Source: Deltaproteobacteria bacterium
GTDB taxonomy: Bacteria; Myxococcota; Kuafuiibacteriia; Kuafuiibacteriales; Kuafuiibacteriaceae
Direction: 5' to 3'
Length of the DNA: 64,000 bases
Assembly: GCA_040218735.1 (NCBI GenBank)
Contig: JAVJQW010000033.1
Span: forward strand, 192,001 to 256,000
The translations under genes were made by a program, and so were the position numbers. The notes under the pieces are model-generated. The model had not been told where the DNA came from, did not search any database, and saw only the letters and a list, made by a program, of their open reading frames with translations. This document shows positions 1 to 64,000 of this stretch, piece by piece (within the stretch, counting starts at the first letter, position 1; each line of letters starts with the position of its first letter).

Positions 1-253
1 CGCCGTCCCTGTCACCGTTGCTTTCGCCGCCGTCGCGGTCGGCGTTCGTCCCGCCGTCGCGGGGGCGCTCGAGGACGCAGACGTCCGCGGAGCACAATAG
101 CCCCGCGTTGCAGCTTCCGTTGCCGTAACACGGGCCGCCGAGGGTGCCGTCCGGCGTGGCGGGGGTGGGATCCGACGAGCAGCCGACCCCGCAGGCGAGG
201 GCCCAGGTGAGGGCGGTCGGTCCGAGGAGCCTGACGAGAGCTGACGCACGCAT
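1..253 (-). CDS. Partial (runs off window) Cys-rich putative lipoprotein
   Basis: Read directly from the sequence, not in the ORF track: ATG at 253, MRASALVRLLGPTALTWALACGVGCSSDP..., lipobox-like GVGC, Cys-rich GGPCYGNGSCNAGLLCSADVC, then RDGG linker repeats. Confidence 0.7.
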   Translation of the reverse strand, partial: MRASALVRLLGPTALTWALACGVGCSSDPTPATPDGTLGGPCYGNGSCNAGLLCSADVCVLERPRDGGTNADRDGGESNGDRDG

Positions 254-308
254 CCGCAAGGGAGTACGCGCCTGAGCCCCCGATCTACCTACATTCTTCC
301 GAAGGCTT

Positions 309-1442
309 TCACCCAAGGCGGGCCTTCAGGATCTCGCGCATCGCGTCGAGATCCGCGGGCTCCTTCACCGGGAAGAATCGCCCGCGCTCGCCTTCGCGGG
401 GAACGCGCAGGAGCGAGAGGGGGAGCAGGGCGCCGCCGTCGTTGTCGCAAACGCCGCTCGCCTCGCAGGTGATCGACTCGAGTTGGATGGCCGCGCGTCC
501 GTCGACCTTCTTCTTCACGACGTGACGCTGCAGGCCGATCGGGCGATCGATCGCGGCCGCGTCGAAGAGCATGTTGTTCGTCGAGAAGTCCGGGAGCGTG
601 TGTTGCTCGAAGTCCGGCGGGAACCGGAAGCCCTCGACGAGCTGGAGGAACCCGGCCACGCGCGCTGGCGCGCCGCCCTTGTCCCAGGCGCCGGACGCCG
701 TCCGACGTTTCTCGGTGACCTCCGCGGTCATCGGTCTGCCGCCGAGGATGTGGTGGCCGATCACGGCGGGCTCGACCGTCGCGCCGAGGTTGTCGACGTT
801 GCTGAACAGAAGGATCTGTACGCCGCGCGCGCGGAGCTTCTCGAGGACACCCGAGCGACGAATGCACGAGAAGAAGTCGCCGTGCCCCGGCGCGTGGTAG
901 CTCGGCTGGCCGTCGTCGCCGATGAAGAGCCCGAGCTGTTCGTCGAGCCGCACCGAGATCGACTGCGTGAACGAGAGGAGGTCTTCCTCCGCGAGCCCGA
1001 ACCTCGACGCCGCGTTCACGTGAGCCCAAGTCGCGGCGTCGGTGGCGAAGCTGTTCATGAGCACCAGCGGGACCGGCCGCCCGTACTTCTCGTGCGCGCG
1101 CTTCGCGTCGCGTGCTTTGAGCGCGATGAAGGTCAGACCGTCGAACACTTCGACGACACCCTTCACGACCCCGCCGAAGCGCGTCGCCATCCCGCCGTTG
1201 AGCACGACCGACGCGACCTTGCCGGCCTTCAGCGCGGCCTCGCCCGCGGCGCGCGCCTCTTCGTTCGTGAAGTCGAGATCGACGACGGTGTCGGCGGGCT
1301 CGATCGGGTCGGTGACGATCGCCGTCTCGGGCGAGAGTGTCCCGGCCCGCATCGCCGCGTACTCGCGTTCGAACCGGTCGCGTTCGAAGCCGAAGCGCTC
1401 CAGCAGCACGAAGTCGAGGCGCGGATCGTCGAGCACGTTCAT
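309..1442 (-). CDS. UDPGP-family nucleotide-sugar pyrophosphorylase (UTP--glucose-1-phosphate uridylyltransferase-like)
   Basis: Motifs VVLNGGMATRFGGVVKG, APGHGDFF, FSNVDNLGA, KGG, QLVEG, RFFPVKEPADL; start moved to ATG 1442 (MNVLDD) inside the 679-aa ORF. Confidence 0.85.
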   Translation of the reverse strand: MNVLDDPRLDFVLLERFGFERDRFEREYAAMRAGTLSPETAIVTDPIEPADTVVDLDFTNEEARAAGEAALKAGKVASVVLNGGMATRFGGVVKGVVEVFDGLTFIALKARDAKRAHEKYGRPVPLVLMNSFATDAATWAHVNAASRFGLAEEDLLSFTQSISVRLDEQLGLFIGDDGQPSYHAPGHGDFFSCIRRSGVLEKLRARGVQILLFSNVDNLGATVEPAVIGHHILGGRPMTAEVTEKRRTASGAWDKGGAPARVAGFLQLVEGFRFPPDFEQHTLPDFSTNNMLFDAAAIDRPIGLQRHVVKKKVDGRAAIQLESITCEASGVCDNDGGALLPLSLLRVPREGERGRFFPVKEPADLDAMREILKARLG

Positions 1443-1483
1443 CGCGCACCTCGATCCGATTTTTTGGGGCGGGCAGTCAAGGA

Positions 1484-4474
1484 TCAGCGCATGCGGCGCC
1501 GGATCTCGTGCGCCACGCGGTCGATGCGCTGCGCGGAAGCCTGTAGCAGGCGCTCCAGCTCCTGCGCGTAGTCGCCGCGCACACCGGCCAGGCGCAGCGG
1601 CGCGAGGTCCTTGGCGATCTCCACGATCTCCTCGGGGACCATCGAATCGTCGAAGGCCACGACCAGGCGATACAGGTCGCGCGCGCGTCGAAGGTCGGCG
1701 TTGGCGAGCATCAGGAACCGCAGGTCCGAGCGACACTCGGGGAGCACGTCCGCCGCCATGCCGAGCAGCTCCGGAACCAGCGGGCCGGGGAGGTCCGCGA
1801 TGATTCGGATCGCGAGCCACAACAGGTGAATCTCGCGGAGGCCCCCCGCGCCGAGCTTCAGGTTCAGCGTTTGAGGGAGCGCCGTGCGGCGGTCCTCGAG
1901 CTCGTCGAGGATGTCGCGCACGAAGGCTGCGCCGTTGTGCTTCGACACCAGATCGCGCACCTCCTCGTTGTACCCGCGCGCCACGACGGGGTCGCCGAGG
2001 AAGAAGCGCGCTTCGAGGATCTCGGCTTCGTCGATGAACGTCTCCGACGAGCGGTTCTTGAAGTAGTCGACCAGCTCCGGGATCGAAACCACGTACGCGT
2101 TGAAGTGTTCGGTGAAGCGGTTGTGCGGGTGGAGCCCGCGGCGAGTCATCGCGCCGGAGACACGCTGGAGGACCTTGCCGAAGAACTTCTTCAGCCCGCG
2201 GTCGTCGCGGTCGACCACCGCGAGGTAGTCCCAGTCGCCGCCGAACGCCTCGCCGCGTCCGTAGCCGCCGGTCGCGTAGACCGCGATGCGCGATCCGGGG
2301 CGGTAGTGTTGGAACATCGGCGAGCGCTGGCGCACCTCGCGGAAACACGCCTTGAAGAGCTCGCGTACGTAGATGTCGACAGCGCCCGTGAACTCCTCGT
2401 CGCGCGCGGCGGGGGCGCCTTCGAGGATCGCGATCAGCGCAGCGCGGAGGACCGCGACGTCGAACGCATCTCCGAGCAGCTCGATCTGCTGCTGCGGCCG
2501 TCGTTCGTGCGCCGCCTGCTGGTTGATCTCACTCGCGAGATCCTTGAGGCGGCGCGCGTCGCCGAGGCGTGTGAGGAAGTCGGGCGCCCGCGCGAGGACC
2601 CGCGTGCTGATGCGCCCCACCGCGTTGGAGCGGTGATACGCGAGCACGATGACCGAACGTAGCGCGCGCACCACCCGTGCGCCGCGGGTCGAGGTGTCCG
2701 CGGCTTCGATGGTGTCGGCGAGCTTCGCGATCTGGCGCGGCGAGTAGGCGACGGCCAGCCGGTACAGCGCGTCGGCGGTGGCCTCGGTGTCGAGCCGTTG
2801 CGTGAGGCGCTCGAGCGCGACCTCGCTCGACTCGAGGTGCGCCATCATCGCGCTCCACATCCAGGTCGCGGTTGCCGCGTCGCCCTCGATGCCCTCTTCA
2901 TGATCGCGCTGCGCGACGTAGACGAGGAACTCGATAAGCGCGGCGGCGTCCTCCGCCATCATGTCGACGTAGCGCTGCGCCACCTTCGCTCGGTGCGCGA
3001 TGGGGATCCGGCCGAAGTCGTCGGTGAACCGCTCCGCGGTTCGGCGGCTCTGCGCGATCAGCTCGACGACCTCGTCCCAGAACACGCTGCCCTTGTAGTT
3101 CTCGAGCGCGGAGAGCAGGCCGAGCACGAAGTTCTCCTCCGAGCCCGCAGTGAGCGCGCGGTCCTTCTCGACGATCTGACGGAACGTCGAGACGCGCATC
3201 AGGTGCGTGTCGATCTGCTCCTGCAGCTTCGCGACGCAGTCCAACGCGCGCCCGCGAATCTCCGTGTACGCGCCCATCAGGCGATCTTCCGCGGAGCGAC
3301 GCGCGGAGGCGCCGAGCCCGAGCAACAACGCGACGCGGTGGGACGCGGTGCGGATGTCGTCGTCCGACAGGTCGAACTCGTCGGCCTGGAAGACGTACAG
3401 CGACATCAACGTGCGCAGGATCTCGTTCTGCACGAACGCGTCCGCGAGCTGCGTGTACGTCTTGGCGTGTTCGACGTCGACCTCCGCCATCTTCGCGAGC
3501 GCGTGACAGGGGAGGGGATCGTGCACGCCGTGGATGACGCGCATGGCGCTCGTCGCGAGCTTGGTGGGGACGTAGATCTCACGCTTCGGCGCGAGCACCC
3601 CGGGCACCATCGGCGGCGACAGGTAGTACCGCAGCTCGTGCATCACGGATCGCAGGAAGCCTTCGTGGGCGATCGGGCGACCCTGGCCGGCGTAGTAGTT
3701 GATGATGACGCGATCGTCGAGCGAGCGCGCGAGCGCTTTGTCCCCGCAGAGGAACTGCGAGCCGAGCAGCTGCATCACCGACACCACGCTGCGCGTCGGA
3801 CGTTCGAGCAGCTCCGCGTACTCGTCGAGGAGCGCGCCGGTGCGCGGCGTCGAGAACTGTTCGGTGAGGAACAGCTGCACCTTCGACGCGTAGCGGAGGA
3901 AGGTCTTCGCGACGAGTGAGAAGCCGCGCGCCAACGCATCGCGCGCTTCGATCGAACGCACGACGATCGCGAGATCAACGTCCTCGTGATCCGTCAGCGC
4001 GCCGACGTTGAAGGCGACGTAGTCACGCTTCGATAGGTCCGGCGCTGCGGCCGCGATCGAGAGATCGAGCAGCGCCGCGATCCAATCGCGACGCGTTCGC
4101 TCCGCTTCGACGTAGATGCGGTGGCAGGTCAGGACGCGGTGCCCCGGGTCGGTGTTGAAGCTCTCGCGCAGGAGGTCGCGCGCGGTCTCCGCCTGCGTGC
4201 GGAGGTAGTGGTGCGCGAAGTACGCGCCGAACAGCGCGGTTCGGTTCTCGCGATGCACGCGTGCGAACTTGTCGATCGCCCGCATCGCGCGCGCGGGGCT
4301 CTCGGGCGCGGCGTCGAGGGGCGCGGCGCCCTCGCTCCACGCGGAGGCGGCGATCAGCTTCTCACGGTGACGCTGGCTCGCGCGGAGGAGCTTGCGGGTG
4401 TGGTTCGCGAAGCGCTCGATCTCGCGGCCGAGCTTCTTGAAGCAGGGATCGAACGTGAGTGGCTGCTCCGTCAC
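1484..4474 (-). CDS. GlnE-like tandem nucleotidyltransferase protein
   Basis: C-terminal NTase motif AVYATGGYGRGEAFGGDWDYLAV followed by EARFFLGD and LNLKLGAGGLREIH (GlnE/GlnD-type); divergent N-terminal NTase-like motif NVGALTDHEDVDLAIVV; 996 aa. Confidence 0.7.
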   Translation of the reverse strand: MTEQPLTFDPCFKKLGREIERFANHTRKLLRASQRHREKLIAASAWSEGAAPLDAAPESPARAMRAIDKFARVHRENRTALFGAYFAHHYLRTQAETARDLLRESFNTDPGHRVLTCHRIYVEAERTRRDWIAALLDLSIAAAAPDLSKRDYVAFNVGALTDHEDVDLAIVVRSIEARDALARGFSLVAKTFLRYASKVQLFLTEQFSTPRTGALLDEYAELLERPTRSVVSVMQLLGSQFLCGDKALARSLDDRVIINYYAGQGRPIAHEGFLRSVMHELRYYLSPPMVPGVLAPKREIYVPTKLATSAMRVIHGVHDPLPCHALAKMAEVDVEHAKTYTQLADAFVQNEILRTLMSLYVFQADEFDLSDDDIRTASHRVALLLGLGASARRSAEDRLMGAYTEIRGRALDCVAKLQEQIDTHLMRVSTFRQIVEKDRALTAGSEENFVLGLLSALENYKGSVFWDEVVELIAQSRRTAERFTDDFGRIPIAHRAKVAQRYVDMMAEDAAALIEFLVYVAQRDHEEGIEGDAATATWMWSAMMAHLESSEVALERLTQRLDTEATADALYRLAVAYSPRQIAKLADTIEAADTSTRGARVVRALRSVIVLAYHRSNAVGRISTRVLARAPDFLTRLGDARRLKDLASEINQQAAHERRPQQQIELLGDAFDVAVLRAALIAILEGAPAARDEEFTGAVDIYVRELFKACFREVRQRSPMFQHYRPGSRIAVYATGGYGRGEAFGGDWDYLAVVDRDDRGLKKFFGKVLQRVSGAMTRRGLHPHNRFTEHFNAYVVSIPELVDYFKNRSSETFIDEAEILEARFFLGDPVVARGYNEEVRDLVSKHNGAAFVRDILDELEDRRTALPQTLNLKLGAGGLREIHLLWLAIRIIADLPGPLVPELLGMAADVLPECRSDLRFLMLANADLRRARDLYRLVVAFDDSMVPEEIVEIAKDLAPLRLAGVRGDYAQELERLLQASAQRIDRVAHEIRRRMR

Positions 4475-5232
4475 GAGTTCTTCTCGATGTAGATCGCCGA
4501 GAGGTGGCGCCCCGTGACGCCTCGGTCACGACGGTGCGAATAGAACCGCGATTCGTCCTGGAAGGTACAGGCTCCCGCGACGTCGACCTGACGACGCTCG
4601 ATGCCGAGGCGCTCGAGCTGCATCACCAACAGCTCGACGAGATCGAGGTGCGGGGTGTTCTTCGGGGACGTCCCGACCGGCGGCGCGTCGCCATCGAGCG
4701 AGGCGCGCGCGGCCTCGACGACCTCCGGGCCCACCTCGAAGTGGAGCTTGGAGATCGCCGGTCCGATCGCGAAGAAGAGGCGGGACGGCGCTGCGCCCTT
4801 GGCGAGCAGGGCCTCGACCGCGACGCGCAGGATCCCAGCCGTCGCGCCTCGCCACCCGGCGTGCACCGCCGCGACGGCGATGGGGGCGAGCCGGGCGTCG
4901 ACGGCCGCGATCAGGACGGGGGCGCAGTCCGCCGTCCGCACGCCCACGGCGACGCCGGCGCGCGCGGTGATCAGGCCATCCGCGTCCGCACCTCGGGCGC
5001 CTTCGGCGTCGAGGACGGTCGTCCCGTGGACCTGGTTGACCTCCACGAAGGCCGCCGGATCGTCGAGCCCGATCGCCGTCGCGAACTGGCGCCGGTTGGC
5101 TTCGGGCGCACCGGGCGCCAGATCCAGGGAGGCATACGGTCCCGTCGAAACCCCACCGAGTCGAGTGGAAAACCCGTGAGAAACGTACCGAATACGAGCA
5201 AGGATCGGGCTTTGTAGGGCGCTGTCATTCAT
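4471..5232 (-). CDS. pgeF: Peptidoglycan editing factor PgeF / YfiH-type purine nucleoside phosphorylase
   Basis: HGFSTRLGGVS, QVHG, ADGLIT, RTADCAPVL, HAGWRG, IGPAI, FEVG, FYSHRRD motifs. Confidence 0.92.
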   Translation of the reverse strand: MNDSALQSPILARIRYVSHGFSTRLGGVSTGPYASLDLAPGAPEANRRQFATAIGLDDPAAFVEVNQVHGTTVLDAEGARGADADGLITARAGVAVGVRTADCAPVLIAAVDARLAPIAVAAVHAGWRGATAGILRVAVEALLAKGAAPSRLFFAIGPAISKLHFEVGPEVVEAARASLDGDAPPVGTSPKNTPHLDLVELLVMQLERLGIERRQVDVAGACTFQDESRFYSHRRDRGVTGRHLSAIYIEKNS

Positions 5233-5391
5233 CGGTGTGGGTATTGACCGCAAAACTGACCAAATCGAGACGCGTATGCTGATGACGAATTCATACAAAC
5301 GTTGCGCAGTCCGCGACCGCAGCGTTCGTGGGGCCCACGTCGAGAGAGCTGACCCGTCGGTTGGACCGCGCGTTGCACTTCACGCCCCGCG

Positions 5392-7344
5392 ATGACGACG
5401 CCGGCTTTGCGAGACTGTCGCGATGATAGCGCTGGGTGTGATTTCGAGACAGCCCCCAAGGCCGACCTCGATCGCCTGCTCACCGGGCGCGCCGTCGACC
5501 GTGTCCTCGAGCGCCGCCGCCGCCTCGGGGATTCCTCCGTCGTCCCCGTCCTCACCGTGCGCTACGAGCCCCCGCTGTCCGAAGCGGACTGCGCCCGCCT
5601 CGAAGCCGAGCACAACGCCGCCACCAAGGCCTCGTGGGTGGGCTCGGTGCGCATCGAATCGGCGCGGGTTCGCATGGAGACCATCGAGCTGACACTCGCG
5701 CCGCTCACCGCCGAACACGTCCCGCTCGAGACCCTCCGCCGCCACGCCCGGGTTGGTCTCTCCCCCGAGCTCGCGGTGAGCTTCCTGGTCGACGTCGCCA
5801 CCGCGATGTCCGGTGCTGTGCACGGCGGGCTCCACCCGCGACGCGTCGTCGTCCTCGCTGACGGGGAGGTGAAGCTGGTCGGTACGCGTTCGTCCGGGCT
5901 CTCGCGTGTGCTCGCGCCGGCCCTCACGAAGAACGAGGGCGATGTGTGGCGCGCCCCCGAGCAGAAGTGGGGCGCGACGCCCGACGAGCGCAGCGATGTG
6001 TACGCGCTGGGGCTGCTCCTGTTCTGGCTCCTCAGCGACGACCTCGACGTGCCGTCCCTCGTGCGGCGCGCGCGCACCGCGAGCCACGAGACGACGATCC
6101 CGCTGGAGATCGCCGAAGCGATCATGTGCGCGGTCTCGGAGGACCCGGCGCTGCGTTACCCGGAGCCGCTCGCGTTCTGCCAGGCCGTCACGGCGCACGT
6201 CATGCCGACGAGCGACCGCACGATCATCACCAACGCCCTGCGTTACATCATCGACGCCGGACGCGGAGGCCTCGCCGCGATGCTCGGCGCGGTGGAGATC
6301 GAGGCGAAGGACACCGCCGACCCGTTTTCGCCGCTCGCGGACGGCCCCGCGGTCGAAGACTTCGACGCGCTCGAGCCGGAGGAGGCCGCCGAAGTCGTCG
6401 CGCCCCTCGGGCTCGACTCGCGCAGCATCGCCGTGTCCGTCGCGCCCGTCGCAGGCTTCGAGGGCGCGAAGCCCAACGCGACGGAGCGGCTGTCCGTTGC
6501 GCCGCCCGTCGAGCTCGGCGTTCCGCGTGTGATCACCGAGAAGTCGAACGTGGAGATGATCGAGGAGCGCCCCGCGCAAGAGCGCGCGCTCCCGCTCCCG
6601 GTGCGCGACGTCCCGGAGCTGATGCCGCCGTCGCCCGTCGCCGACGCCGCGCCGATCGTCGACGTGAACGACTACTCGATCGCACCGGCGGAGGCCGCGC
6701 CGCGACCCGAGTCCCAGACGCCGAAGCCCCCGTCCGCCGACCTCGACTTCGAAGATGAGCCGTGGAGCCCGACGCACCTCCCCGATGCTTCGGTCCCCGC
6801 GCCGAAGCGTTCGCGCCTGCCGTACGCGATCGGCGGCGCGATGATGGGCGTCGCGGTGGTCGCGAGCCTCGGGTGGGCGTTTGCGCCCAACGCCGAGCGC
6901 GGCGCCGAGGAGATGGAGCGCGTCGCCGCCGCGCCGGTCGCGCCGGTCGAAGCGCCCGTGGCGAGCCCGGCGGAGGACGTCGCGGCGCCGGAGCCCGAGG
7001 CACCGGCCGAGGCCGCCGAAGCCGGCCCGGAGATCGTCGAGGCCGAAGCGACGGTCGTGAACGCGGAGCCGGCGGGCGTTCCGCTGGACCTCATGACGAT
7101 CATGAGTCATCCGTCCGGCGCGACGGTCTCGATCGACGGGCGCATCGTCGGCCGCACGCCCTTCGTCACCAAGCGTGCGCTCGAGCCGCGCGAGTACCGC
7201 GTCGAGGTCCGGCTCCCTGGCCACGAGCGGTGGCAGCGCATGGTCACGCCGAACGCCGACCACGGCACGATCAGCCTGGTCGCGCAGCTCGTCGAGCAGC
7301 CCGAAGTGAAGACGGCGTCGGCGGAGTTTCCGCTCGAGCCCTGA
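5392..7344 (+). CDS. Ser/Thr pseudokinase with TM helix and C-terminal PEGA domain
   Basis: Degenerate kinase C-lobe (VHGGLHPRRVVV, APEQ, SDVYALG); acidic Pro/Ala linker; TM AIGGAMMGVAVVASLGWAF; PEGA SHPSGATVSIDGRIVGRTP. Confidence 0.75.
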   Translation: MTTPALRDCRDDSAGCDFETAPKADLDRLLTGRAVDRVLERRRRLGDSSVVPVLTVRYEPPLSEADCARLEAEHNAATKASWVGSVRIESARVRMETIELTLAPLTAEHVPLETLRRHARVGLSPELAVSFLVDVATAMSGAVHGGLHPRRVVVLADGEVKLVGTRSSGLSRVLAPALTKNEGDVWRAPEQKWGATPDERSDVYALGLLLFWLLSDDLDVPSLVRRARTASHETTIPLEIAEAIMCAVSEDPALRYPEPLAFCQAVTAHVMPTSDRTIITNALRYIIDAGRGGLAAMLGAVEIEAKDTADPFSPLADGPAVEDFDALEPEEAAEVVAPLGLDSRSIAVSVAPVAGFEGAKPNATERLSVAPPVELGVPRVITEKSNVEMIEERPAQERALPLPVRDVPELMPPSPVADAAPIVDVNDYSIAPAEAAPRPESQTPKPPSADLDFEDEPWSPTHLPDASVPAPKRSRLPYAIGGAMMGVAVVASLGWAFAPNAERGAEEMERVAAAPVAPVEAPVASPAEDVAAPEPEAPAEAAEAGPEIVEAEATVVNAEPAGVPLDLMTIMSHPSGATVSIDGRIVGRTPFVTKRALEPREYRVEVRLPGHERWQRMVTPNADHGTISLVAQLVEQPEVKTASAEFPLEP

Positions 7345-7349
7345 CGGGA

Positions 7350-8270
7350 TCACTCGCCGCGTCGCAGTGACTCGATCAGGGCCCCGAGGTCTTCGGGGAT
7401 GGGGGCTTCGAGGGCGACCTCGGAGCCTTCGATCGGGTGGGTGAAGGCGAGCCGATACGCGTGCAGCGCGGGGCGGCCGATCGCGTGCGCCTGACGGCCG
7501 TAGGTCGTGTCGCCGACGAGCGGGTGCCCGCGGTCCGCGAGGTGTACGCGGATCTGATGCGTGCGTCCGGTGTGGAGCTGGATCTGCACGAGGCTCGCGG
7601 TGTCGAACGATTCGAGGACTTCGTACTCGGTGACCGCGCGTTTGCCGGCGGCGACGCGTGAGCTGAACTTCTGACGCTGCGTCGGGTGGCGCCCGTAGAA
7701 CGTGTCGATCGTGTCCTTGGGCGGGCGCAGCTCTCCGCGCGCCACGGCGAGGTACGTCTTTTCGATCCGCCGCTCCGCGAACGCGGCCGCGAGCAGCTCG
7801 TGGGCGCGTATGTGTTTCGCGACGACGATGACGCCGGTCGTCCCGCGGTCGAGGCGATGGACGATCCCGGGGCGCACGTCACCCTTCGCGCCCTCCAGCG
7901 TTCCGACGTGGTGGAGCACCGCGTTCACGAGGGTGCCGCTCGGGTGTCCGACGGCCGGGTGCACGACGAGGCCGGCGGGTTTGTCGACGGCGAGGTAGTG
8001 CGCATCCTCGAAGAGGATCGACAGTGGGATGTCTTCGGGCTCCAGCTCGATCGGTTCGGGCGGCGGCGGCGTGTAGACGATCTTCTGCCCGGCTTCGAGC
8101 TTCGTCTTCGCGCCGCGGGCGGGGGGCTCACCGTCCACGAGGACGGCGCCTTGTTCGATGTGTTTTTGGAGGGTCGTGCGCGAGCTGCCGGGCACGAGCG
8201 CGGCGAGCGTGCGGTCGAGGCGGTCGCCGGCGTGTTGCGCTTCGACGACGAGCTCGATCGTGTCGCTCAC
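7350..8270 (-). CDS. rluD: RluA-family pseudouridine synthase (RluD) with S4 domain
   Basis: RLDRTLA S4 domain, VDKPAGLVVHP, GIVHRLDRGTTG, TGRTHQIRVH, LHAYRLAFTHP. Confidence 0.93.
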   Translation of the reverse strand: MSDTIELVVEAQHAGDRLDRTLAALVPGSSRTTLQKHIEQGAVLVDGEPPARGAKTKLEAGQKIVYTPPPPEPIELEPEDIPLSILFEDAHYLAVDKPAGLVVHPAVGHPSGTLVNAVLHHVGTLEGAKGDVRPGIVHRLDRGTTGVIVVAKHIRAHELLAAAFAERRIEKTYLAVARGELRPPKDTIDTFYGRHPTQRQKFSSRVAAGKRAVTEYEVLESFDTASLVQIQLHTGRTHQIRVHLADRGHPLVGDTTYGRQAHAIGRPALHAYRLAFTHPIEGSEVALEAPIPEDLGALIESLRRGE

Positions 8271-8533
8271 CAGATCTTCGACTTGATGTGCCCCTTGCTC
8301 TTCAGGATCACGTCGACCACCGCGCGGTAGTAGAAGTTCGAGGTCTCGAAGAGGTCCGGAGCCACGCGGCTTCGGTAGAGGTTGAGGCCTTCGTCGAGCT
8401 CGTCCGTGAGGACGTCGAAGAGGTTGTCGTCCTTGATCCCTTGGATGATCTTCTCTTCGTTGTAGAGCGAGATGTCACTCGCGATGGCGCGAGCGAGGCG
8501 CATGGCCGCTTCCGGCGTGTCGATCAGGGCCAC
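8267..8533 (-). CDS. romX: Small conserved protein resembling myxobacterial polarity factor RomX
   Basis: About 88 aa; AMRLARAIASDISLYNEEKI...KSKIW matches my recollection of RomX (recalled, not searched); stop overlaps rluD start. Confidence 0.65.
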   Translation of the reverse strand: MALIDTPEAAMRLARAIASDISLYNEEKIIQGIKDDNLFDVLTDELDEGLNLYRSRVAPDLFETSNFYYRAVVDVILKSKGHIKSKIW

Positions 8534-8566
8534 GAATCCCTCGTTTAGGAGCAATCGGACGCAGCG

Positions 8567-8935
8567 TCAAGGCTCCGCCCGGCTCGCCATCCAAGCCTCC
8601 CAGCGGGGCACGTAGGAGGTCGAGACGGCGTCCTCGTCGAGGCCGATCTCCCGGGCGATGCACCGCACGAACCCGCGCACGTACACGCGGGCGTTCGGCA
8701 TGTCCTCGTAGCGTTCGTCCTCGAGCGCCCGCAGGATCTTGCGGCTGATCTTCGTGCGCGCGGAGAGCTCGTCGTGTGACAGCCCCTTCTTCTCGCGCTC
8801 CTTCTTGATCCGCGCGCCGTCGAACGAGCCGCCCGAAGAGGCGGCCTTCTTGGCCTTCGCCTCTTCCTTCGGCGCGTCGTCCTTGGCCTCCGCGTCGTCC
8901 TTCTTCTTCTCGGGCGTCTTCGAGCTCTTCGCCAC
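8567..8935 (-). CDS. Helix-turn-helix protein (RodZ-like HTH_25)
   Basis: IKKEREKKGLSHDELSARTKISRKILRALEDERYEDMPNARVYVRGFVRCIARE. Confidence 0.85.
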   Translation of the reverse strand: MAKSSKTPEKKKDDAEAKDDAPKEEAKAKKAASSGGSFDGARIKKEREKKGLSHDELSARTKISRKILRALEDERYEDMPNARVYVRGFVRCIAREIGLDEDAVSTSYVPRWEAWMASRAEP

Positions 8936-8944
8936 GGGCCGAAG

Positions 8945-9553
8945 CTACTCCTCTTTGAGCTCGGTGTTCCAGTAGCTTGCGTCGATGAAGCTCAAGAAGG
9001 GCCGCCAGTCCTCGTACGGATACGCCCCGTTCTTGCCGCGCTCGAACGGCGACCACCGCGGGCGGGCCGGCTTCTTCAGCAGCCGCATGTTCGCCTCCGC
9101 GGGCGTGCGGCCCCCCTTCTCGAGGTTGCACTTGATACAGCTGCACACGACGTTGTCCCAGGTGGTCCGCCCGCCCTTGCTGCGGGGGATGACGTGGTCG
9201 AGGTTCAGCTCGGAGCGCGGGAGGCGCTTGGCGCAGTACTGACAGGTGAGGCGGTCGCGCAGGTAGATGTTCTGTCGCGAGAAGCGCACGTGCAGCCGCG
9301 GGAGCCGGTCGTAGACCTGCAGCATGATCACGCGCGGGACACGAATCGCCGTCTGCACCGTGCGAACGACGTCCTCGTCGCTGAGCTCCGCCGATAACGC
9401 GGCCCAGGACTCGAAGTCGAACGTCTGGAACTCCTTGTCGATCGCCTTGGCGGTCCCCTGATACAGCAGCGCGAAGGCGCGCCGCACCGTCGTGATGTTG
9501 ATCGGCTGGTAGAGCCGATTCAGCACGAGGACGCTGGAGTCGAGTACGGTCAT
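8945..9553 (-). CDS. HNH endonuclease (McrA-like)
   Basis: VLVLNRLYQP, RDRLTCQYC, LNLDHVIPRSKGG, WDNVVCSCIKCNLEKG. Confidence 0.9.
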   Translation of the reverse strand: MTVLDSSVLVLNRLYQPINITTVRRAFALLYQGTAKAIDKEFQTFDFESWAALSAELSDEDVVRTVQTAIRVPRVIMLQVYDRLPRLHVRFSRQNIYLRDRLTCQYCAKRLPRSELNLDHVIPRSKGGRTTWDNVVCSCIKCNLEKGGRTPAEANMRLLKKPARPRWSPFERGKNGAYPYEDWRPFLSFIDASYWNTELKEE

Positions 9554-10971
9554 TTCGGTACCTCCAGAAGAACCCCTGAACGTCGGCAGGCATTCTCGAC
9601 GAGCGGGCCGAGCCCGCTCACATCGGATGGATCTACGGTTCGGGCGTCGATTGCGGTGCGATCCTCCACGGTGCGCGTGATGATCGCCGGGGTTTGCCCC
9701 CTCAGCGCCGCCGCGAGCGCGCGGCCCATTTCGCCGGGCTCTCCGATCAACACGAGACGCGAGCGGAGCGTCGCGAGCGGGAGGGTGCCGCCGCCGGGGA
9801 CGGATTCGCCGTCGACGACGTCCACGCGCAGCGCGATGCGCTCCCGGATGCTCGCCGCGATCGCGTCTGCGCGCGTGGCGATCTCCTCGAGCGGCGTGGC
9901 CAGCGCGCGGATCGTCGGGATCTCGCGCGCTCGCCCCGCGCGGTAGAGCGCGAGCGTGGCCTCGAGCGCGGCGATCGTGAGTTTGTCGGCTCGCAGCGCA
10001 CGGGCGAGCGGGTGTTTCTTCACCGCGTCGAGGAGCGTACGGCGGCCCGCGAGCAAGCCAGCTTGCGGCCCGCCGAGGAGTTTGTCGCCGGAGAACGCGA
10101 CGAGGTCTGCGCCCTCCGCGAGGAGGCGCTTCGGACGCGGCTCCACGCCGATCGCCGCGGCGGCCTCGCCGAGCTCCTCGTCCGTCGCGAGGAGCCCCGA
10201 GCCGACGTCGACGAGGAACGGAACGCCGCGGGCCTTCGCGATCTTCGCGAGCTCTGCCGTGGTGGGCTGGTGCGTGAACCCGACGATCGCGAAGTTGGAT
10301 CGATGGACGGAGAGGATCGCAGCGGTCTCGTCCGTGATCGCCGCTTCGTAGTCGGATGCGTACACCTTGTTCGTCGTACCGACTTCGACGAGCTTGGCGC
10401 CCGATGCCTTCATCACGTCGGGGATTCGGAACCCGCCGCCGATCTCGATGAGCTCTCCGCGCGCGACGATCACCTCGCGCCCCTGGCAGAGGCCCGCGAG
10501 CATCACGAGCACGGCGCCCGCGCAGTTGTTGAAGGTCAGCCCGCCGTCCGTGTCGAGCAGCCCCGCGAGGATGCGGTCCACGTGAACGTGTCGGTCGCCA
10601 CGCGTGCCGGGGCCGAGGTCGAGCTCGAGGTTGGTGTAGCCACGGCCGGTCTGGGTGACGGCTTCGAGCGCCGCGTCGGCGAGGGGGGCGCGGCCGAGGT
10701 TGGTGTGCAGGACGCAGCCGGTGCCGTTGATGACGCGGACGAGGGAGCGCCGGCCGAGGTCGGCGAGGGCGGTTTCGACGTCCTGCGGGGACACCTCGGC
10801 GGTCGAGCCCGCGAGGATGCGTTGGCGTGCGCCGTCGATCGCGGCCCGGACGGCGTCCGTGACCAACGTGCGACCGTGCCGCTGGATCAGCGGCTCGATC
10901 TCCGGGGCCGCGAGGAGCGTCGTCACGGCGGGGAGCCGCGCCAGGGCGGCCCGCCCGGCTGGGTCATCCAC
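9550..10971 (-). CDS. selA: L-seryl-tRNA(Sec) selenium transferase
   Basis: VINGTGCVLHTNLGRAPL, NNCAGA, RGELIEIGGGFRIPDVM, VEVGTTN, VHRSNF, FSGDKLLGGPQAG; GTG start at 10971 chosen. Confidence 0.95.
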   Translation of the reverse strand: MDDPAGRAALARLPAVTTLLAAPEIEPLIQRHGRTLVTDAVRAAIDGARQRILAGSTAEVSPQDVETALADLGRRSLVRVINGTGCVLHTNLGRAPLADAALEAVTQTGRGYTNLELDLGPGTRGDRHVHVDRILAGLLDTDGGLTFNNCAGAVLVMLAGLCQGREVIVARGELIEIGGGFRIPDVMKASGAKLVEVGTTNKVYASDYEAAITDETAAILSVHRSNFAIVGFTHQPTTAELAKIAKARGVPFLVDVGSGLLATDEELGEAAAAIGVEPRPKRLLAEGADLVAFSGDKLLGGPQAGLLAGRRTLLDAVKKHPLARALRADKLTIAALEATLALYRAGRAREIPTIRALATPLEEIATRADAIAASIRERIALRVDVVDGESVPGGGTLPLATLRSRLVLIGEPGEMGRALAAALRGQTPAIITRTVEDRTAIDARTVDPSDVSGLGPLVENACRRSGVLLEVPK

Positions 10972-10979
10972 GGATCGTG

Positions 10980-10988
10980 ATCCTAGCA
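10980..10988 (-). promoter_or_regulatory. Extended -10 element (TG-C-TAGGAT) for the selA operon
   Basis: TGCTAGGAT 8 nt upstream of the selA GTG; no SD between. Confidence 0.5.
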
Positions 10989-11054
10989 CAGGCCCGTAGA
11001 GGACGCAGAACCGCCCGAAGTGGCGGTCGGGTGACGGTTTGGCGTTGACTCTCA

Positions 11055-11078
11055 ATTGGTAACCTGAAAGTTACCAAT
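11055..11078. promoter_or_regulatory. Perfect inverted repeat, candidate operator
   Basis: ATTGGTAAC-ctgaaa-GTTACCAAT just upstream of the VOC gene ATG; TTGACT -35-like box at 11045-11050. Confidence 0.65.
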
Positions 11079-11080
11079 GC

Positions 11081-11533
11081 ATGACGAAGCCCATTCCCGA
11101 CGGATCCCACACCATCACCATGCACCTCATCCTCTCGCCGGCGGCGGAGGCGATCGCCTTCTACGAGAAGGCGTTCGGCGCGGAGCAGCTCGCGAAGATG
11201 CCGACCCCGGACGGCAAGATCATGCACGCGATGCTGAAGATCGGTGATTCGCAGCTGATGCTGAACGACCCGATGATGGGCGGGAAGTCGCCCAAGGAGC
11301 TCGGCGGCACGAACGCCACGGTTCACCTGTACGTCGAGGACGCGGACAAGGTGTACAACCGCGCGGTCGAGGCCGGCGCCACAGTGCTGATGCCGATCGA
11401 GGACGCGTTTTGGGGCGACCGCTACGGGATGGTCGTCGATCCCTTCGGCCAGCAGTGGGCGATCGCGACGCACCAGGAGGACGTGACCCCGGAGGAGATG
11501 GGGGCGCGCGCGGCCAAGCTGTTCGGCGGTTGA
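11081..11533 (+). CDS. VOC/glyoxalase family protein (PhnB-like)
   Basis: AIAFYEKAFGA, IMHAMLKIGDS, DAFWGDRYGMVVDPFGQQW. Confidence 0.9.
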   Translation: MTKPIPDGSHTITMHLILSPAAEAIAFYEKAFGAEQLAKMPTPDGKIMHAMLKIGDSQLMLNDPMMGGKSPKELGGTNATVHLYVEDADKVYNRAVEAGATVLMPIEDAFWGDRYGMVVDPFGQQWAIATHQEDVTPEEMGARAAKLFGG

Positions 11534-11534
11534 G

Positions 11535-12137
11535 CTAGGCGGCGAGCGCCGCGACCCACGCGTCGATCTGGAAGGCGACGAAACGCTCGAACTGCGCCTC
11601 GCCGATCGTGCTCCGCCCCTGCGCGAGCGCGAGCGCCGCGGCGGGGAGGGCCAGGAACGCGGCGGTGGGCACCCGGCGTCGCACGACGCCTTTGCGTCGC
11701 AGTCGCGCGAGGAGCGCGGCGAAGAAGCGGTCGTCGTCGCGGCGCGCGGCCTCCAGCGCCCCCGGGGGGAGGGCGCGGAGGAGCCACGCCATGTCGGTCG
11801 GATCGGCGAGCGCGCGCAGGAGGGGGTGCACGGTGACGGCGTCGAAGAGCGCAGTGAAGAACGCCCGGAGCGTCGCGGCGGGGGGACCGTCGTTTGTGTC
11901 GACGATCCGATCCAGCTCCGCGCGTAGCTCGGTCTCCGCTTCCTGGAGCAGCGCCATCCACAGCGCCTCCTTGCTCTCGAAGAAGGCGTAGAACGCGCCC
12001 TTACTGATCCCCGCACCGCGCGTGAGCGCGTCGATCGACGTCTTGCGGAAGCCGGTCGACGCGAGCCGTTCGCGTCCGACCTCGAGCAGGCGCGCTCGGA
12101 TGCGACGGTCATCGTCCTCGGTGAAGGCTCTCGGCAT
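11535..12137 (-). CDS. TetR/AcrR family transcriptional regulator
   Basis: GFRKTSIDALTRGAGISKGAFYAFFESKEAL HTH. Confidence 0.9.
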   Translation of the reverse strand: MPRAFTEDDDRRIRARLLEVGRERLASTGFRKTSIDALTRGAGISKGAFYAFFESKEALWMALLQEAETELRAELDRIVDTNDGPPAATLRAFFTALFDAVTVHPLLRALADPTDMAWLLRALPPGALEAARRDDDRFFAALLARLRRKGVVRRRVPTAAFLALPAAALALAQGRSTIGEAQFERFVAFQIDAWVAALAA

Positions 12138-13398
12138 CGTGTTCCTCCAACATCTGCGCGAAGGTCGCGCGAAGATCTGCTCGGCCGCCGATTCGTTTCA
12201 GCACCGCCCACAGGCCCCACTGAACGCGCGACAGCCAGATCCACTCGGGTGGAAAGCCCACGTGTCGCGCGTTCTTCGCGGTGGGTTTCGTGAACGCCTG
12301 GCCGCGCGCCCACCACGCGTCCGTGAATGCGAAGCACGGCGTGCGGACGGGTTCGTACTGCCAGGCGTACTGCGCGAAGAGCGCATCGAAGTCGATACGC
12401 TCGGGGCGCGGGGCGAGGCCGAGCTCGATCGCCGCTGTACGAAACGCAGCGCGATCTTCGTCGAGCACCGCGCGTGAAAAACGCGCGAAGCGAACGACGA
12501 AGTCGGGGTCGAAGGCACGCACGCAGCCGAAGTCGAGGAGCGTGACCCGCTCGCCGTAGCGTTGGTTGCCGGGGTGCGGGTCGGCGTGCAGCCAGCCCCG
12601 CGCGAAGAAGGGGGCGAACGCAAAACGCAGCAGCGCGTCCGACGCGCGGTCGCGGGCCTCGGAGGTGGCGACTCTGCAGAAGTCCTCGAAGTCGTCGCCC
12701 TCTGCCCACGCGGTGGTCAGCACCGTGGGGCAGGAGAGCGCGTCGAAGACCCGGGGGACGACGATGCCCTCGGTGTTCGCGAAGAACGCGCCGAACCGAC
12801 GCTGCCATTCGGCCTCGCGCTCGTAGTCGCACTCCTCGGCGACACGCGCGAACAGCTCGGCGACGAGGGCCTTGCCGTCGACCGCGCTGAACTTGCCCGC
12901 GATCGCTGAGAGCCGATCGAGCTGCGCGAAGTCGGCCTCGAGAGTCTCGCGGACATTCGGGTAGAGCACCTTCACGGCGACGGGATCGCAGTCGAGCGTT
13001 CGGCCTCGGTGTACCTGCCCGATGCTCGCGGACGCGATCGGTTCCGGCTCCAGCTCGGCGAAATGCGCATCGACCGACGCCCCGAGCCCCGCTTCGAGCG
13101 CCTCGACGATCACGTCGAAGGGCAGCGGCGTCACGCCGGTGCGGAGCCGCGCGAGCTGGGTCGTGACGGGCTCCGGGAACCCCACGTCCATGTACGACAG
13201 GATCTGCCCGACCTTCATCGCCATGCCCTTGAGCTGATCGAGCTCGGCGAGGAGCACCGCGCCGAGCGCCTCGTCGGCGCGGTCGCGATCGCCGAAGACC
13301 TTCGCGCTGCGCAAACCCACCTGCAGCGCGATGCGTCCCGTCGCCCGAGCGCGGGAGAGGAGCCCGGTCGGGAGGTCCTTGGGGAGTCGGCGGGCCAT
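12109..13398 (-). CDS. AarF/ABC1/UbiB family kinase
   Basis: LKGMAMKVGQILS, ASASIGQVH, VAVKVLYP, HADPHPGN, LLDFGC. Confidence 0.92.
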   Translation of the reverse strand: MARRLPKDLPTGLLSRARATGRIALQVGLRSAKVFGDRDRADEALGAVLLAELDQLKGMAMKVGQILSYMDVGFPEPVTTQLARLRTGVTPLPFDVIVEALEAGLGASVDAHFAELEPEPIASASIGQVHRGRTLDCDPVAVKVLYPNVRETLEADFAQLDRLSAIAGKFSAVDGKALVAELFARVAEECDYEREAEWQRRFGAFFANTEGIVVPRVFDALSCPTVLTTAWAEGDDFEDFCRVATSEARDRASDALLRFAFAPFFARGWLHADPHPGNQRYGERVTLLDFGCVRAFDPDFVVRFARFSRAVLDEDRAAFRTAAIELGLAPRPERIDFDALFAQYAWQYEPVRTPCFAFTDAWWARGQAFTKPTAKNARHVGFPPEWIWLSRVQWGLWAVLKRIGGRADLRATFAQMLEEHDAESLHRGR

Positions 13399-13415
13399 GG
13401 CTTGGTTTTCGACTA

Positions 13416-13439
13416 TGACTCAAACGAACTGTTTGGTCA
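13416..13439. promoter_or_regulatory. Imperfect palindrome, candidate TetR operator
   Basis: TGAC(T)CAAAC-gaact-GTTTGGTCA in the divergent gap upstream of the ABC1-TetR operon. Confidence 0.45.
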
Positions 13440-13497
13440 CTGCGTTTCGTGCCCGAGGGACTGGCTTTCCGCACCGATCGCGGTGCAAGGTCTGGGC

Positions 13498-15075
13498 GTG
13501 TACCTGCTCCTCGAGGAGGTCGGGTCCGGTTCCAGCGGGACGGCTCACCTCGCCGTGCGCTCCGACGAGCGGACGGACGAGCTCTTCGTGGTCAAGCAGC
13601 TGAGGCCCGCCGTGGCGGCGGTCCCGGAGCATCTGAGCCGGTTCAAACACGAGGCGGCGATCGCGGTGATGGTCGATCACCCGAACGTGGTCGACGTCGT
13701 CGACGTGGGCCTCGCGGCCGAGCGGCCGTACATCGTGATGCGGTACGTCGAGGGCCCGACGGTCTCGATGCTGATGAACGCGCTGCTGCGTTCGAAGTCG
13801 CGGCTGTCCGTGGAGGCGGCGGTCGGGTTGGTGCGGGAGGCGTTGGCGGGGATCGAGGCGCTCCACACGGCGCGGCACCCGCGCACGGGAGAGCCGCTGG
13901 GGTTCGTGCACCGCGACCTCGCACCGAAGAACCTCATCGTCACGCGCGACGGGCGCCTGAAGCTGATCGACCTCGGGCTGGGGCGTTCGCGGCTCGGTGA
14001 GTGGCAGACGGAAGCCGGGCGCATCATGGGATCGATCGGCTACATGCCGCCCGAGCAGCTGCGGGGGGAGGCGGTGGATCAGCGTGCGGACCTGTGGTCA
14101 CTCGCGTGTGTCCTGTTCGAGCTGGTGACGCTGAGGCCCTACGTTCCGGGGCGCGGGCGTGAGCGGCTGCTCGCCACGTTGAAGACCGAGCCGCGCTCGA
14201 TGCGTGAAGTACGGCCGGACGTCCCGGTCGCGCTGGACGAGGTCGTGCTGCGCGCGCTCTCCACCACGCCGGCGGCGCGCTTCGAGTCGGCGTCGGCGCT
14301 GTCGCGCGCGCTCGAGCAGACCTGCGCCGCGCCTTCACCGAACGAGATCGCGCTGCACGTCGAAGGGGAGTTCGGTGAGGCGCTCGACGAACGGCGGCAC
14401 CGGCTGCGCGAGACCGCGCTGACGATCGTCGAGCCGCTGGAGATCACGGAGCACTATGAGCGCATCGCATCGCGCCCGGGTGCGGACGTGCCGATGTTCG
14501 GCACGTACGATGCGACGAAGGTGATCGCGGCGCCGACGCGCATCGACCGCCCGCCGTCGGTGCCCGAGCCGCGGCGAGCGCCGCGCCCGTCGGGGTATCG
14601 GTGGGGGGAGCTCGCGGCGATCACGGTCGTGGTCGCGATGATCGTGGCGGGTGGTGTGTACTTCGGGCTTCGACCTGCGCAGGAGCCGCCAGCGCAGATC
14701 GTGGCGCCGACACCGAACGTCGCGCCCGCCGCGGTGGCGACACCCAGCGCGCAGCCCCGGAAGGTCGAGGCGGCGCCGAACGCGGTGGCCGAGACGACGC
14801 CACCGAAGCCCCGGCGCGATCGCCCGAAGAAGGTGCGCCCGCGGACGCCCCGTCTCGACAAGAAGGCGCCGGAGGTTCGTGACGAGCCCGTGATCGCACC
14901 GCGGGCGCGTGCGGCGCGTCTGATGAAGCGGCTCCAGGGGATGCGCGCCGACGACGTCGCGGGCGCGGAGGCGCTGATCATGGAGCTGACGGCGCTGGAC
15001 CTGGTGCAGGATCCGGAGCGGTACACGGAGCGCCTCGGGCAGCTCGAGCGCCGCGCGAAGGCGTTGGCGCCGTAG
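13498..15075 (+). CDS. Membrane Ser/Thr protein kinase (module copy 1)
   Basis: GSGSSG, FVVKQL, HRDLAPKN, DLG, GYMPPEQ, ADLWSL; TM LAAITVVVAMIVAGGVYF; C-terminal helical domain; GTG start inferred from the paralog. Confidence 0.9.
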   Translation: MYLLLEEVGSGSSGTAHLAVRSDERTDELFVVKQLRPAVAAVPEHLSRFKHEAAIAVMVDHPNVVDVVDVGLAAERPYIVMRYVEGPTVSMLMNALLRSKSRLSVEAAVGLVREALAGIEALHTARHPRTGEPLGFVHRDLAPKNLIVTRDGRLKLIDLGLGRSRLGEWQTEAGRIMGSIGYMPPEQLRGEAVDQRADLWSLACVLFELVTLRPYVPGRGRERLLATLKTEPRSMREVRPDVPVALDEVVLRALSTTPAARFESASALSRALEQTCAAPSPNEIALHVEGEFGEALDERRHRLRETALTIVEPLEITEHYERIASRPGADVPMFGTYDATKVIAAPTRIDRPPSVPEPRRAPRPSGYRWGELAAITVVVAMIVAGGVYFGLRPAQEPPAQIVAPTPNVAPAAVATPSAQPRKVEAAPNAVAETTPPKPRRDRPKKVRPRTPRLDKKAPEVRDEPVIAPRARAARLMKRLQGMRADDVAGAEALIMELTALDLVQDPERYTERLGQLERRAKALAP

Positions 15076-15086
15076 TCGACGGCGAC

Positions 15087-15878
15087 TCAACACCCGGGCG
15101 GGCACATGCCTTCGCCGACGCAGGCGCAGTCCACGCCGGCGCCGCTCTGCGTGATGACCACGGCGGCGCCGACGGAGGCGGCGACCGCGGCGCCGACGCC
15201 GATCCACAACCACGGCGACGCCAAGACCGAGGACGCTTCCTGCAGACGCACCTCCAGCGTTTGTGACTCACCCGGCGCGAGCTGCAGGGCGCGGCGATCC
15301 GGTTCGTAGCCTTTGCGCTGAACCTCGATCTGCACCTCGCCTGGGTTCACCCAGAACGTCCCGTCCACGTCGCGGCGAACGGCGGGGACGAGGCGGACCG
15401 TGGCGTCGGCAGGGTCGGCGCGGATCGAGAGGCGGGAGAGGCGGACGAAGTGGGCGCGGTCGAGCGCTTCGTCGACCTGGAGCGCGATGCGATCCAGCGG
15501 CGCCCCCTCCTTGCCGCCGACGGCGCGGTGCACGAGTTTCTGCTCGTCGACGTCGATCAACAGCGTGCCCACGATCGGCGGCTGCACGGTGGTGTTCGCG
15601 ATGACGACGACGAGGTAACGCGCCGAGAAGTTCCTCGCTTCGCGGGCGAGGCACTCCGCTTCCAGCGCGCAGTCGCGCAGGCGATTGACGACGTCGCGGG
15701 GCGTGGTGAGGAACGTGGTTCGCGACATCACCGACACACCGGCGCGCGCTGCGACGGTGGCTTCGACGCGCTCGTGGACGCCGTCCGCCGTCACTTCGCC
15801 GAAGGACGCCTTCACCACCGGGAACACCGCGATCTGCGGCGCGGTCGCGGCGAGCAGCGCGAGCCAGGCGACGCTCAT
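15087..15878 (-). CDS. Exported PEGA-like protein with C-terminal TM and CACVGEGMCPPGC tail (module copy 1)
   Basis: Signal MSVAWLALLAATA; LSIRADPADATV...VQRKGYEP PEGA-like; SPWLWIGVGAAVAA TM; paralog at 34274-35062. Confidence 0.8.
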   Translation of the reverse strand: MSVAWLALLAATAPQIAVFPVVKASFGEVTADGVHERVEATVAARAGVSVMSRTTFLTTPRDVVNRLRDCALEAECLAREARNFSARYLVVVIANTTVQPPIVGTLLIDVDEQKLVHRAVGGKEGAPLDRIALQVDEALDRAHFVRLSRLSIRADPADATVRLVPAVRRDVDGTFWVNPGEVQIEVQRKGYEPDRRALQLAPGESQTLEVRLQEASSVLASPWLWIGVGAAVAASVGAAVVITQSGAGVDCACVGEGMCPPGC

Positions 15879-18529
15879 CGCGGCGTCACCGAGACCACGC
15901 GCTGACCCTCGCCCCCGATCATCACGAGGTCGTCCGTCACGGCGTACCCCGTGATGTACGTGAACGGCGTGGAGTCGCGTGGGCCCGCGCGCGGTTCGAC
16001 GGTCCCGTCGTCGTAGAGGAACGCCACCGCGTCGCCGAACCGAAGGGCCCCCAGCGGCGTGACCCACGACAGCGGCTTGGAGAAGTTGTGGAACCGCTGC
16101 TCCGCGGCGGACGGCTCGGGGAAGGGGCACAGCCCGAACGCCGCCTCCGCACAGAACTCCGGCTCGCGGCCGAGGACCCACGGGGAGACCGCCTGCGTGA
16201 ACGTCGTGCCCTCGATCTCCGTGACGCCGAGGACGACGCCGCGGTCCGCGCACGAGAGGTCGAGGGTCTTCGGGACGACTTCGCCGAACGGCTCGCCGAG
16301 GCGACGGTGCCAGAACCCTTCGACCGCGAGGGTTCGGTCGGCGCGCCACACGACGCGCCCCACGAGGTCGCGCCCCACGAGCCACGCCGTGCCGTCGCGC
16401 CCGGCGAGGTCGGTCCACTCCGGATCGACGACGCGCGGTTCGACCACCTGCGTGCTCGGGTCGTCCCACTCGACGTCGAGCTCGACGAACGCGCGGTCGA
16501 TCATCGCGAAGACCCGGCCGAAGCGATCGAGGAAGACGAACACCCCCGACGCCAGCGCGGCGCCCGCCACGAAGATCGCCGGGTCGTCGACCGGCGGCGC
16601 GACGCGATCGAGGACGCGCCCCTCGTCGATGTCGACGACGAACACGTCCACGCGATCGGGGAAGGTCGGCGGACACGGGATCCGCGTCGTGCCACGGCTC
16701 GTGCAGCGGTAGCGCGGCGCCTCGTGCGTGGTGACGACGAAGCGACTGGCGACGTCCGGGTCGGCGACGGCGAGGTCGGGGAGGGTGTTCTTGGACGGGG
16801 GGAAGCCGTCGACCTCGAAACGCGAGCGCAACACCACGCCGTCCTCGCGCGAGAACACCGCGGGCCCTCCGCTGAACGTCACGATGGAGCCGTCGTCGCG
16901 CGGCGCCATCGCGGCCATGGGGCCGTCGCGCCCTCCGCGTGTGCCGTAGATCTGGACGTACGTGTCGCTGTCCGGGCCGCGACGGAACAGAGAGCGCTCG
17001 GCGGTGACCGCGAGCTCGTAGTCCCCGCGCTCGAGGAGATCGAGCACCGGGCCGTGCACCTCCGGGAGCACCTCCGGCGTGGAGCCGTCCCACGGTCGTC
17101 CGATCCCGTTCGCGCGAAGGGTGACCTGGGTCCCCAGCACGTCGACCACCGTTTGGCCGAAGCCCCAGATGGTTCGGACACGTCCCGTCTGTGGATTGAC
17201 GGAGAGGGAGTGGCACCGCTCGAACGTCGTCGAGAGGGTCGCGACGGTGAGGGTCTCAGGGAGGTCCGCCGCGGTCTCGACGCCGGTCAGATCGATCGAC
17301 CACAACACCGAGCTCGCTCCCGTCGAGTTGAACCCGCGCGAGCAGAGGTTGAGCCGCCCGTCGGGCGCGAGTCCGTAGTCGTCGACGTAGTCGTGGGTGT
17401 AGAGGACGTCGTCGTGGAAGTACTGCCGCCCCTGCAGGCCGACGTGGCACGTCCACGCGGAGGTGGCGGCGTCCCGGACCACGAGCTCGCCGTGGTTCCC
17501 GACGATGACCACCGTGGGCGTCGTGATGCCGTTGGAGAACCGGAACGAGGACAGGTCACAGTCCGCCCCGAGCACCGTCTCCTCCGTACAGACGTACGTG
17601 TTGGGATCGCTCGGGCCGCAGCGGAAGATCTGTTTCGTCGCGTCGACATCGAGTGACGTGCCCGCGACGTAGAGCGCGCCGTCCGGACCCGCGAACATCG
17701 CTTGGACCAGCAGCGCGGGGAGGTCGACCCGGGGCTCGAGGCCACCTTCGTGCGTGACGACGCGGTAGATGGTGCCGTCGCCGGTCGGCTTCGGATCCGC
17801 CATCGCGACGAGGAGGCCGTCTTGGATCGGCGTCATCGCACGCACGTGGCCTTGGGCGTCGGTGAACTTTCGCTCCACGACCTGACCCGCCGCGTCGATC
17901 GTCACCGCGTAGGCCGGCGTCAGGCCGATGACGCGTCCGTCGTCGAAGAGGTAGCCCGAGCGGGTCGCGATGGACGAACCGGCCTCCTCCGAGACGATGT
18001 CGAAGCTGGCGACCTCGCGGATCGGTGCGTCGGGTGCACACGGGCAGGCGCCGGGCCACGTGACGAACACCCGCTTTGCAACTTCGCTTGCGAGGGTCGG
18101 GACGTTGACCACGGTCGGGCCTCCGACGTTCTCGTAGGCCTCCGCGGCGACGAACGCCGGGACGTGGCAGACGTCGCCGGGGCCGATGCGCTGAGGGGAC
18201 GAGACGGCTTCGAAGGTGCAGCGGCCGCACCCTCGAGTCGGTTCGGTCGTGGCTGTCGCGGCGGCGAGGGTTGCCTCGTCGAGGGGGTGACCGGCGCGGT
18301 CGACGAGCGCGCCGGCTTCGAAGCGCCAGACGAACAGCGTGCTCCCCTGTGGGAAGTCGATGCGGGTCGCGCGGCCGTCGACGAGGGTCTCGGCTTCGAG
18401 TCGGTCGCCGTCGAGCACGGCGATGACGGCGAGCTCTCCTGGGTCCAGCGCGACGGGGACGGCGTGCTGTTCACCCCGCGAGCAGGCCAAGACGAGCAGC
18501 AGCGCGAGCGTGATGGAGCGGCGTCCCAC
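15875..18529 (-). CDS. Large Cys-rich putative lipoprotein, beta-strand rich (module copy 1)
   Basis: Lipobox LLVLAC; GCGRCT...PGDVC motif; full-length similarity to 35059-37782. Confidence 0.8.
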   Translation of the reverse strand: MGRRSITLALLLVLACSRGEQHAVPVALDPGELAVIAVLDGDRLEAETLVDGRATRIDFPQGSTLFVWRFEAGALVDRAGHPLDEATLAAATATTEPTRGCGRCTFEAVSSPQRIGPGDVCHVPAFVAAEAYENVGGPTVVNVPTLASEVAKRVFVTWPGACPCAPDAPIREVASFDIVSEEAGSSIATRSGYLFDDGRVIGLTPAYAVTIDAAGQVVERKFTDAQGHVRAMTPIQDGLLVAMADPKPTGDGTIYRVVTHEGGLEPRVDLPALLVQAMFAGPDGALYVAGTSLDVDATKQIFRCGPSDPNTYVCTEETVLGADCDLSSFRFSNGITTPTVVIVGNHGELVVRDAATSAWTCHVGLQGRQYFHDDVLYTHDYVDDYGLAPDGRLNLCSRGFNSTGASSVLWSIDLTGVETAADLPETLTVATLSTTFERCHSLSVNPQTGRVRTIWGFGQTVVDVLGTQVTLRANGIGRPWDGSTPEVLPEVHGPVLDLLERGDYELAVTAERSLFRRGPDSDTYVQIYGTRGGRDGPMAAMAPRDDGSIVTFSGGPAVFSREDGVVLRSRFEVDGFPPSKNTLPDLAVADPDVASRFVVTTHEAPRYRCTSRGTTRIPCPPTFPDRVDVFVVDIDEGRVLDRVAPPVDDPAIFVAGAALASGVFVFLDRFGRVFAMIDRAFVELDVEWDDPSTQVVEPRVVDPEWTDLAGRDGTAWLVGRDLVGRVVWRADRTLAVEGFWHRRLGEPFGEVVPKTLDLSCADRGVVLGVTEIEGTTFTQAVSPWVLGREPEFCAEAAFGLCPFPEPSAAEQRFHNFSKPLSWVTPLGALRFGDAVAFLYDDGTVEPRAGPRDSTPFTYITGYAVTDDLVMIGGEGQRVVSVTPR

Positions 18530-18541
18530 CGAGGCGAGAGC

Positions 18542-19045
18542 TTAGCTGTTCGGCGGGTACTTGGCACTCAGCGCGGCGTACACGACCGGGGGCACGTAGC
18601 GTGAGAAGTCGCCGCCGTTCATCGCGATCTCCTTGACGAGGGAGCTGGAGATGTACACGTGCTCCGACTCGGTGAACATGAAGACGGTCTCCACGCTCGG
18701 CTCGAGGTCGCGGTTCGCGAGGCCGAGCTGGAACTCGTACTCGAAGTCGGTGAGGAGGCGCAGGCCGCGGACGAGGACACCGGCGCCCAGGCCGCGGCAG
18801 AAGTCGATCAGCAGCCCGGAGAACGACTGCACGTCGATGTTGTCGACGCTGCTGAGTGCGTCGCGAAGCATCTCGAGCCGTTCTTCGGTGGTGAAGAGGC
18901 TCTGCTTCGCGGGGTTCACTCCGATCGCGACGGTCACGCGATCGTACAGGCGCGCGGCGCGTTCGATGATCGCGGTGTGCCCGTACGTGACGGGGTCGAA
19001 CGAACCTGCATAGACGGCGTGTCGATAGTTGGGCGACGCCTTCAC
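18542..19045 (-). CDS. coaD: Phosphopantetheine adenylyltransferase
   Basis: AVYAGSFDPVTYGH, LVRGLRLLTDFEYE, ISSSLVKEIA. Confidence 0.95.
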   Translation of the reverse strand: MKASPNYRHAVYAGSFDPVTYGHTAIIERAARLYDRVTVAIGVNPAKQSLFTTEERLEMLRDALSSVDNIDVQSFSGLLIDFCRGLGAGVLVRGLRLLTDFEYEFQLGLANRDLEPSVETVFMFTESEHVYISSSLVKEIAMNGGDFSRYVPPVVYAALSAKYPPNS

Positions 19046-19115
19046 GATGCACGCACGCTGTCTCGCGCCGTTTTTGGATGTCAACGAAAGGAAGGTCTGA
19101 TACCTCTTTCGCGCC

Positions 19116-20231
<1,116 letters not shown>

Positions 20232-20232
<1 letters not shown>

Positions 20233-20642
20233 TGACGTTCGTCGACCGCATCGTGGTCGAGACGTCGGGGCGCTCGTTCGTAGACGTGACCTCGCGGGTC
20301 GCTCAGTGCGTCGCGTCGAGCGGCGTGCGTGACGGCCTCGCGAACGTGTTCATCCGCCACACCAGCGCGTCACTCGTCGTGCAGGAGAACGCGGACCCGG
20401 ACGTGCGCCGCGACCTGGAGCGCTTCCTCTCGGACCTGGTCCCCGACGGCGACCGCCGCTACCGCCACACCGCCGAGGGGCCCGACGACATGCCCTCGCA
20501 CGTGCGCGCGGTGCTGACCTCGACATCGGTCAACCTGCCGGTGCGAGACGGCCGATTGGCGCTGGGGACGTGGCAGGCGCTCTATCTGTGGGAGCACCGG
20601 CACGCGGCGCACCGGCGCACGCTGGACGTGACGATCGTGTAG
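20232..20642 (+). CDS. yjbQ: UPF0047/YjbQ family protein
   Basis: HTSASLVVQENADPDV, YRHTAEGPDDMPSH, LGTWQ; TGATG overlap with prfB. Confidence 0.9.
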
Positions 20643-20681
20643 ACCTTGCAGCCGACGCGGTGTCCGGGTAGCGATCGGACC

Positions 20682-22088
20682 ATGGACGTCGGTGCTCTGA
20701 AGGCGCTGCTGAGCGCATCGGGTTACGACGTCCGGTTCCGTCGCGACGCGTGGGTGGAGTGTCTGCTCCTCGCGTCGGGCGAGACCTTCGTCGGACGAGG
20801 CGTGGACGACGACGCGGCGTTGCTCGCGGCGGTCGACGCCGCGTTCCCGTCTTCGTTGGCGAAGGCGTTGTTGGTGCAGGCGTTGGGCGCGCCCGTGGCT
20901 TCTGCGCCGCGGCCCGCTCCGCCGAAGCCGGCGGTCGGGCACCGCGCTGCGGAGCGCTCCGCGCCGCCGCTGGTGGACAAGACGTCGAATCGCCCCGCGC
21001 GTAACGATCATCAGCGCGCCATCGACGAGCTGCACGTGCTGAACGAGCGCGTCCGGGACTCGCGCGAGGAGCTGGGGTTGTGCACTTCGGAGCGCCAGCG
21101 CTTGGCGATCCTCGCGTGGATCTGCGAGGCGCGCGCGCACACCGACGTGTTCCCGGGCGACGAAAAGATCCGCGACGAGGTCGCGCAGGTTTCGCGGCAG
21201 CTCACCGAGATCGGCAAGGCGTTCTGGCCGGGGTCGGTGACCGCGCTGCAGCTCCAGATGCAGCCGAAGGATCTCCCGCGGCACCTGCTTGGCGGGACGG
21301 CGGCGACGTGGACGAGCGCTGCGGAGCTCGCCGAGCGTGCGCTGCACAGCATGGAGCACGCGGACGAGCGCCGCGGGCACGACGAACACGGCTGGGCCGA
21401 CTACGCGTACACCCAGCCGCCGCCGTCCGACGCGGACGCTACGCTCGCAGAGCTCGTCGCGGAGTTGGAGCGCTACGGCGGTTCGATCGAGCGCTACGCG
21501 GAGCCCCGCGACGCTTCGCAGAAGCCGGACGAGGAGCGATTCCTCCGCTGGGTCCGAACGCTGCGCTGGCTACGCGGGACCCACGTGGATCCGAACCAGT
21601 GGGCGCGCGCCACGGGTCGGCTTCGCTGGTGGGCCGGGCGCCGCGATCCCAACCTGACGCCGCACGGCAAGGAGCTGGACGGCGGCTTCGTCCCCACACG
21701 GCCCTGGGCCGAGCTGCTCCACCGCCCCGGCGCGCCGTCGCCGACGAACGGCCCGCCCGCGAAGCTGGTGACGCAGGCGCAGGCGCGCTGCGCCGGGAAG
21801 CGCATCGTGATCGTCAGCCACCGAAGGGACCCGGAGCTTCAGCGTCGCGTCGAGGGTGCGTTGGCGGGGGCATCGATCGACTGGGCGGTGTCCGAGCCGA
21901 AGCGCCTGGAGGCGCTCGCGCAGACGATCGGTGACTACGATCTGGTCCTCGGCGCGTTGGGGCTTCAAGCACCGCGCCCCGACTGCGCGCTCGCGCGCGC
22001 CTGCCGCGTCGCGGACACCCCGTACCTGCGCGTGAACCGCGGCCGCCCGGTCGCGTGCCTGCGGGCGATCGCGCGCGTCGGCGCCTGA
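20682..22088 (+). CDS. Hypothetical protein with DUF2325-like C-terminal domain
   Basis: Long ORF with good codon bias; C-terminus KRIVIVSH...YDLVL...ACRVADTPYLRV resembles DUF2325 (by eye). Confidence 0.6.
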   Translation: MDVGALKALLSASGYDVRFRRDAWVECLLLASGETFVGRGVDDDAALLAAVDAAFPSSLAKALLVQALGAPVASAPRPAPPKPAVGHRAAERSAPPLVDKTSNRPARNDHQRAIDELHVLNERVRDSREELGLCTSERQRLAILAWICEARAHTDVFPGDEKIRDEVAQVSRQLTEIGKAFWPGSVTALQLQMQPKDLPRHLLGGTAATWTSAAELAERALHSMEHADERRGHDEHGWADYAYTQPPPSDADATLAELVAELERYGGSIERYAEPRDASQKPDEERFLRWVRTLRWLRGTHVDPNQWARATGRLRWWAGRRDPNLTPHGKELDGGFVPTRPWAELLHRPGAPSPTNGPPAKLVTQAQARCAGKRIVIVSHRRDPELQRRVEGALAGASIDWAVSEPKRLEALAQTIGDYDLVLGALGLQAPRPDCALARACRVADTPYLRVNRGRPVACLRAIARVGA

Positions 22089-22156
22089 GCCGGAATCGAA
22101 CCGGTCCCACGTCTCGCGGGTTGGCGCCCGAGCGGGGAACTTGTTAGCGCACGCGT

Positions 22157-24853
22157 ATGACGTGGCGACGCAGTGGTTTGGGCCTCGCTGTGTTGCTCGC
22201 TGCGTGTTCCGAGGCGCGTGAGGCTCCGCCGCTGCGCGTCGAGGTGATGGGGTGTGTCGAGTGGCCGCGGGGCGAGGCGTGCGCGCTTGGGACCGCCCCG
22301 CTGACGCTGTGGATCGAGCGGCCCGCCGAGGTCGCGATCGACGGCGAGACGGTGGCCATCAGCGAGCGCGTCCCGGTGCAAGGCGGCTTGCGCCTGCGGG
22401 TCTCGGTGCGCCCTGGACGTCTGACGGTGACCGCGAAGGGGCGGCGTCCCTACGTGCTGCCCCTCGTCGCCGCAACCCCCGATCCGCGGTTCGCGGCCGT
22501 CGCCCGCCTGCGGCGGAGCGGTGCGCTGACGGATGCCGAGACGCTGGTCGCTCAGATCACCGCGACGTCGACGCCGAGCGGCGCACTCGCAGAAGCCGCA
22601 CGCAACGCGCTCGCGGCGGGACGAGAACACGAAGCCATTCGTCTGTTCGAAGCGAGCATCGCGGAGGGGGAACGTGAGGGACGGCCGCGGGCAGTGCTCC
22701 GCGATCGGACGGCGTTGGTCTACGTGATCATCGAGGGCGGGTTCCCGCCGGGTCGCGCTCGCCGAGAGCTGGATGCGCTCGCGCCGCTCGCGCAGAGGCA
22801 CGCCGAGGCTGCTGCAGACCTCGCGTACTCGCAGGCCTACTACGCGAGCAAGATGCGTGCGCCCAGGCCGGGGCTCGCCGCGGTGCGTGAGCTCCTCGCA
22901 CGAGCGGAGCGGTTGGGGCTCGACGAGAGCGAGCTCGACGGCCGCCAGATGCGCGTTGCGTTGTTGGTGCTCGCGGGACGCTGGGCCGAGGTCGCCGAGG
23001 AGTTGAGCCGGGTTCGCGCGACGTTGTCGACGCCGTGGTCCGCCTGCAAGCGCGGCGAGCTGCTCGCCAACCTCGGCTGGTACCAGCTACTGGGATACCG
23101 AGCGTCGCCAGAACACTTTCCGGAGCCACCGCAACCGATCCTCCAGCAGGCGGTGGTGGCGCTGAAGAAGGATTGCCCGCGCCCGACGCTCCTCGCGACC
23201 GCGGAGGTCAACCTCGGCTGGGCAGCGCTGTTCGCCGGACAACTCGACGAGGTTCGCGTTCGCCTGGGCGCGGCCGAAGCTGCGGACCCGACGCCCTCGC
23301 CGCGGGCTCGCTTGGACCGGCAGCACCTCGAGGCCGAGCTCCTGCTCGCCGCCGAACAGCACCGAGGCGCCCTGGATGCGTTCGTTGCGCTGGAAGCGCG
23401 CGCCGCGCAAGTCGGCTTGCCGTTCATAGGATGGCGCGCCGCCGTGGGGCGGGGGATGGCCCTCGAGGGCCTCTCGGACCTGCCGGGAGCCATCCGAGCC
23501 TACCAGGACGCCGAGCACCGGCTCGCCGCGCTGGCCGAGCGCGTCCCGCTTGGCGAAGGGCGTGACGGTCTGCTGTTCGAGCGCGGTGAGAGCGCCGAGC
23601 GTCTCGTCGACGCATTGACTCGCGCGGACCGCGGGGTCGAGGCCATCGAGGCCATCCGTCGTGCACGTCGCGGTGTCCTCTCTTGGTCACGCGGCGAGCG
23701 GGCGCTGCTCCTGCAACCCGTGGACGAGGAACGCGACGCCACGCAAGCTCGCTTGCGAGCGGCGCGGGCCGCCCTCGTGGACGCGGTGGCGGAGTCCTGG
23801 GCGTTGCCCGCGGACGCGCTCGCCCGCGACCGCGCCGCGCTCGATGCGAAGGCCGCAGAGGCGCGTGCTGCGCTCGACGCGTTCTGGTCGAATCGGCGCG
23901 ATGTCGTCGGAGCGACCGCGCTGGGCGCTGCGCCTACGCCGCTCCCAACGCCGCGGCCGGGTGATGCTTCGCTGTTCGTGCATCCCGTGGGGCAGGGGAT
24001 GGTCGCGTGGCTGTGGACCTCGACGGGTTTGTGGTCGGCGACATCGACCCAGGCCACGCCCGCGCAGCTGCGGCCGCTCGCCCCGCGCCTCGCGGGCATC
24101 ACTCGGCTCGAGGTGTACGCGTCCCCGGTGCTCGAGTCCCTGGACTGGGCGGGGTGGCGAGTCGATGAAGCTCCGCTGTTTCGGCGAACGGAGGTCGTCT
24201 TCCCGTTGGACCTCGGCCGCGTGGAGCCCGTAGCAGCTCCGGAAGCGCGGCCCAGAGCGCTGGTCGTCGCCGACCCCGCGGGCGCTTTGCCTCGAGCCCA
24301 GGACGAGGGCCGCGCGGTCGCCCGGGTGTTGAAGCGCCGGGGATTCGACGTCGTCGCTCTGATCGGGCCCACGGAGCGAAATCGGGTCCTCGAGGTGCTC
24401 GGCCAGCCGTGGGATCTGATGCACTACTCCGGACACGGCGAACAAGACGGCCTCGACGGCGTGGAAGGGGGGCTCGTCATGCAAGCTGGCTTGCGGATCT
24501 CCGTGACCGATGTGCTCGCGCTCCCGCGCGCGCCGCGGCGTGTGATTCTGGTTGCGTGTGACTTGGGGCGACGTGGGTCGCGTGAAGGGCGCCCGGGTCT
24601 GGGGATGACTCAGGCCTTCGTGCTCCGGGGCAGCGAACAGGTCGTGGCGGCTCTTCGGCCCGTTCGTGACCAGGACGCGACGCAGTGGTTGGGCGCGTTC
24701 CTCGACGCCTGGTCCTCGAGCCAGGACTTTGGGCCCGCCGTCCGCGCGGCGCGCGCCGCGTTGGCCGAGGACCGGCCCGAGGTGGATGCGGCGGCCTTTC
24801 GTGTTTGGACGTCCCGTGCAAGAACGAGGGCATTCGCCGCGAAGGACGAGTAG
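22157..24853 (+). CDS. Putative lipoprotein with TPR-like region and C-terminal CHAT peptidase domain
   Basis: Lipobox LAVLLAAC; ALVVADPAGALPRAQDEG, MHYSGHG (His), VILVACDLG (Cys), GMTQAFVLRG. Confidence 0.88.
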   Translation: MTWRRSGLGLAVLLAACSEAREAPPLRVEVMGCVEWPRGEACALGTAPLTLWIERPAEVAIDGETVAISERVPVQGGLRLRVSVRPGRLTVTAKGRRPYVLPLVAATPDPRFAAVARLRRSGALTDAETLVAQITATSTPSGALAEAARNALAAGREHEAIRLFEASIAEGEREGRPRAVLRDRTALVYVIIEGGFPPGRARRELDALAPLAQRHAEAAADLAYSQAYYASKMRAPRPGLAAVRELLARAERLGLDESELDGRQMRVALLVLAGRWAEVAEELSRVRATLSTPWSACKRGELLANLGWYQLLGYRASPEHFPEPPQPILQQAVVALKKDCPRPTLLATAEVNLGWAALFAGQLDEVRVRLGAAEAADPTPSPRARLDRQHLEAELLLAAEQHRGALDAFVALEARAAQVGLPFIGWRAAVGRGMALEGLSDLPGAIRAYQDAEHRLAALAERVPLGEGRDGLLFERGESAERLVDALTRADRGVEAIEAIRRARRGVLSWSRGERALLLQPVDEERDATQARLRAARAALVDAVAESWALPADALARDRAALDAKAAEARAALDAFWSNRRDVVGATALGAAPTPLPTPRPGDASLFVHPVGQGMVAWLWTSTGLWSATSTQATPAQLRPLAPRLAGITRLEVYASPVLESLDWAGWRVDEAPLFRRTEVVFPLDLGRVEPVAAPEARPRALVVADPAGALPRAQDEGRAVARVLKRRGFDVVALIGPTERNRVLEVLGQPWDLMHYSGHGEQDGLDGVEGGLVMQAGLRISVTDVLALPRAPRRVILVACDLGRRGSREGRPGLGMTQAFVLRGSEQVVAALRPVRDQDATQWLGAFLDAWSSSQDFGPAVRAARAALAEDRPEVDAAAFRVWTSRARTRAFAAKDE

Positions 24854-24917
24854 AGGGCCGTAGAGCCCTCGGGAAGCGAGGCCGTGAATGGCACGATTGA
24901 GGGATCGGTTCGGGGGG

Positions 24918-25400
24918 ATGTGGCGCGTCACCCTCGTGATGTTTGCGCTGATGGGCTGCAAGACGACGGCGTCCAGCCCCGCCGCCGAGCCCCCCGCATC
25001 GAGCGCAGTGGCGTCGGATGACGACCGCGAGGTCACCGGCCCCTCCGAACGGCTCCGCGCCGAGGGGACGATCCCGGAGCCGGAGGTTGGGCCCTGTAAG
25101 AACTGCTCCGTCGACATTGCGCGGCGCGTGCAAGGCAGCTTTCAAGACGTGCCGAAGTGCGGCGCGTCCGGTGAGCCCGTCGTGTACCCGATCAGCGCGC
25201 CGCGGATCGTGGTCCTCGCGGGTGACCAGCAGGGGGACACGTTCGATCTCGACGGCGCACCCGCGACGTTCGAAGTCGGCGCCCCGCTGGAGGGTGAGCT
25301 GCCTCCGGAAGCCAAGCCCGAGGGCTGGGTCGAAGCGCAGATCGTCGTGACCGACAGCGCCGAACGAACCTGCAGCTCGACCCTCAAGATCCTGCAGTGA
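24918..25400 (+). CDS. Small putative lipoprotein
   Basis: MWRVTLVMFALMGC lipobox; Cys pair CKNC. Confidence 0.6.
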   Translation: MWRVTLVMFALMGCKTTASSPAAEPPASSAVASDDDREVTGPSERLRAEGTIPEPEVGPCKNCSVDIARRVQGSFQDVPKCGASGEPVVYPISAPRIVVLAGDQQGDTFDLDGAPATFEVGAPLEGELPPEAKPEGWVEAQIVVTDSAERTCSSTLKILQ

Positions 25401-25403
25401 CGC

Positions 25404-26531
25404 TCACGGACAGACCCAGATCTTTCCGGTGACGTAGCCGCGTCGCGGCGTCTTCGGATCGGCCGTGCTCCACACGGCCGCTGACCACGGACCGCGACCA
25501 TCCTCGTCGAGGATGAAGACGTCGTCCCAGCGCCAGCGCGTGGGGCTCAACCACCGAATTTGTTGTGGCGGGACCTCGATGTCGACGCGGGGCGCCTGCA
25601 CCTTCAGCGCGAGATCACGGTTGTCGAGGCGACCGTCGAGCGCAATGACGAGTCGCCGGAAGTCGCCCTCCATCTTCGAGGTCGACACGCGAAGCCGCAC
25701 CGGCGCGCCCCCCGGCAAGATCGGGAGCCGCGCCGACGCGCCGAGGGCGACACAGAGCGTCTCCGCCCACGGGACGTGCGCGATGGGCCAGCCGTAGTTG
25801 ACGTTCGGCAGCGCGCCGCCGTGCACGGCGATGATGTGCTGGGTGCGACGGTCGATCAGCGCGGCACCACTGTCGCCACCCTCGGTGTCGCAGTCATGGA
25901 GGATGCGGCGCCGACGGCGATCGTAGCGCGCCGTGCAGGAGTCGTTGACGCGGAGGATGCCCTTCGAGAGGCCGTAGAGTCTGACCTCGCGCTCCCGCAC
26001 GCGGGACCAGTCGAAGGTGTAGTCGACCGGGAACGCGGGGAGCTCGGCGACGGCGCTGGCGTCATCGACCTGGACGAGGGCGTGGTCGCGGTGTTCGTCG
26101 AACGCAAACGTCACGATCCTGCAACCTAGCTTGCGGCCATCGAAGAGCGTGAGTGGTGAAGGGCACGGCGCGCTCCGGAAGCCGCGGAAGCCGGGCTCCT
26201 CGCTGATGCAGTGGCCGGCGGTGAGGAAGAGTCCACGGCCCACGTGGGTCGCCGTGCAAACGCCGAAGCGCGCGAACGCTTCGCCGTAGTCGACGCCCTC
26301 CGGGTTGCGAACCTTGGCGCCGGGGACGATGCGTTTTCGTCCGTCCGGCCCGATGACCTGGCGCCCGTCTTCGATCGGTTCGGCGCCGGAGCTGGGATGA
26401 ATGCCGGGGATGGCGCGCGGAGTCTCCGCGACGGCGGAGCGGTCGAGGCGCTTCAACCCGGTCGCTCCAGGAGGAGCAGGGGTCGAGGGCGGCGTGCTCG
26501 ACAGGCTGAGCAGCAGGAGCACCGCGTTCAC
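25404..26531 (-). CDS. Secreted trypsin-like serine protease with C-terminal beta domain
   Basis: CTATHVG, FLTAGHC, DHALV, HDCDTEGGDSGAAL; hydrophobic N-terminus; GTGA overlap with the caspase stop. Confidence 0.88.
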   Translation of the reverse strand: MNAVLLLLSLSSTPPSTPAPPGATGLKRLDRSAVAETPRAIPGIHPSSGAEPIEDGRQVIGPDGRKRIVPGAKVRNPEGVDYGEAFARFGVCTATHVGRGLFLTAGHCISEEPGFRGFRSAPCPSPLTLFDGRKLGCRIVTFAFDEHRDHALVQVDDASAVAELPAFPVDYTFDWSRVREREVRLYGLSKGILRVNDSCTARYDRRRRRILHDCDTEGGDSGAALIDRRTQHIIAVHGGALPNVNYGWPIAHVPWAETLCVALGASARLPILPGGAPVRLRVSTSKMEGDFRRLVIALDGRLDNRDLALKVQAPRVDIEVPPQQIRWLSPTRWRWDDVFILDEDGRGPWSAAVWSTADPKTPRRGYVTGKIWVCP

Positions 26532-28102
26532 CGGACCAACCTCACGGCTTCGGACTTCGCGCGACGCCCGCGGAAGGCGGGTTGTAGATCATCGGCGCGG
26601 TCCGGGTCGCTGACACGATTGCCGAGGATGCGCACCGCCTCCAGCCGATACTGATCCGTCCGTAGCACCGAGATGAGCCGCAGGACCTGCGCGATCGTGA
26701 CGCTCTTGCCGCGCGTTCCGGCGTCGACCGCCTCCATCTGGCTGCGGAAGTCGCGGGCGGCGTTCACGCGTCCGCGGAGCGCCTCCAGCTCGGATGTGCT
26801 CAACGGCGGTGCGACGCCGAGGGTCCTGAACATCTTGCGGACGGCGTCCTTGGACGAGGCGAAGGAGAGATCGTCCAGCACCGCGTCGAGCGACTCGGGG
26901 TCGCTCACCTGCCGTCGCAGCAGCTCGATGACTCGAACCTTGTCGCCCTCGAGATCGAAGTGCGCGATCAGTCGACGGACCTGCGCGATGGTGAACGCCC
27001 GGTCGCGCGTGCCGAACTCCAACACCGCCATCTTGTCTGCGCTGAAGGACTCGGCCTCCAACATGCGTTCGAGCGCCGCGAGCTCGCGGTTCTGCGCCGA
27101 ATCCAGGCTCTGAGCGATCGGTGCGCCGCGGGTGCGCCCTTCGATCGTCTGCGCCGGGACCGCGAGCGGAGCGGGGTCCGGCGGGGGCGCGCCCCCGTCG
27201 GTGGGGACGAGCACCAGCTCGGCGAACAGCGACGTTGCTTCCCACGGGAGCTGCCTCGCGCCACTACCCTCGTAGACCTTCCGCCGCACCGAGCGGAAGA
27301 TCTGATCCACCGTCCAACCCGGCGTGGTGATCTCCTGAATCAGCACCCCGGTGTACGCGCTGTGTCCGCCCGGTGCGCCGTCGGCGGCCGCGTGCCCGGG
27401 CGAGGTCGCGTAGGCGATGAGTGTGCGGGGCGGCGCTTCGACGAACGTCTGCCCGACCGCGTCCCGCGCCGGCGCTGCGTGAGGCGGCGTTCGACACGCG
27501 TCGAGGATGACGATGCGGACGGCGTCCTCGGCTTGACTCAGCTCCGCGAGCACATCGTTCAGGCTGACGGCCTTCTTCGCGAAGTCGGGCCCGAACGGGG
27601 TGCTGCGGATCGGCATGAGATAACTCAGCTCGCCGTCCTGCAGGCCGTGTCCCGCAAAGTAGAACAGCCCGACGCCCTTCTTCTTGCGAAGCTCGAAGGC
27701 AAAGGCGGAGAGCGCGTCCTTCATGTCGATCGCTTCGAGGTTGCGGTGCTCGGTGACTTCGAAGCCGATCGTCTTCAGCGCGGCCGCGAGCGCGTGCGCG
27801 TCGTTGAGGGGGTTGGCGAGCCTGGCGTCACCGTCGTAGCTCGCATTGCCGATCACGAGCGCGAGGCGGGGTCGTGTGTCCGCGGAGCCGGGGACCGGCG
27901 CGGGTCCTGCGGCCTCGCTCGACTCCGCCATCACCCTCGGGTTCTTCTTCGGGGCAGGCGACCCGTCCTCGGTCGACCCGCCCGCCCGGGCAGGCTCCTC
28001 GAAGTCGGCCGGAGGTGGAGTGTGGGCTCCGGGCGTTGCGCAGCCGGCGGCGACCGCCACGGCGAGCCCGAACACACGTCGCACGAAGGTTCGCGCCGTC
28101 AT
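26528..28102 (-). CDS. Caspase-family (peptidase C14) putative lipoprotein with two DUF4476-like repeats
   Basis: ALVIGNASY, LANPLNDA, FYFAGHG, VILDACR, YATSPG; lipobox AVAAGC; two TIAQV-containing C-terminal repeats. Confidence 0.88.
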   Translation of the reverse strand: MTARTFVRRVFGLAVAVAAGCATPGAHTPPPADFEEPARAGGSTEDGSPAPKKNPRVMAESSEAAGPAPVPGSADTRPRLALVIGNASYDGDARLANPLNDAHALAAALKTIGFEVTEHRNLEAIDMKDALSAFAFELRKKKGVGLFYFAGHGLQDGELSYLMPIRSTPFGPDFAKKAVSLNDVLAELSQAEDAVRIVILDACRTPPHAAPARDAVGQTFVEAPPRTLIAYATSPGHAAADGAPGGHSAYTGVLIQEITTPGWTVDQIFRSVRRKVYEGSGARQLPWEATSLFAELVLVPTDGGAPPPDPAPLAVPAQTIEGRTRGAPIAQSLDSAQNRELAALERMLEAESFSADKMAVLEFGTRDRAFTIAQVRRLIAHFDLEGDKVRVIELLRRQVSDPESLDAVLDDLSFASSKDAVRKMFRTLGVAPPLSTSELEALRGRVNAARDFRSQMEAVDAGTRGKSVTIAQVLRLISVLRTDQYRLEAVRILGNRVSDPDRADDLQPAFRGRRAKSEAVRLVR

Positions 28103-28194
28103 CTCGCCGGCACCCTAGCGCCGACCCGCCCACCGGTCGAATTCGGCCGGCCCCGCTTCCACGAACCTACGCACCCAACTCGACGAGCTCTGCC

Positions 28195-29709
28195 TCAACG
28201 GGGGGTGACCTCCGGCGCGCGCGTCGCGCTCAGCTCGAGCCAACGCTTCCCGCCCGTGCACGACCCATCGGCGCGCGGACGTTCGGTGCCTGCGCAGACG
28301 CAGATCCACTCCACGGGCTCGCCCGCCGCGGGGCGCTGGTTTCGGTAGGTCGAGCCCGCCGGGACGGTGTCGTCGCACTCCGGGGGTTTGGCGTTCGTCC
28401 CGTAGAGCCGCCGGGTCACCGCGTTCGTCGGGCCCTCGTACCGATCCCCCGCGCGGCCGATCCATGCGCGGCCCGGCTCGAGCTTCGAGCCCTGCGCCGA
28501 CTGCGAAGCATAGCCGGTGACGGCAAGCGCCCCCGCGCCCGCGCCGCCTGCGCGCCAGCCCCACGTCTTCGAAAGGTCGTCCCAGATCAGGCGCAGGTTC
28601 GTGTTGCGGTCGCCCTGCAGCTCCACCGCGAGCGCCGCGTTCTTGCCGACGTCGCCGAGGTGCACCGCGCCGTTGTGATCGCCGCGGCCGAGCACCTGGA
28701 GCGCGCCGCCGACCGCGCGACCCCGCCAGTGCGCGATCCCCGCGGTGCGCGGACGACTGATGCCACCGATGATCTGCGTGTTGCCGAGGTACACCGAGCC
28801 GCGCCCGCCGGTCTCCTCGTACGGGTTCAACAGGAGCGTCACCGCCGTCTTGCTCTCACCCGTGACGTAGCCCGGGTGGTGCGCCAGGGGATCGTCGGCG
28901 CCCGCGTCCGCGTCCCAGAGGTACGCGACGTGCGGCGCCACGAACGTCGTACCGAAGCTCGAACGATCGCGTACCCCCCAGCACGATAGCGGCCGGGTCC
29001 CGTCCCACCGCCCCGCGCGCCGACACACCTTGGCGACGTTCAGACCGACGGCGGTTCCGTTGTTCGCGTCGGCGCCTTCGATATAGACGCCCCAACCCCC
29101 GAGCTGGATCGCGCTCAGGTTGTAGACCGCCCAACCGTTCGCATTGCCGTTCGGGTGCGCGGCCGTGACGTGGAGCGCGTGACCGAAGCGCTGCACCGTG
29201 ACCCGCTCGATGCGCACCGGCGTGCGTGCGATGAGCGCCGTGCTCTCTTGGTGTTCCTTCCCCCCGCGCAACTCACCTTGCAGGTAGACGTCGGAGATCG
29301 CGACGAAGCCGGCGGAGACGTGATCGTCCGGGGTGCTGGGGCAGCGGTTCTTGCCGCCCTTCACCGAGTACCAGGTGCGCAGGCCGTCGACGCCGTGGGC
29401 GAAGGTCAGCGTGGTGCCACCGTTGGCGTGGCCCTCGCCGCACCCGCGGATCGTCACGCCGCGGCAGAGATCCCAGGGGCGGGTGAAGCGGTACTCCGCG
29501 CAGCCGAGCTGAATCGCGCACCCGCGCCGCTTCTCCGCGCCGCTCCCCTTGGGCGCGCAGGTCGGCGACGAGAGCAAGCGATCCACCTCGTCCGACCAGT
29601 CGCCGCGAGGCCCGTACGCCGGGCAGCGGCCGCCTTCGCAGAGGTCTTCGAGGCGGAGCGCGGTGGGCGCGGGGGTGCTGGCGAGGAGCGCGAGCGCGAC
29701 GACGAACAT
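28195..29709 (-). CDS. Secreted beta-helix (pectate lyase/tailspike-like) protein
   Basis: Signal MFVVALALLAS; EYRFTRPWDL, VTIRGCG, IERVTVQRFG and GWGVYIEG beta-helix-type strands; C-terminal AGSTYRNQRPAAGEPVEWICVCAGT. Confidence 0.55.
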   Translation of the reverse strand: MFVVALALLASTPAPTALRLEDLCEGGRCPAYGPRGDWSDEVDRLLSSPTCAPKGSGAEKRRGCAIQLGCAEYRFTRPWDLCRGVTIRGCGEGHANGGTTLTFAHGVDGLRTWYSVKGGKNRCPSTPDDHVSAGFVAISDVYLQGELRGGKEHQESTALIARTPVRIERVTVQRFGHALHVTAAHPNGNANGWAVYNLSAIQLGGWGVYIEGADANNGTAVGLNVAKVCRRAGRWDGTRPLSCWGVRDRSSFGTTFVAPHVAYLWDADAGADDPLAHHPGYVTGESKTAVTLLLNPYEETGGRGSVYLGNTQIIGGISRPRTAGIAHWRGRAVGGALQVLGRGDHNGAVHLGDVGKNAALAVELQGDRNTNLRLIWDDLSKTWGWRAGGAGAGALAVTGYASQSAQGSKLEPGRAWIGRAGDRYEGPTNAVTRRLYGTNAKPPECDDTVPAGSTYRNQRPAAGEPVEWICVCAGTERPRADGSCTGGKRWLELSATRAPEVTPR

Positions 29710-29735
29710 CGCGGCGGATTGTGCGTCAGATCGAG

Positions 29736-30764
29736 CTACTCCGGGAACACGACGGCCAAACGCTCTCGCATTCGAGGGTCCGCGTCTTCGAGCGCGACGA
29801 GGTCCGCGTCCAGCGATGCCGCGCGCCGCTGCGCAAACGGCACCAGCCGATACGACACCACGCCCGACGCACCGAGCTCCACCACGAACACCCCGCCCAA
29901 CCGCACCGGCCACCCGACACGCTCCAGCGCGGGGCCGTTCAGGTTACCGAGGCTGTAGAGGCACAGCCGATCCCCGAACCGCTCCAGCGGCATCAACACG
30001 TGCGGGTGGTGGCCGACGATCACGTCGAAGCCCGACTCGGCGAGGCGCCCCGCGAGAGCGCGCGTCGACGCGCGCGGGAAGTGCCGGAACTCGTACTCCC
30101 AGTGCGGCGTCGCCACGAGCACATCGACCGAAGCGCGAAGCTCGGCGAAGTCGAACGCCTCCACGTCTCGCGTACGAACGATGTTCGGCCAGCCGGGTAG
30201 CCGCTGCTCCGAGTTCAGCCACTCGGACCAGGCTACGACGCCGATGCGTTTCCCCGCGCGCTCCACGATCCGATACGGCGCGGCCTCCGCGTCCGCGAGC
30301 GCGCCGACCGCGACCGCCCCGTGTTTCTCGATGCGCTCCACCGACCCCACCAAGCCGTCCACGCCCTGGTCGGCGATGTGATTGTTCGCGATCGACAGCA
30401 CCGCCTTGTCCGCCGGGACGCCGAGCCGCTCCAAGAAACCGAACAGGAACGCCTCCGCCATCGCGAAGTGCCCGACGTAACGCGCGTACGGCCGCAGCTC
30501 CTCGAACATCACCGGCGCTTCGCAGTTCGCGAACACCAGATCCGCGCTGCGCAAGGCATCTTGCACGACGTCGGGCACCTGGGGGATGCGGTCGTTCTGC
30601 ATGCACATCAAGTCCCCGAGGAACGCGAGCGTCAGCTCGACGGGTTCGTCGCGGATCCGCCCCGACCGCGGCAGCGGAACGAGGTCGGTCGGGTTCTGGG
30701 TCGAAGGGTTGAAGTAGTCGAGGAGCCAGCGGAACCCGTAGTACCAGGGGTAGGGCGAGCTCAT
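29736..30764 (-). CDS. CapA (PGA_cap) family metallophosphoesterase
   Basis: LAFLGDLM, ANCEAP, LSIANNHIADQG, PHWEYEF, IVGHHPHV, YSLGN. Confidence 0.88.
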   Translation of the reverse strand: MSSPYPWYYGFRWLLDYFNPSTQNPTDLVPLPRSGRIRDEPVELTLAFLGDLMCMQNDRIPQVPDVVQDALRSADLVFANCEAPVMFEELRPYARYVGHFAMAEAFLFGFLERLGVPADKAVLSIANNHIADQGVDGLVGSVERIEKHGAVAVGALADAEAAPYRIVERAGKRIGVVAWSEWLNSEQRLPGWPNIVRTRDVEAFDFAELRASVDVLVATPHWEYEFRHFPRASTRALAGRLAESGFDVIVGHHPHVLMPLERFGDRLCLYSLGNLNGPALERVGWPVRLGGVFVVELGASGVVSYRLVPFAQRRAASLDADLVALEDADPRMRERLAVVFPE

Positions 30765-32572
30765 CGCCGTCGCCTTCTCCTGCGCTTCTTCGGCTTCGCT
30801 TCCTCTTCCATCGCCTTCATCGCCTCCGCCTCCAGGGCCTCCTGGGCGATCAGCTCCGGCGTCTTCTCCAGCGTGATGTCGAGGTCGATCGGCTTGCCGC
30901 GCTCCGGCGTCAACGTCTGCTCGAACGGGACGTAGCCGAGCTTCTTCACCGCGATCTTCGTCTCCTTGTTCGTCCGCACGGACATCGTCGCGGGCGTCAG
31001 CGCGACGTTGTTCCCGTCCATCCACAGCTCCGCGCCGACCGGCTCCGACTTCACCGCGAGGTTCACGACCGCCCCCGGGAACACCAGGTTCATCGTGCGC
31101 TTCGCGCCGGCCTTGATCGCGACGGTGCTCGTCACCGGCGTCTCACCCTCGATGTTCAGCTCGATGTAATGCGTGACCACCGACTCCAGGTTCTCGATCG
31201 TGAGCGGCGTGCGCTTGCCCGTCTCTTCGTCGTCGAGGGTCACCAGCGCGCCCGGCGGGATCGACTCGATCGTGATCGTCCCGCCCGCGTTGCGGCCGAC
31301 GAACGCCTCACGGAGCTTGCGCGTCACGAGCCGCTGATTGCGATCCGACCACAGCGTGAACACCGCCATCGCGATCACCAGCGCCGCGACCGCCGAGATC
31401 ACGATCTTGCCGAGCGGCAGTGAGCGGTCGTCCAGCGGCGGCGGCGATCCGACCTGCGCGGTCTGGGCGCGTGCCTGCGCCGGTGACATCCGTGGCAACG
31501 AGGTGTCGGCCGGAGGCCCGCCGTACATCGGCGCCGGCATGTCCGTCGGCGGACCGCCGTACATCGCGGCCACGATCGGTTCGTCGGCGGCGACCGGCTC
31601 GGGGTGCGTGGGCGCCGGCCGACTCGAAGACGCGTCGACGAAGCCCGCGGGGCGCATCATCGTGTCCACGGGGGGGCCGCCCGTGCCGGAGAGCTCACGT
31701 CGCGCGGCGGTGTCGGCCTGGCGGTCGACGCCCGCCTCCGAGCCGAGCACCATCGCGAGCAACGTCGCGAGCCGCGTCGAGGAGTACGTGGGGTCGCCGC
31801 CGTAGAGGATGCGCGCGAGCTCGTCGCGGAAGACGGCCGCGGACGCGTGGCGCTGATTCGGATCTGCGAGCAACGCGCGGTCGATGGTCATCGCGAGCGC
31901 GGGCGGGACGTGGGGCGCCGCCTGCACCAGCGGCTCCGCGCGGTTGGGATCGGGTTCGCGGCCCGCGAGCATCGTCCACACCAGGCGCGCGACGGCGTAA
32001 ACGTCCGTGCGCGCGTCGACGATCCCGCCGTTCAGCTCGGGGGCGATCGTGCGCGGTGAAACCGGGGGCGCGGGGCGGGTCGACGACTGCGCGTAGAAGA
32101 AGTTGCTCAACCGCACGCGACCGTCGTGTCCGATGACGACGGCGTCGGCGTTCACATCGCAGTGCACGACGCGGAGGGGGCCCCCCTCCGGGGTGCGCGC
32201 CTGGTGGACCGCTTCGAGCCCGGCGAGGAGCTCCATCGCGATGAACGTCGCGGCGCTCGGATCGATCGCGACGCCCGAGGCGCGCGACTTCTCCATCAGC
32301 ACCGAGAGCGGGCGTCCGGCGATCGCCGTCTGCACGACGTAGACGCCGTCGGCGTCCTGGTCGATGTCGACGACGCGCGCGACGACGTGGTGATCGATGT
32401 GCGCCGCGATCGTCGCGCCTTCGACCAGCGACGACTCCGCGTCGCGGCCGAGCCCGCGCAGCAGCTCGACGTCGCGCACGACGCCGCCGGCCACTTCGTA
32501 CGCGCGAAACATTCGCGCGACCTCGGTTTGGCGAAGCTCTTCGAAGACGTGGTATCGGCCGACGCGCTGCAA
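30761..32572 (-). CDS. Degenerate Ser/Thr kinase with TM helix and two PEGA domains
   Basis: VGRYHV, VHCDVN, APEL, TDVYAV; TM SAVAALVIAMAVFTLW; PEGA ESIPPGALVTLDD and SEPVGAELWMDG. Confidence 0.82.
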   Translation of the reverse strand: MQRVGRYHVFEELRQTEVARMFRAYEVAGGVVRDVELLRGLGRDAESSLVEGATIAAHIDHHVVARVVDIDQDADGVYVVQTAIAGRPLSVLMEKSRASGVAIDPSAATFIAMELLAGLEAVHQARTPEGGPLRVVHCDVNADAVVIGHDGRVRLSNFFYAQSSTRPAPPVSPRTIAPELNGGIVDARTDVYAVARLVWTMLAGREPDPNRAEPLVQAAPHVPPALAMTIDRALLADPNQRHASAAVFRDELARILYGGDPTYSSTRLATLLAMVLGSEAGVDRQADTAARRELSGTGGPPVDTMMRPAGFVDASSSRPAPTHPEPVAADEPIVAAMYGGPPTDMPAPMYGGPPADTSLPRMSPAQARAQTAQVGSPPPLDDRSLPLGKIVISAVAALVIAMAVFTLWSDRNQRLVTRKLREAFVGRNAGGTITIESIPPGALVTLDDEETGKRTPLTIENLESVVTHYIELNIEGETPVTSTVAIKAGAKRTMNLVFPGAVVNLAVKSEPVGAELWMDGNNVALTPATMSVRTNKETKIAVKKLGYVPFEQTLTPERGKPIDLDITLEKTPELIAQEALEAEAMKAMEEEAKPKKRRRRRRR

Positions 32573-32685
32573 GGCGCCCGAATCCTAACCGGCCCCGGGG
32601 ATTGGCGCCAAAACGCCCGGGAGGGTGGGGGCGGGCGCCCCCGAGGGGGTGGTCTTGGTCGGCGCGGCAGGGCAAGTTGCTGCGC

Positions 32686-34269
32686 GTGTTCCTCCTGCTC
32701 GAAGAGGTCGGGTCGGGCGCCGCCGGCACCGCCCACCTCGCGGTCCGCTCCGACGTGCGGACCGACGAGCTCTTCGTGGTCAAGCGGCTGCGCCCGGAGG
32801 TCGCGGCGCAGCCGGAGCACCTCCAGCGCTTCTCCCACGAGGCCCGGATCGCGGTCATGGTCGACCACCCGAACGTCGTCCAGGTCGTCGACGTCGTCAT
32901 GGGCGCGCAGTGTCCGTACCTCGTCATGCGCTACGTCGAGGGCCCGACGCTGGCGGCGCTGCTGCGCGAGCTGCGTTTGTCACAGCAACGGCTCTCGGTA
33001 CCGGCCGCCGTCGGCCTCGTCCGCGACGCGCTCGCGGGGCTGCACGCGCTCCACGAGGCGCGGCACCCCGAGACGGGGGAGTCGATCGGCTTCGTGCACC
33101 GCGACCTGTCACCTCGCAACCTGATCGCGACGCGCGACGGGACGGTCTGCCTGATCGACCTGGGCCTCGGGCGCTCGCGGCTCGGGGAGTGGCAGACGGA
33201 GGCCGGCCGCATCATGGGGTCGCTCGGGTACATGCCGCCGGAGCAGATCCGCGGCGTCGCCGTCGATCACCGCGCTGACCTGTGGTCCATCGCGTCGGTG
33301 TTGTTCGAGCTCCTGACGCTCGAACAGTTCGTCCCGGGGCGCGGTCGTCAGCGTGCGCTCAACACACTCGAGACGAGCCCGCGCTCGCTGCGGAGCCTTC
33401 GCGACGACGTCCCCGAAGGGCTCGACGAAGTCGTGATGCGCGCGCTCTCGATGACACCCGCGGCGCGCTTCGAGTCGGCGGCGTCGTTCGCGCGCGCGCT
33501 CGCGGAGACCGTGCCCGAGCGTGCGCCCGCCGAAGTCACTTCGGTCGTCGACTTCCACTTCGGCGAAGAGCTCGACGAACGCGCCCGTCGCCTCCGCGAG
33601 GTCGCGCTGACCGTCGTCGCGCCGAGCCCGATCGCCGAGAGCTACGAGCGCATCGCTTCGCGGCCCTCCGCGGAGGACCCCACGGAGTTCGGGGTCTTCG
33701 ACGCGACGCAGGTGCGGCCCGCGCCTACGCGCGTGGAACGGCCCAGCACCCCCTCCGAAGTGCTGCAGCCGTCGGTCGTGGCTCCGCGTCGGTCGACGCC
33801 GTGGGCGGCGCTTGCCGTGCTCGCCGCGATCTTCAGCGTCGCGGCGGTGGTGTACCTGTGGAGTCGGGCTCCGGCCGAGCCGGCGCCGTCGGTGCCGCGG
33901 ACCTTGGTCGAGGTGAAGCCGCGTGCGCGCGGGGTGCCGAGCGTCGTCGCGCCCGAACCTTCGCGACGGGATGTCGCGCGCGCCACGACGTCGAGGCAAA
34001 CACGTCCGCCGAGCGCGAAGGCGCCTCCGCCCATCGCACCGGTCGACGCCGGCGTCGCGCCCGCGGTGGAGCCCCCCGCGCCCCCCTCACGGCGTGAGCG
34101 CGTCGCGCGGTTGTCGAAGCGACTCCAGTCGTTGCGCGCCGAACACGGCGACGCGGCCGAGCGCCTGATCATGCAGCTGACGGCGCTCGATCTGGTGACC
34201 GACGAAGTCCGTCACGCGGAGCAGCTCGCGCGCATCGAGCGCGAGGTCGCTGCGCTCGACGGGCCCTGA
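32686..34269 (+). CDS. Membrane Ser/Thr protein kinase (module copy 2)
   Basis: GSGAAG, FVVKRL, HRDLSPRN, DLG, GYMPPEQ; TM; paralog of 13498-15075. Confidence 0.9.
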   Translation: MFLLLEEVGSGAAGTAHLAVRSDVRTDELFVVKRLRPEVAAQPEHLQRFSHEARIAVMVDHPNVVQVVDVVMGAQCPYLVMRYVEGPTLAALLRELRLSQQRLSVPAAVGLVRDALAGLHALHEARHPETGESIGFVHRDLSPRNLIATRDGTVCLIDLGLGRSRLGEWQTEAGRIMGSLGYMPPEQIRGVAVDHRADLWSIASVLFELLTLEQFVPGRGRQRALNTLETSPRSLRSLRDDVPEGLDEVVMRALSMTPAARFESAASFARALAETVPERAPAEVTSVVDFHFGEELDERARRLREVALTVVAPSPIAESYERIASRPSAEDPTEFGVFDATQVRPAPTRVERPSTPSEVLQPSVVAPRRSTPWAALAVLAAIFSVAAVVYLWSRAPAEPAPSVPRTLVEVKPRARGVPSVVAPEPSRRDVARATTSRQTRPPSAKAPPPIAPVDAGVAPAVEPPAPPSRRERVARLSKRLQSLRAEHGDAAERLIMQLTALDLVTDEVRHAEQLARIEREVAALDGP

Positions 34270-34273
34270 ATCT

Positions 34274-35062
34274 TCAGCACCCGGGCGGGCAGTCGGCGGG
34301 TCCGACGCAGGCGCACTCGGCGGGGTCCTGTCGGCTCACGAAGACCGCGGCGCCGACGCCCGCGGCGACCGCGACGCCGACGCCGATCCACAGCCACGGC
34401 GACGTGAGCACGGACGCGTCGCGGCTCAGCTGGATCTCCACGGACTGATCACCACCCGGTGCGGCCACGAGGGTTCGCTGCTCCGGTTCGAAGCCTTCGC
34501 GTCGGACGTCGAGGGTCACGTCGCCGGGTGCGACCCAGAACGTGCCGTCGGCGTCCCGTCGTGCGGCGGTGGTGACTTGGATGTCGGCGTCCTCGGGCTC
34601 CGCGCGCACCGTCAGCCGAGCGAGGCGTTCGAAGCCCGCGGCGTCGAGCGCGTCGTCCACCTGTTTGTCGACGCGTCTCAGCGGCGGGAGCTCGCCGTCG
34701 CCGAGGCTGCGGTGAACGAGCTTCTGTTCGTCGACGTCGATCAGCAGCGTGCCGACGAGCGGCGGATCCACCGTGGTGTTCGCGATGACCACGACCAGGT
34801 AACGCGCAGTGAACGCCCGCGCGACGCGCGCGAGGCAGGCCGCCTCGATCGCGCAGTCCCCGAGGGCCCGGATCGTCTCGCGCGGTGTGGTCAGGAACTG
34901 CGACCGTGACACGACCTCGATCCCCGCGCGCCGCGTGGCGATCGCTTCGACGTGTGCGTGTACGGCGTCGGCGCTGATGTCCCCCGCCTCGGTCTTCACG
35001 ACCGGGAACACCGCGAGCTCGGAGGCCGAAGCGACGAGCAGCGTGAAGACGGCGGTGTTCAC
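34274..35062 (-). CDS. Exported PEGA-like protein with C-terminal TM and CACVGPADCPPGC tail (module copy 2)
   Basis: Paralog of 15087-15878 (shared ARYLVVVIANTTVxPPxVGTLLIDVDEQKLVHR). Confidence 0.8.
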   Translation of the reverse strand: MNTAVFTLLVASASELAVFPVVKTEAGDISADAVHAHVEAIATRRAGIEVVSRSQFLTTPRETIRALGDCAIEAACLARVARAFTARYLVVVIANTTVDPPLVGTLLIDVDEQKLVHRSLGDGELPPLRRVDKQVDDALDAAGFERLARLTVRAEPEDADIQVTTAARRDADGTFWVAPGDVTLDVRREGFEPEQRTLVAAPGGDQSVEIQLSRDASVLTSPWLWIGVGVAVAAGVGAAVFVSRQDPAECACVGPADCPPGC

Positions 35063-37782
35063 CGGGGCTCCACCGCGATGATGCGTTCACCTTCGCCACC
35101 GATCACGGCGAAGTCCCCGGAGACCGCGTGCCCCCCGACGTAGGAGAATGGCGCGAAGTGGCGCGGTCCACCGCGCGGTTCGATCGTGCCGTCGTCGTAG
35201 CGATAGATCAGCGTCCCGTCCGAGAACCGCAGCGCGCCGGTGGGGCGGATCCAGTTCAGGCGTTTCGAGAAGCCGCGGGCTTCGGCTTCGGTGCTGTCGA
35301 TAGCGATGGGGCCGACGCGGAGCGAGGGCCCGCCGCCTTCGAGGCGGGAGGGGCGAACGGCGAGGCGCACCGATCCGCTGAGCGTCGTCCCGATGCCCAT
35401 CACGACGGCGCGGTCGGCGCACCAGGCGTCCACGGTGAACGGGACGACGCGGGTGCCGTCGTCGGGGGTCCAGGTCGCGGCGATGCGGTCGTCCCAGAAC
35501 CCCTCGACCACGAGCTTTCGCTCCGGGCGCCAGGCGACGCGACCCACGAGCCCGTCGCCGACCAGCCACGCGACGCCGTCCGTTCCGTCGATCGCTTCGA
35601 ACGTCTCGGGGCTGGGTTGGAGCTCGATGACCGAAGTGCTCGGGTCGTCCCACTCGACGGTCAGCAGCTCGAGCGAGGATCCGATCAGCGAAAACACGTT
35701 GCCGCGTGAATCGAGGAGCACGAAGACATCGTCCGCGAGCGCCGCGCCGCCGATGAACATCGACGGGTTCGCGATCGGCGGGATGTACTCGTCGACGACG
35801 CGCCCTTGTTCGAGATCGATGTCGAGGATCGATACACGATACGGCGCCGAGGGGGGGAGGCACGGCGTCCGCCACGTGCCGCGGATCCGGCAGCGCCACA
35901 GCAGCGCGCGGTGCGTCGCGACGAGCGCTCGGTTCGGCGCGCCCGGGGACACGAGGGCGAGGTCCGCGTGGCTGTCCGGGGTCGGTGGGTAGCCGGCGAT
36001 GTCGAGGGTCTCGCGGGTGATGTCGCCGCGCCGGGTGTAGCGCTCTGCCCGAGCGCCGAAGGCGACGATCGTCCCGGGCTCGGTCGGTGCGAGCGCCGTC
36101 ATCGGTCCGCGGCGCGCGGTGCCGTTGGCGTAGACCGGCGCGAAGGTCGTCATCCCCGGTGCGCGTCGGTACATGTCGCGCGACGCGGTGACCGCGAGCG
36201 CCCAGTCGTCGGACGTGTAGAGATCGAGCACCGGATCCGCCGCCTCGTCGAACAGCTCGGGCGCGTCCCCAACCCACGGCTGCCCGAGGCCTTCATGCCG
36301 TGCGGTCTCGGCGCCGGCGACCGTATCGATCGCGAAGTCACCGAAGCCCCACAGCGAACGTGCGCGCTCGCCCTCGGCGGAGATCGACGTGCACAGCGCA
36401 TCGATCGCCTTCGCGGTCTCGAACGCTGTCAGCGGCGAAGTGAAGTCTGCCGTCGATCGAACGCCGGCGAGGCTCGTCGACCAGAGCACACCGGTGACGT
36501 GCCTCGAGGAGGCCCCTGTGGGGCGGGTGCCCGTCGAGCAGACGTACAACATGCCGTCCGACGTCAGCGCGACACCATCCACGACGTCGTGCGCGTACGC
36601 GTTGTCGTTGATGAGGAAGTTGAAGATCGAGAGCCCGGGGTGGCACTCCCAGCGGCCGTCGGCGGTGTTGCGCGCGTAGAGCTGACCGCGGTCGCCGATG
36701 AAGAACGAGGTGCCGACGGTGCTCGTCACCGCGACCCCGCGGGTGAAGTCGAACGTCGTCTCGTCGCAGGTCCCCGAGCCGGAGGGTTGCTCCGTGCATT
36801 CGTACTGCCCGGCGGCCGCCGTGGTGCACCGGTAGAAGCCGTGTCGCGGCGCGCGCTCCGGTTGGACGACGCCGGCCAGGTACACGTCGCCGCTCGCGTC
36901 CGCGAGGAGGGCGGGGCCGCCCAAGCTCGGGAGACCGTCCGCCTGTGTCACGACGAGGTCCTTCGCGACGTGAACGTAAGTGGCCTCCGCGGTCGCGCGG
37001 TCGGGGTCGTCGAGCGCGAGCAGCAACCCGTCGTGCACCCGGGCCGACGCGAGGACCTGCCCGCCGAGCTCGGGTACGGCGGCGGAGCGGACCGTGCCGT
37101 CGGCCGTGATGGCGGCGACGTGGCCCGGGGTGATCGCGAGCGCGGTGCCGTCGTCGAACAGGTGATGAACGGAGGCAGCGATGCGGGGCTCGTCCGCGTC
37201 GATCTGCACGATCTCGAGATCCTGCGCGGTCTTCAGCGGAGGATCCTCACAGCCGCACGCGCCGGGGGTGCGGACGAAGACACGGGCCGCCGTTTCGCGC
37301 ACGACGTCTGCGTCCTCGATCGTCTTCGGCCCGTCGTCGTTCTCGAAGACTTCGACGTCGGCGAACGGCGGGACCGCGCAGACGTCACCGGGCGACAGGC
37401 GCTGCGGCGAGGTCAACGCGTCGTAGGTGCAGCGACCGCAGCCACCGACGGACGACGTCGAGACCTCCAGCGCGGCGAGCGCGGCGTCGTCGAGCGGGCG
37501 ACCGCTCGCGTCGACGAAAGAGCCGGCCGCGAACCTCCACACGACCATCTTGGCGCCGGGCGGCCACGCGATGCGTACCGAGGTCTGCGCGTCGATGCGG
37601 GCGACTTCGAGCGTGCCGTCGTCGACCACGGCGACGACCAAGACCTCCCCCGGCTCGGGTTCGAGGGGGACGCGGTGTTGAACGTCGGAGCACGCGGCGG
37701 CGACGAACGCGAAGAGCGCGATGGACGAACGGTAGAGCACCGGCGCGTTGGCGAGCGTACCGGACCGATTCGTGGCGGTCAC
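35059..37782 (-). CDS. Large Cys-rich putative lipoprotein (module copy 2)
   Basis: Lipobox FVAAAC; paralog of 15875-18529; true start may lie slightly downstream of 37782. Confidence 0.8.
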   Translation of the reverse strand: MTATNRSGTLANAPVLYRSSIALFAFVAAACSDVQHRVPLEPEPGEVLVVAVVDDGTLEVARIDAQTSVRIAWPPGAKMVVWRFAAGSFVDASGRPLDDAALAALEVSTSSVGGCGRCTYDALTSPQRLSPGDVCAVPPFADVEVFENDDGPKTIEDADVVRETAARVFVRTPGACGCEDPPLKTAQDLEIVQIDADEPRIAASVHHLFDDGTALAITPGHVAAITADGTVRSAAVPELGGQVLASARVHDGLLLALDDPDRATAEATYVHVAKDLVVTQADGLPSLGGPALLADASGDVYLAGVVQPERAPRHGFYRCTTAAAGQYECTEQPSGSGTCDETTFDFTRGVAVTSTVGTSFFIGDRGQLYARNTADGRWECHPGLSIFNFLINDNAYAHDVVDGVALTSDGMLYVCSTGTRPTGASSRHVTGVLWSTSLAGVRSTADFTSPLTAFETAKAIDALCTSISAEGERARSLWGFGDFAIDTVAGAETARHEGLGQPWVGDAPELFDEAADPVLDLYTSDDWALAVTASRDMYRRAPGMTTFAPVYANGTARRGPMTALAPTEPGTIVAFGARAERYTRRGDITRETLDIAGYPPTPDSHADLALVSPGAPNRALVATHRALLWRCRIRGTWRTPCLPPSAPYRVSILDIDLEQGRVVDEYIPPIANPSMFIGGAALADDVFVLLDSRGNVFSLIGSSLELLTVEWDDPSTSVIELQPSPETFEAIDGTDGVAWLVGDGLVGRVAWRPERKLVVEGFWDDRIAATWTPDDGTRVVPFTVDAWCADRAVVMGIGTTLSGSVRLAVRPSRLEGGGPSLRVGPIAIDSTEAEARGFSKRLNWIRPTGALRFSDGTLIYRYDDGTIEPRGGPRHFAPFSYVGGHAVSGDFAVIGGEGERIIAVEPR

Positions 37783-40700
37783 GTGATCGCGCGCTGCTTC
37801 TCGCTCAGCAGCTGGCTCAGCTGGTCCTTCACCTGCGTGATGATCTCGCGCGGGTCCTCGAACGGCGACAGGTAGACCATGAGTTTGCCCTCGGGCGTGA
37901 CCTTCCGGCGGCGAGCGTCCTGCTGCACGTACTTCACGAGGGCCGCGGGGCTCAGCTCGGTCTGGCCTTCGTCGAACCGGACCACGAAGCGCGGCGGCAT
38001 CGCCTTGGTCTCGGCGCCGTAGTCGAGGCCGATCGCGCCGACCCGCCAGAGGCGTTGCTTCACGAGCATGACCTCCGCGAGGTTCTCCACCTCGGCGGGC
38101 GGGTTGCCGTAGAGGTCGGTGATCTCCTGCAAGAGGTCGTAGGTGCGCTCGTCGGTCTCCGCGTTGTTGAAGCGCTGATAGAACGACAGCCGCTCGCCCG
38201 GCGCGGGCACGTAGGCGTCCGGGATGAAGGCCGGCACGGGGATCTGGATCTCCGGCTCCTTGAGCGACTTGCGCGCCGAACCTTGCAGCTCGTCGATCGC
38301 CTCCTTGAGGAGCGCTTGGTACATGTCGAAGCCGATCGCCGCGATGGTGCCGGCCTGCTGCTTGCCGAGGATGTTGCCGGCGCCGCGGATCTCGAGGTCC
38401 TTCGACGCGACTTGGAAGCCCGCGCCCAGCTCGGTGAACCGCTGGAGCACCGCGATCCTCGCGCGCGCCTTCTTGGTGAGGTTACCCGCCGGGATGAGGA
38501 AGTGCGCGTAGCCGCGGGTCTTCGAACGGCCGACGCGACCCTTGAGCTGGTAGAGCTGCGCGAGCCCGAGCCGGTCGGCGCGGTTGATGACGATCGTGTT
38601 GGCGTTGGGGATGTCGATGCCGCTCTCGATGATCGTCGTGGAGAGGAGCACGTTGGTCTTCTTCTCCATGAAGTCGACCATCACGCGCTCCAGGCGGTCC
38701 TCGGACATCTGCCCGTGACCGACGCCGATGCGCGCCTCCGGGATCAGACGCTCGAGCATCTTCGCGAAGGCGTAGATCGACGACACGCGGTTGTGCACGA
38801 CGAAGGCCTGCCCGCCGCGCCGGAGCTCGTCGATGATCGCCTTGCGGATCACCTCCTCGGAGAACTTGTGCACCTCGGTCTTCACGGCGAGGCGGTCCTG
38901 CGGCGCCGTGGCGATCATCGACATGTCACGCACGCCCATGAAACCCATGTGTAGCGTGCGGGGGATGGGTGTCGCGGAGAGCGCGAGCACGTGGACCTGC
39001 GCGCGATACTTCTTGAGGCGCTCCTTGTGTGAGACGCCGAAGCGGTGCTCCTCGTCGATCACCAGCAGGCCGACGTCGTTGAACTTCACGTCCTTGTTCA
39101 GGAGGCGGTGGGTGCCGATGACGATGTCGATCTTCCCGTCCTTCAGCGCCTCGAACGTCTTCTTGATCTCCTCCTTCGACTGGAAGCGCGACACGATCGC
39201 GATCTCGACGGGGTAGTTCTCGAAGCGCTTCTTGAAGACGGAGAAGTGCTGCGCGGCGAGGACCGTGGTCGGCACCAGGATGGCGACCTGCTTGCGACCG
39301 AGCACGGCCATCATCGCCGCGCGCATCGCGACCTCGGTCTTGCCGTACCCGACGTCGCCGCAGATCAGCCGGTCCATCGGGTGCGGTTTCTGCATGTCGG
39401 CGATCGTGTCCTCGATCGCCTTCGCCTGGTCCGGTGTGGGTTCGAACTCGAACTCGGCCTCGAACTGCCGGTAGACCTCGTCCGGTGACTCGAACGCGTG
39501 CCCCTCTTGCGACGCGCGCACCGCGTACAGGCGCAGCAGCTCCGCCGCCATCTTGAGGAGGGTGTCCTTGACGCGCTTCTTGGTCTTCGCCCACGACGTG
39601 CCGCCGAGTTTGTCGAGCGCGGGGCTTCGACCCTCCGACGCGGTGACGTACTTGGAGATCAGCCGGAGGCGATGGACGGGTAAGTAGAGTTTGTCGCCGC
39701 CCTTGTATTCGATCTCCAGGTAGTCGGAGTCGACGCCGTTCACGGCGAGCTTGGTCATCGCCTTGTAGTGACCGATGCCGTAGTCGACGTGCACCACGTA
39801 GTCACCGGGCTGGAGGTCCTTGAGGTCCGAGACGAACTCACCGGCCGCCGGCGTGCGCCGCCGTCGCCGCTTCATTCGACGGCCGAAGATCTCCTCCTCC
39901 GCGATGACCGCGAGGTGCGCGCTCGGGAGCACGAACCCACCGCTGATGTCACCGAGCACGAGCCACGCGTGCACGGAACGATCGCGTAACCCACGCGCCG
40001 ATCGGTGCTCTTTCGCGGTGGCCTTCGCCTGCAGGAACTCAGGCAGCGAAAAGGGCACCTTCGAGCGCCGCACGCTGACGTTCTTCGGCTCGAGGAGCTG
40101 GCGCATCCGCTCCGCCTGCCCGCGGGTGTGGCAGACGATCAGCGTGGTCAGGCCTTCGCTCTGCCACTTGCGCAGCCGCTCGACGAGCGGCGCGAGGACG
40201 TCTTCGCTGTCGCTCCTCGACCGGCTCGCGCGGAGGATCTCGGAGCGCACCTCCTCGGTGGTCTGGTACTTCACCCGCAGCGGTTCGACGTCGCCGAACA
40301 CGACGTCCGGCATGTCGACGCGTCGCTCGGACTTCGTCGCGCGCTGCAGCACGAGGTCGCCGTCTTCGACGTGAGCGCTCGGCTCCACCGCGACCTGGTG
40401 CGCGGTGAGCGCGCGCTCGTAACCCAGGCGCGCCTCGTCGAGGAGGTCCATCGACGTGGTCTCGATCCCCTCCGGCTGGGACACGAGGTAGACGACGTCG
40501 TCGCCCTTCATCAGGTATTCGTCGATGCCGACGAGGCCCTGCGCGTGGAACAGCGGTAGGTACGCCTCGATCCCGAAGAAGTGGATGTGGTTCTGGATGT
40601 CGTCGAGGATCGCGTTGAGCTTGCGCGTGGGGATCAGCGTCTCTTCGGCGAGGGTCTCGATGCGATCGATGGCGTGCTGCGCGACCTCGTCGGTGAAGAC

Positions 40701-41378
40701 GATCTCCCGCGCCGGGAGGAGCACCGCGTCCTCCACGTGATCCTGGGCGCGCTGGGAGGCCGGGTCGAAGAGGCGCAGCGAATCGATCGTGTCGCCGAAG
40801 AGATCGAGCCGCACCGGGAGCGCGCGATGGGGGCTGTAGACGTCGATGATGCCGCCGCGCACCGAGAAGGTGCCGGGGTCCTCGACCTTCGACACCGAGT
40901 TGTAGCCGGACGCGACGAGCTTCGCGAGGAGCGCCTTGCGGTCGATCTCCTCGTCCTTCATCACGTACTCACCCGCGTCGTCGAAGAACCCGGGCGGGAC
41001 GTGTTTCTTCACGAACGCGTGGGGCGTCACGACCGCCGCCCGCACGGTCTTGGGTTCCTTCGCGAGTCGATACAGCGCGTTGATGCGCTCCATCACCGCG
41101 ACGGTGTCGGGTGAGTACTCCTCGTACGGTGACTTCTCGTCCGCGCCGACGAACACGAGGCCACGGTCGCGCGCCTCTTCGTCGGTCGTCGCCAACATGA
41201 ACGCGAGGTCGCGGTAGAGCGCCTCCGCGTCGGTCTGATCCTTCGCGACGAGGATGGGGCGTTTGCCGTGGGCGATGAGCTCCGCCGCGACCTGAGCGCG
41301 GAGCGCGCCGTCGACGTGCGGCAGTTGGATGCGGCGCTGCTTCTCGAGCTCGCGCAGGATGAGGGCCGCCGGCGTCAC
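37779..41378 (-). CDS. mfd: Transcription-repair coupling factor
   Basis: FSVRGGIID, CarD-like VVHVDYGIG, DRLICGDVGYGKTEVA, DEEHRFG, SATPIPRT, LYQLKGRVGR, TRCF C-terminus. Confidence 0.97.
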   Translation of the reverse strand: MTPAALILRELEKQRRIQLPHVDGALRAQVAAELIAHGKRPILVAKDQTDAEALYRDLAFMLATTDEEARDRGLVFVGADEKSPYEEYSPDTVAVMERINALYRLAKEPKTVRAAVVTPHAFVKKHVPPGFFDDAGEYVMKDEEIDRKALLAKLVASGYNSVSKVEDPGTFSVRGGIIDVYSPHRALPVRLDLFGDTIDSLRLFDPASQRAQDHVEDAVLLPAREIVFTDEVAQHAIDRIETLAEETLIPTRKLNAILDDIQNHIHFFGIEAYLPLFHAQGLVGIDEYLMKGDDVVYLVSQPEGIETTSMDLLDEARLGYERALTAHQVAVEPSAHVEDGDLVLQRATKSERRVDMPDVVFGDVEPLRVKYQTTEEVRSEILRASRSRSDSEDVLAPLVERLRKWQSEGLTTLIVCHTRGQAERMRQLLEPKNVSVRRSKVPFSLPEFLQAKATAKEHRSARGLRDRSVHAWLVLGDISGGFVLPSAHLAVIAEEEIFGRRMKRRRRRTPAAGEFVSDLKDLQPGDYVVHVDYGIGHYKAMTKLAVNGVDSDYLEIEYKGGDKLYLPVHRLRLISKYVTASEGRSPALDKLGGTSWAKTKKRVKDTLLKMAAELLRLYAVRASQEGHAFESPDEVYRQFEAEFEFEPTPDQAKAIEDTIADMQKPHPMDRLICGDVGYGKTEVAMRAAMMAVLGRKQVAILVPTTVLAAQHFSVFKKRFENYPVEIAIVSRFQSKEEIKKTFEALKDGKIDIVIGTHRLLNKDVKFNDVGLLVIDEEHRFGVSHKERLKKYRAQVHVLALSATPIPRTLHMGFMGVRDMSMIATAPQDRLAVKTEVHKFSEEVIRKAIIDELRRGGQAFVVHNRVSSIYAFAKMLERLIPEARIGVGHGQMSEDRLERVMVDFMEKKTNVLLSTTIIESGIDIPNANTIVINRADRLGLAQLYQLKGRVGRSKTRGYAHFLIPAGNLTKKARARIAVLQRFTELGAGFQVASKDLEIRGAGNILGKQQAGTIAAIGFDMYQALLKEAIDELQGSARKSLKEPEIQIPVPAFIPDAYVPAPGERLSFYQRFNNAETDERTYDLLQEITDLYGNPPAEVENLAEVMLVKQRLWRVGAIGLDYGAETKAMPPRFVVRFDEGQTELSPAALVKYVQQDARRRKVTPEGKLMVYLSPFEDPREIITQVKDQLSQLLSEKQRAIT

Positions 41379-41442
41379 GGGCGCTTCGTACCCCGACGCG
41401 CGCTCAAAGATCAGCTGTCAATTGTGGGTCGGAAGCGACGGA

Positions 41443-42207
41443 TCACGCGGCTTCGCTCTGGGCGTCGAAGCCGTCGAGGCGGCCGACTTCCAGCACGTCG
41501 AGCCAATCCAGGAATCGCCCGACGTCTTCACCGCGGAAGATGGCGCCGTGCTGCGGGCAGATCATGGACGGATTCAGCGCACGCACGCGCTTGGACCAGC
41601 TGCGCAGCGCAGGGGTGCTGGGCATCCACCGTTGGTGGAACCCGCGCATGTACCCGACGTGTTGGTCGAAGTTCTCCACGAACAGCGACGTTTCGTGGCT
41701 CGGGAGGAGCGCGGCGCCGACGTCGCCGGAGAACAAGATCCGCGACGTGGGGTCGAACAATCCGAAATTGCCCGAGGCGTGGCAGTAGTGCGCGGGCACC
41801 GCCTGCAAGCGGGCGTTGCCGATCGGGATGGGCATCCCTTCGTCCGGGATCTCGATGATGTTCGCCGCGCGCCCCATCGCGAAGTGCGCGATGAAGCTTG
41901 TCCACATCCAGGAGACGTAGGTCTTCACGTTCGGACACAGGTCGAGCCACATCGGCAGCGACGACACGATGTCCGGATCCTGGTGGCTCGCGAAGAGCGC
42001 GACCACGTCGTCGACCGCGCAGTAGCGCGTCAGCTCGGAGAGCACACGCGGGAAGATCTCGATCCCACCCGGGTCGGGGAGCAACGTCCCGTTCGGCGTG
42101 ACGACGGCGTACTCGTTGGTGTCGATGACCTCGTCGCGTTTCTTCGGATCGCGCCCCATCACGACCCAGCGGTGGGTGGGGCCTTCGTACAGGACTTCAC
42201 TTCTCAT
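41443..42207 (-). CDS. MBL-fold oxygen-binding di-iron protein (ODP)
   Basis: DTNEY, DPGG, SHQDPD, AHYCHASGN, FSGDVG, FHQRWMPS, CPQHG. Confidence 0.85.
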   Translation of the reverse strand: MRSEVLYEGPTHRWVVMGRDPKKRDEVIDTNEYAVVTPNGTLLPDPGGIEIFPRVLSELTRYCAVDDVVALFASHQDPDIVSSLPMWLDLCPNVKTYVSWMWTSFIAHFAMGRAANIIEIPDEGMPIPIGNARLQAVPAHYCHASGNFGLFDPTSRILFSGDVGAALLPSHETSLFVENFDQHVGYMRGFHQRWMPSTPALRSWSKRVRALNPSMICPQHGAIFRGEDVGRFLDWLDVLEVGRLDGFDAQSEAA

Positions 42208-42967
42208 CGACTTCGACTCCCCTCTCGAGCGCGGCGAGGAGGCGTTGTCCGTCGCTCGCGATGCGCCCCAACTTCTGGAGGCGCTCTTCCAGGACATCCA
42301 CGGTGGTGGCGACACGGTCGCCGAAGCTCACGAAGCGGTCCGCGTCGTCGTGGATGCGGGCGACCTCGACGCGAACACACTGGGAGATGTAGCGGCCGGT
42401 GCGGACGATCGAGCAGAGGTCCATGAGCAGCTCTCGCACCTCGTCGATCTTGGTGCCGGCCTCCTGCGTCAGGTGTACGACCTCCGCGAGGTTGGGCCGG
42501 ACGCGCGCGCCGATGGTGCTCACCGCGCGTCGCTCGGTGACCGTGAGCGACGCCCGCGACATATCGGCGGACAGGGCGACGAGATCCTTCGTGCTGACGA
42601 AGCGCCGGTCGATCGCCGCGACATCGTGCCGCTTGGCGATCTCCAACAACGCCTGGACCTCGAGCGAGTACACGCGGATGACGTGGGTGCAGCGCGACAC
42701 CGCCTCGGCGACGTCGCGACACTTCGCGTCGATCTGCTCCACGATGGGCTGGATCTCGTTCGGGAGGTCGGAGAGGAACTGCGTCAGCACCGACAGCGAT
42801 CCACCCTCTTCGCGCCCGAGCTTCGCCGCGTGTACGACGCCGTTTCGCGCGAGGAGCCGCATCTGAAACGCGAGCTCCAGCAGCGGACGGGCGCTGTTCT
42901 GCACGTCCACGCAGACCCCGAAGATCCGATTCACGCGCTGGTTGAGGTCGAGGAGAGCGGCGGTCAC
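42197..42967 (-). CDS. Soluble protein with degenerate MCP-signal-like hairpins
   Basis: QMRLLARNGVVHAAKLGREEGGSLSVL resembles the MCP tip QTNLLALNAAIEAARAGE; second weaker copy ISQCVRVEVARIHDDADRF; no TM; start uncertain. Confidence 0.65.
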   Translation of the reverse strand: MTAALLDLNQRVNRIFGVCVDVQNSARPLLELAFQMRLLARNGVVHAAKLGREEGGSLSVLTQFLSDLPNEIQPIVEQIDAKCRDVAEAVSRCTHVIRVYSLEVQALLEIAKRHDVAAIDRRFVSTKDLVALSADMSRASLTVTERRAVSTIGARVRPNLAEVVHLTQEAGTKIDEVRELLMDLCSIVRTGRYISQCVRVEVARIHDDADRFVSFGDRVATTVDVLEERLQKLGRIASDGQRLLAALERGVEVDEK

Positions 42968-43059
42968 GTGCCTGACGACATCGGCCGACTTCGGGGGAAC
43001 GTTAACCCGGATCCACCAAATTGCGCCTCGAACCGACACGCGAGCGGTACCCTCTCGAG

Positions 43060-43569
43060 GTGACCCCGATCCGACGAACAGGGCTTCTCGTCGCGGTCTA
43101 CGCCGCGGTCTACGCCGCGTTCTGCCTGTGGATCCACGCCGACGGGCACACACCGTCGGCCCCGTCGCCGTTCGTCGCACCCTCGCAGCAGTACCTCGTG
43201 CAGGCCGTCCTGCTCGTCCCCGCGTCATTCCTGATCTGGGGTCTCGTCGGCGCGACGGTGCACGCGGTGGCGCGCGCGCTGGGCGGCGAGGGCGATCGCA
43301 CCGCGACGCTCGCGGAGGTCGGGCGGGCGTGGGCCGCGCCGACGTTGGTGGTGTTCGTGGTGCCGGACGTCGTGACCTACGCGGTGGCCGGGTTCGACGC
43401 GCTCGGCCGGACCATGCGTCTCACGGCGCCGCTCACGCTGGTGTTGGTGGGGGTGTCGATGCACTTCGCGGTGCGTCGTACCCACGGCTCGAGCGGGCTG
43501 CGGACGACGCTCGCCGTGCTCGCGGGCATCGTGGTCCTCGGGGCGCTGCACGGGCCGTGGCTCCGGTGA
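43060..43569 (+). CDS. Multi-pass membrane protein (Yip1-like)
   Basis: About five hydrophobic segments; VHAVARALGGEG Yip1-type motif. Confidence 0.65.
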   Translation: MTPIRRTGLLVAVYAAVYAAFCLWIHADGHTPSAPSPFVAPSQQYLVQAVLLVPASFLIWGLVGATVHAVARALGGEGDRTATLAEVGRAWAAPTLVVFVVPDVVTYAVAGFDALGRTMRLTAPLTLVLVGVSMHFAVRRTHGSSGLRTTLAVLAGIVVLGALHGPWLR

Positions 43570-44262
43570 TCAATCCCAGACGAAGAGCCACTTCACGCCC
43601 TTGAAGAGGCCGTAGAAGACCCAGCCGACCGGGCCGGGGGAGACGTCGTCTTCGTAGCGCACGTCGATCGTCGCGAGGGCGATCTGGCGGGAGAGGTTGC
43701 GCATCTCGGCTTCGAGCGTCTCGAGCTCGAGCGTCACGCGGGACAGCTCCTTCTCGACCGCGAGGATCTCCTTCACGTCCTGCGCCTTCTCGAGGAGCGA
43801 GCGCAAGCGCGCTTGCAGGTGCTTCGCGTTCTCGATCCGAATGCCGAGGTCGCGGTGCTGCCGGCTCACGTCCGAGACGCGGTGGCCACGGCCGGTGACC
43901 TCGCCGAGCTTCTCCAACGCTGCGATCGCCTCGTCGAGCTGGTCGGCCGGGACGCGCATCGTGAAGCCGGACGCGCTCTCGGTCGCGAGGTAGCCGCCGA
44001 AGCCCTCGGCGACCTGCTGCGCCTTTTGGTTGAGCTGCTTGCGCTCGTCGCCGTCGTCGTCGATCTCGAAGACCAGCCAGGCGGTGCGGATGAGCTTGCG
44101 GTCGGTCGGTGCGGCCTCGCCGCCGGCCGCGTCGTTGTCGCGGGCTTCCAGCTCGACGGCGCCGATCGCGCCCTGGGACGCGGTCATGACCGGGCCTTCG
44201 GAGGCGGCGTTGGCGCAGGCGGCGATCAGGAGGAGGGGGAGGCAACGGACGTTCGCGTGCAT
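43570..44262 (-). CDS. DUF4349 domain putative lipoprotein
   Basis: Lipobox LIAAC; RKLIRTA, MRVPADQLD, DVSRQHRDL, EILAVEKEL. Confidence 0.85.
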   Translation of the reverse strand: MHANVRCLPLLLIAACANAASEGPVMTASQGAIGAVELEARDNDAAGGEAAPTDRKLIRTAWLVFEIDDDGDERKQLNQKAQQVAEGFGGYLATESASGFTMRVPADQLDEAIAALEKLGEVTGRGHRVSDVSRQHRDLGIRIENAKHLQARLRSLLEKAQDVKEILAVEKELSRVTLELETLEAEMRNLSRQIALATIDVRYEDDVSPGPVGWVFYGLFKGVKWLFVWD

Positions 44263-44321
44263 ATGAAGGCGTTGAACGCACGCCGTCCGGATCGGGTCTT
44301 CGGTTTTTCGCCTTCGTCGCG

Positions 44322-45632
44322 TCAGCGCACGTAGATCGGGTTCGCGTAGATCCAGACGTAGGATTCGGCCGCCAGCGAACGGTAGCTCGCCAGCGCGTCC
44401 GCGAGGTGGCGGGGCACGATGCGCACCTCGGCCCGGTACGCCCCGGGCTCGGACGGCGTGAACGACAGGTCCCCGGCGCCGCTCGCGACCTCCGCCCACC
44501 CGTCGGCCGTGGCGCGGAGCAGGCGCGTGGTGATCTCGGGGGGCGTCACGTCGGCGTCCAGGTCCTGGAGCGTGGGCGCGCGCACCTCGAGCTTGGCGCT
44601 CGCGAGCGGGACCTCATCGCCCATCTCGGCGCCCGGCGCGAAGTAGTCGAAGCCGACCGGGTACCCGAACGCTTCGAAGGCGCCGTAGAGCCGCCCGTTC
44701 GCGAGGGCGCGTTTGAGCGCGAGGTCGTCGTCGCCGTCGACGAGGAGGTGGTTGCTGAACCAGATCATCATGCGCCGGTAGCTGTCGACGCGTTCGCCGT
44801 CCGCGAGCTCGGCCTGGAAGGTGTTGCGGTGGCAGTCGGTGCCCATCGTCGTCGTGCGCCGCACGCCCTGCGCGAGGGTTTGGGACCAGCGCGAGAGGTA
44901 GCGGTCGTCCTCGTTGACGAGCGCGAGGAACGCGAGGTCCGGGTGCATCAGATCCGTGTCGCCGCGCTCGAGCCTCAGGAGTAGCTCCAGCACGTTGCCC
45001 GCCGCGTTCAGCGTGTTCGCGTGGAGGTTGTACATCTCGAACCCGTCGACCGGCAGCGTTGCGAGCTGCTCCACGGTCCAATCCTCGGTGTGTTGCAGCA
45101 ACACCACCGCGCCCTGGTCGTGCATCTTCTCGATCGCGTCGGGCTCGGGGCGTCCGTAGAGCGCGCGGTCCTCGAGGTGGCCCTCCAGCCCGACCGCCAT
45201 CACGGCGGTCTCGGTGCCGGCGAGGAGCATCACATCGCGGTCGTCGCAACGTATCGTCGACGCCACCGCGCGTCCGCTGCGCTCGTGCAGACGGTCGCCG
45301 AGCTCGGGGCGGTACAGGAGCACCTCCGGGAACTCGGTCTCGGCGAACGCGTCGGAGTGGTCCGTGAGCATCACGAAGTCGTGCCCCGACTGGCACACGC
45401 CGCGACGTAGATCCGCGAGGCAGGCTTCGTCGCGGACGCCGTCCTTCTCCGGCTCCCCGTCGCAGGCGTCGTGGGAGTAGATCGAGTGCGCGTGGATGAT
45501 GCCGCGGACGTCCTTCAGCCCGCGTCGTTCGGCGTGCGCGGAGGGCCGCGTCTGCCCGGGTGCCCAGGGCGTCGCCGCCTCCTTCGAAGTGCACGCCGCG
45601 AGGACGAGCAGGAGGCAGGCCGCCCGGTTCAT
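44322..45632 (-). CDS. PHP-domain metallohydrolase putative lipoprotein
   Basis: Lipobox LVLAAC; GIIHAHSIYSHD, DFVMLTDH, GTDCH, WIYANPIYV. Confidence 0.8.
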   Translation of the reverse strand: MNRAACLLLVLAACTSKEAATPWAPGQTRPSAHAERRGLKDVRGIIHAHSIYSHDACDGEPEKDGVRDEACLADLRRGVCQSGHDFVMLTDHSDAFAETEFPEVLLYRPELGDRLHERSGRAVASTIRCDDRDVMLLAGTETAVMAVGLEGHLEDRALYGRPEPDAIEKMHDQGAVVLLQHTEDWTVEQLATLPVDGFEMYNLHANTLNAAGNVLELLLRLERGDTDLMHPDLAFLALVNEDDRYLSRWSQTLAQGVRRTTTMGTDCHRNTFQAELADGERVDSYRRMMIWFSNHLLVDGDDDLALKRALANGRLYGAFEAFGYPVGFDYFAPGAEMGDEVPLASAKLEVRAPTLQDLDADVTPPEITTRLLRATADGWAEVASGAGDLSFTPSEPGAYRAEVRIVPRHLADALASYRSLAAESYVWIYANPIYVR

Positions 45633-47086
45633 GCGAGGAAGCGCTTGCCGAGCGCGTCGAGGTCCAGGGCGGGGTAGGGCGAGAAGCGCTTCATCAGCGC
45701 ATCGACGCCGTCGCGCGCCTTGTCCGCGGCGCCTTCGACCGTCCACGTGTACTTGGCCTTGCTGCCGGGTTTGGACGCCATGCCGTCGAGGATCGTCGCG
45801 TAGACGTCCGCGACCGCGTCCATCTCCGCTTCCTTCATGCCGATCGTCGTGAGCGCGGCGGTGCCGGCGCGGAGGCCGGAGGTGTACCAGGCGCCGTTTT
45901 CGTCGAACGGGATCGTGTTGCGGTTGAGCGTGATGCGGCACTCGCGGAACGCCTCCTCCGCCTGGCGGCCGGTGTACCCGCGATCGCGGAGGTCGACGAG
46001 GACGAGGTGGTTCTCGGTCCCGTGCGTCAGCACCTTCACGCTGCGCTTCTCGAGCGACGCCGCGAGGGCCTGCGCGTTCTTCACGATCTGCGCGGCGTAG
46101 TCTTTGAACTCGGGGCGCAGCGCTTCCTTGAAGCAGACGCCCTTCGCCGCCATCACGTGCGGCAACGGACCGCCCGCCACGAGCGGGCAGCCGCGGTTGA
46201 GCTGATCGCGGAACTCCTTCGTCGACAGCACCATCCCGCCGCGCGGCCCGCGGAGTGTCTTGTGGGTGGTGGTCGTGACGATCTGCGCGTGGGGCACCGG
46301 GTCGAAGTCGCCGGTGAAGACCTTGCCGGCGACGAGCCCGGCGAAGTGCGCCATGTCGACCATCAGCACGGCGCCGCAGTCGTCGGCGATCTGGCGCATC
46401 TTGGCGAAGTTCACCTTGCGCGGGTACGCGGAGTAACCGGCGATGAGGATCAGCGGCTTGACCTCCTTCGCCTGCTTCGCGATTTCGTCGTAGTCGAGCA
46501 GCCCCGTCTCCTTCGAGACGCTGTAGCTGAACGCCTCGAACATCTTCGCGGAGACGTTGTGGCGGAAGCCGTGGGTGAGGTGCCCGCCGGAGTAGAGGCC
46601 GGGCCCGAGGATGCGCTGGTTGCCGAGCTTCTGCCGGACGGCCTCCCACTCCTCGTGTGACATCGTCGCGGGGTTCTTGTCGCCGACCGCGGGGGCCTCG
46701 ACGCGGTTGGTGAGCACCGACCAGAACGCGATCAGGTTGGCGTCCGCGCCGGAGTGCGGCTGCACGTACGCGTGTTCGGCGCCGAAGAGCTCACACGCCC
46801 AGCGCGCGGTCTGCGCCTCGATGGCGTCGACGTTCTCGCAGCCGGCGTAGAAGCGGCGCGGTTTGATGTCGTCCTCGTACTCGACGTAGCCCTCGGCGTA
46901 CTTGTCGGTGAGGAGGTTCGCCATGGCGAACTGCGTGGCGAGCGAGCTGTAGTTCTCGCTCGCGATCATCTTGAGGTTGCGGCCCTGGTCGAACAGCTCT
47001 TGGACGATCGGGCGCGCGATCTCGGGCGCGACCTGGTTGACCACTTCGATGAGGTTGAGGAAAGCGAGCTGTTCGGGGGAGGACAT
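45629..47086 (-). CDS. glyA: Serine hydroxymethyltransferase (long form)
   Basis: MIASENY, DKYAEG, QPHSGADAN, GGHLTHG, DMAHFAGLVA, TTTHKTLRGPRGG; ATG 47086 preferred from promoter spacing. Confidence 0.95.
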   Translation of the reverse strand: MSSPEQLAFLNLIEVVNQVAPEIARPIVQELFDQGRNLKMIASENYSSLATQFAMANLLTDKYAEGYVEYEDDIKPRRFYAGCENVDAIEAQTARWACELFGAEHAYVQPHSGADANLIAFWSVLTNRVEAPAVGDKNPATMSHEEWEAVRQKLGNQRILGPGLYSGGHLTHGFRHNVSAKMFEAFSYSVSKETGLLDYDEIAKQAKEVKPLILIAGYSAYPRKVNFAKMRQIADDCGAVLMVDMAHFAGLVAGKVFTGDFDPVPHAQIVTTTTHKTLRGPRGGMVLSTKEFRDQLNRGCPLVAGGPLPHVMAAKGVCFKEALRPEFKDYAAQIVKNAQALAASLEKRSVKVLTHGTENHLVLVDLRDRGYTGRQAEEAFRECRITLNRNTIPFDENGAWYTSGLRAGTAALTTIGMKEAEMDAVADVYATILDGMASKPGSKAKYTWTVEGAADKARDGVDALMKRFSPYPALDLDALGKRFLA

Positions 47087-47093
47087 GGGCGAT

Positions 47094-47122
47094 TCGCTAA
47101 CGAGCGCCATGGAACCTGTCAA
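47094..47122 (-). promoter_or_regulatory. Sigma70-type promoter of glyA
   Basis: TTGACA (47122-47117), 17-nt spacer, TAGCGA (47099-47094), 7 nt, then ATG. Confidence 0.65.
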
Positions 47123-47145
47123 GCGGTGCAGGTAGGCTCCGCGCG

Positions 47146-48390
47146 TTGCTCGAGACCCTGCGACGCACCTGGAACCGGCGGATGCTCATCTGCGTCCTCA
47201 CCGGTTTTTCGTCCGGGCTGCCGCTGTACATCCTGATCCAGCTGTTGCCGGGGTGGCTGAAGGACGAGGGCGTCGACATCAAAACGATCGGACTGTTCGC
47301 GTGGGCGACGACGCCGTACACGTGGAAGTTCATCTGGTCACCGCTGCTCGACCGGTACGTGCCGCCGTTCCTCGGGCGACGCCGCGGGTGGGCGCTCGTC
47401 ACGCAGGTCCTGTTGCTCGGCTCGATCGCCGCGCTCTCGCCGCTCGATCCCAAGGGATCGGTGTGGACGATAGCGTACGTCGCGCTCGCGATCTCCTTCT
47501 TCTCGGCGAGCCAGGACATCGTCCTCGACGCCTACCGTCGCGAGCTGCTCCCGGACGAGGAGCTGGGGCTCGGCAACTCTTACTTCGTGAACGCGTACCG
47601 CGTCGCGGGGTTCGTCCCGGGCGGGCTCGCGTTCATCCTCGCGGATCACTTGCCGTGGTCGATGGTGCACCTCGTCGTCGCGGCGTTCATGGTCGTGGGG
47701 ATCGTCGCGACGTTGTTCATCCCCGAGCCGGACGTCGAGGCGCCGCCGCCGCGCACGTTGACGGAAGCGATCGTCGAGCCGCTGAACGAGTTCTTCACGC
47801 GGCGCGGGGGGCGTTGGGCGTTCGAGACGCTGGCGTTTTTGTTCCTCTACAAACTCGGCGACAACATGGCGGTCGCGTTGTCGACCCCGTTCTATCTGGA
47901 CCTCGGCTTCTCGAAGACGGTGGTCGGGACGACGGCGAAGCTCGTCGGGTTCTGGGCGGCGATCGTCGGCGGGTTCCTCGGGGGCGGGGTGATGCTGAAG
48001 ATCGGGATCAACCGCGCGTTGTGGTTGTTCGGTGGCGTGCAGATCATCTCGATCCTCGGTTTCGCCGCGCTGTCGGTCGTGGGCGCGGACCAGCGGATGC
48101 TCGCGGCGGCGGTCGGGTTCGAGTACCTCGGGGTGGGGCTCGGTACCGCGGCCTTCGTGGCGTTCATGGCGCGGACGACCAACAAGCGCTTCACCGCCAC
48201 GCAGTTCGCGTTGTTCTCGAGCTTCATCGGTGTGCCGCGGACCCTCGCGAGCAGCCTGACGGGGTACGTCGTGGAGGCGGTCGGATGGACGACGTTCTTC
48301 CTGATCTGCACCGCTTTGGCCGTGCCCGGAATGCTCATGCTGTTCCGCGTCGCACCCTGGAACGAGGATCGCCCGGCCGCTTTGACGTGA
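47146..48390 (+). CDS. ampG: AmpG-family muropeptide MFS permease
   Basis: GFSSGLP, WKFIWSPLLDR, GRRRGW, SASQDIVLDAYRRE, LYKLGD, ATQFALFSS. Confidence 0.92.
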   Translation: MLETLRRTWNRRMLICVLTGFSSGLPLYILIQLLPGWLKDEGVDIKTIGLFAWATTPYTWKFIWSPLLDRYVPPFLGRRRGWALVTQVLLLGSIAALSPLDPKGSVWTIAYVALAISFFSASQDIVLDAYRRELLPDEELGLGNSYFVNAYRVAGFVPGGLAFILADHLPWSMVHLVVAAFMVVGIVATLFIPEPDVEAPPPRTLTEAIVEPLNEFFTRRGGRWAFETLAFLFLYKLGDNMAVALSTPFYLDLGFSKTVVGTTAKLVGFWAAIVGGFLGGGVMLKIGINRALWLFGGVQIISILGFAALSVVGADQRMLAAAVGFEYLGVGLGTAAFVAFMARTTNKRFTATQFALFSSFIGVPRTLASSLTGYVVEAVGWTTFFLICTALAVPGMLMLFRVAPWNEDRPAALT

Positions 48391-48416
48391 CCCCCGAGGC
48401 GAGGTAGAGCGCCGCC

Positions 48417-48938
48417 ATGGGTACACCGAACTTTCCTGACGTGAGCGACGTGAAGGGCGCCATCCTTCACACTTCGATGGGCGACATCGAGGTCAAACTC
48501 TTCTCCGACCTCGTCCCGAAGACGGTCGGCAACTTCGTCGGTCTCGCCGAGGGCACCATCCCGTGGTCGGGCGGCTCCGGTCCGCTCTACAAACACGTCC
48601 TCTTCCACCGCGTGATCAAGGACTTCATGCTCCAGGGCGGCGACCCTGACGGCACCGGCCGCGGCGGCCCGGGCTACCGCTTCGAGGACGAGTTCCACGC
48701 CTCGCTGCGTCACAGCAAACCCGGCATCCTCTCCATGGCCAACGCGGGCCCCGGCACGAACGGCTCGCAGTTCTTCATCACGACGGTCCCGACGCCGCAC
48801 CTCGACAACCGGCACTCGGTGTTCGGCGAGGTCGTCAACGGGATGGATGTCGTCTCGAAGATCGAGAACGCGCCGACGGGCGCGGGGGATCGTCCGGTCG
48901 AGGACGTGTTCCTGGAGAGCGTCGACATCATCAGGTAG
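48417..48938 (+). CDS. Cyclophilin-type peptidyl-prolyl isomerase
   Basis: [44 protein letters not shown]. Confidence 0.95.
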
Positions 48939-48974
48939 GCCGAAGGCCCAAGGCCAGGCCGAAGGCCCAAGGCC
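48937..48974. repeat. Perfect 19-bp tandem duplication
   Basis: AGGCCGAAGGCCCAAGGCC at 48937-48955 and 48956-48974. Confidence 0.9.
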
Positions 48975-48975
48975 T

Positions 48976-49089
48976 CCCTTGAACTTGAACTTGCCCTTTC
49001 CCTTGCCCTATTCCTCAGCGCCCGCCGTCACCCCCGCCAGGAATCAACGCCGCTGAGGGCAAGGTAAAGGGCAAGTTCAAGTTCAAGGG
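48976..49089. repeat. Long inverted repeat (34-bp arms, 1 mismatch) with hexamer periodicity
   Basis: CCCTTGAACTTGAACTTGCCCTTTCCCTTGCCCT (48976-49009) versus AGGGCAAGGTAAAGGGCAAGTTCAAGTTCAAGGG (49056-49089). Confidence 0.9.
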
Positions 49090-49145
49090 GCGGCCGTGCC
49101 TCGATCCTTGCTCCCTGCCCTCCTCCTGCCCTACAGACGGGCATC

Positions 49146-49994
49146 ATGCCGCGGCCCATCAAGACCCTGATCGAGCTCCTCACCCAGCTCGGCGAAAAAG
49201 GATCCGACGACTACGAGCCTGAGGATCGCGCGCTCTTCGCCGAGCTGCGCGAGGCGACCAACCTCGGCCTGATCCGCTGCGCCGAGCGCGGTGACGACGG
49301 CGTGTGGCGCGCCAACGTCTGGTACAAGAAGGCGCTCCTCGCGGGCTTCCGGCTCGGACAGATGTACGAGCAGGAGGGCTACGCGAACTTCAACTTCTTC
49401 GACAAACACACGCTCCCCACGCGCAACTTCTACATGACGAACAACGTGCGCCTGGTGCCGGGCGGGAGCGCGGTTCGCGACGGCGCGTACGTCGGCGAAG
49501 GCGTCATCATCATGCCGCCCGCGTACATCAACATCGGCGCGTACGTCGGCGAGGGCACGATGGTCGACAGCCACGCGCTCGTCGGGTCGTGCGCGCAGAT
49601 CGGCAAGCGCGTGCACCTGTCGGCGGCCTCGCAGATCGGCGGTGTGCTCGAGCCGGCGGGGATGGTCCCGACGATCATCGAGGACGACGTCATGGTCGGC
49701 GGCAACTGCGGCGTCTACGAGGGCACGATCGTCCGCGAGCGCGCCGTGCTCGGGACGGGTGTCATCCTCAACGGCTCCACGCGTGTCTACGACGTCGTCA
49801 ACGAACGCGTCCTGAAGCGCGAGAAGGACAAGCCGCTGGAGATCCCGGCGGGCGCGGTCGTCGTGCCCGGGAGCCGGCCCGTGAGCGGTGACTTCGCCGC
49901 GAGCAACGGTCTGCACGTGGCGACGCCCCTCATCGTGAAGTACCGCGACGACAAGACCGACGCGGCGACGGCCCTCGAAGAAGCGCTCCGATGA
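49146..49994 (+). CDS. dapD: Tetrahydrodipicolinate N-succinyltransferase
   Basis: [42 protein letters not shown], hexapeptide repeats. Confidence 0.93.
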
Positions 49995-51037
49995 AGCGTC
50001 TTGTATTCGTCGCAGCGCTGCTCACCTTCGCGTGTGACGAGACCGACGAGTGTCGTCGGCTCGATCGCATTCAGGAGGAGAACGACAAGGTCCTCGACCA
50101 GGCGCGCCGCCGCGCGAAGCAGGCGGACGTCACCGAGAAGCGCCTCTCGGAGATGAAGGCCAAGGCGGACGAAGCGTTCGAAGAGTACGGCCTGAACCTG
50201 TCGGAGAAGGAAGTCACGAAGGCGTTGGAGGCGCGCGCCAAGGACCACGGCGCTACGGTCGAGCGCGGCACGCGGGAGATTGACTCCGGTATCAACCCAG
50301 GTGGCCCGGGGGGCGGTGGTGGTACGCAGACGATGTGGACGTTCACGTACCCGTCCAAGTCGATGTACGACGCGTGGCGTACCGCGGAGAAGATCATGGC
50401 CGTCCCGCCGTTCGTTCGATTTGCGTCGCTCCGGAACGGTCGTAAGCGCGGGACGTACTTGCTCGAGGCGGTCCGCGGCACGGTGGACCGCGCGCCGATG
50501 AAGGTCGAGCCGACGCCGCTCCCGAAGCTGCGGGACCCGGCGGACGTGCCCTCACAGTTCGGGTTCTGCGGGGCCGCCGAGAAACGTCAGGCGCTCGCCG
50601 CGCTCGCGAAGGAGGTCGAGGAGCTCACGCCGCAGGCCGAAGCGCTGACCGTCAACCTTCCGCTCGCCGCGAGCTGGGAGGGGCTGTGGAAACGCACCAT
50701 CGTCATCCGTGACATCGAGGACGAGTCGCGCCGCATCACCCGCGAGGTCTTCGAGTCGGCCGAGCGCGGGAAGGTCCCGCTGAAGGCGGCGGGCATCGAG
50801 AACGACATCGTGATCGTGGAGCTCGTCGGCGGGAAGAAGGAGCGCGGTCGCGTCGAACGCGAGCTCCCGAAGGCGCTCGTCGAGCAGCTCCAGACCCTGG
50901 ACGGCTCGGGCCAGAAGATCGAGCGCCTGATGATCGTGAACCGCCACGCCGAGAAGAAACACGAGGCGGAGCAGAAGCTGATGAAGGCGATCGAGCTGAA
51001 GAAGCGCCTCGAGGAGCAGAAGAAGAACCAGCCATGA
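49991..51037 (+). CDS. Hypothetical lipoprotein with coiled-coil segments
   Basis: [15 protein letters not shown] lipobox; overlaps dapD stop and the aminotransferase start. Confidence 0.7.
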
Positions 51038-52167
51038 GCACGCCGCTGTCGAAGCGTGTCGCCGCGCTCGCGCCGTCGATCATTCGGGTGATGAACGGGC
51101 GGCGCAGGCCGACCAGCATCGATCTCTCCCTCGGGCAGCCGGCGTTGCCGCCGGACCCCGGCCTCGTGAAGGAGGCGCTGGAGGCGACGGAGAAGGCGGG
51201 CTGGGGGTACACACCCAACCCGGGGATCGTCGAGCTTCGCGAGGTCATCGCGAAGCACCACGGGTTGCCCGGGCGTGACCAACCTCAAAACGTGATCGTC
51301 ACGGTCGGGAGTGAGGAGGCGGTCTACCTCGCGTTGCTGTCGAGCGTCGATCCGGGCGACGAGATCCTGTTCCCGGAGCCGGGCTACCCGGCGTACCGCG
51401 GTATCGCAGGGCTGATCGGCGCGACGCCGGTGCCGTATCCGATCGACCGCGCCACGGGGTTGGTCGCGCGCGCCGACGCAATCGAGGCGCGCATCACGGA
51501 GCGCACGCGCATCGTGGTGCTCAACTCACCGTCGAACCCGTTTGGCACCTACGAGGACGAGGCGGAGCTCGCGCGCATCGCGAAGGTCTGCGAGGCCCAC
51601 GGCGTGACGATCCTCGCGGACGAGATCTACCGCGACCTGGTGTACGGCGATCGTGTCTTCCGATCGATCACCGAGATCACGGACCGCGCGATCCTCGTGA
51701 GCGGCCTGTCCAAGAGCTGCGCGCTCACGGGCTTCCGCCTCGGGTACCTCGTCGCCGACGCCGACTTCGTCGTGCAGGCGACCCTCGCGCACCAGCTCGT
51801 GGTGACGTGCACGGCGCGCATCTCACAGCACGCGGCGGTGCGTGTCTTCGCGGAGCCGGAGCACCTCGTGCGGCACGTCCCGTACTACGCGGACGCGCGG
51901 GCGGCGGTGGCGGAGGCGGCGAAGGCGTTGCCCGAAGACGTCCCGCTGTTCCTCGGCGAGGGTGCCTTCTACGCGATCATCGACGTCAGCCGTCGCACGG
52001 ACGACGCGTACGCGTTGGCGGTGCGGCTGCTCGAGGAAGAGGACGTCGTCGTCGTCCCCGGCGTCGCGTTCGGCCCCGGCGGGGAGTGGTTCTGGCGACT
52101 GTCCTACGCCGCGGGCGCCGAGACGGCGTCCGAGGGCGTTCGACGCATCGCGCGGTTCCTCGGCTAG
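51034..52167 (+). CDS. PLP-dependent class I/II aminotransferase (possibly DapC function)
   Basis: NSPSNPFG, ADEIY, SGLSKSCALTGFRLGY, VPGVAFG; same operon as dapD. Confidence 0.88.
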   Translation: MSTPLSKRVAALAPSIIRVMNGRRRPTSIDLSLGQPALPPDPGLVKEALEATEKAGWGYTPNPGIVELREVIAKHHGLPGRDQPQNVIVTVGSEEAVYLALLSSVDPGDEILFPEPGYPAYRGIAGLIGATPVPYPIDRATGLVARADAIEARITERTRIVVLNSPSNPFGTYEDEAELARIAKVCEAHGVTILADEIYRDLVYGDRVFRSITEITDRAILVSGLSKSCALTGFRLGYLVADADFVVQATLAHQLVVTCTARISQHAAVRVFAEPEHLVRHVPYYADARAAVAEAAKALPEDVPLFLGEGAFYAIIDVSRRTDDAYALAVRLLEEEDVVVVPGVAFGPGGEWFWRLSYAAGAETASEGVRRIARFLG

Positions 52168-52230
52168 TGCACGAGCGCCCCCGGGCGGGTGGCGTGCGCT
52201 GGGGGCGCGGGCCTGGTATCGCATGCCGCG

Positions 52231-53196
52231 ATGGTGACGCGTGCCGTCCAGCTCGACTTTTCGTCCAAGGAGCACGGGCCCGTCGAGTCGGACGCCATCG
52301 ATGCGGCGATCCAGGCGGGGCGCTATGTATGGATCGACATCGAGGCCTCGAACGCCGAGGAGCTCGGTACGGCGCTGAGCGCGGTCGACCGTCTGGATCC
52401 GGAGGTGATCGACCACGTCATCACCCAGGAGGAGACGACCCAGATCGCGCGCTACGAGGGGTGTCTTCACCTCGCGATGTGCGCGGGGCGCTTCGACGAC
52501 GACGACTTCTCGCTGCAGCGCTTCGACGCCGTGCTCGGGGACGGGTTCCTGCTCACGGCGCGCATCGGTGCGTGTGGCGTGCTCGACCGGATCCGCAAGG
52601 AGTACGCCGCGGACTTCGTACGGCACGCGAACACGCCGAGCTTCTTGGTGTTCGAGCTGTGGGATCACCTCGCAGATCATTACGTCGAGGTGCAGAAGCG
52701 GCTGGAGGGGGAGGTCGAGCAGCTGCAGCGTGAGCTCTTCAAGGACAGCGACGACGACGTCTTCGAGCGTGTCTCGGACATCGGCGCGGACCTGCTGCGC
52801 TTTCGTTCGGTGTTGATGCCGGCGCGCGCGATCCTGAGCGAGCTGTCGACGCGCCGATCGATCTTCGTGAGCGAGGCGACACAGCCGTACCTCAACAACA
52901 TCGTCGGGACGATCGAGCACGTGCTGCAGGACGTCCTCGTCGATCGTGACTCCCTGACCCAGGCGCTGTCGCTCTACCTCTCGATGGTCGGGCACCGCAC
53001 GAACCGCGCGATGAGCAAACTCACCGTGATCAGCGTGATCTTCCTGCCGCTGACCTTTCTGTGCGGCGTGTACGGGATGAACTTCCAGATCCTGCCCGAG
53101 CTGCAGTGGAAGTACGGCTACGCGCTGTTCTGGTTCCTGGTGGTGTTGATCGTCGTGGTGATGGTCGCCGTGATGAGGCGCGCACGCCTGCTGTGA
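52231..53196 (+). CDS. corA: CorA-family Mg2+ transporter
   Basis: Two C-terminal TM helices with YGMNF and LPEL signature. Confidence 0.9.
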   Translation: MVTRAVQLDFSSKEHGPVESDAIDAAIQAGRYVWIDIEASNAEELGTALSAVDRLDPEVIDHVITQEETTQIARYEGCLHLAMCAGRFDDDDFSLQRFDAVLGDGFLLTARIGACGVLDRIRKEYAADFVRHANTPSFLVFELWDHLADHYVEVQKRLEGEVEQLQRELFKDSDDDVFERVSDIGADLLRFRSVLMPARAILSELSTRRSIFVSEATQPYLNNIVGTIEHVLQDVLVDRDSLTQALSLYLSMVGHRTNRAMSKLTVISVIFLPLTFLCGVYGMNFQILPELQWKYGYALFWFLVVLIVVVMVAVMRRARLL

Positions 53197-53597
53197 TGTG
53201 GGCGCTCGACTCGAAGCCCGACGACGAAGACGCGTCGCAGACCGTCGTCGACGACGAGCCCGAGAAGGAGGAGGCACCGCCGCGGATCGTGTGTCGTCGG
53301 TGCGCGACGTTCCTCAGCGAGGAGAAGGCCGTCTTCTCGCTGACGGAGGGCGGCGCAGTGCAAGTGTTCCCGAACCCGAGCGGTTGGCTGCGCAAGATCG
53401 TGACGGTGCGTTGGGCCGAGAACCTCGTCGCCGTGTCGCGGCCGACCGCGGACTTCACGTGGTTCGCGGGGTACGCCTGGACGATCGTCACGTGCGCCGG
53501 ATGCGCCGCGCACCTCGGGTGGCTCTACGAGGACGTCGCGAACCAGTCGATCGCGTCGTTCTACGGGCTCCTCGTGGCGGAGGTGGAGAGGTCCTGA
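53196..53597 (+). CDS. Bacterial cereblon (CULT domain) protein
   Basis: CRRC...CAGC Zn knuckles; NPSG; FTWFAGYAW and HLGWLY aromatic cage; FYGL; TGATG overlap with corA. Confidence 0.88.
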   Translation: MWALDSKPDDEDASQTVVDDEPEKEEAPPRIVCRRCATFLSEEKAVFSLTEGGAVQVFPNPSGWLRKIVTVRWAENLVAVSRPTADFTWFAGYAWTIVTCAGCAAHLGWLYEDVANQSIASFYGLLVAEVERS

Positions 53598-53607
53598 GCG
53601 GCCTGCT

Positions 53608-55185
53608 ATGGATCGACGCATCGAAGCGCCGAACGCCACCACCCGAGCGCAGCTGGACCGCATCCTCCGGGAGGCGGGCGTACGACGCGAGTACGCGCCG
53701 GCGGTGGAGGGGGAGGTCGAGCGCTTCGTCGCGAACCCGGGCATCGACGATCCGCGCCTGGCCGATCTCACCGATCGCCCGTTCGTGACGATCGACGAGA
53801 CACACTCGCGCGATCTGGATCAGGCGCTGTTCATCCAGCGCACGGGCGGTGGGTTCGTCGTGGACTACGCGCTGGCCGACGCGGCCTACGCCGTCCGGCC
53901 GGACACCGCGCTGTTCTCGGAGTCGCTCAAGCGCGGCGCGAGCTTCTACCTGCCGGGGTTCTCGGTGCCGATGCTGCCGCGCGCGTTGTCGGAGGGGCTC
54001 GTCTCGCTCAACCCGAACGTCGAGCGCCGCGCCCTCGTGGTGCGCACGGAGCTCGACGCGACCGGGATGCCGACCGGGTCTTCGCTCTTCCGTGCGCGGA
54101 TTCGTAGCCGCGACAAACTCGCCTACGGCGACGTGGATCGCTGGCTCGCCCAAGAGTCCGACACCTTCGACGAAGCGCCGTACGCCGAATCGCTCCGCCT
54201 CCTGAAGACAGTCGGCGAGCTGCGCATGCAGGACCTCGTGGAGCGCGACGTCGTGCAGCACCACCGGCGCTCGACGGAGGTCGTCGTCAACGACAGCGGG
54301 GATCTGGAGATCGTGCCGCTCGCGCGACGTCGGGTGGATCGTTACAACGAGCAGATCTCCCTGCTGTGCAACATCGAGGGCGCGCGGTTCCTGCGGCGTC
54401 ACGCGCATGCTGCCTTGCAGCCGGTGTTCAAGGTGCACGAGCGGCCACCCGAGTCGCGTGTGCACGAGCTCGAGGCGCTGATCGGTGGCGTGGTCGCGGC
54501 GCGTGGGCTCGACGCGGACCGCTGGGCGTGGCGCTCCCGGAGCACCCACGGCGAGGCGGGGGAGACACTCGCCGCGTACCTTGCGCGCGTCCCGGTGGAC
54601 GGACCGGACGGCGACGTCGGTCGCGCGATTCACCGGCAGGCGATCTGGATCAACCGTCGCTCGGAGTTCACGGTGGAGGCCGCGCCGCACCACGGGATCG
54701 GCGCGGAGGAGTACGCGCGGTTCTCGGCGCCGATGCGCGAGGTCGTCGGGATCTTCACGCACAAGGAAGCGCTGGAGGTCCTCGACGACGCGATCGAGCA
54801 GAACGTGGAGCGGGACAAGGCGCTCCAGGCGCAGGTGGTCGAGGTGTCGAACCGCGCGAAGGCGGTGCAGTCGCGGATCGACAAGAAGACGGAGCTGATC
54901 GCGCTCGACCAGCTCCTGGAGCGCGACCTCGCCGGGGACCGACCCGTGCGCGAGGGGTTCGTGATGGGGCTCGCGAAGAACAAGATCTACATCGACATCG
55001 AGGCGCCCCCGCTCGAGGTGAAGCTGTACGTCGAGGACCTCGAACGCCACTGCGGGGGCCGGCCGACGCTCGCGGACCACGGCGCGGCGCTCCGGGGCTC
55101 GGACCGCGCCATTTTCCTCGGTGACCGCGTGCGGTTACGGGTGCGCGGGCGAACGAAGGGCCGCTGGTCCTTCGAGCTGGTCTGA
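53608..55185 (+). CDS. RNB-domain exoribonuclease (RNase II/R family)
   Basis: FVTIDETHSRDLDQA, RGASFYLPG, PMLP, HHGIGAEEYARFSAPMR. Confidence 0.88.
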   Translation: MDRRIEAPNATTRAQLDRILREAGVRREYAPAVEGEVERFVANPGIDDPRLADLTDRPFVTIDETHSRDLDQALFIQRTGGGFVVDYALADAAYAVRPDTALFSESLKRGASFYLPGFSVPMLPRALSEGLVSLNPNVERRALVVRTELDATGMPTGSSLFRARIRSRDKLAYGDVDRWLAQESDTFDEAPYAESLRLLKTVGELRMQDLVERDVVQHHRRSTEVVVNDSGDLEIVPLARRRVDRYNEQISLLCNIEGARFLRRHAHAALQPVFKVHERPPESRVHELEALIGGVVAARGLDADRWAWRSRSTHGEAGETLAAYLARVPVDGPDGDVGRAIHRQAIWINRRSEFTVEAAPHHGIGAEEYARFSAPMREVVGIFTHKEALEVLDDAIEQNVERDKALQAQVVEVSNRAKAVQSRIDKKTELIALDQLLERDLAGDRPVREGFVMGLAKNKIYIDIEAPPLEVKLYVEDLERHCGGRPTLADHGAALRGSDRAIFLGDRVRLRVRGRTKGRWSFELV

Positions 55186-55241
55186 ATCAATTCGGAGCCG
55201 GAGCTTCAGCTCGCGACCCCCCGACCGAATACGGGATCGTC

Positions 55242-56870
55242 ATGATCTCCGTCTCGACCCTCGCCCTCGGACTCACGTTGCTGGCGTCGCCCTACGCGAC
55301 GCGCGCCGAGGCCGCCGACATCGTCGCCGCCGGCGGACCGAACGCCGCCGACGCCCGTGCTTGGCTGGTCGGCGCCGGCCGCCCCGGGCTGTGGGCGCTC
55401 CACGCGCTCGCGAAGAGCGGCTCGAGCGCCAAGAAGGCCAACGTCCTCGAAGCCATCGGCTGGTGGCGCACCGAGGAGGCGGAGTATGTGCTCCGCCGCT
55501 CGCTGAAGTCCGGCAACAGCGTGGTGCAGGTCGGCGCGGTCAAGGGGATGGGGCACCTCGCGACGTCGCGCGTCGGGCGGGTGCTCGTCGATCAGCTCGA
55601 CTCGCGCTATCCCGCGGTTCGCGAGGCGGCGGTCGCTGCGCTGATCGAGATCGGCCCGAGCGTCGCGCAGCGCGTGCGTTCGAAGCTCTCCGATCCGAGC
55701 GCCTTCGCGCGCGCCGGGGCCGTCACGTACTTCGCGAAGCACTCCAACGACGTCGAGTTCGACGAGGTCGTGGGCGACGCGCTCCGGGACGGCGCCTGGA
55801 GCGTGGTGTCGGCGGCGGTCGACGCTGCGGGGCAGCGCAAGCGCCGCGCGCACCTTCCGCGTTTGCACACGCTCCTCGCCACCGCGCCTTCGAAGGTCGC
55901 GGTCGCCGCGGGTGAGGCGTACGTGCAGGCCGCGCCCGACGCGTACGGCGATCGGGTGGCGGACATCCTCGAGGAGCGCCGCGTCCCGAAGGCCGTGCGT
56001 CAGGCCATGAAGGCGAAGCTCCGCGCGGACGTCGGTCGGCGCTCCTTCGAGATCCTCGCGAAGGCGGCCGTCGACGCCGGCGAGAAGGGCGAGGCGGCGT
56101 ACCGCGACCTGATCGTCACCAACGCCTCCGAGAAGGAGGCGACGGCGCTCTTTTCGCTGCTCGCTTCGCGTCGTCCGCGCCTGAGCGCGTTTGCGTCGAG
56201 CGCGTTGGCGATGATGGGCGAGTCGATCGAAGACGGTGCGCTGGAGGCGCTCCCGAGCGCGAGCATCATCACGCGCGAAGCCATCCTCGACATCCTGATG
56301 AAGGCCCCGCGCGATCGCATGAAGGCCAAGGCGCTCGAGATGGCGAAGAGCAAGGACGACGAACGCCGCGTCGCCGCGATCCGGGTCATGGAGCGCATGG
56401 CCGACAACAGCCTCACGCCGAAGCTCACCGAGCTCGCGGACGACGAGCGCCCGAAGGTCCGTATGGCGGCGCTCGCGGCGCTCGGGCCGATCCCGTCTGC
56501 GTCGGCGCGCGTCACGCTCGAAGAGCACCTCGCCGACCCCGCTGCCGACGTGCAGATCGCCGCGCTCCGCGCGCTCGCCGCGACGCCCACCCAGGAGCGG
56601 AACGACCGCGTCCTCGCGGCCCTCGACGACGAGCGCCCGAACGTCCGCCTCGAAGCGATCCGCCTGCTCTCACCGCCGCAGTCGAGCCCCGTCCTGACGC
56701 GCTTCGAGCGGATGCTCGAGACGGCGTCGGCGTCGGAGCGCATCGCGATCATTCAGGGCATCGCGAAGAGCAAGCTCCCCGGCGCCGACATGCTGCTGAT
56801 GGAGTTGGTGACCCACCGTAGACACGAGATCCGCAAGGCGGCCGTGGCGACGGTGGATCAGGACTGGTGA
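55242..56870 (+). CDS. Exported HEAT-repeat protein
   Basis: Signal peptide; repeated VREAAVAAL / VRMAALAAL / VRLEAIRLL HEAT units. Confidence 0.8.
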   Translation: MISVSTLALGLTLLASPYATRAEAADIVAAGGPNAADARAWLVGAGRPGLWALHALAKSGSSAKKANVLEAIGWWRTEEAEYVLRRSLKSGNSVVQVGAVKGMGHLATSRVGRVLVDQLDSRYPAVREAAVAALIEIGPSVAQRVRSKLSDPSAFARAGAVTYFAKHSNDVEFDEVVGDALRDGAWSVVSAAVDAAGQRKRRAHLPRLHTLLATAPSKVAVAAGEAYVQAAPDAYGDRVADILEERRVPKAVRQAMKAKLRADVGRRSFEILAKAAVDAGEKGEAAYRDLIVTNASEKEATALFSLLASRRPRLSAFASSALAMMGESIEDGALEALPSASIITREAILDILMKAPRDRMKAKALEMAKSKDDERRVAAIRVMERMADNSLTPKLTELADDERPKVRMAALAALGPIPSASARVTLEEHLADPAADVQIAALRALAATPTQERNDRVLAALDDERPNVRLEAIRLLSPPQSSPVLTRFERMLETASASERIAIIQGIAKSKLPGADMLLMELVTHRRHEIRKAAVATVDQDW

Positions 56871-56888
56871 GGGGGCGAGCGCCCCCTC
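56869..56888. terminator. GC hairpin between convergent genes
   Basis: GAGGGGGC-gagc-GCCCCCTC; no strong U-tract. Confidence 0.45.
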
Positions 56889-56891
56889 GAA

Positions 56892-59582
<2,691 letters not shown>

Positions 59583-59599
59583 CGATCTTCTCTTTCCGT

Positions 59600-61369
59600 T
59601 CAGGCCTTGGGGGCCTGAATCTCCTTGAGCTCCGCGAGGAGCTGCAGCTGGACCTCGGGGTCGCCTTCCCGGGCGATTCGCTGCTTCAGGTCGCGCACGC
59701 TTCGCTTCTTGTGCTCATCGAGCAGGCGGTCCACGAGTGCGGCGGTGTCGTCTTCGTTCGGGAGCTCCTCGCTCAGATAGCCCACGAGGCCATCGGCGAG
59801 CTGCCCGTACCCTTCTTCCGCCAGGACTGCCAGTGCTTTGGCCGCGTTGAACGTCGCTCCTCCTTCGACTGCGTGTGATGCAGCGCGCACCGCGGTTTCA
59901 ACCGCGGCGGAAGAGAACGTGTCCAGCGCCGATTTCATTTCCAACGTACGCAAGGTTTCGACGGGTTCGCTCACCAGCTTCTTCAGGAGCGCCTTCTCTA
60001 CGACGGGTAACGAAACCTCGCGAGATTTTGGCGCCTTGGGTGGTGGCTCGGGCCGTCGGGATCGTTCGGGACCCCTGCTCGAAAGGTGTCTGTGGAACAC
60101 GTTCGGTGACAGACCGAGTGTCTTGGCCGCCGCCTGCATCGCCACATCCCGGATCAGGGGGTCCCGAATCGCCTGAATCATGGGTTTGATGGCCTCGACG
60201 GCCTGGGTCGTCCCGGCGACCCCGCCCCCGGCGTGCCGCTGGCGCGCGCGAGACAGGAAGAAATCGATCGCGGAAGGCGCTGCGTCAACGAGTTTCTCTA
60301 GTGAATCGCCACCCTTGCCGCGCACGAAGGTGTCCGGATCCTCGCCCGGGGGTAGGGCAATCACCCGGACGGACGCGCCCGCCTCGAGCAGCAGGATCGA
60401 CGCCTTGCGGGTGGCCTCCTGCCCGGCCTCGTCGCCGTCGTAGAGCGTGACGATCTCGGGGGCCTGCCGGACCAGCGCCCGCGCGTGGTCCTTGGTCAAC
60501 GCGGTGCCACACGCCGCGACCGCGACGGCGACGCCGGACTGCGCCAGCGCAATCACGTCGAGGTAGCCCTCCACGAGCAGCGCGCGCCGTCCGCGGCGGA
60601 TGTCGTCCCGGCATTCATAGAGCCCATACAAGATACGGCTCTTGTCGTAGATCGGGCTCTCCGGGGAGTTGAGGTACTTCGGGGCGTCCGGCTCCACCCA
60701 GTCCGCGCGCCGCGCGCCGAAGCCGGCGATCCGGCCGTCGGGGAGGCGGATCGGAAACACGACGCGCCCGCGGAGCCGGTCGTAGGGCCGGCCGTCCCGC
60801 GCGGACTTTCCGCACAGGCCCACCTGGATCGCGCGATCCGGGGGGATCTTTCGGGACGCGAGGAAGTCGACGAGGTTGCGCCACCCGGGGGGCGCCCACC
60901 CGATCTCGAAGCGGTCGATCGTCGCCTGGGTCAGCCCGCGCTCGCGGGTGAGGTAGGCGCGGGCCTCGCGATCCTCGTTCAAGGCGCGCCGGTAGAAGCC
61001 GAGCGCTTCCTCGTTGAGATCGAAGAGTGTGTTCGAGACCTTGCGTCGCTCGCGCTGCGCCGGGGTCTCTTCGTGCTGCGGGAGGTTCACGCCGGCCTCG
61101 CGCGCGAGGCGGCGTACGGCCTCGGGGAAGTCGATGCCTTCCATGCGCATCACGAAGCCGAAGACGTCGCCGCCCGCGCCGCAGCCGAAGCAGTGAAACA
61201 GCTGCTTCGCGCGGCTCACACCGAACGACGGGGTCTTCTCGCTGTGGAACGGGCAGAGGCCGACCATGCGGCTGCCCTTCTTGGTGAGCTGGACGGAGCG
61301 ACCCACCACCGACTCGATGTCGATGCGGTCGCGGATCTCACTGATCTTCTCGGCGGGGTAGCGCGCCAC
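59600..61369 (-). CDS. dnaG: DNA primase
   Basis: [16 protein letters not shown] Zn finger, KYLNSPE, VEGYLDV, YDGDEAG, DPD. Confidence 0.96.
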
Positions 61370-61382
61370 GAGACCTCGTCTG

Positions 61383-61422
61383 AAAAAAGAAAGACGCGCG
61401 CTCGGTCGGACCGGGCGCGCGC
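61383..61422 (-). terminator. Intrinsic terminator/attenuator between rpsU and dnaG
   Basis: Minus strand GCGCGCGCCCGGT-ccg-ACCGAGCGCGCGT followed by CTTTCTTTTTT. Confidence 0.75.
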
Positions 61423-61447
61423 CAAACACTCGAAAGCGGGGGCGTGA

Positions 61448-61645
61448 TTAGTGCCCTTCCTTCCGAAGCTTCTTGATCATGCGCTTACGCGCGGCCGCAG
61501 CCTTCTTCTTCTTCTTCACGGAGGGCTTTTCGTAATACTCGCGCTTACGAATCTCACCGAGGATGCCGGCGCGCTCGCACTGCTTCTTGAAGCGGCGCAT
61601 CGCACGTTCGAAGGACTCACCTTCCTTGACTCTCACTCCTGGCAT
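61448..61645 (-). CDS. rpsU: 30S ribosomal protein bS21
   Basis: [26 protein letters not shown]. Confidence 0.97.
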
Positions 61646-61708
61646 GACGGACGAATCACCCCCTCGGCTCGGCTAGCTGCCTGTGTCCCGTAAGGAACGG
61701 GAGGGGAG

Positions 61709-61737
61709 GGTCTAGGATTCCCCGCCGGCCCTGTCAA
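61709..61737 (-). promoter_or_regulatory. Sigma70 promoter of the rpsU-dnaG-rpoD operon
   Basis: TTGACA (61737-61732), 17-nt spacer, TAGACC (61714-61709). Confidence 0.7.
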
Positions 61738-61755
61738 GCACAGGTGCAGAGCCCT

Positions 61756-62472
61756 TCACTCGGCCGGCGACTCCGGCTGCGTCCGCGCCGCCTTCTCCTC
61801 CAGGCCCGAGCGCCCCATCCGTCGCTCCAGCTCCGCGAGCACGTCCCGAAACGACAGCTGCCGTCCCTTGAGCGCCACCGCGAGGTGGTAGAGCACGTCC
61901 GCCGACTCCGACACGACACGATCGTCGCCTTCCTCGGCGAGGGCGACGGCGAGCTCTTCGGACTCTTCGCGGATCTTCGCGATCTGCGTCTCGACGCCCG
62001 CCTCCAGCAGCGTGCGCGTGTAACTCGGCGTGATCTCGCTCTTGTTCGCCGCCCGGGCGTCGATGACCGTCTCCAGCTCGGCCATGATCTGCGCCTCGGT
62101 CCCGCTCGCGACCTCGACCGGCTCGCGCGACCAGCCCTCGCGCACGCGCCGCCACGAAAAACACGTGTCGGTGCCCTCGTGACAGGCCGGGAGCTTCGCC
62201 TCCACGAGGTAGAGCAGGGTGTCGCCGTCGCAGTCCAGGCGCACGTGGAGCAGCCGTTGCCGGTTCCCGGAGACCGCGCCCTTCTCCCACAGGGTCTGGC
62301 GCGACCGCGAGTAGTAGGTCGCGTACCCCGTCTCGAGCGACTTCGCGAGCGCCTCCTTCGACACCCACGCGACCATCAACACCGCGCGCGTCCTCAGGTC
62401 CTGCGCGACACACGGGACCAGCCCGCGCTCGTCGGGCGACGTCTTCGCCCACAGACGCTCTACGTTCACCAC
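61756..62472 (-). CDS. hisIE: Bifunctional phosphoribosyl-AMP cyclohydrolase / phosphoribosyl-ATP diphosphatase
   Basis: YSRSRQTLWEKGAVSGN, DCDGDTL, ACHEG, SYT, KIREESEE, ESADVLYH. Confidence 0.95.
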   Translation of the reverse strand: MVNVERLWAKTSPDERGLVPCVAQDLRTRAVLMVAWVSKEALAKSLETGYATYYSRSRQTLWEKGAVSGNRQRLLHVRLDCDGDTLLYLVEAKLPACHEGTDTCFSWRRVREGWSREPVEVASGTEAQIMAELETVIDARAANKSEITPSYTRTLLEAGVETQIAKIREESEELAVALAEEGDDRVVSESADVLYHLAVALKGRQLSFRDVLAELERRMGRSGLEEKAARTQPESPAE

Positions 62473-62513
62473 CCGGGACCTTACCCAGATATCACGCGTG
62501 CTGTCGCGCCCCC

Positions 62514-63209
62514 TCAGGGGCGATCCAGCGTCACGACGAAGTCATACCACCCCGCCGGAACACCGCAGCCCTCGAACCCCTCGAACCGATCCGCCTGCTC
62601 CACGCGCACGTGGAGGTCACTGTCGTCCAGCACGTGGCGGGACGGAACCGCGTAGCTCGCGTCGCCGCGGGTGATCGCGATCGCCTGCCGAACCGCGTCG
62701 AAGCACCCCTGCGGCACCGCCGTGCACTCCGTGTCCGCGACGCGCGCGACCACGGGCCCGAGGAACGTCGCGTCCGGGAGCTCCGGCCCGACGACCACGC
62801 CGACCGCGAGGCGCTCCTCGGCGTCCAACACCGCGAGCATCCGGTTCTCGAACCCACCCTCTACGGGGCGCCGGGCGTAGCGGAGCCGGATCCGTTCGTC
62901 CGCCGCAATCGCGATCGGCGCGACGGGGTTCGATGCGATCGCGATCGTCGCCGTGGTGATGTCGGCGGCGCAGCCCGCGAGGAACAGGCGCGTCTCGTTG
63001 CCGCTCAGGCGCACGCTGGCGACGTCACACTCCGTGTCGACACCGAACGCACCCGTCGCGGGGCCATCCGTTGCGATCTCCAAGGACACCCCCGCCGGGC
63101 TGTCCGTCGGCAGGCAGTCGTCCGGGATCGGCGGCGGCGGAACGGGATCGGGGTCGCCGGTGCACGCCGCGAGGGCGACCAAGCCGCCCGTGATGAAAGC
63201 CGCCCGCAT
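62514..63209 (-). CDS. Hypothetical lipoprotein
   Basis: MRAAFITGGLVALAAC lipobox; several Cys. Confidence 0.65.
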   Translation of the reverse strand: MRAAFITGGLVALAACTGDPDPVPPPPIPDDCLPTDSPAGVSLEIATDGPATGAFGVDTECDVASVRLSGNETRLFLAGCAADITTATIAIASNPVAPIAIAADERIRLRYARRPVEGGFENRMLAVLDAEERLAVGVVVGPELPDATFLGPVVARVADTECTAVPQGCFDAVRQAIAITRGDASYAVPSRHVLDDSDLHVRVEQADRFEGFEGCGVPAGWYDFVVTLDRP

Positions 63210-63336
63210 GACTCCGCTCGACCCGATCCCCACCTGCGCCTCCGAACGCTCCCCGCTCTACCGGTTCACGCGCCGCTCGGGTGTAAGTCGACGGTAACAG
63301 ACATCGTCGCGGTCCTCTCTCATCGTCGTCTTCACG

Positions 63337-64000
63337 ATGAGCCACGGCAGCATCTCCCGAGACCCCAACCGCGTCAGCCGAGCCCGCGAGCTCGCCGGCA
63401 AGATCCAAGAGCACCGCGACGCGGCGGACGCCGGGAGCGCCGACGCCCAGACCGTGCAGGCCGACATCCAGGAGTTCCGCGACTTTCACCACCAAGAGGC
63501 GCTCGCCGACGTTGCCGCGGATTCCACCGGCGCGCACACGGCTGACAACGACTACCTCGCCGCCGTCGAAGAGCTGAACGCCGCCTACGAATCTGCGCTC
63601 GACGACGGGGAGCTCTCCGAAGACGAGCAGACCGAGCTCCTCGAGCAGGCCGACGTCGTCCGCCAGCACGAGGTGCTCTCCCGCGACACGTTCATGACGG
63701 AGCCGGGCAGCGACCCCGCCGACGTCGACCACGACATGGATCCAACCGAGAGCGCGATGCCCCCCGCCGGCGTGAACCCGCCGCGCGACCCGGCGTCGGT
63801 CCCGGACCCCGGCCGCATCACCTACGACGCCGCGCCGACCGCCGATCAGATCGAGCAGGGCGCGCCGCTCGGATTCGGCCACGACGACGACGGCGACAAC
63901 ACGATCGTCTCCGACGTCCAGCAGGAGCTGTACGACGGCGGCTACTACGGCGAAGGCGCCACGGCGGACGAGGTCGACGGCTACTTCGGCCCGCGCACCC
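63337..64000 (+). CDS. Partial acidic protein with peptidoglycan-binding domain (runs off window)
   Basis: Read directly from the sequence: MSHGSISRDPN... open to the window end, finishing VSDVQQELYDGGYY...VDGYFGPRT (PG_binding_1-like). Confidence 0.7.
   Translation, partial: MSHGSISRDPNRVSRARELAGKIQEHRDAADAGSADAQTVQADIQEFRDFHHQEALADVAADSTGAHTADNDYLAAVEELNAAYESALDDGELSEDEQTELLEQADVVRQHEVLSRDTFMTEPGSDPADVDHDMDPTESAMPPAGVNPPRDPASVPDPGRITYDAAPTADQIEQGAPLGFGHDDDGDNTIVSDVQQELYDGGYYGEGATADEVDGYFGPRT

Follow-up and report, generated by a model that had tools for sequence, protein, structure and literature searches.

Our analysis covered a window of 64,000 nucleotides, which was found to contain the same three-gene architecture twice, at 13498–18529 and 32686–37782, with all six ORFs lying where an earlier sequence-only reading had placed them. 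In module 1, the gene for kinase 1 (13498–15075, + strand, 525 aa; translation and Pfam Pkinase) converges on two − strand genes, one encoding a small protein that crosses the membrane once and ends in a cysteine tail, named PEGAtail here (PEGAtail 1, 15087–15878, 263 aa; translation, family alignment, AF2, and Foldseek), and the other a lipoprotein (lipoprotein 1, 15875–18529, 884 aa; translation, alignment, AF2, Foldseek, and VIA-align). Module 2 is composed of kinase 2 (32686–34269, + strand, 527 aa, built like kinase 1), PEGAtail 2 (34274–35062, − strand, 262 aa, with the tail ECACVGPADCPPGC), and lipoprotein 2 (35059–37782, − strand, 907 aa counted from the first GTG). The coordinates give the convergent gaps already reported (11 bp in module 1 and 4 bp in module 2) and a start/stop overlap of 4 nt between the lipoprotein and PEGAtail genes in both modules. 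As the kinase gene is convergent to the other two, it is not cotranscribed with them.

The two copies also have the different housekeeping neighbors that had been described. A coaD-type cytidylyltransferase gene (18542–19231, − strand; Pfam CTP_transf_like, 1.8e-24) precedes lipoprotein 1 in the same orientation, with 12 bp between them; the domain begins at residue 73 of this 229-aa ORF, and the real start of the gene is probably near 19030. Lipoprotein 2 is immediately preceded, in the same orientation and with a 4-nt overlap, by mfd, encoding the transcription-repair coupling factor (37779–41378, − strand; Pfam DEAD, UvrB_inter, CarD_TRCF_RID, and TRCF). CHAT, caspase-like, and trypsin-like genes sit between the modules.

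Kinase 1 contains a Hanks-type Ser/Thr kinase domain (residues 4–262; 115.1 bits with Pfam Pkinase, for which the cut-off is 31.7), a transmembrane (TM) helix around residues 365–387, a Pro/Lys/Arg-rich linker, and a C-terminal helical hairpin of ~60 aa. Its catalytic motifs (GSGSSGT, VVK, HRDLAPKN, DLG, and PPE) are intact, and all 25 aligned kinases retain K33, D140, N145, D158, and E186. The best NCBIfam match, PknB/Stk1, is below threshold (199.8 bits vs. a cut-off of 450), and Pfam and NCBIfam scans revealed neither PASTA nor NHL matches. Nearly all kinases adjacent to PEGAtail genes have the TM helix, a Pro-rich linker (~65–90 residues in pair kinases), and the C-terminal hairpin, which ends in ..L..LER.L.ALE.

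PEGAtail 1 is composed of a signal peptide, a TolB-N/LpoB-like domain, a PEGA-like beta-sandwich, an SPWLW motif with a TM helix (residues 222–244), and the C-terminal tail DCACVGEGMCPPGC, whose pattern after the helix is CxCV..CPxC. Multiple alignment of the family (alignment A2) showed that Cys70 and Cys76 of the TolB-N/LpoB-like domain are invariant. The earlier description of a PEGA-like, membrane-bound protein agrees with the AF2 model (pLDDT 89.9) and Foldseek, which predict a bitopic protein with a PEGA-like domain. The N-domain matches TolB (7mx5_B, E 5.6e-7), LpoB (4q6l, E 3.6e-5, TMt 0.55), PelC (5t10, E 4e-5), FlgT, and GNA1162, and a match to the carboxypeptidase regulatory domain was also obtained. 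No curated family for PEGAtail was found in Pfam or NCBIfam. A strict TM plus CxC..C C-terminal tail occurs in five ORFs genome-wide, all of them PEGAtail members, implying that the tail is family specific and not a general sorting tag. Judging from the signal peptide and the positive-inside residues past the TM helix, the PEGAtail ectodomain and the kinase hairpin would both lie outside the cytoplasm and the Cys tail inside it, where the tail might take part in metal or redox chemistry.

Both lipoproteins carry a lipobox, LAC(16)S in lipoprotein 1 and AAAC(31)S in lipoprotein 2, and may be located in the outer membrane. Lipoprotein 1 has a Cys-rich N-domain with GCGRC..PGDVC, followed by a double beta-propeller (approximately residues 173–884). 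Nine cysteines are invariant in the alignment of the lipoproteins (C16, C101, C104, C121, C162, C304, C314, C396, and C439; alignment A1). The AF2 model (pLDDT 83.7, pTM 0.84) matched tandem seven-bladed propellers in Foldseek (E 1e-13 to 1e-16) and single propellers in VIA-align (Z ~22, rmsd ~3.4, ~275 residues), so the propeller-like character proposed earlier can be specified as a modeled double propeller.

All three genes are paralogous end to end, as had been claimed: BLASTP gave full-length identities of 57% over 549 columns for the kinases, 59% over 263 columns for PEGAtail, and 41% over 910 columns for the lipoproteins, and the shared motifs listed previously are visible in these alignments. 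The proposal of an old duplication kept by selection fared less evenly. Nei–Gojobori pS values between the modules are 0.41–0.48 and pN values 0.28–0.39, and the resulting dN/dS ratios (0.48, 0.59, and 0.73) are unreliable as evidence of selection, because synonymous sites are near saturation at a GC3 of ~0.9. Retention is better shown by intact orthologs, namely those of lipoprotein 1 (88% identical) and of the module-2 PEGAtail (86% identical) in a related assembly.

The trio had been proposed as a linked unit. This holds for the kinase and PEGAtail but not for the lipoprotein. A profile search with alignment A2 identified 15 full-length PEGAtail genes in the genome, 13 of which have a kinase domain no more than 2.5 kb away (9 of the 15 within 1 kb); for comparison, the fraction of 20,000 random 790-bp spots near a kinase, calculated for this genome only (252 kinase ORFs), was 0.07, 0.11, and 0.15 for distances of 1, 2, and 3 kb, respectively. 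For one of the 15, the contig (32.9 kb) is devoid of kinases. When the 252 kinase ORFs were ranked by score to kinase 1, PEGAtail-adjacent kinases occupied ranks 1, 2, 5–10, 20, 26, and 28, and 8 of the 10 closest kinase paralogs adjoin a PEGAtail gene. Distance matrices of kinase domains and PEGAtail proteins were correlated across 14 pairs (Mantel r 0.72, a value reached in 0 of 20,000 permutations; r 0.55 once the module 1–module 2 cell was removed), and species phylogeny cannot cause this correlation since the pairs are paralogs within one genome. In other genomes of the same family, a kinase was found within ~6 kb at 15 of 20 and 19 of 19 PEGAtail loci, mostly abutting; these 39 loci (34 with a kinase and 5 without) are a nonrandom sample, hand-picked from the best-scoring rows among the matches listed. 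Adjacency, codivergence, and recurrence in other genomes thus establish a strong link between kinase and PEGAtail, and the conserved unit is this pair, with ~15 copies in the genome, rather than the trio. Further PEGAtail genes of this genome follow different genes, such as a multihaem-cytochrome-like ORF.

A lipoprotein-family gene was present at 0 of 20 and 1 of 19 of the PEGAtail loci in other genomes, that is, absent from 38 of 39. The trio does recur with the same geometry in a genome of the same genus (L030; 60, 61, and 46% identity for kinase, PEGAtail, and lipoprotein) and in another genus (L016; 34, 30, and 23% by tblastn), and another genome (L022) holds a rearranged trio. All five lipoprotein paralogs of the genome are within 3.3 kb of a kinase domain (1.5, 1.5, 3.2, 0.08, and 2.3 kb), and one, C67, is directly flanked by a divergently oriented hairpin kinase that ranks 11th. 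A sister genus (G010) has a lipoprotein family of 18 genes; among the 17 loci whose flanks were examined, those flanks hold no kinase in 13 cases and no PEGAtail in 15. The lipoprotein is therefore a facultative, nonobligate member, with its own separate expanded family.

For the cognate kinase–PEGAtail interface anticipated previously, complex prediction with full-length proteins gave ipSAE values of 0.50, 0.43, and 0.44 (median 0.44); the best of three controls scored 0.00. This result weakly supports a complex, given that in this range the tool is wrong more often than right unless the guess is likely beforehand. In calibration, 58 of 80 solved complexes passed the ipSAE mark, as did 2 of 110 mismatched pairs; only 7 of the 80, but both of these mismatches, passed at 0.60 or below. 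Partner pLDDT was at least 86 and the runs had at least 80% of their contacts in common, but no interface was returned.

The kinase/PEGAtail module is genuine and undescribed; the trio lies outside every curated family in Pfam and NCBIfam, in line with the earlier view that it is not a named system. On balance, we consider it somewhat probable that kinase and PEGAtail form a two-gene signaling core, with the lipoprotein as an exchangeable subunit in the window copies. The kinase would be a membrane Hanks-type enzyme with a cytoplasmic catalytic domain, one TM helix, and a Pro-rich spacer and hairpin outside the cytoplasm. PEGAtail would be its dedicated bitopic partner, with periplasmic TolB-N/LpoB-like and PEGA domains joined by one TM helix to a short Cys knuckle in the cytoplasm. 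The two have undergone many joint duplications in this Myxococcota-like family. In both window copies, the PEGAtail gene appears translationally coupled to the gene for the double beta-propeller lipoprotein, which might bind a ligand or contact the envelope, with different ligands perhaps for the two copies. The signal may pass from the lipoprotein through periplasmic binding to the PEGAtail ectodomain and/or the kinase hairpin, thereby altering kinase activity in the cytoplasm. A role in trans-envelope sensing is plausible.

It is less likely that PEGAtail and the lipoprotein belong to the envelope machinery itself (peptidoglycan, polysaccharide export, or outer-membrane tethering), with the kinase monitoring or regulating it. 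The proteins matched by the N-domain in Foldseek (TolB-N, the LpoB C-domain, PelC, FlgT, and GNA1162) are all periplasmic envelope-machinery proteins, the Atlas feature neighbors of PEGAtail are CsgG/LpoB+PEGA architectures (0.92–0.94), and the lipoprotein–PEGAtail pairs lie behind same-strand housekeeping genes, at 12-bp spacing or overlapping. However, a common fold does not prove a common function, and no envelope-synthesis gene was identified among the annotated neighbors of the modules. Fifteen paralogous pairs per genome point to diversified sensing more than to a housekeeping machine, and so does the mere 46% identity of the lipoprotein between congeners, given its conserved surroundings (72–93% for the flanks; coaD 89%, prfB 93%).

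PEGAtail could also be a substrate or inhibitor whose cytoplasmic tail is phosphorylated by, or docked on, the kinase domain, the lipoprotein being unrelated operon cargo. The strict coupling of kinase and PEGAtail, the Ser/Thr residues that follow the TM helix ahead of the first Cys in many members, and the dispensability of the lipoprotein at most loci fit such a role. We regard it as rather improbable, since it leaves unexplained ~200 conserved extracytoplasmic residues of PEGAtail, Cys70/Cys76, and the kinase hairpin, and the proximity of all five lipoprotein paralogs to kinases speaks against mere cargo.

The low congener identity of the lipoprotein relative to its flanks, the 18 family members in G010, and the protease-type genes between the modules would also be expected of a fast-evolving surface recognition or conflict module directed at kin, prey, or phage, with the lipoprotein serving as a polymorphic receptor and the kinase pair setting off a response. 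Paralog replacement could also produce 46% identity, though; no toxin, immunity, or mobile-element signatures were found in the trio by Pfam and NCBIfam, and, to the extent that L030 and L016 were examined, neither keeps the protease genes as partners, making this possibility quite remote. That two related organisms were merged into a chimeric assembly, or that the linkage is due to chance in a kinase-rich genome, is hardly credible: the assembly has 70 contigs, 4.65% estimated contamination, and 252 kinase ORFs, but both modules are on one contig, an independent 19,351-nt metagenome contig from a different study (run X2) is collinear with window positions 15001–33255 (223 differing letters, no gaps) and, by linking module 1 to kinase 2, excludes a chimera, the related assembly has orthologs of both modules on contigs both listed at 56,815 nt, and the adjacency, far above random expectation, is repeated at 34 of 39 loci elsewhere.

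Several known systems resemble parts of the proposed two-gene core and its lipoprotein. Lipoprotein-assisted envelope signaling to histidine kinases is known from RcsF–IgaA–RcsC/D, NlpE–CpxA, and LpqB–MtrB. The logic proposed here, which is that of the earlier trans-envelope proposal, is the same, from lipoprotein to inner-membrane adaptor to membrane kinase, whereas the kinase of the trio is Hanks-type, and Pfam and NCBIfam scans gave no sequence match to the proteins of these systems. The N-domains of LpoB, TolB, and PelC match that of PEGAtail in fold, with a sequence identity of only 12–16%; unlike them, PEGAtail has no lipobox, is anchored by a C-terminal TM helix, adds a PEGA sandwich and a Cys tail, and is partnered with a kinase instead of a PBP or exporter. 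MYXO-CTERM is a C-terminal sorting signal of Myxococcota proteins with a hydrophobic helix and conserved cysteines, features shared by PEGAtail. The order is reversed in PEGAtail, with the TM helix first and the Cys motif at the extreme C-terminus, and its tail is limited to one protein family in the genome; NCBIfam sorting-domain models remained below threshold (CoaP_CTERM, 16.6 vs. 35; GVDTG_CTERM, 15.1 vs. 29).

PknB is a membrane Hanks-type kinase with fused extracytoplasmic PASTA repeats, and PknD one with a beta-propeller sensor. Like the trio kinase, both combine a cytoplasmic Pkinase domain with a single TM helix and a part outside the cytoplasm; in the trio kinase, this part consists only of the Pro-rich spacer and hairpin, the globular domains being on two separate polypeptides. 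Aip1 (1nr0), Utp21 (4nsx), Elp2 (4xfv), and GH74 (6p2n) contain two propellers over ~700 residues, like the lipoprotein, at identities of 9–12% and TM-scores of 0.26–0.41, suggesting that the relative orientation of the propellers differs. Pfam gave no GH74 or Reg_prop match, the latter appearing only as an Atlas lead (0.79–0.82), and the lipoprotein adds a lipid anchor, the Cys-rich N-domain, and eight invariant cysteines. Periplasmic twin-propeller sensor domains are present in Bacteroides hybrid two-component systems, and the interface of twin propellers can be a ligand-binding site. The role proposed for the lipoprotein is likewise akin to that of the propeller as the sensor of PknD.

At the core of the two three-gene modules in the window (~70% G+C) is a pair formed by a membrane Ser/Thr kinase and a small protein, here named PEGAtail, which at the level of sequence is solidly established by comparative genomics. 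The window maps to C52:192001-256000 in an assembly of 11.6 Mb and 70 contigs, and all six ORFs named in the sequence-only reading were found in it. Module 1 consists of kinase 1 (13498-15075, + strand), PEGAtail 1 (15087-15878, - strand) and lipoprotein 1 (15875-18529, - strand), and module 2 of kinase 2 (32686-34269, + strand), PEGAtail 2 (34274-35062, - strand) and lipoprotein 2 (35059-37782, - strand). Pairwise BLASTP of module 1 against module 2 gave identities of 57% (kinase), 59% (PEGAtail) and 41% (lipoprotein), which bears out the proposed paralogy along whole lengths, and the motifs quoted in that reading were seen in these alignments. The neighbors it had given, coaD and mfd, were also recovered: a coaD-type gene stops 12 bp short of lipoprotein 1, and the first part of lipoprotein 2 is overlapped by mfd. 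Each kinase gene also has a divergent neighbor, which is an ABC1 atypical kinase gene (12109-13398, - strand) for kinase 1 and a kinase-PEGA fusion gene for kinase 2.

Both kinases are, judged from sequence, ordinary members of the Hanks-type Ser/Thr kinase family with an intact catalytic site. Their matches to Pkinase (PF00069) reach 115.1 and 105.7 bits (cut-off 31.7), and the catalytic motifs GSGSSGT (GxGxxG), VVK, HRDLAPKN/HRDLSPRN, DLG and PPE are all present, with K33, D140, N145, D158 and E186 invariant in 25/25 aligned kinases. In place of HRDxKPxN, the loop reads HRD[LIV][SA]P[KR]N, so that position +2 is Ser/Ala and position +4 Lys/Arg. The kinase domain is followed by a juxtamembrane region, one hydrophobic helix and ~135 further residues, which comprise a spacer that is rich in Pro and contains Lys/Arg, and then a ~60-residue helical hairpin ending in ..L..LER.L.ALE.

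PEGAtail is covered by no curated family in Pfam and NCBIfam scans. PEGAtail 1 (P0003) scores below the thresholds of PEGA (PF08308, 13.9 vs 20.8 bits) and CarboxypepD_reg (PF13620, 23.0 vs 32.3 bits), and PEGAtail 2 (P0004) below that of CarboxypepD_reg (29.1 vs 32.3 bits). With the threshold at E <= 1e-3, an exhaustive HMMER search returned 730 cluster representatives, and at E <= 1e-10 it returned 215; most are proteins of 250-290 amino acids matched end-to-end. Fifty-eight representatives were aligned (alignment A2); at E <= 0.01, PEGA and CarboxypepD_reg were each matched by 31/58. In A2, a signal-like helix at the N-terminus precedes an AVxPV strand, after which come a domain carrying the invariant Cys70 and Cys76, the PEGA-like sandwich and SPWLW. 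A hydrophobic helix and Arg/Lys residues then lead to CxCV(4-7)C(P)xC at the C-terminus, in which C253 and C259 are nearly invariant.

In the AlphaFold2 (AF2) model of PEGAtail (pLDDT 89.9, pTM 0.78), a transmembrane (TM) helix spans residues 222-244 and the tail has low confidence. Foldseek matched the N-domain to TolB-N (E 5.6e-7), the LpoB C-domain, PelC, FlgT and GNA1162. The second domain, with modeled strands at 148-211, was matched by Foldseek to carboxypeptidase regulatory domains (2nsm, 1qmu, 3mn8, 6hif_Y) and in a PDB profile search to 6hif_Y (7.5e-4) and 2nsm (5e-3), and is predicted to adopt a transthyretin-like beta-sandwich fold. The PEGA-like fold proposed earlier for the small protein is thus upheld by the AF2 strands and Foldseek, though its PEGA profile scores are sub-threshold. 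Since basic residues come after the TM helix, the data suggest that the Cys tail is cytoplasmic. All five matches to the strict tail motif in the genome of the window are PEGAtail members, which makes a general sorting tag less likely. PEGAtail proteins with a reduced two-Cys tail (..ICIAxDPxxC..) often lie between two kinases (loci L093, L105, L110, L111, L112), one of which ends in a conserved ..RREAE.ARRLTAGG.LI. These loci may represent a sub-type of their own, in which each partner has two kinases.

The linkage between the two genes was analyzed in the genome of the window, which has 15 full-length PEGAtail paralogs and 252 kinase ORFs. A kinase domain is located within 2.5 kb of 13/15 PEGAtail genes and within 1 kb of 9/15, against a background for random 790-bp spots of 0.07, 0.11 and 0.15 at 1, 2 and 3 kb; one remaining PEGAtail gene lies 3.6 kb from a kinase and the other on a 32.9-kb contig without any. 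PEGAtail-adjacent kinases include ranks 1, 2, 5, 6, 7, 8, 9 and 10 of the 252 by similarity to kinase 1, and have the TM, Pro-spacer and hairpin layout in common. Across 14 pairs, the kinase and PEGAtail distance matrices are correlated (Mantel r 0.72, with 0/20,000 permutations as high; r 0.55 once the module 1-module 2 cell is left out), implying that kinase and PEGAtail have been duplicated, and have diverged, together.

In other genomes of the same family, a kinase was detected within ~6 kb at 15/20 and 19/19 PEGAtail loci, usually right next to the PEGAtail gene and often in the convergent orientation seen in the window; these 39 loci are a selected, non-random sample from the best-scoring PEGAtail matches listed. 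A search for loci related to P0003 returned a same-genus contig only. Distant matches to the A2 profile occur in at least 235/301 genomes of the phylum at E <= 1e-8 (the unpublished genome G195 counted). Because these are largely tail-less proteins, and two such loci inspected (L047 and L058) encode proteins of ~600 amino acids that lack a kinase domain and match PEGA, DUF3280 and TolB_N-like models, we confine the claim about the pair to family f1. A search of longer proteins matching A2 for a fusion of PEGAtail and kinase returned 16, all with multi-PEGA or other architectures and none with PF00069, a blank that is weak evidence. The window itself encodes a kinase that carries two PEGA domains at its C-terminus, divergent to kinase 2 (30761-32572, - strand); the PEGA sandwich is all that it has in common with A2 (hhalign probability 15%).

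Lipoproteins 1 and 2 (P0005 and P0006) are predicted lipoproteins by signal peptide and lipobox (P0005, LLVLAC(16)S; P0006, VAAAC(31)S; consensus [LVI][ASTVI][GAS]C). The lipobox Cys is invariant in 19/19 aligned family members and is one of nine invariant cysteines in the family. Pfam (repeat families included) and NCBIfam gave no match, and a PDB sequence search with the family profile (A1) returned nothing meaningful (best E 0.66). The N-domain, at residues ~20-170, is conserved and contains GCGRC..PQ..PGDxC; the AF2 model (pLDDT 83.7, pTM 0.84) is all-beta from ~173 to 884. Its top Foldseek matches are the tandem seven-bladed propellers Aip1 (1nr0), Utp21, Elp2 and GH74 (E 7.6e-16 to 1e-13, TM 0.26-0.41), and alignment to single propellers by VIA-align gave Z 21.5-22.5 and rmsd 3.1-3.9 over 270-296 residues. 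The lipoprotein had been described as beta-propeller-like, and the predicted model is that of a double propeller. A word-indexed homolog search returned four proteins and missed the 41% paralog within the window, so it says little on distribution.

The lipoprotein is more loosely associated with the pair. The A1 profile detected five full-length lipoproteins in the genome of the window, all of them no more than 3.3 kb from a kinase domain; one of the genes is divergently adjacent to a kinase of the hairpin type without any PEGAtail. In G010, a genome of the sister genus, 18 lipoprotein-family genes occupy 17 loci, and the fetched flanks contain a kinase at 4/17 and PEGAtail at 2/17, as scored by the kinase, PEGAtail and lipoprotein profiles only. 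Among PEGAtail loci elsewhere, 1/39 has a lipoprotein-family gene, which is partial, and some PEGAtail genes in the genome of the window are preceded by unrelated genes, such as a multihaem-cytochrome-like ORF.

Several side observations concern these loci. The double-propeller lipoprotein family is expanded in G010 (L013-L029, L098), with at least 18 full-length genes, each encoding a lipobox and a GCGRC-type motif and most lacking a kinase nearby. The cytochrome-like ORF (L091, G000:C29, 7838-10423, - strand) encodes a protein of ~860 amino acids packed with CxxCH, directly upstream of a PEGAtail paralog. In L031 (G016:C161, ~10560-10871, + strand), a mini ORF that immediately follows a lipoprotein-family gene codes for a signal peptide joined by a short acidic/Pro linker to a TM helix, with CFCVGSSATDCGSCN as the tail; its sequence lacks TolB-N and PEGA domains and its 15-kb locus lacks a kinase, which suggests that the TM and Cys-tail element can stand alone there.

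We favor, with little better than even confidence, a kinase/co-receptor pair for which the lipoprotein is an optional input module. The architectures, predicted folds, intact catalytic site, genomic coupling and co-divergence form the established basis for this model, from which we infer the function of the pair, the role of the lipoprotein and signaling across the envelope. The kinase hairpin would meet the PEGAtail ectodomain in the periplasm, where the Pro-rich spacer could take it a long way from the inner membrane; the lipoprotein would bind a ligand or envelope component and contact the pair, and the Cys tail would act on the kinase side of the membrane. Complex prediction with the full-length kinase (alignment A3) and PEGAtail (A2) gave ipSAE values of 0.50, 0.43 and 0.44 vs 0.00 in three controls, with partner pLDDT >= 86 and contact agreement between runs >= 80%; no interface was returned. 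The ipSAE mark is reached by 58/80 solved complexes and 2/110 mismatched pairs, and values <= 0.60 among those passing it belong to only seven of the 80 solved complexes and to both mismatches, so that the prediction lends weak support to a kinase-PEGAtail complex.

A bolder version of the co-receptor model, which we consider rather doubtful, would make this a new class of multi-component Ser/Thr-kinase receptor. A kinase bearing a TonB-like, Pro-rich periplasmic spacer and a terminal hairpin would dock on a dedicated bitopic co-receptor, whose cytoplasmic CxC..C knuckle would gate the kinase domain; this knuckle is a site of two to four Cys that might bind a metal or work as a redox switch, perhaps across a dimer. 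Each of ~15 paralogous receptors would owe its input specificity to exchangeable modules in the periplasm or outer membrane, here the double-propeller lipoprotein. Alternatively, the pair might serve as a monitor of envelope machinery, which we judge unlikely, or PEGAtail might be a substrate or an inhibitor of the kinase, a reading to which we give little credence.

The full trio recurs in the geometry of the window at L030, from the same genus, and at L016 in G010 (tblastn identities of 34/30/23%). L030 corresponds in position to module 1. The flanking genes are 89% (coaD), 93% (prfB) and 72% (ABC1) identical, yet identity within the trio is 60-65% for the kinase, 61% for PEGAtail and 46% for the lipoprotein, indicating either that the trio, above all the lipoprotein, changes far more rapidly than the genes around it or that paralogs have replaced one another. 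A fast-evolving recognition module would fit the first of these possibilities, and we think such a role quite improbable.

That the repeat or the linkage is an artifact is hardly credible. The sequence-only reading had allowed for a chimeric assembly of two related organisms, which is excluded: both copies are on one contig, a sequencing run of another study yields a 19,351-nt contig collinear with window positions 15001-33255 (223 differing letters, no gaps), and a related assembly has orthologs of lipoprotein 1 (88%) and the module 2 PEGAtail (86%), both on contigs whose listed length is 56,815 nt. The duplication is old, as had been suggested, with Nei-Gojobori pS of 0.41-0.48 between the copies. 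The dN/dS ratios of 0.48, 0.59 and 0.73 were rejected as evidence of selection because such pS values, at GC3 ~0.9, are close to saturation.

Other genes of the window were also annotated. Upstream of module 1 are selA (selenocysteine synthase, 9550-11070, - strand) and a TetR-family regulator gene (11535-12137, - strand). The prfB gene (RF2, 19100-20232, + strand) appears split across two frames, its PCRF/RF-1 ORF beginning at profile position 62; a CTTTGAC motif at 19185-19191, which we take to be that of the classical programmed +1 frameshift of RF2, fits the split. Between the modules, Pfam identified a CHAT-domain protein (22157-24853, + strand), a trypsin-like peptidase (25404-26531, - strand) and a caspase-like Peptidase_C14 protein with DUF4476 (26528-28102, - strand), and three further ORFs (20646-22088, 24888-25400 and 28195-29913) have no Pfam match.

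Myxobacteria-like organisms contain hundreds of Hanks-type kinases, of which, to our knowledge, hardly any has a known input. A concrete handle on signal reception is offered by a kinase subfamily whose dedicated membrane partner is structurally defined and travels with it. The pair is experimentally tractable, with ~15 testable receptor pairs per genome that include natural cognate and non-cognate controls, two of them also having a candidate ligand-binding lipoprotein, and the Cys tail, family-specific and presumably cytoplasmic, is unexplained and easy to mutate. Should binding be confirmed, a multi-component architecture, so far described, as far as we know, mainly for histidine kinases, would be added to bacterial Ser/Thr-kinase signaling.

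The trio had not been recognized as a named system, and this still holds: the small protein and the lipoprotein have no curated family, and no description of the kinase-PEGAtail pair, the Cys tail or the trio was found among the papers listed in full-text searches of the openly searchable literature. MYXO-CTERM-like signals, in which a Cys motif, a TM helix and a basic cluster follow one another at the C-terminus, occur on many unrelated proteins; in PEGAtail the order is reversed, and NCBIfam sorting-domain models stay under their cut-offs. LpoB, an outer-membrane lipoprotein that activates PBP1b, has the fold alone in common with the PEGAtail N-domain. Unlike LpoB, P0003 and P0004 have no Cys in their first 69 residues, and hence no lipobox, and their anchor is the C-terminal TM helix. 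Kinases with fused propeller or PASTA sensors resemble the trio in logic, and those families were unmatched in the Pfam and NCBIfam scans. Lipoprotein-assisted envelope signaling is known from Rcs, Cpx-NlpE and MtrB-LpqB; Pfam and NCBIfam scans of the six proteins gave no match to the RcsF, IgaA, NlpE or LpqB families. The likeness of the trio to Rcs, Cpx-NlpE and MtrAB-LpqB is in logic only, its kinase being of the Hanks type and not a histidine kinase.
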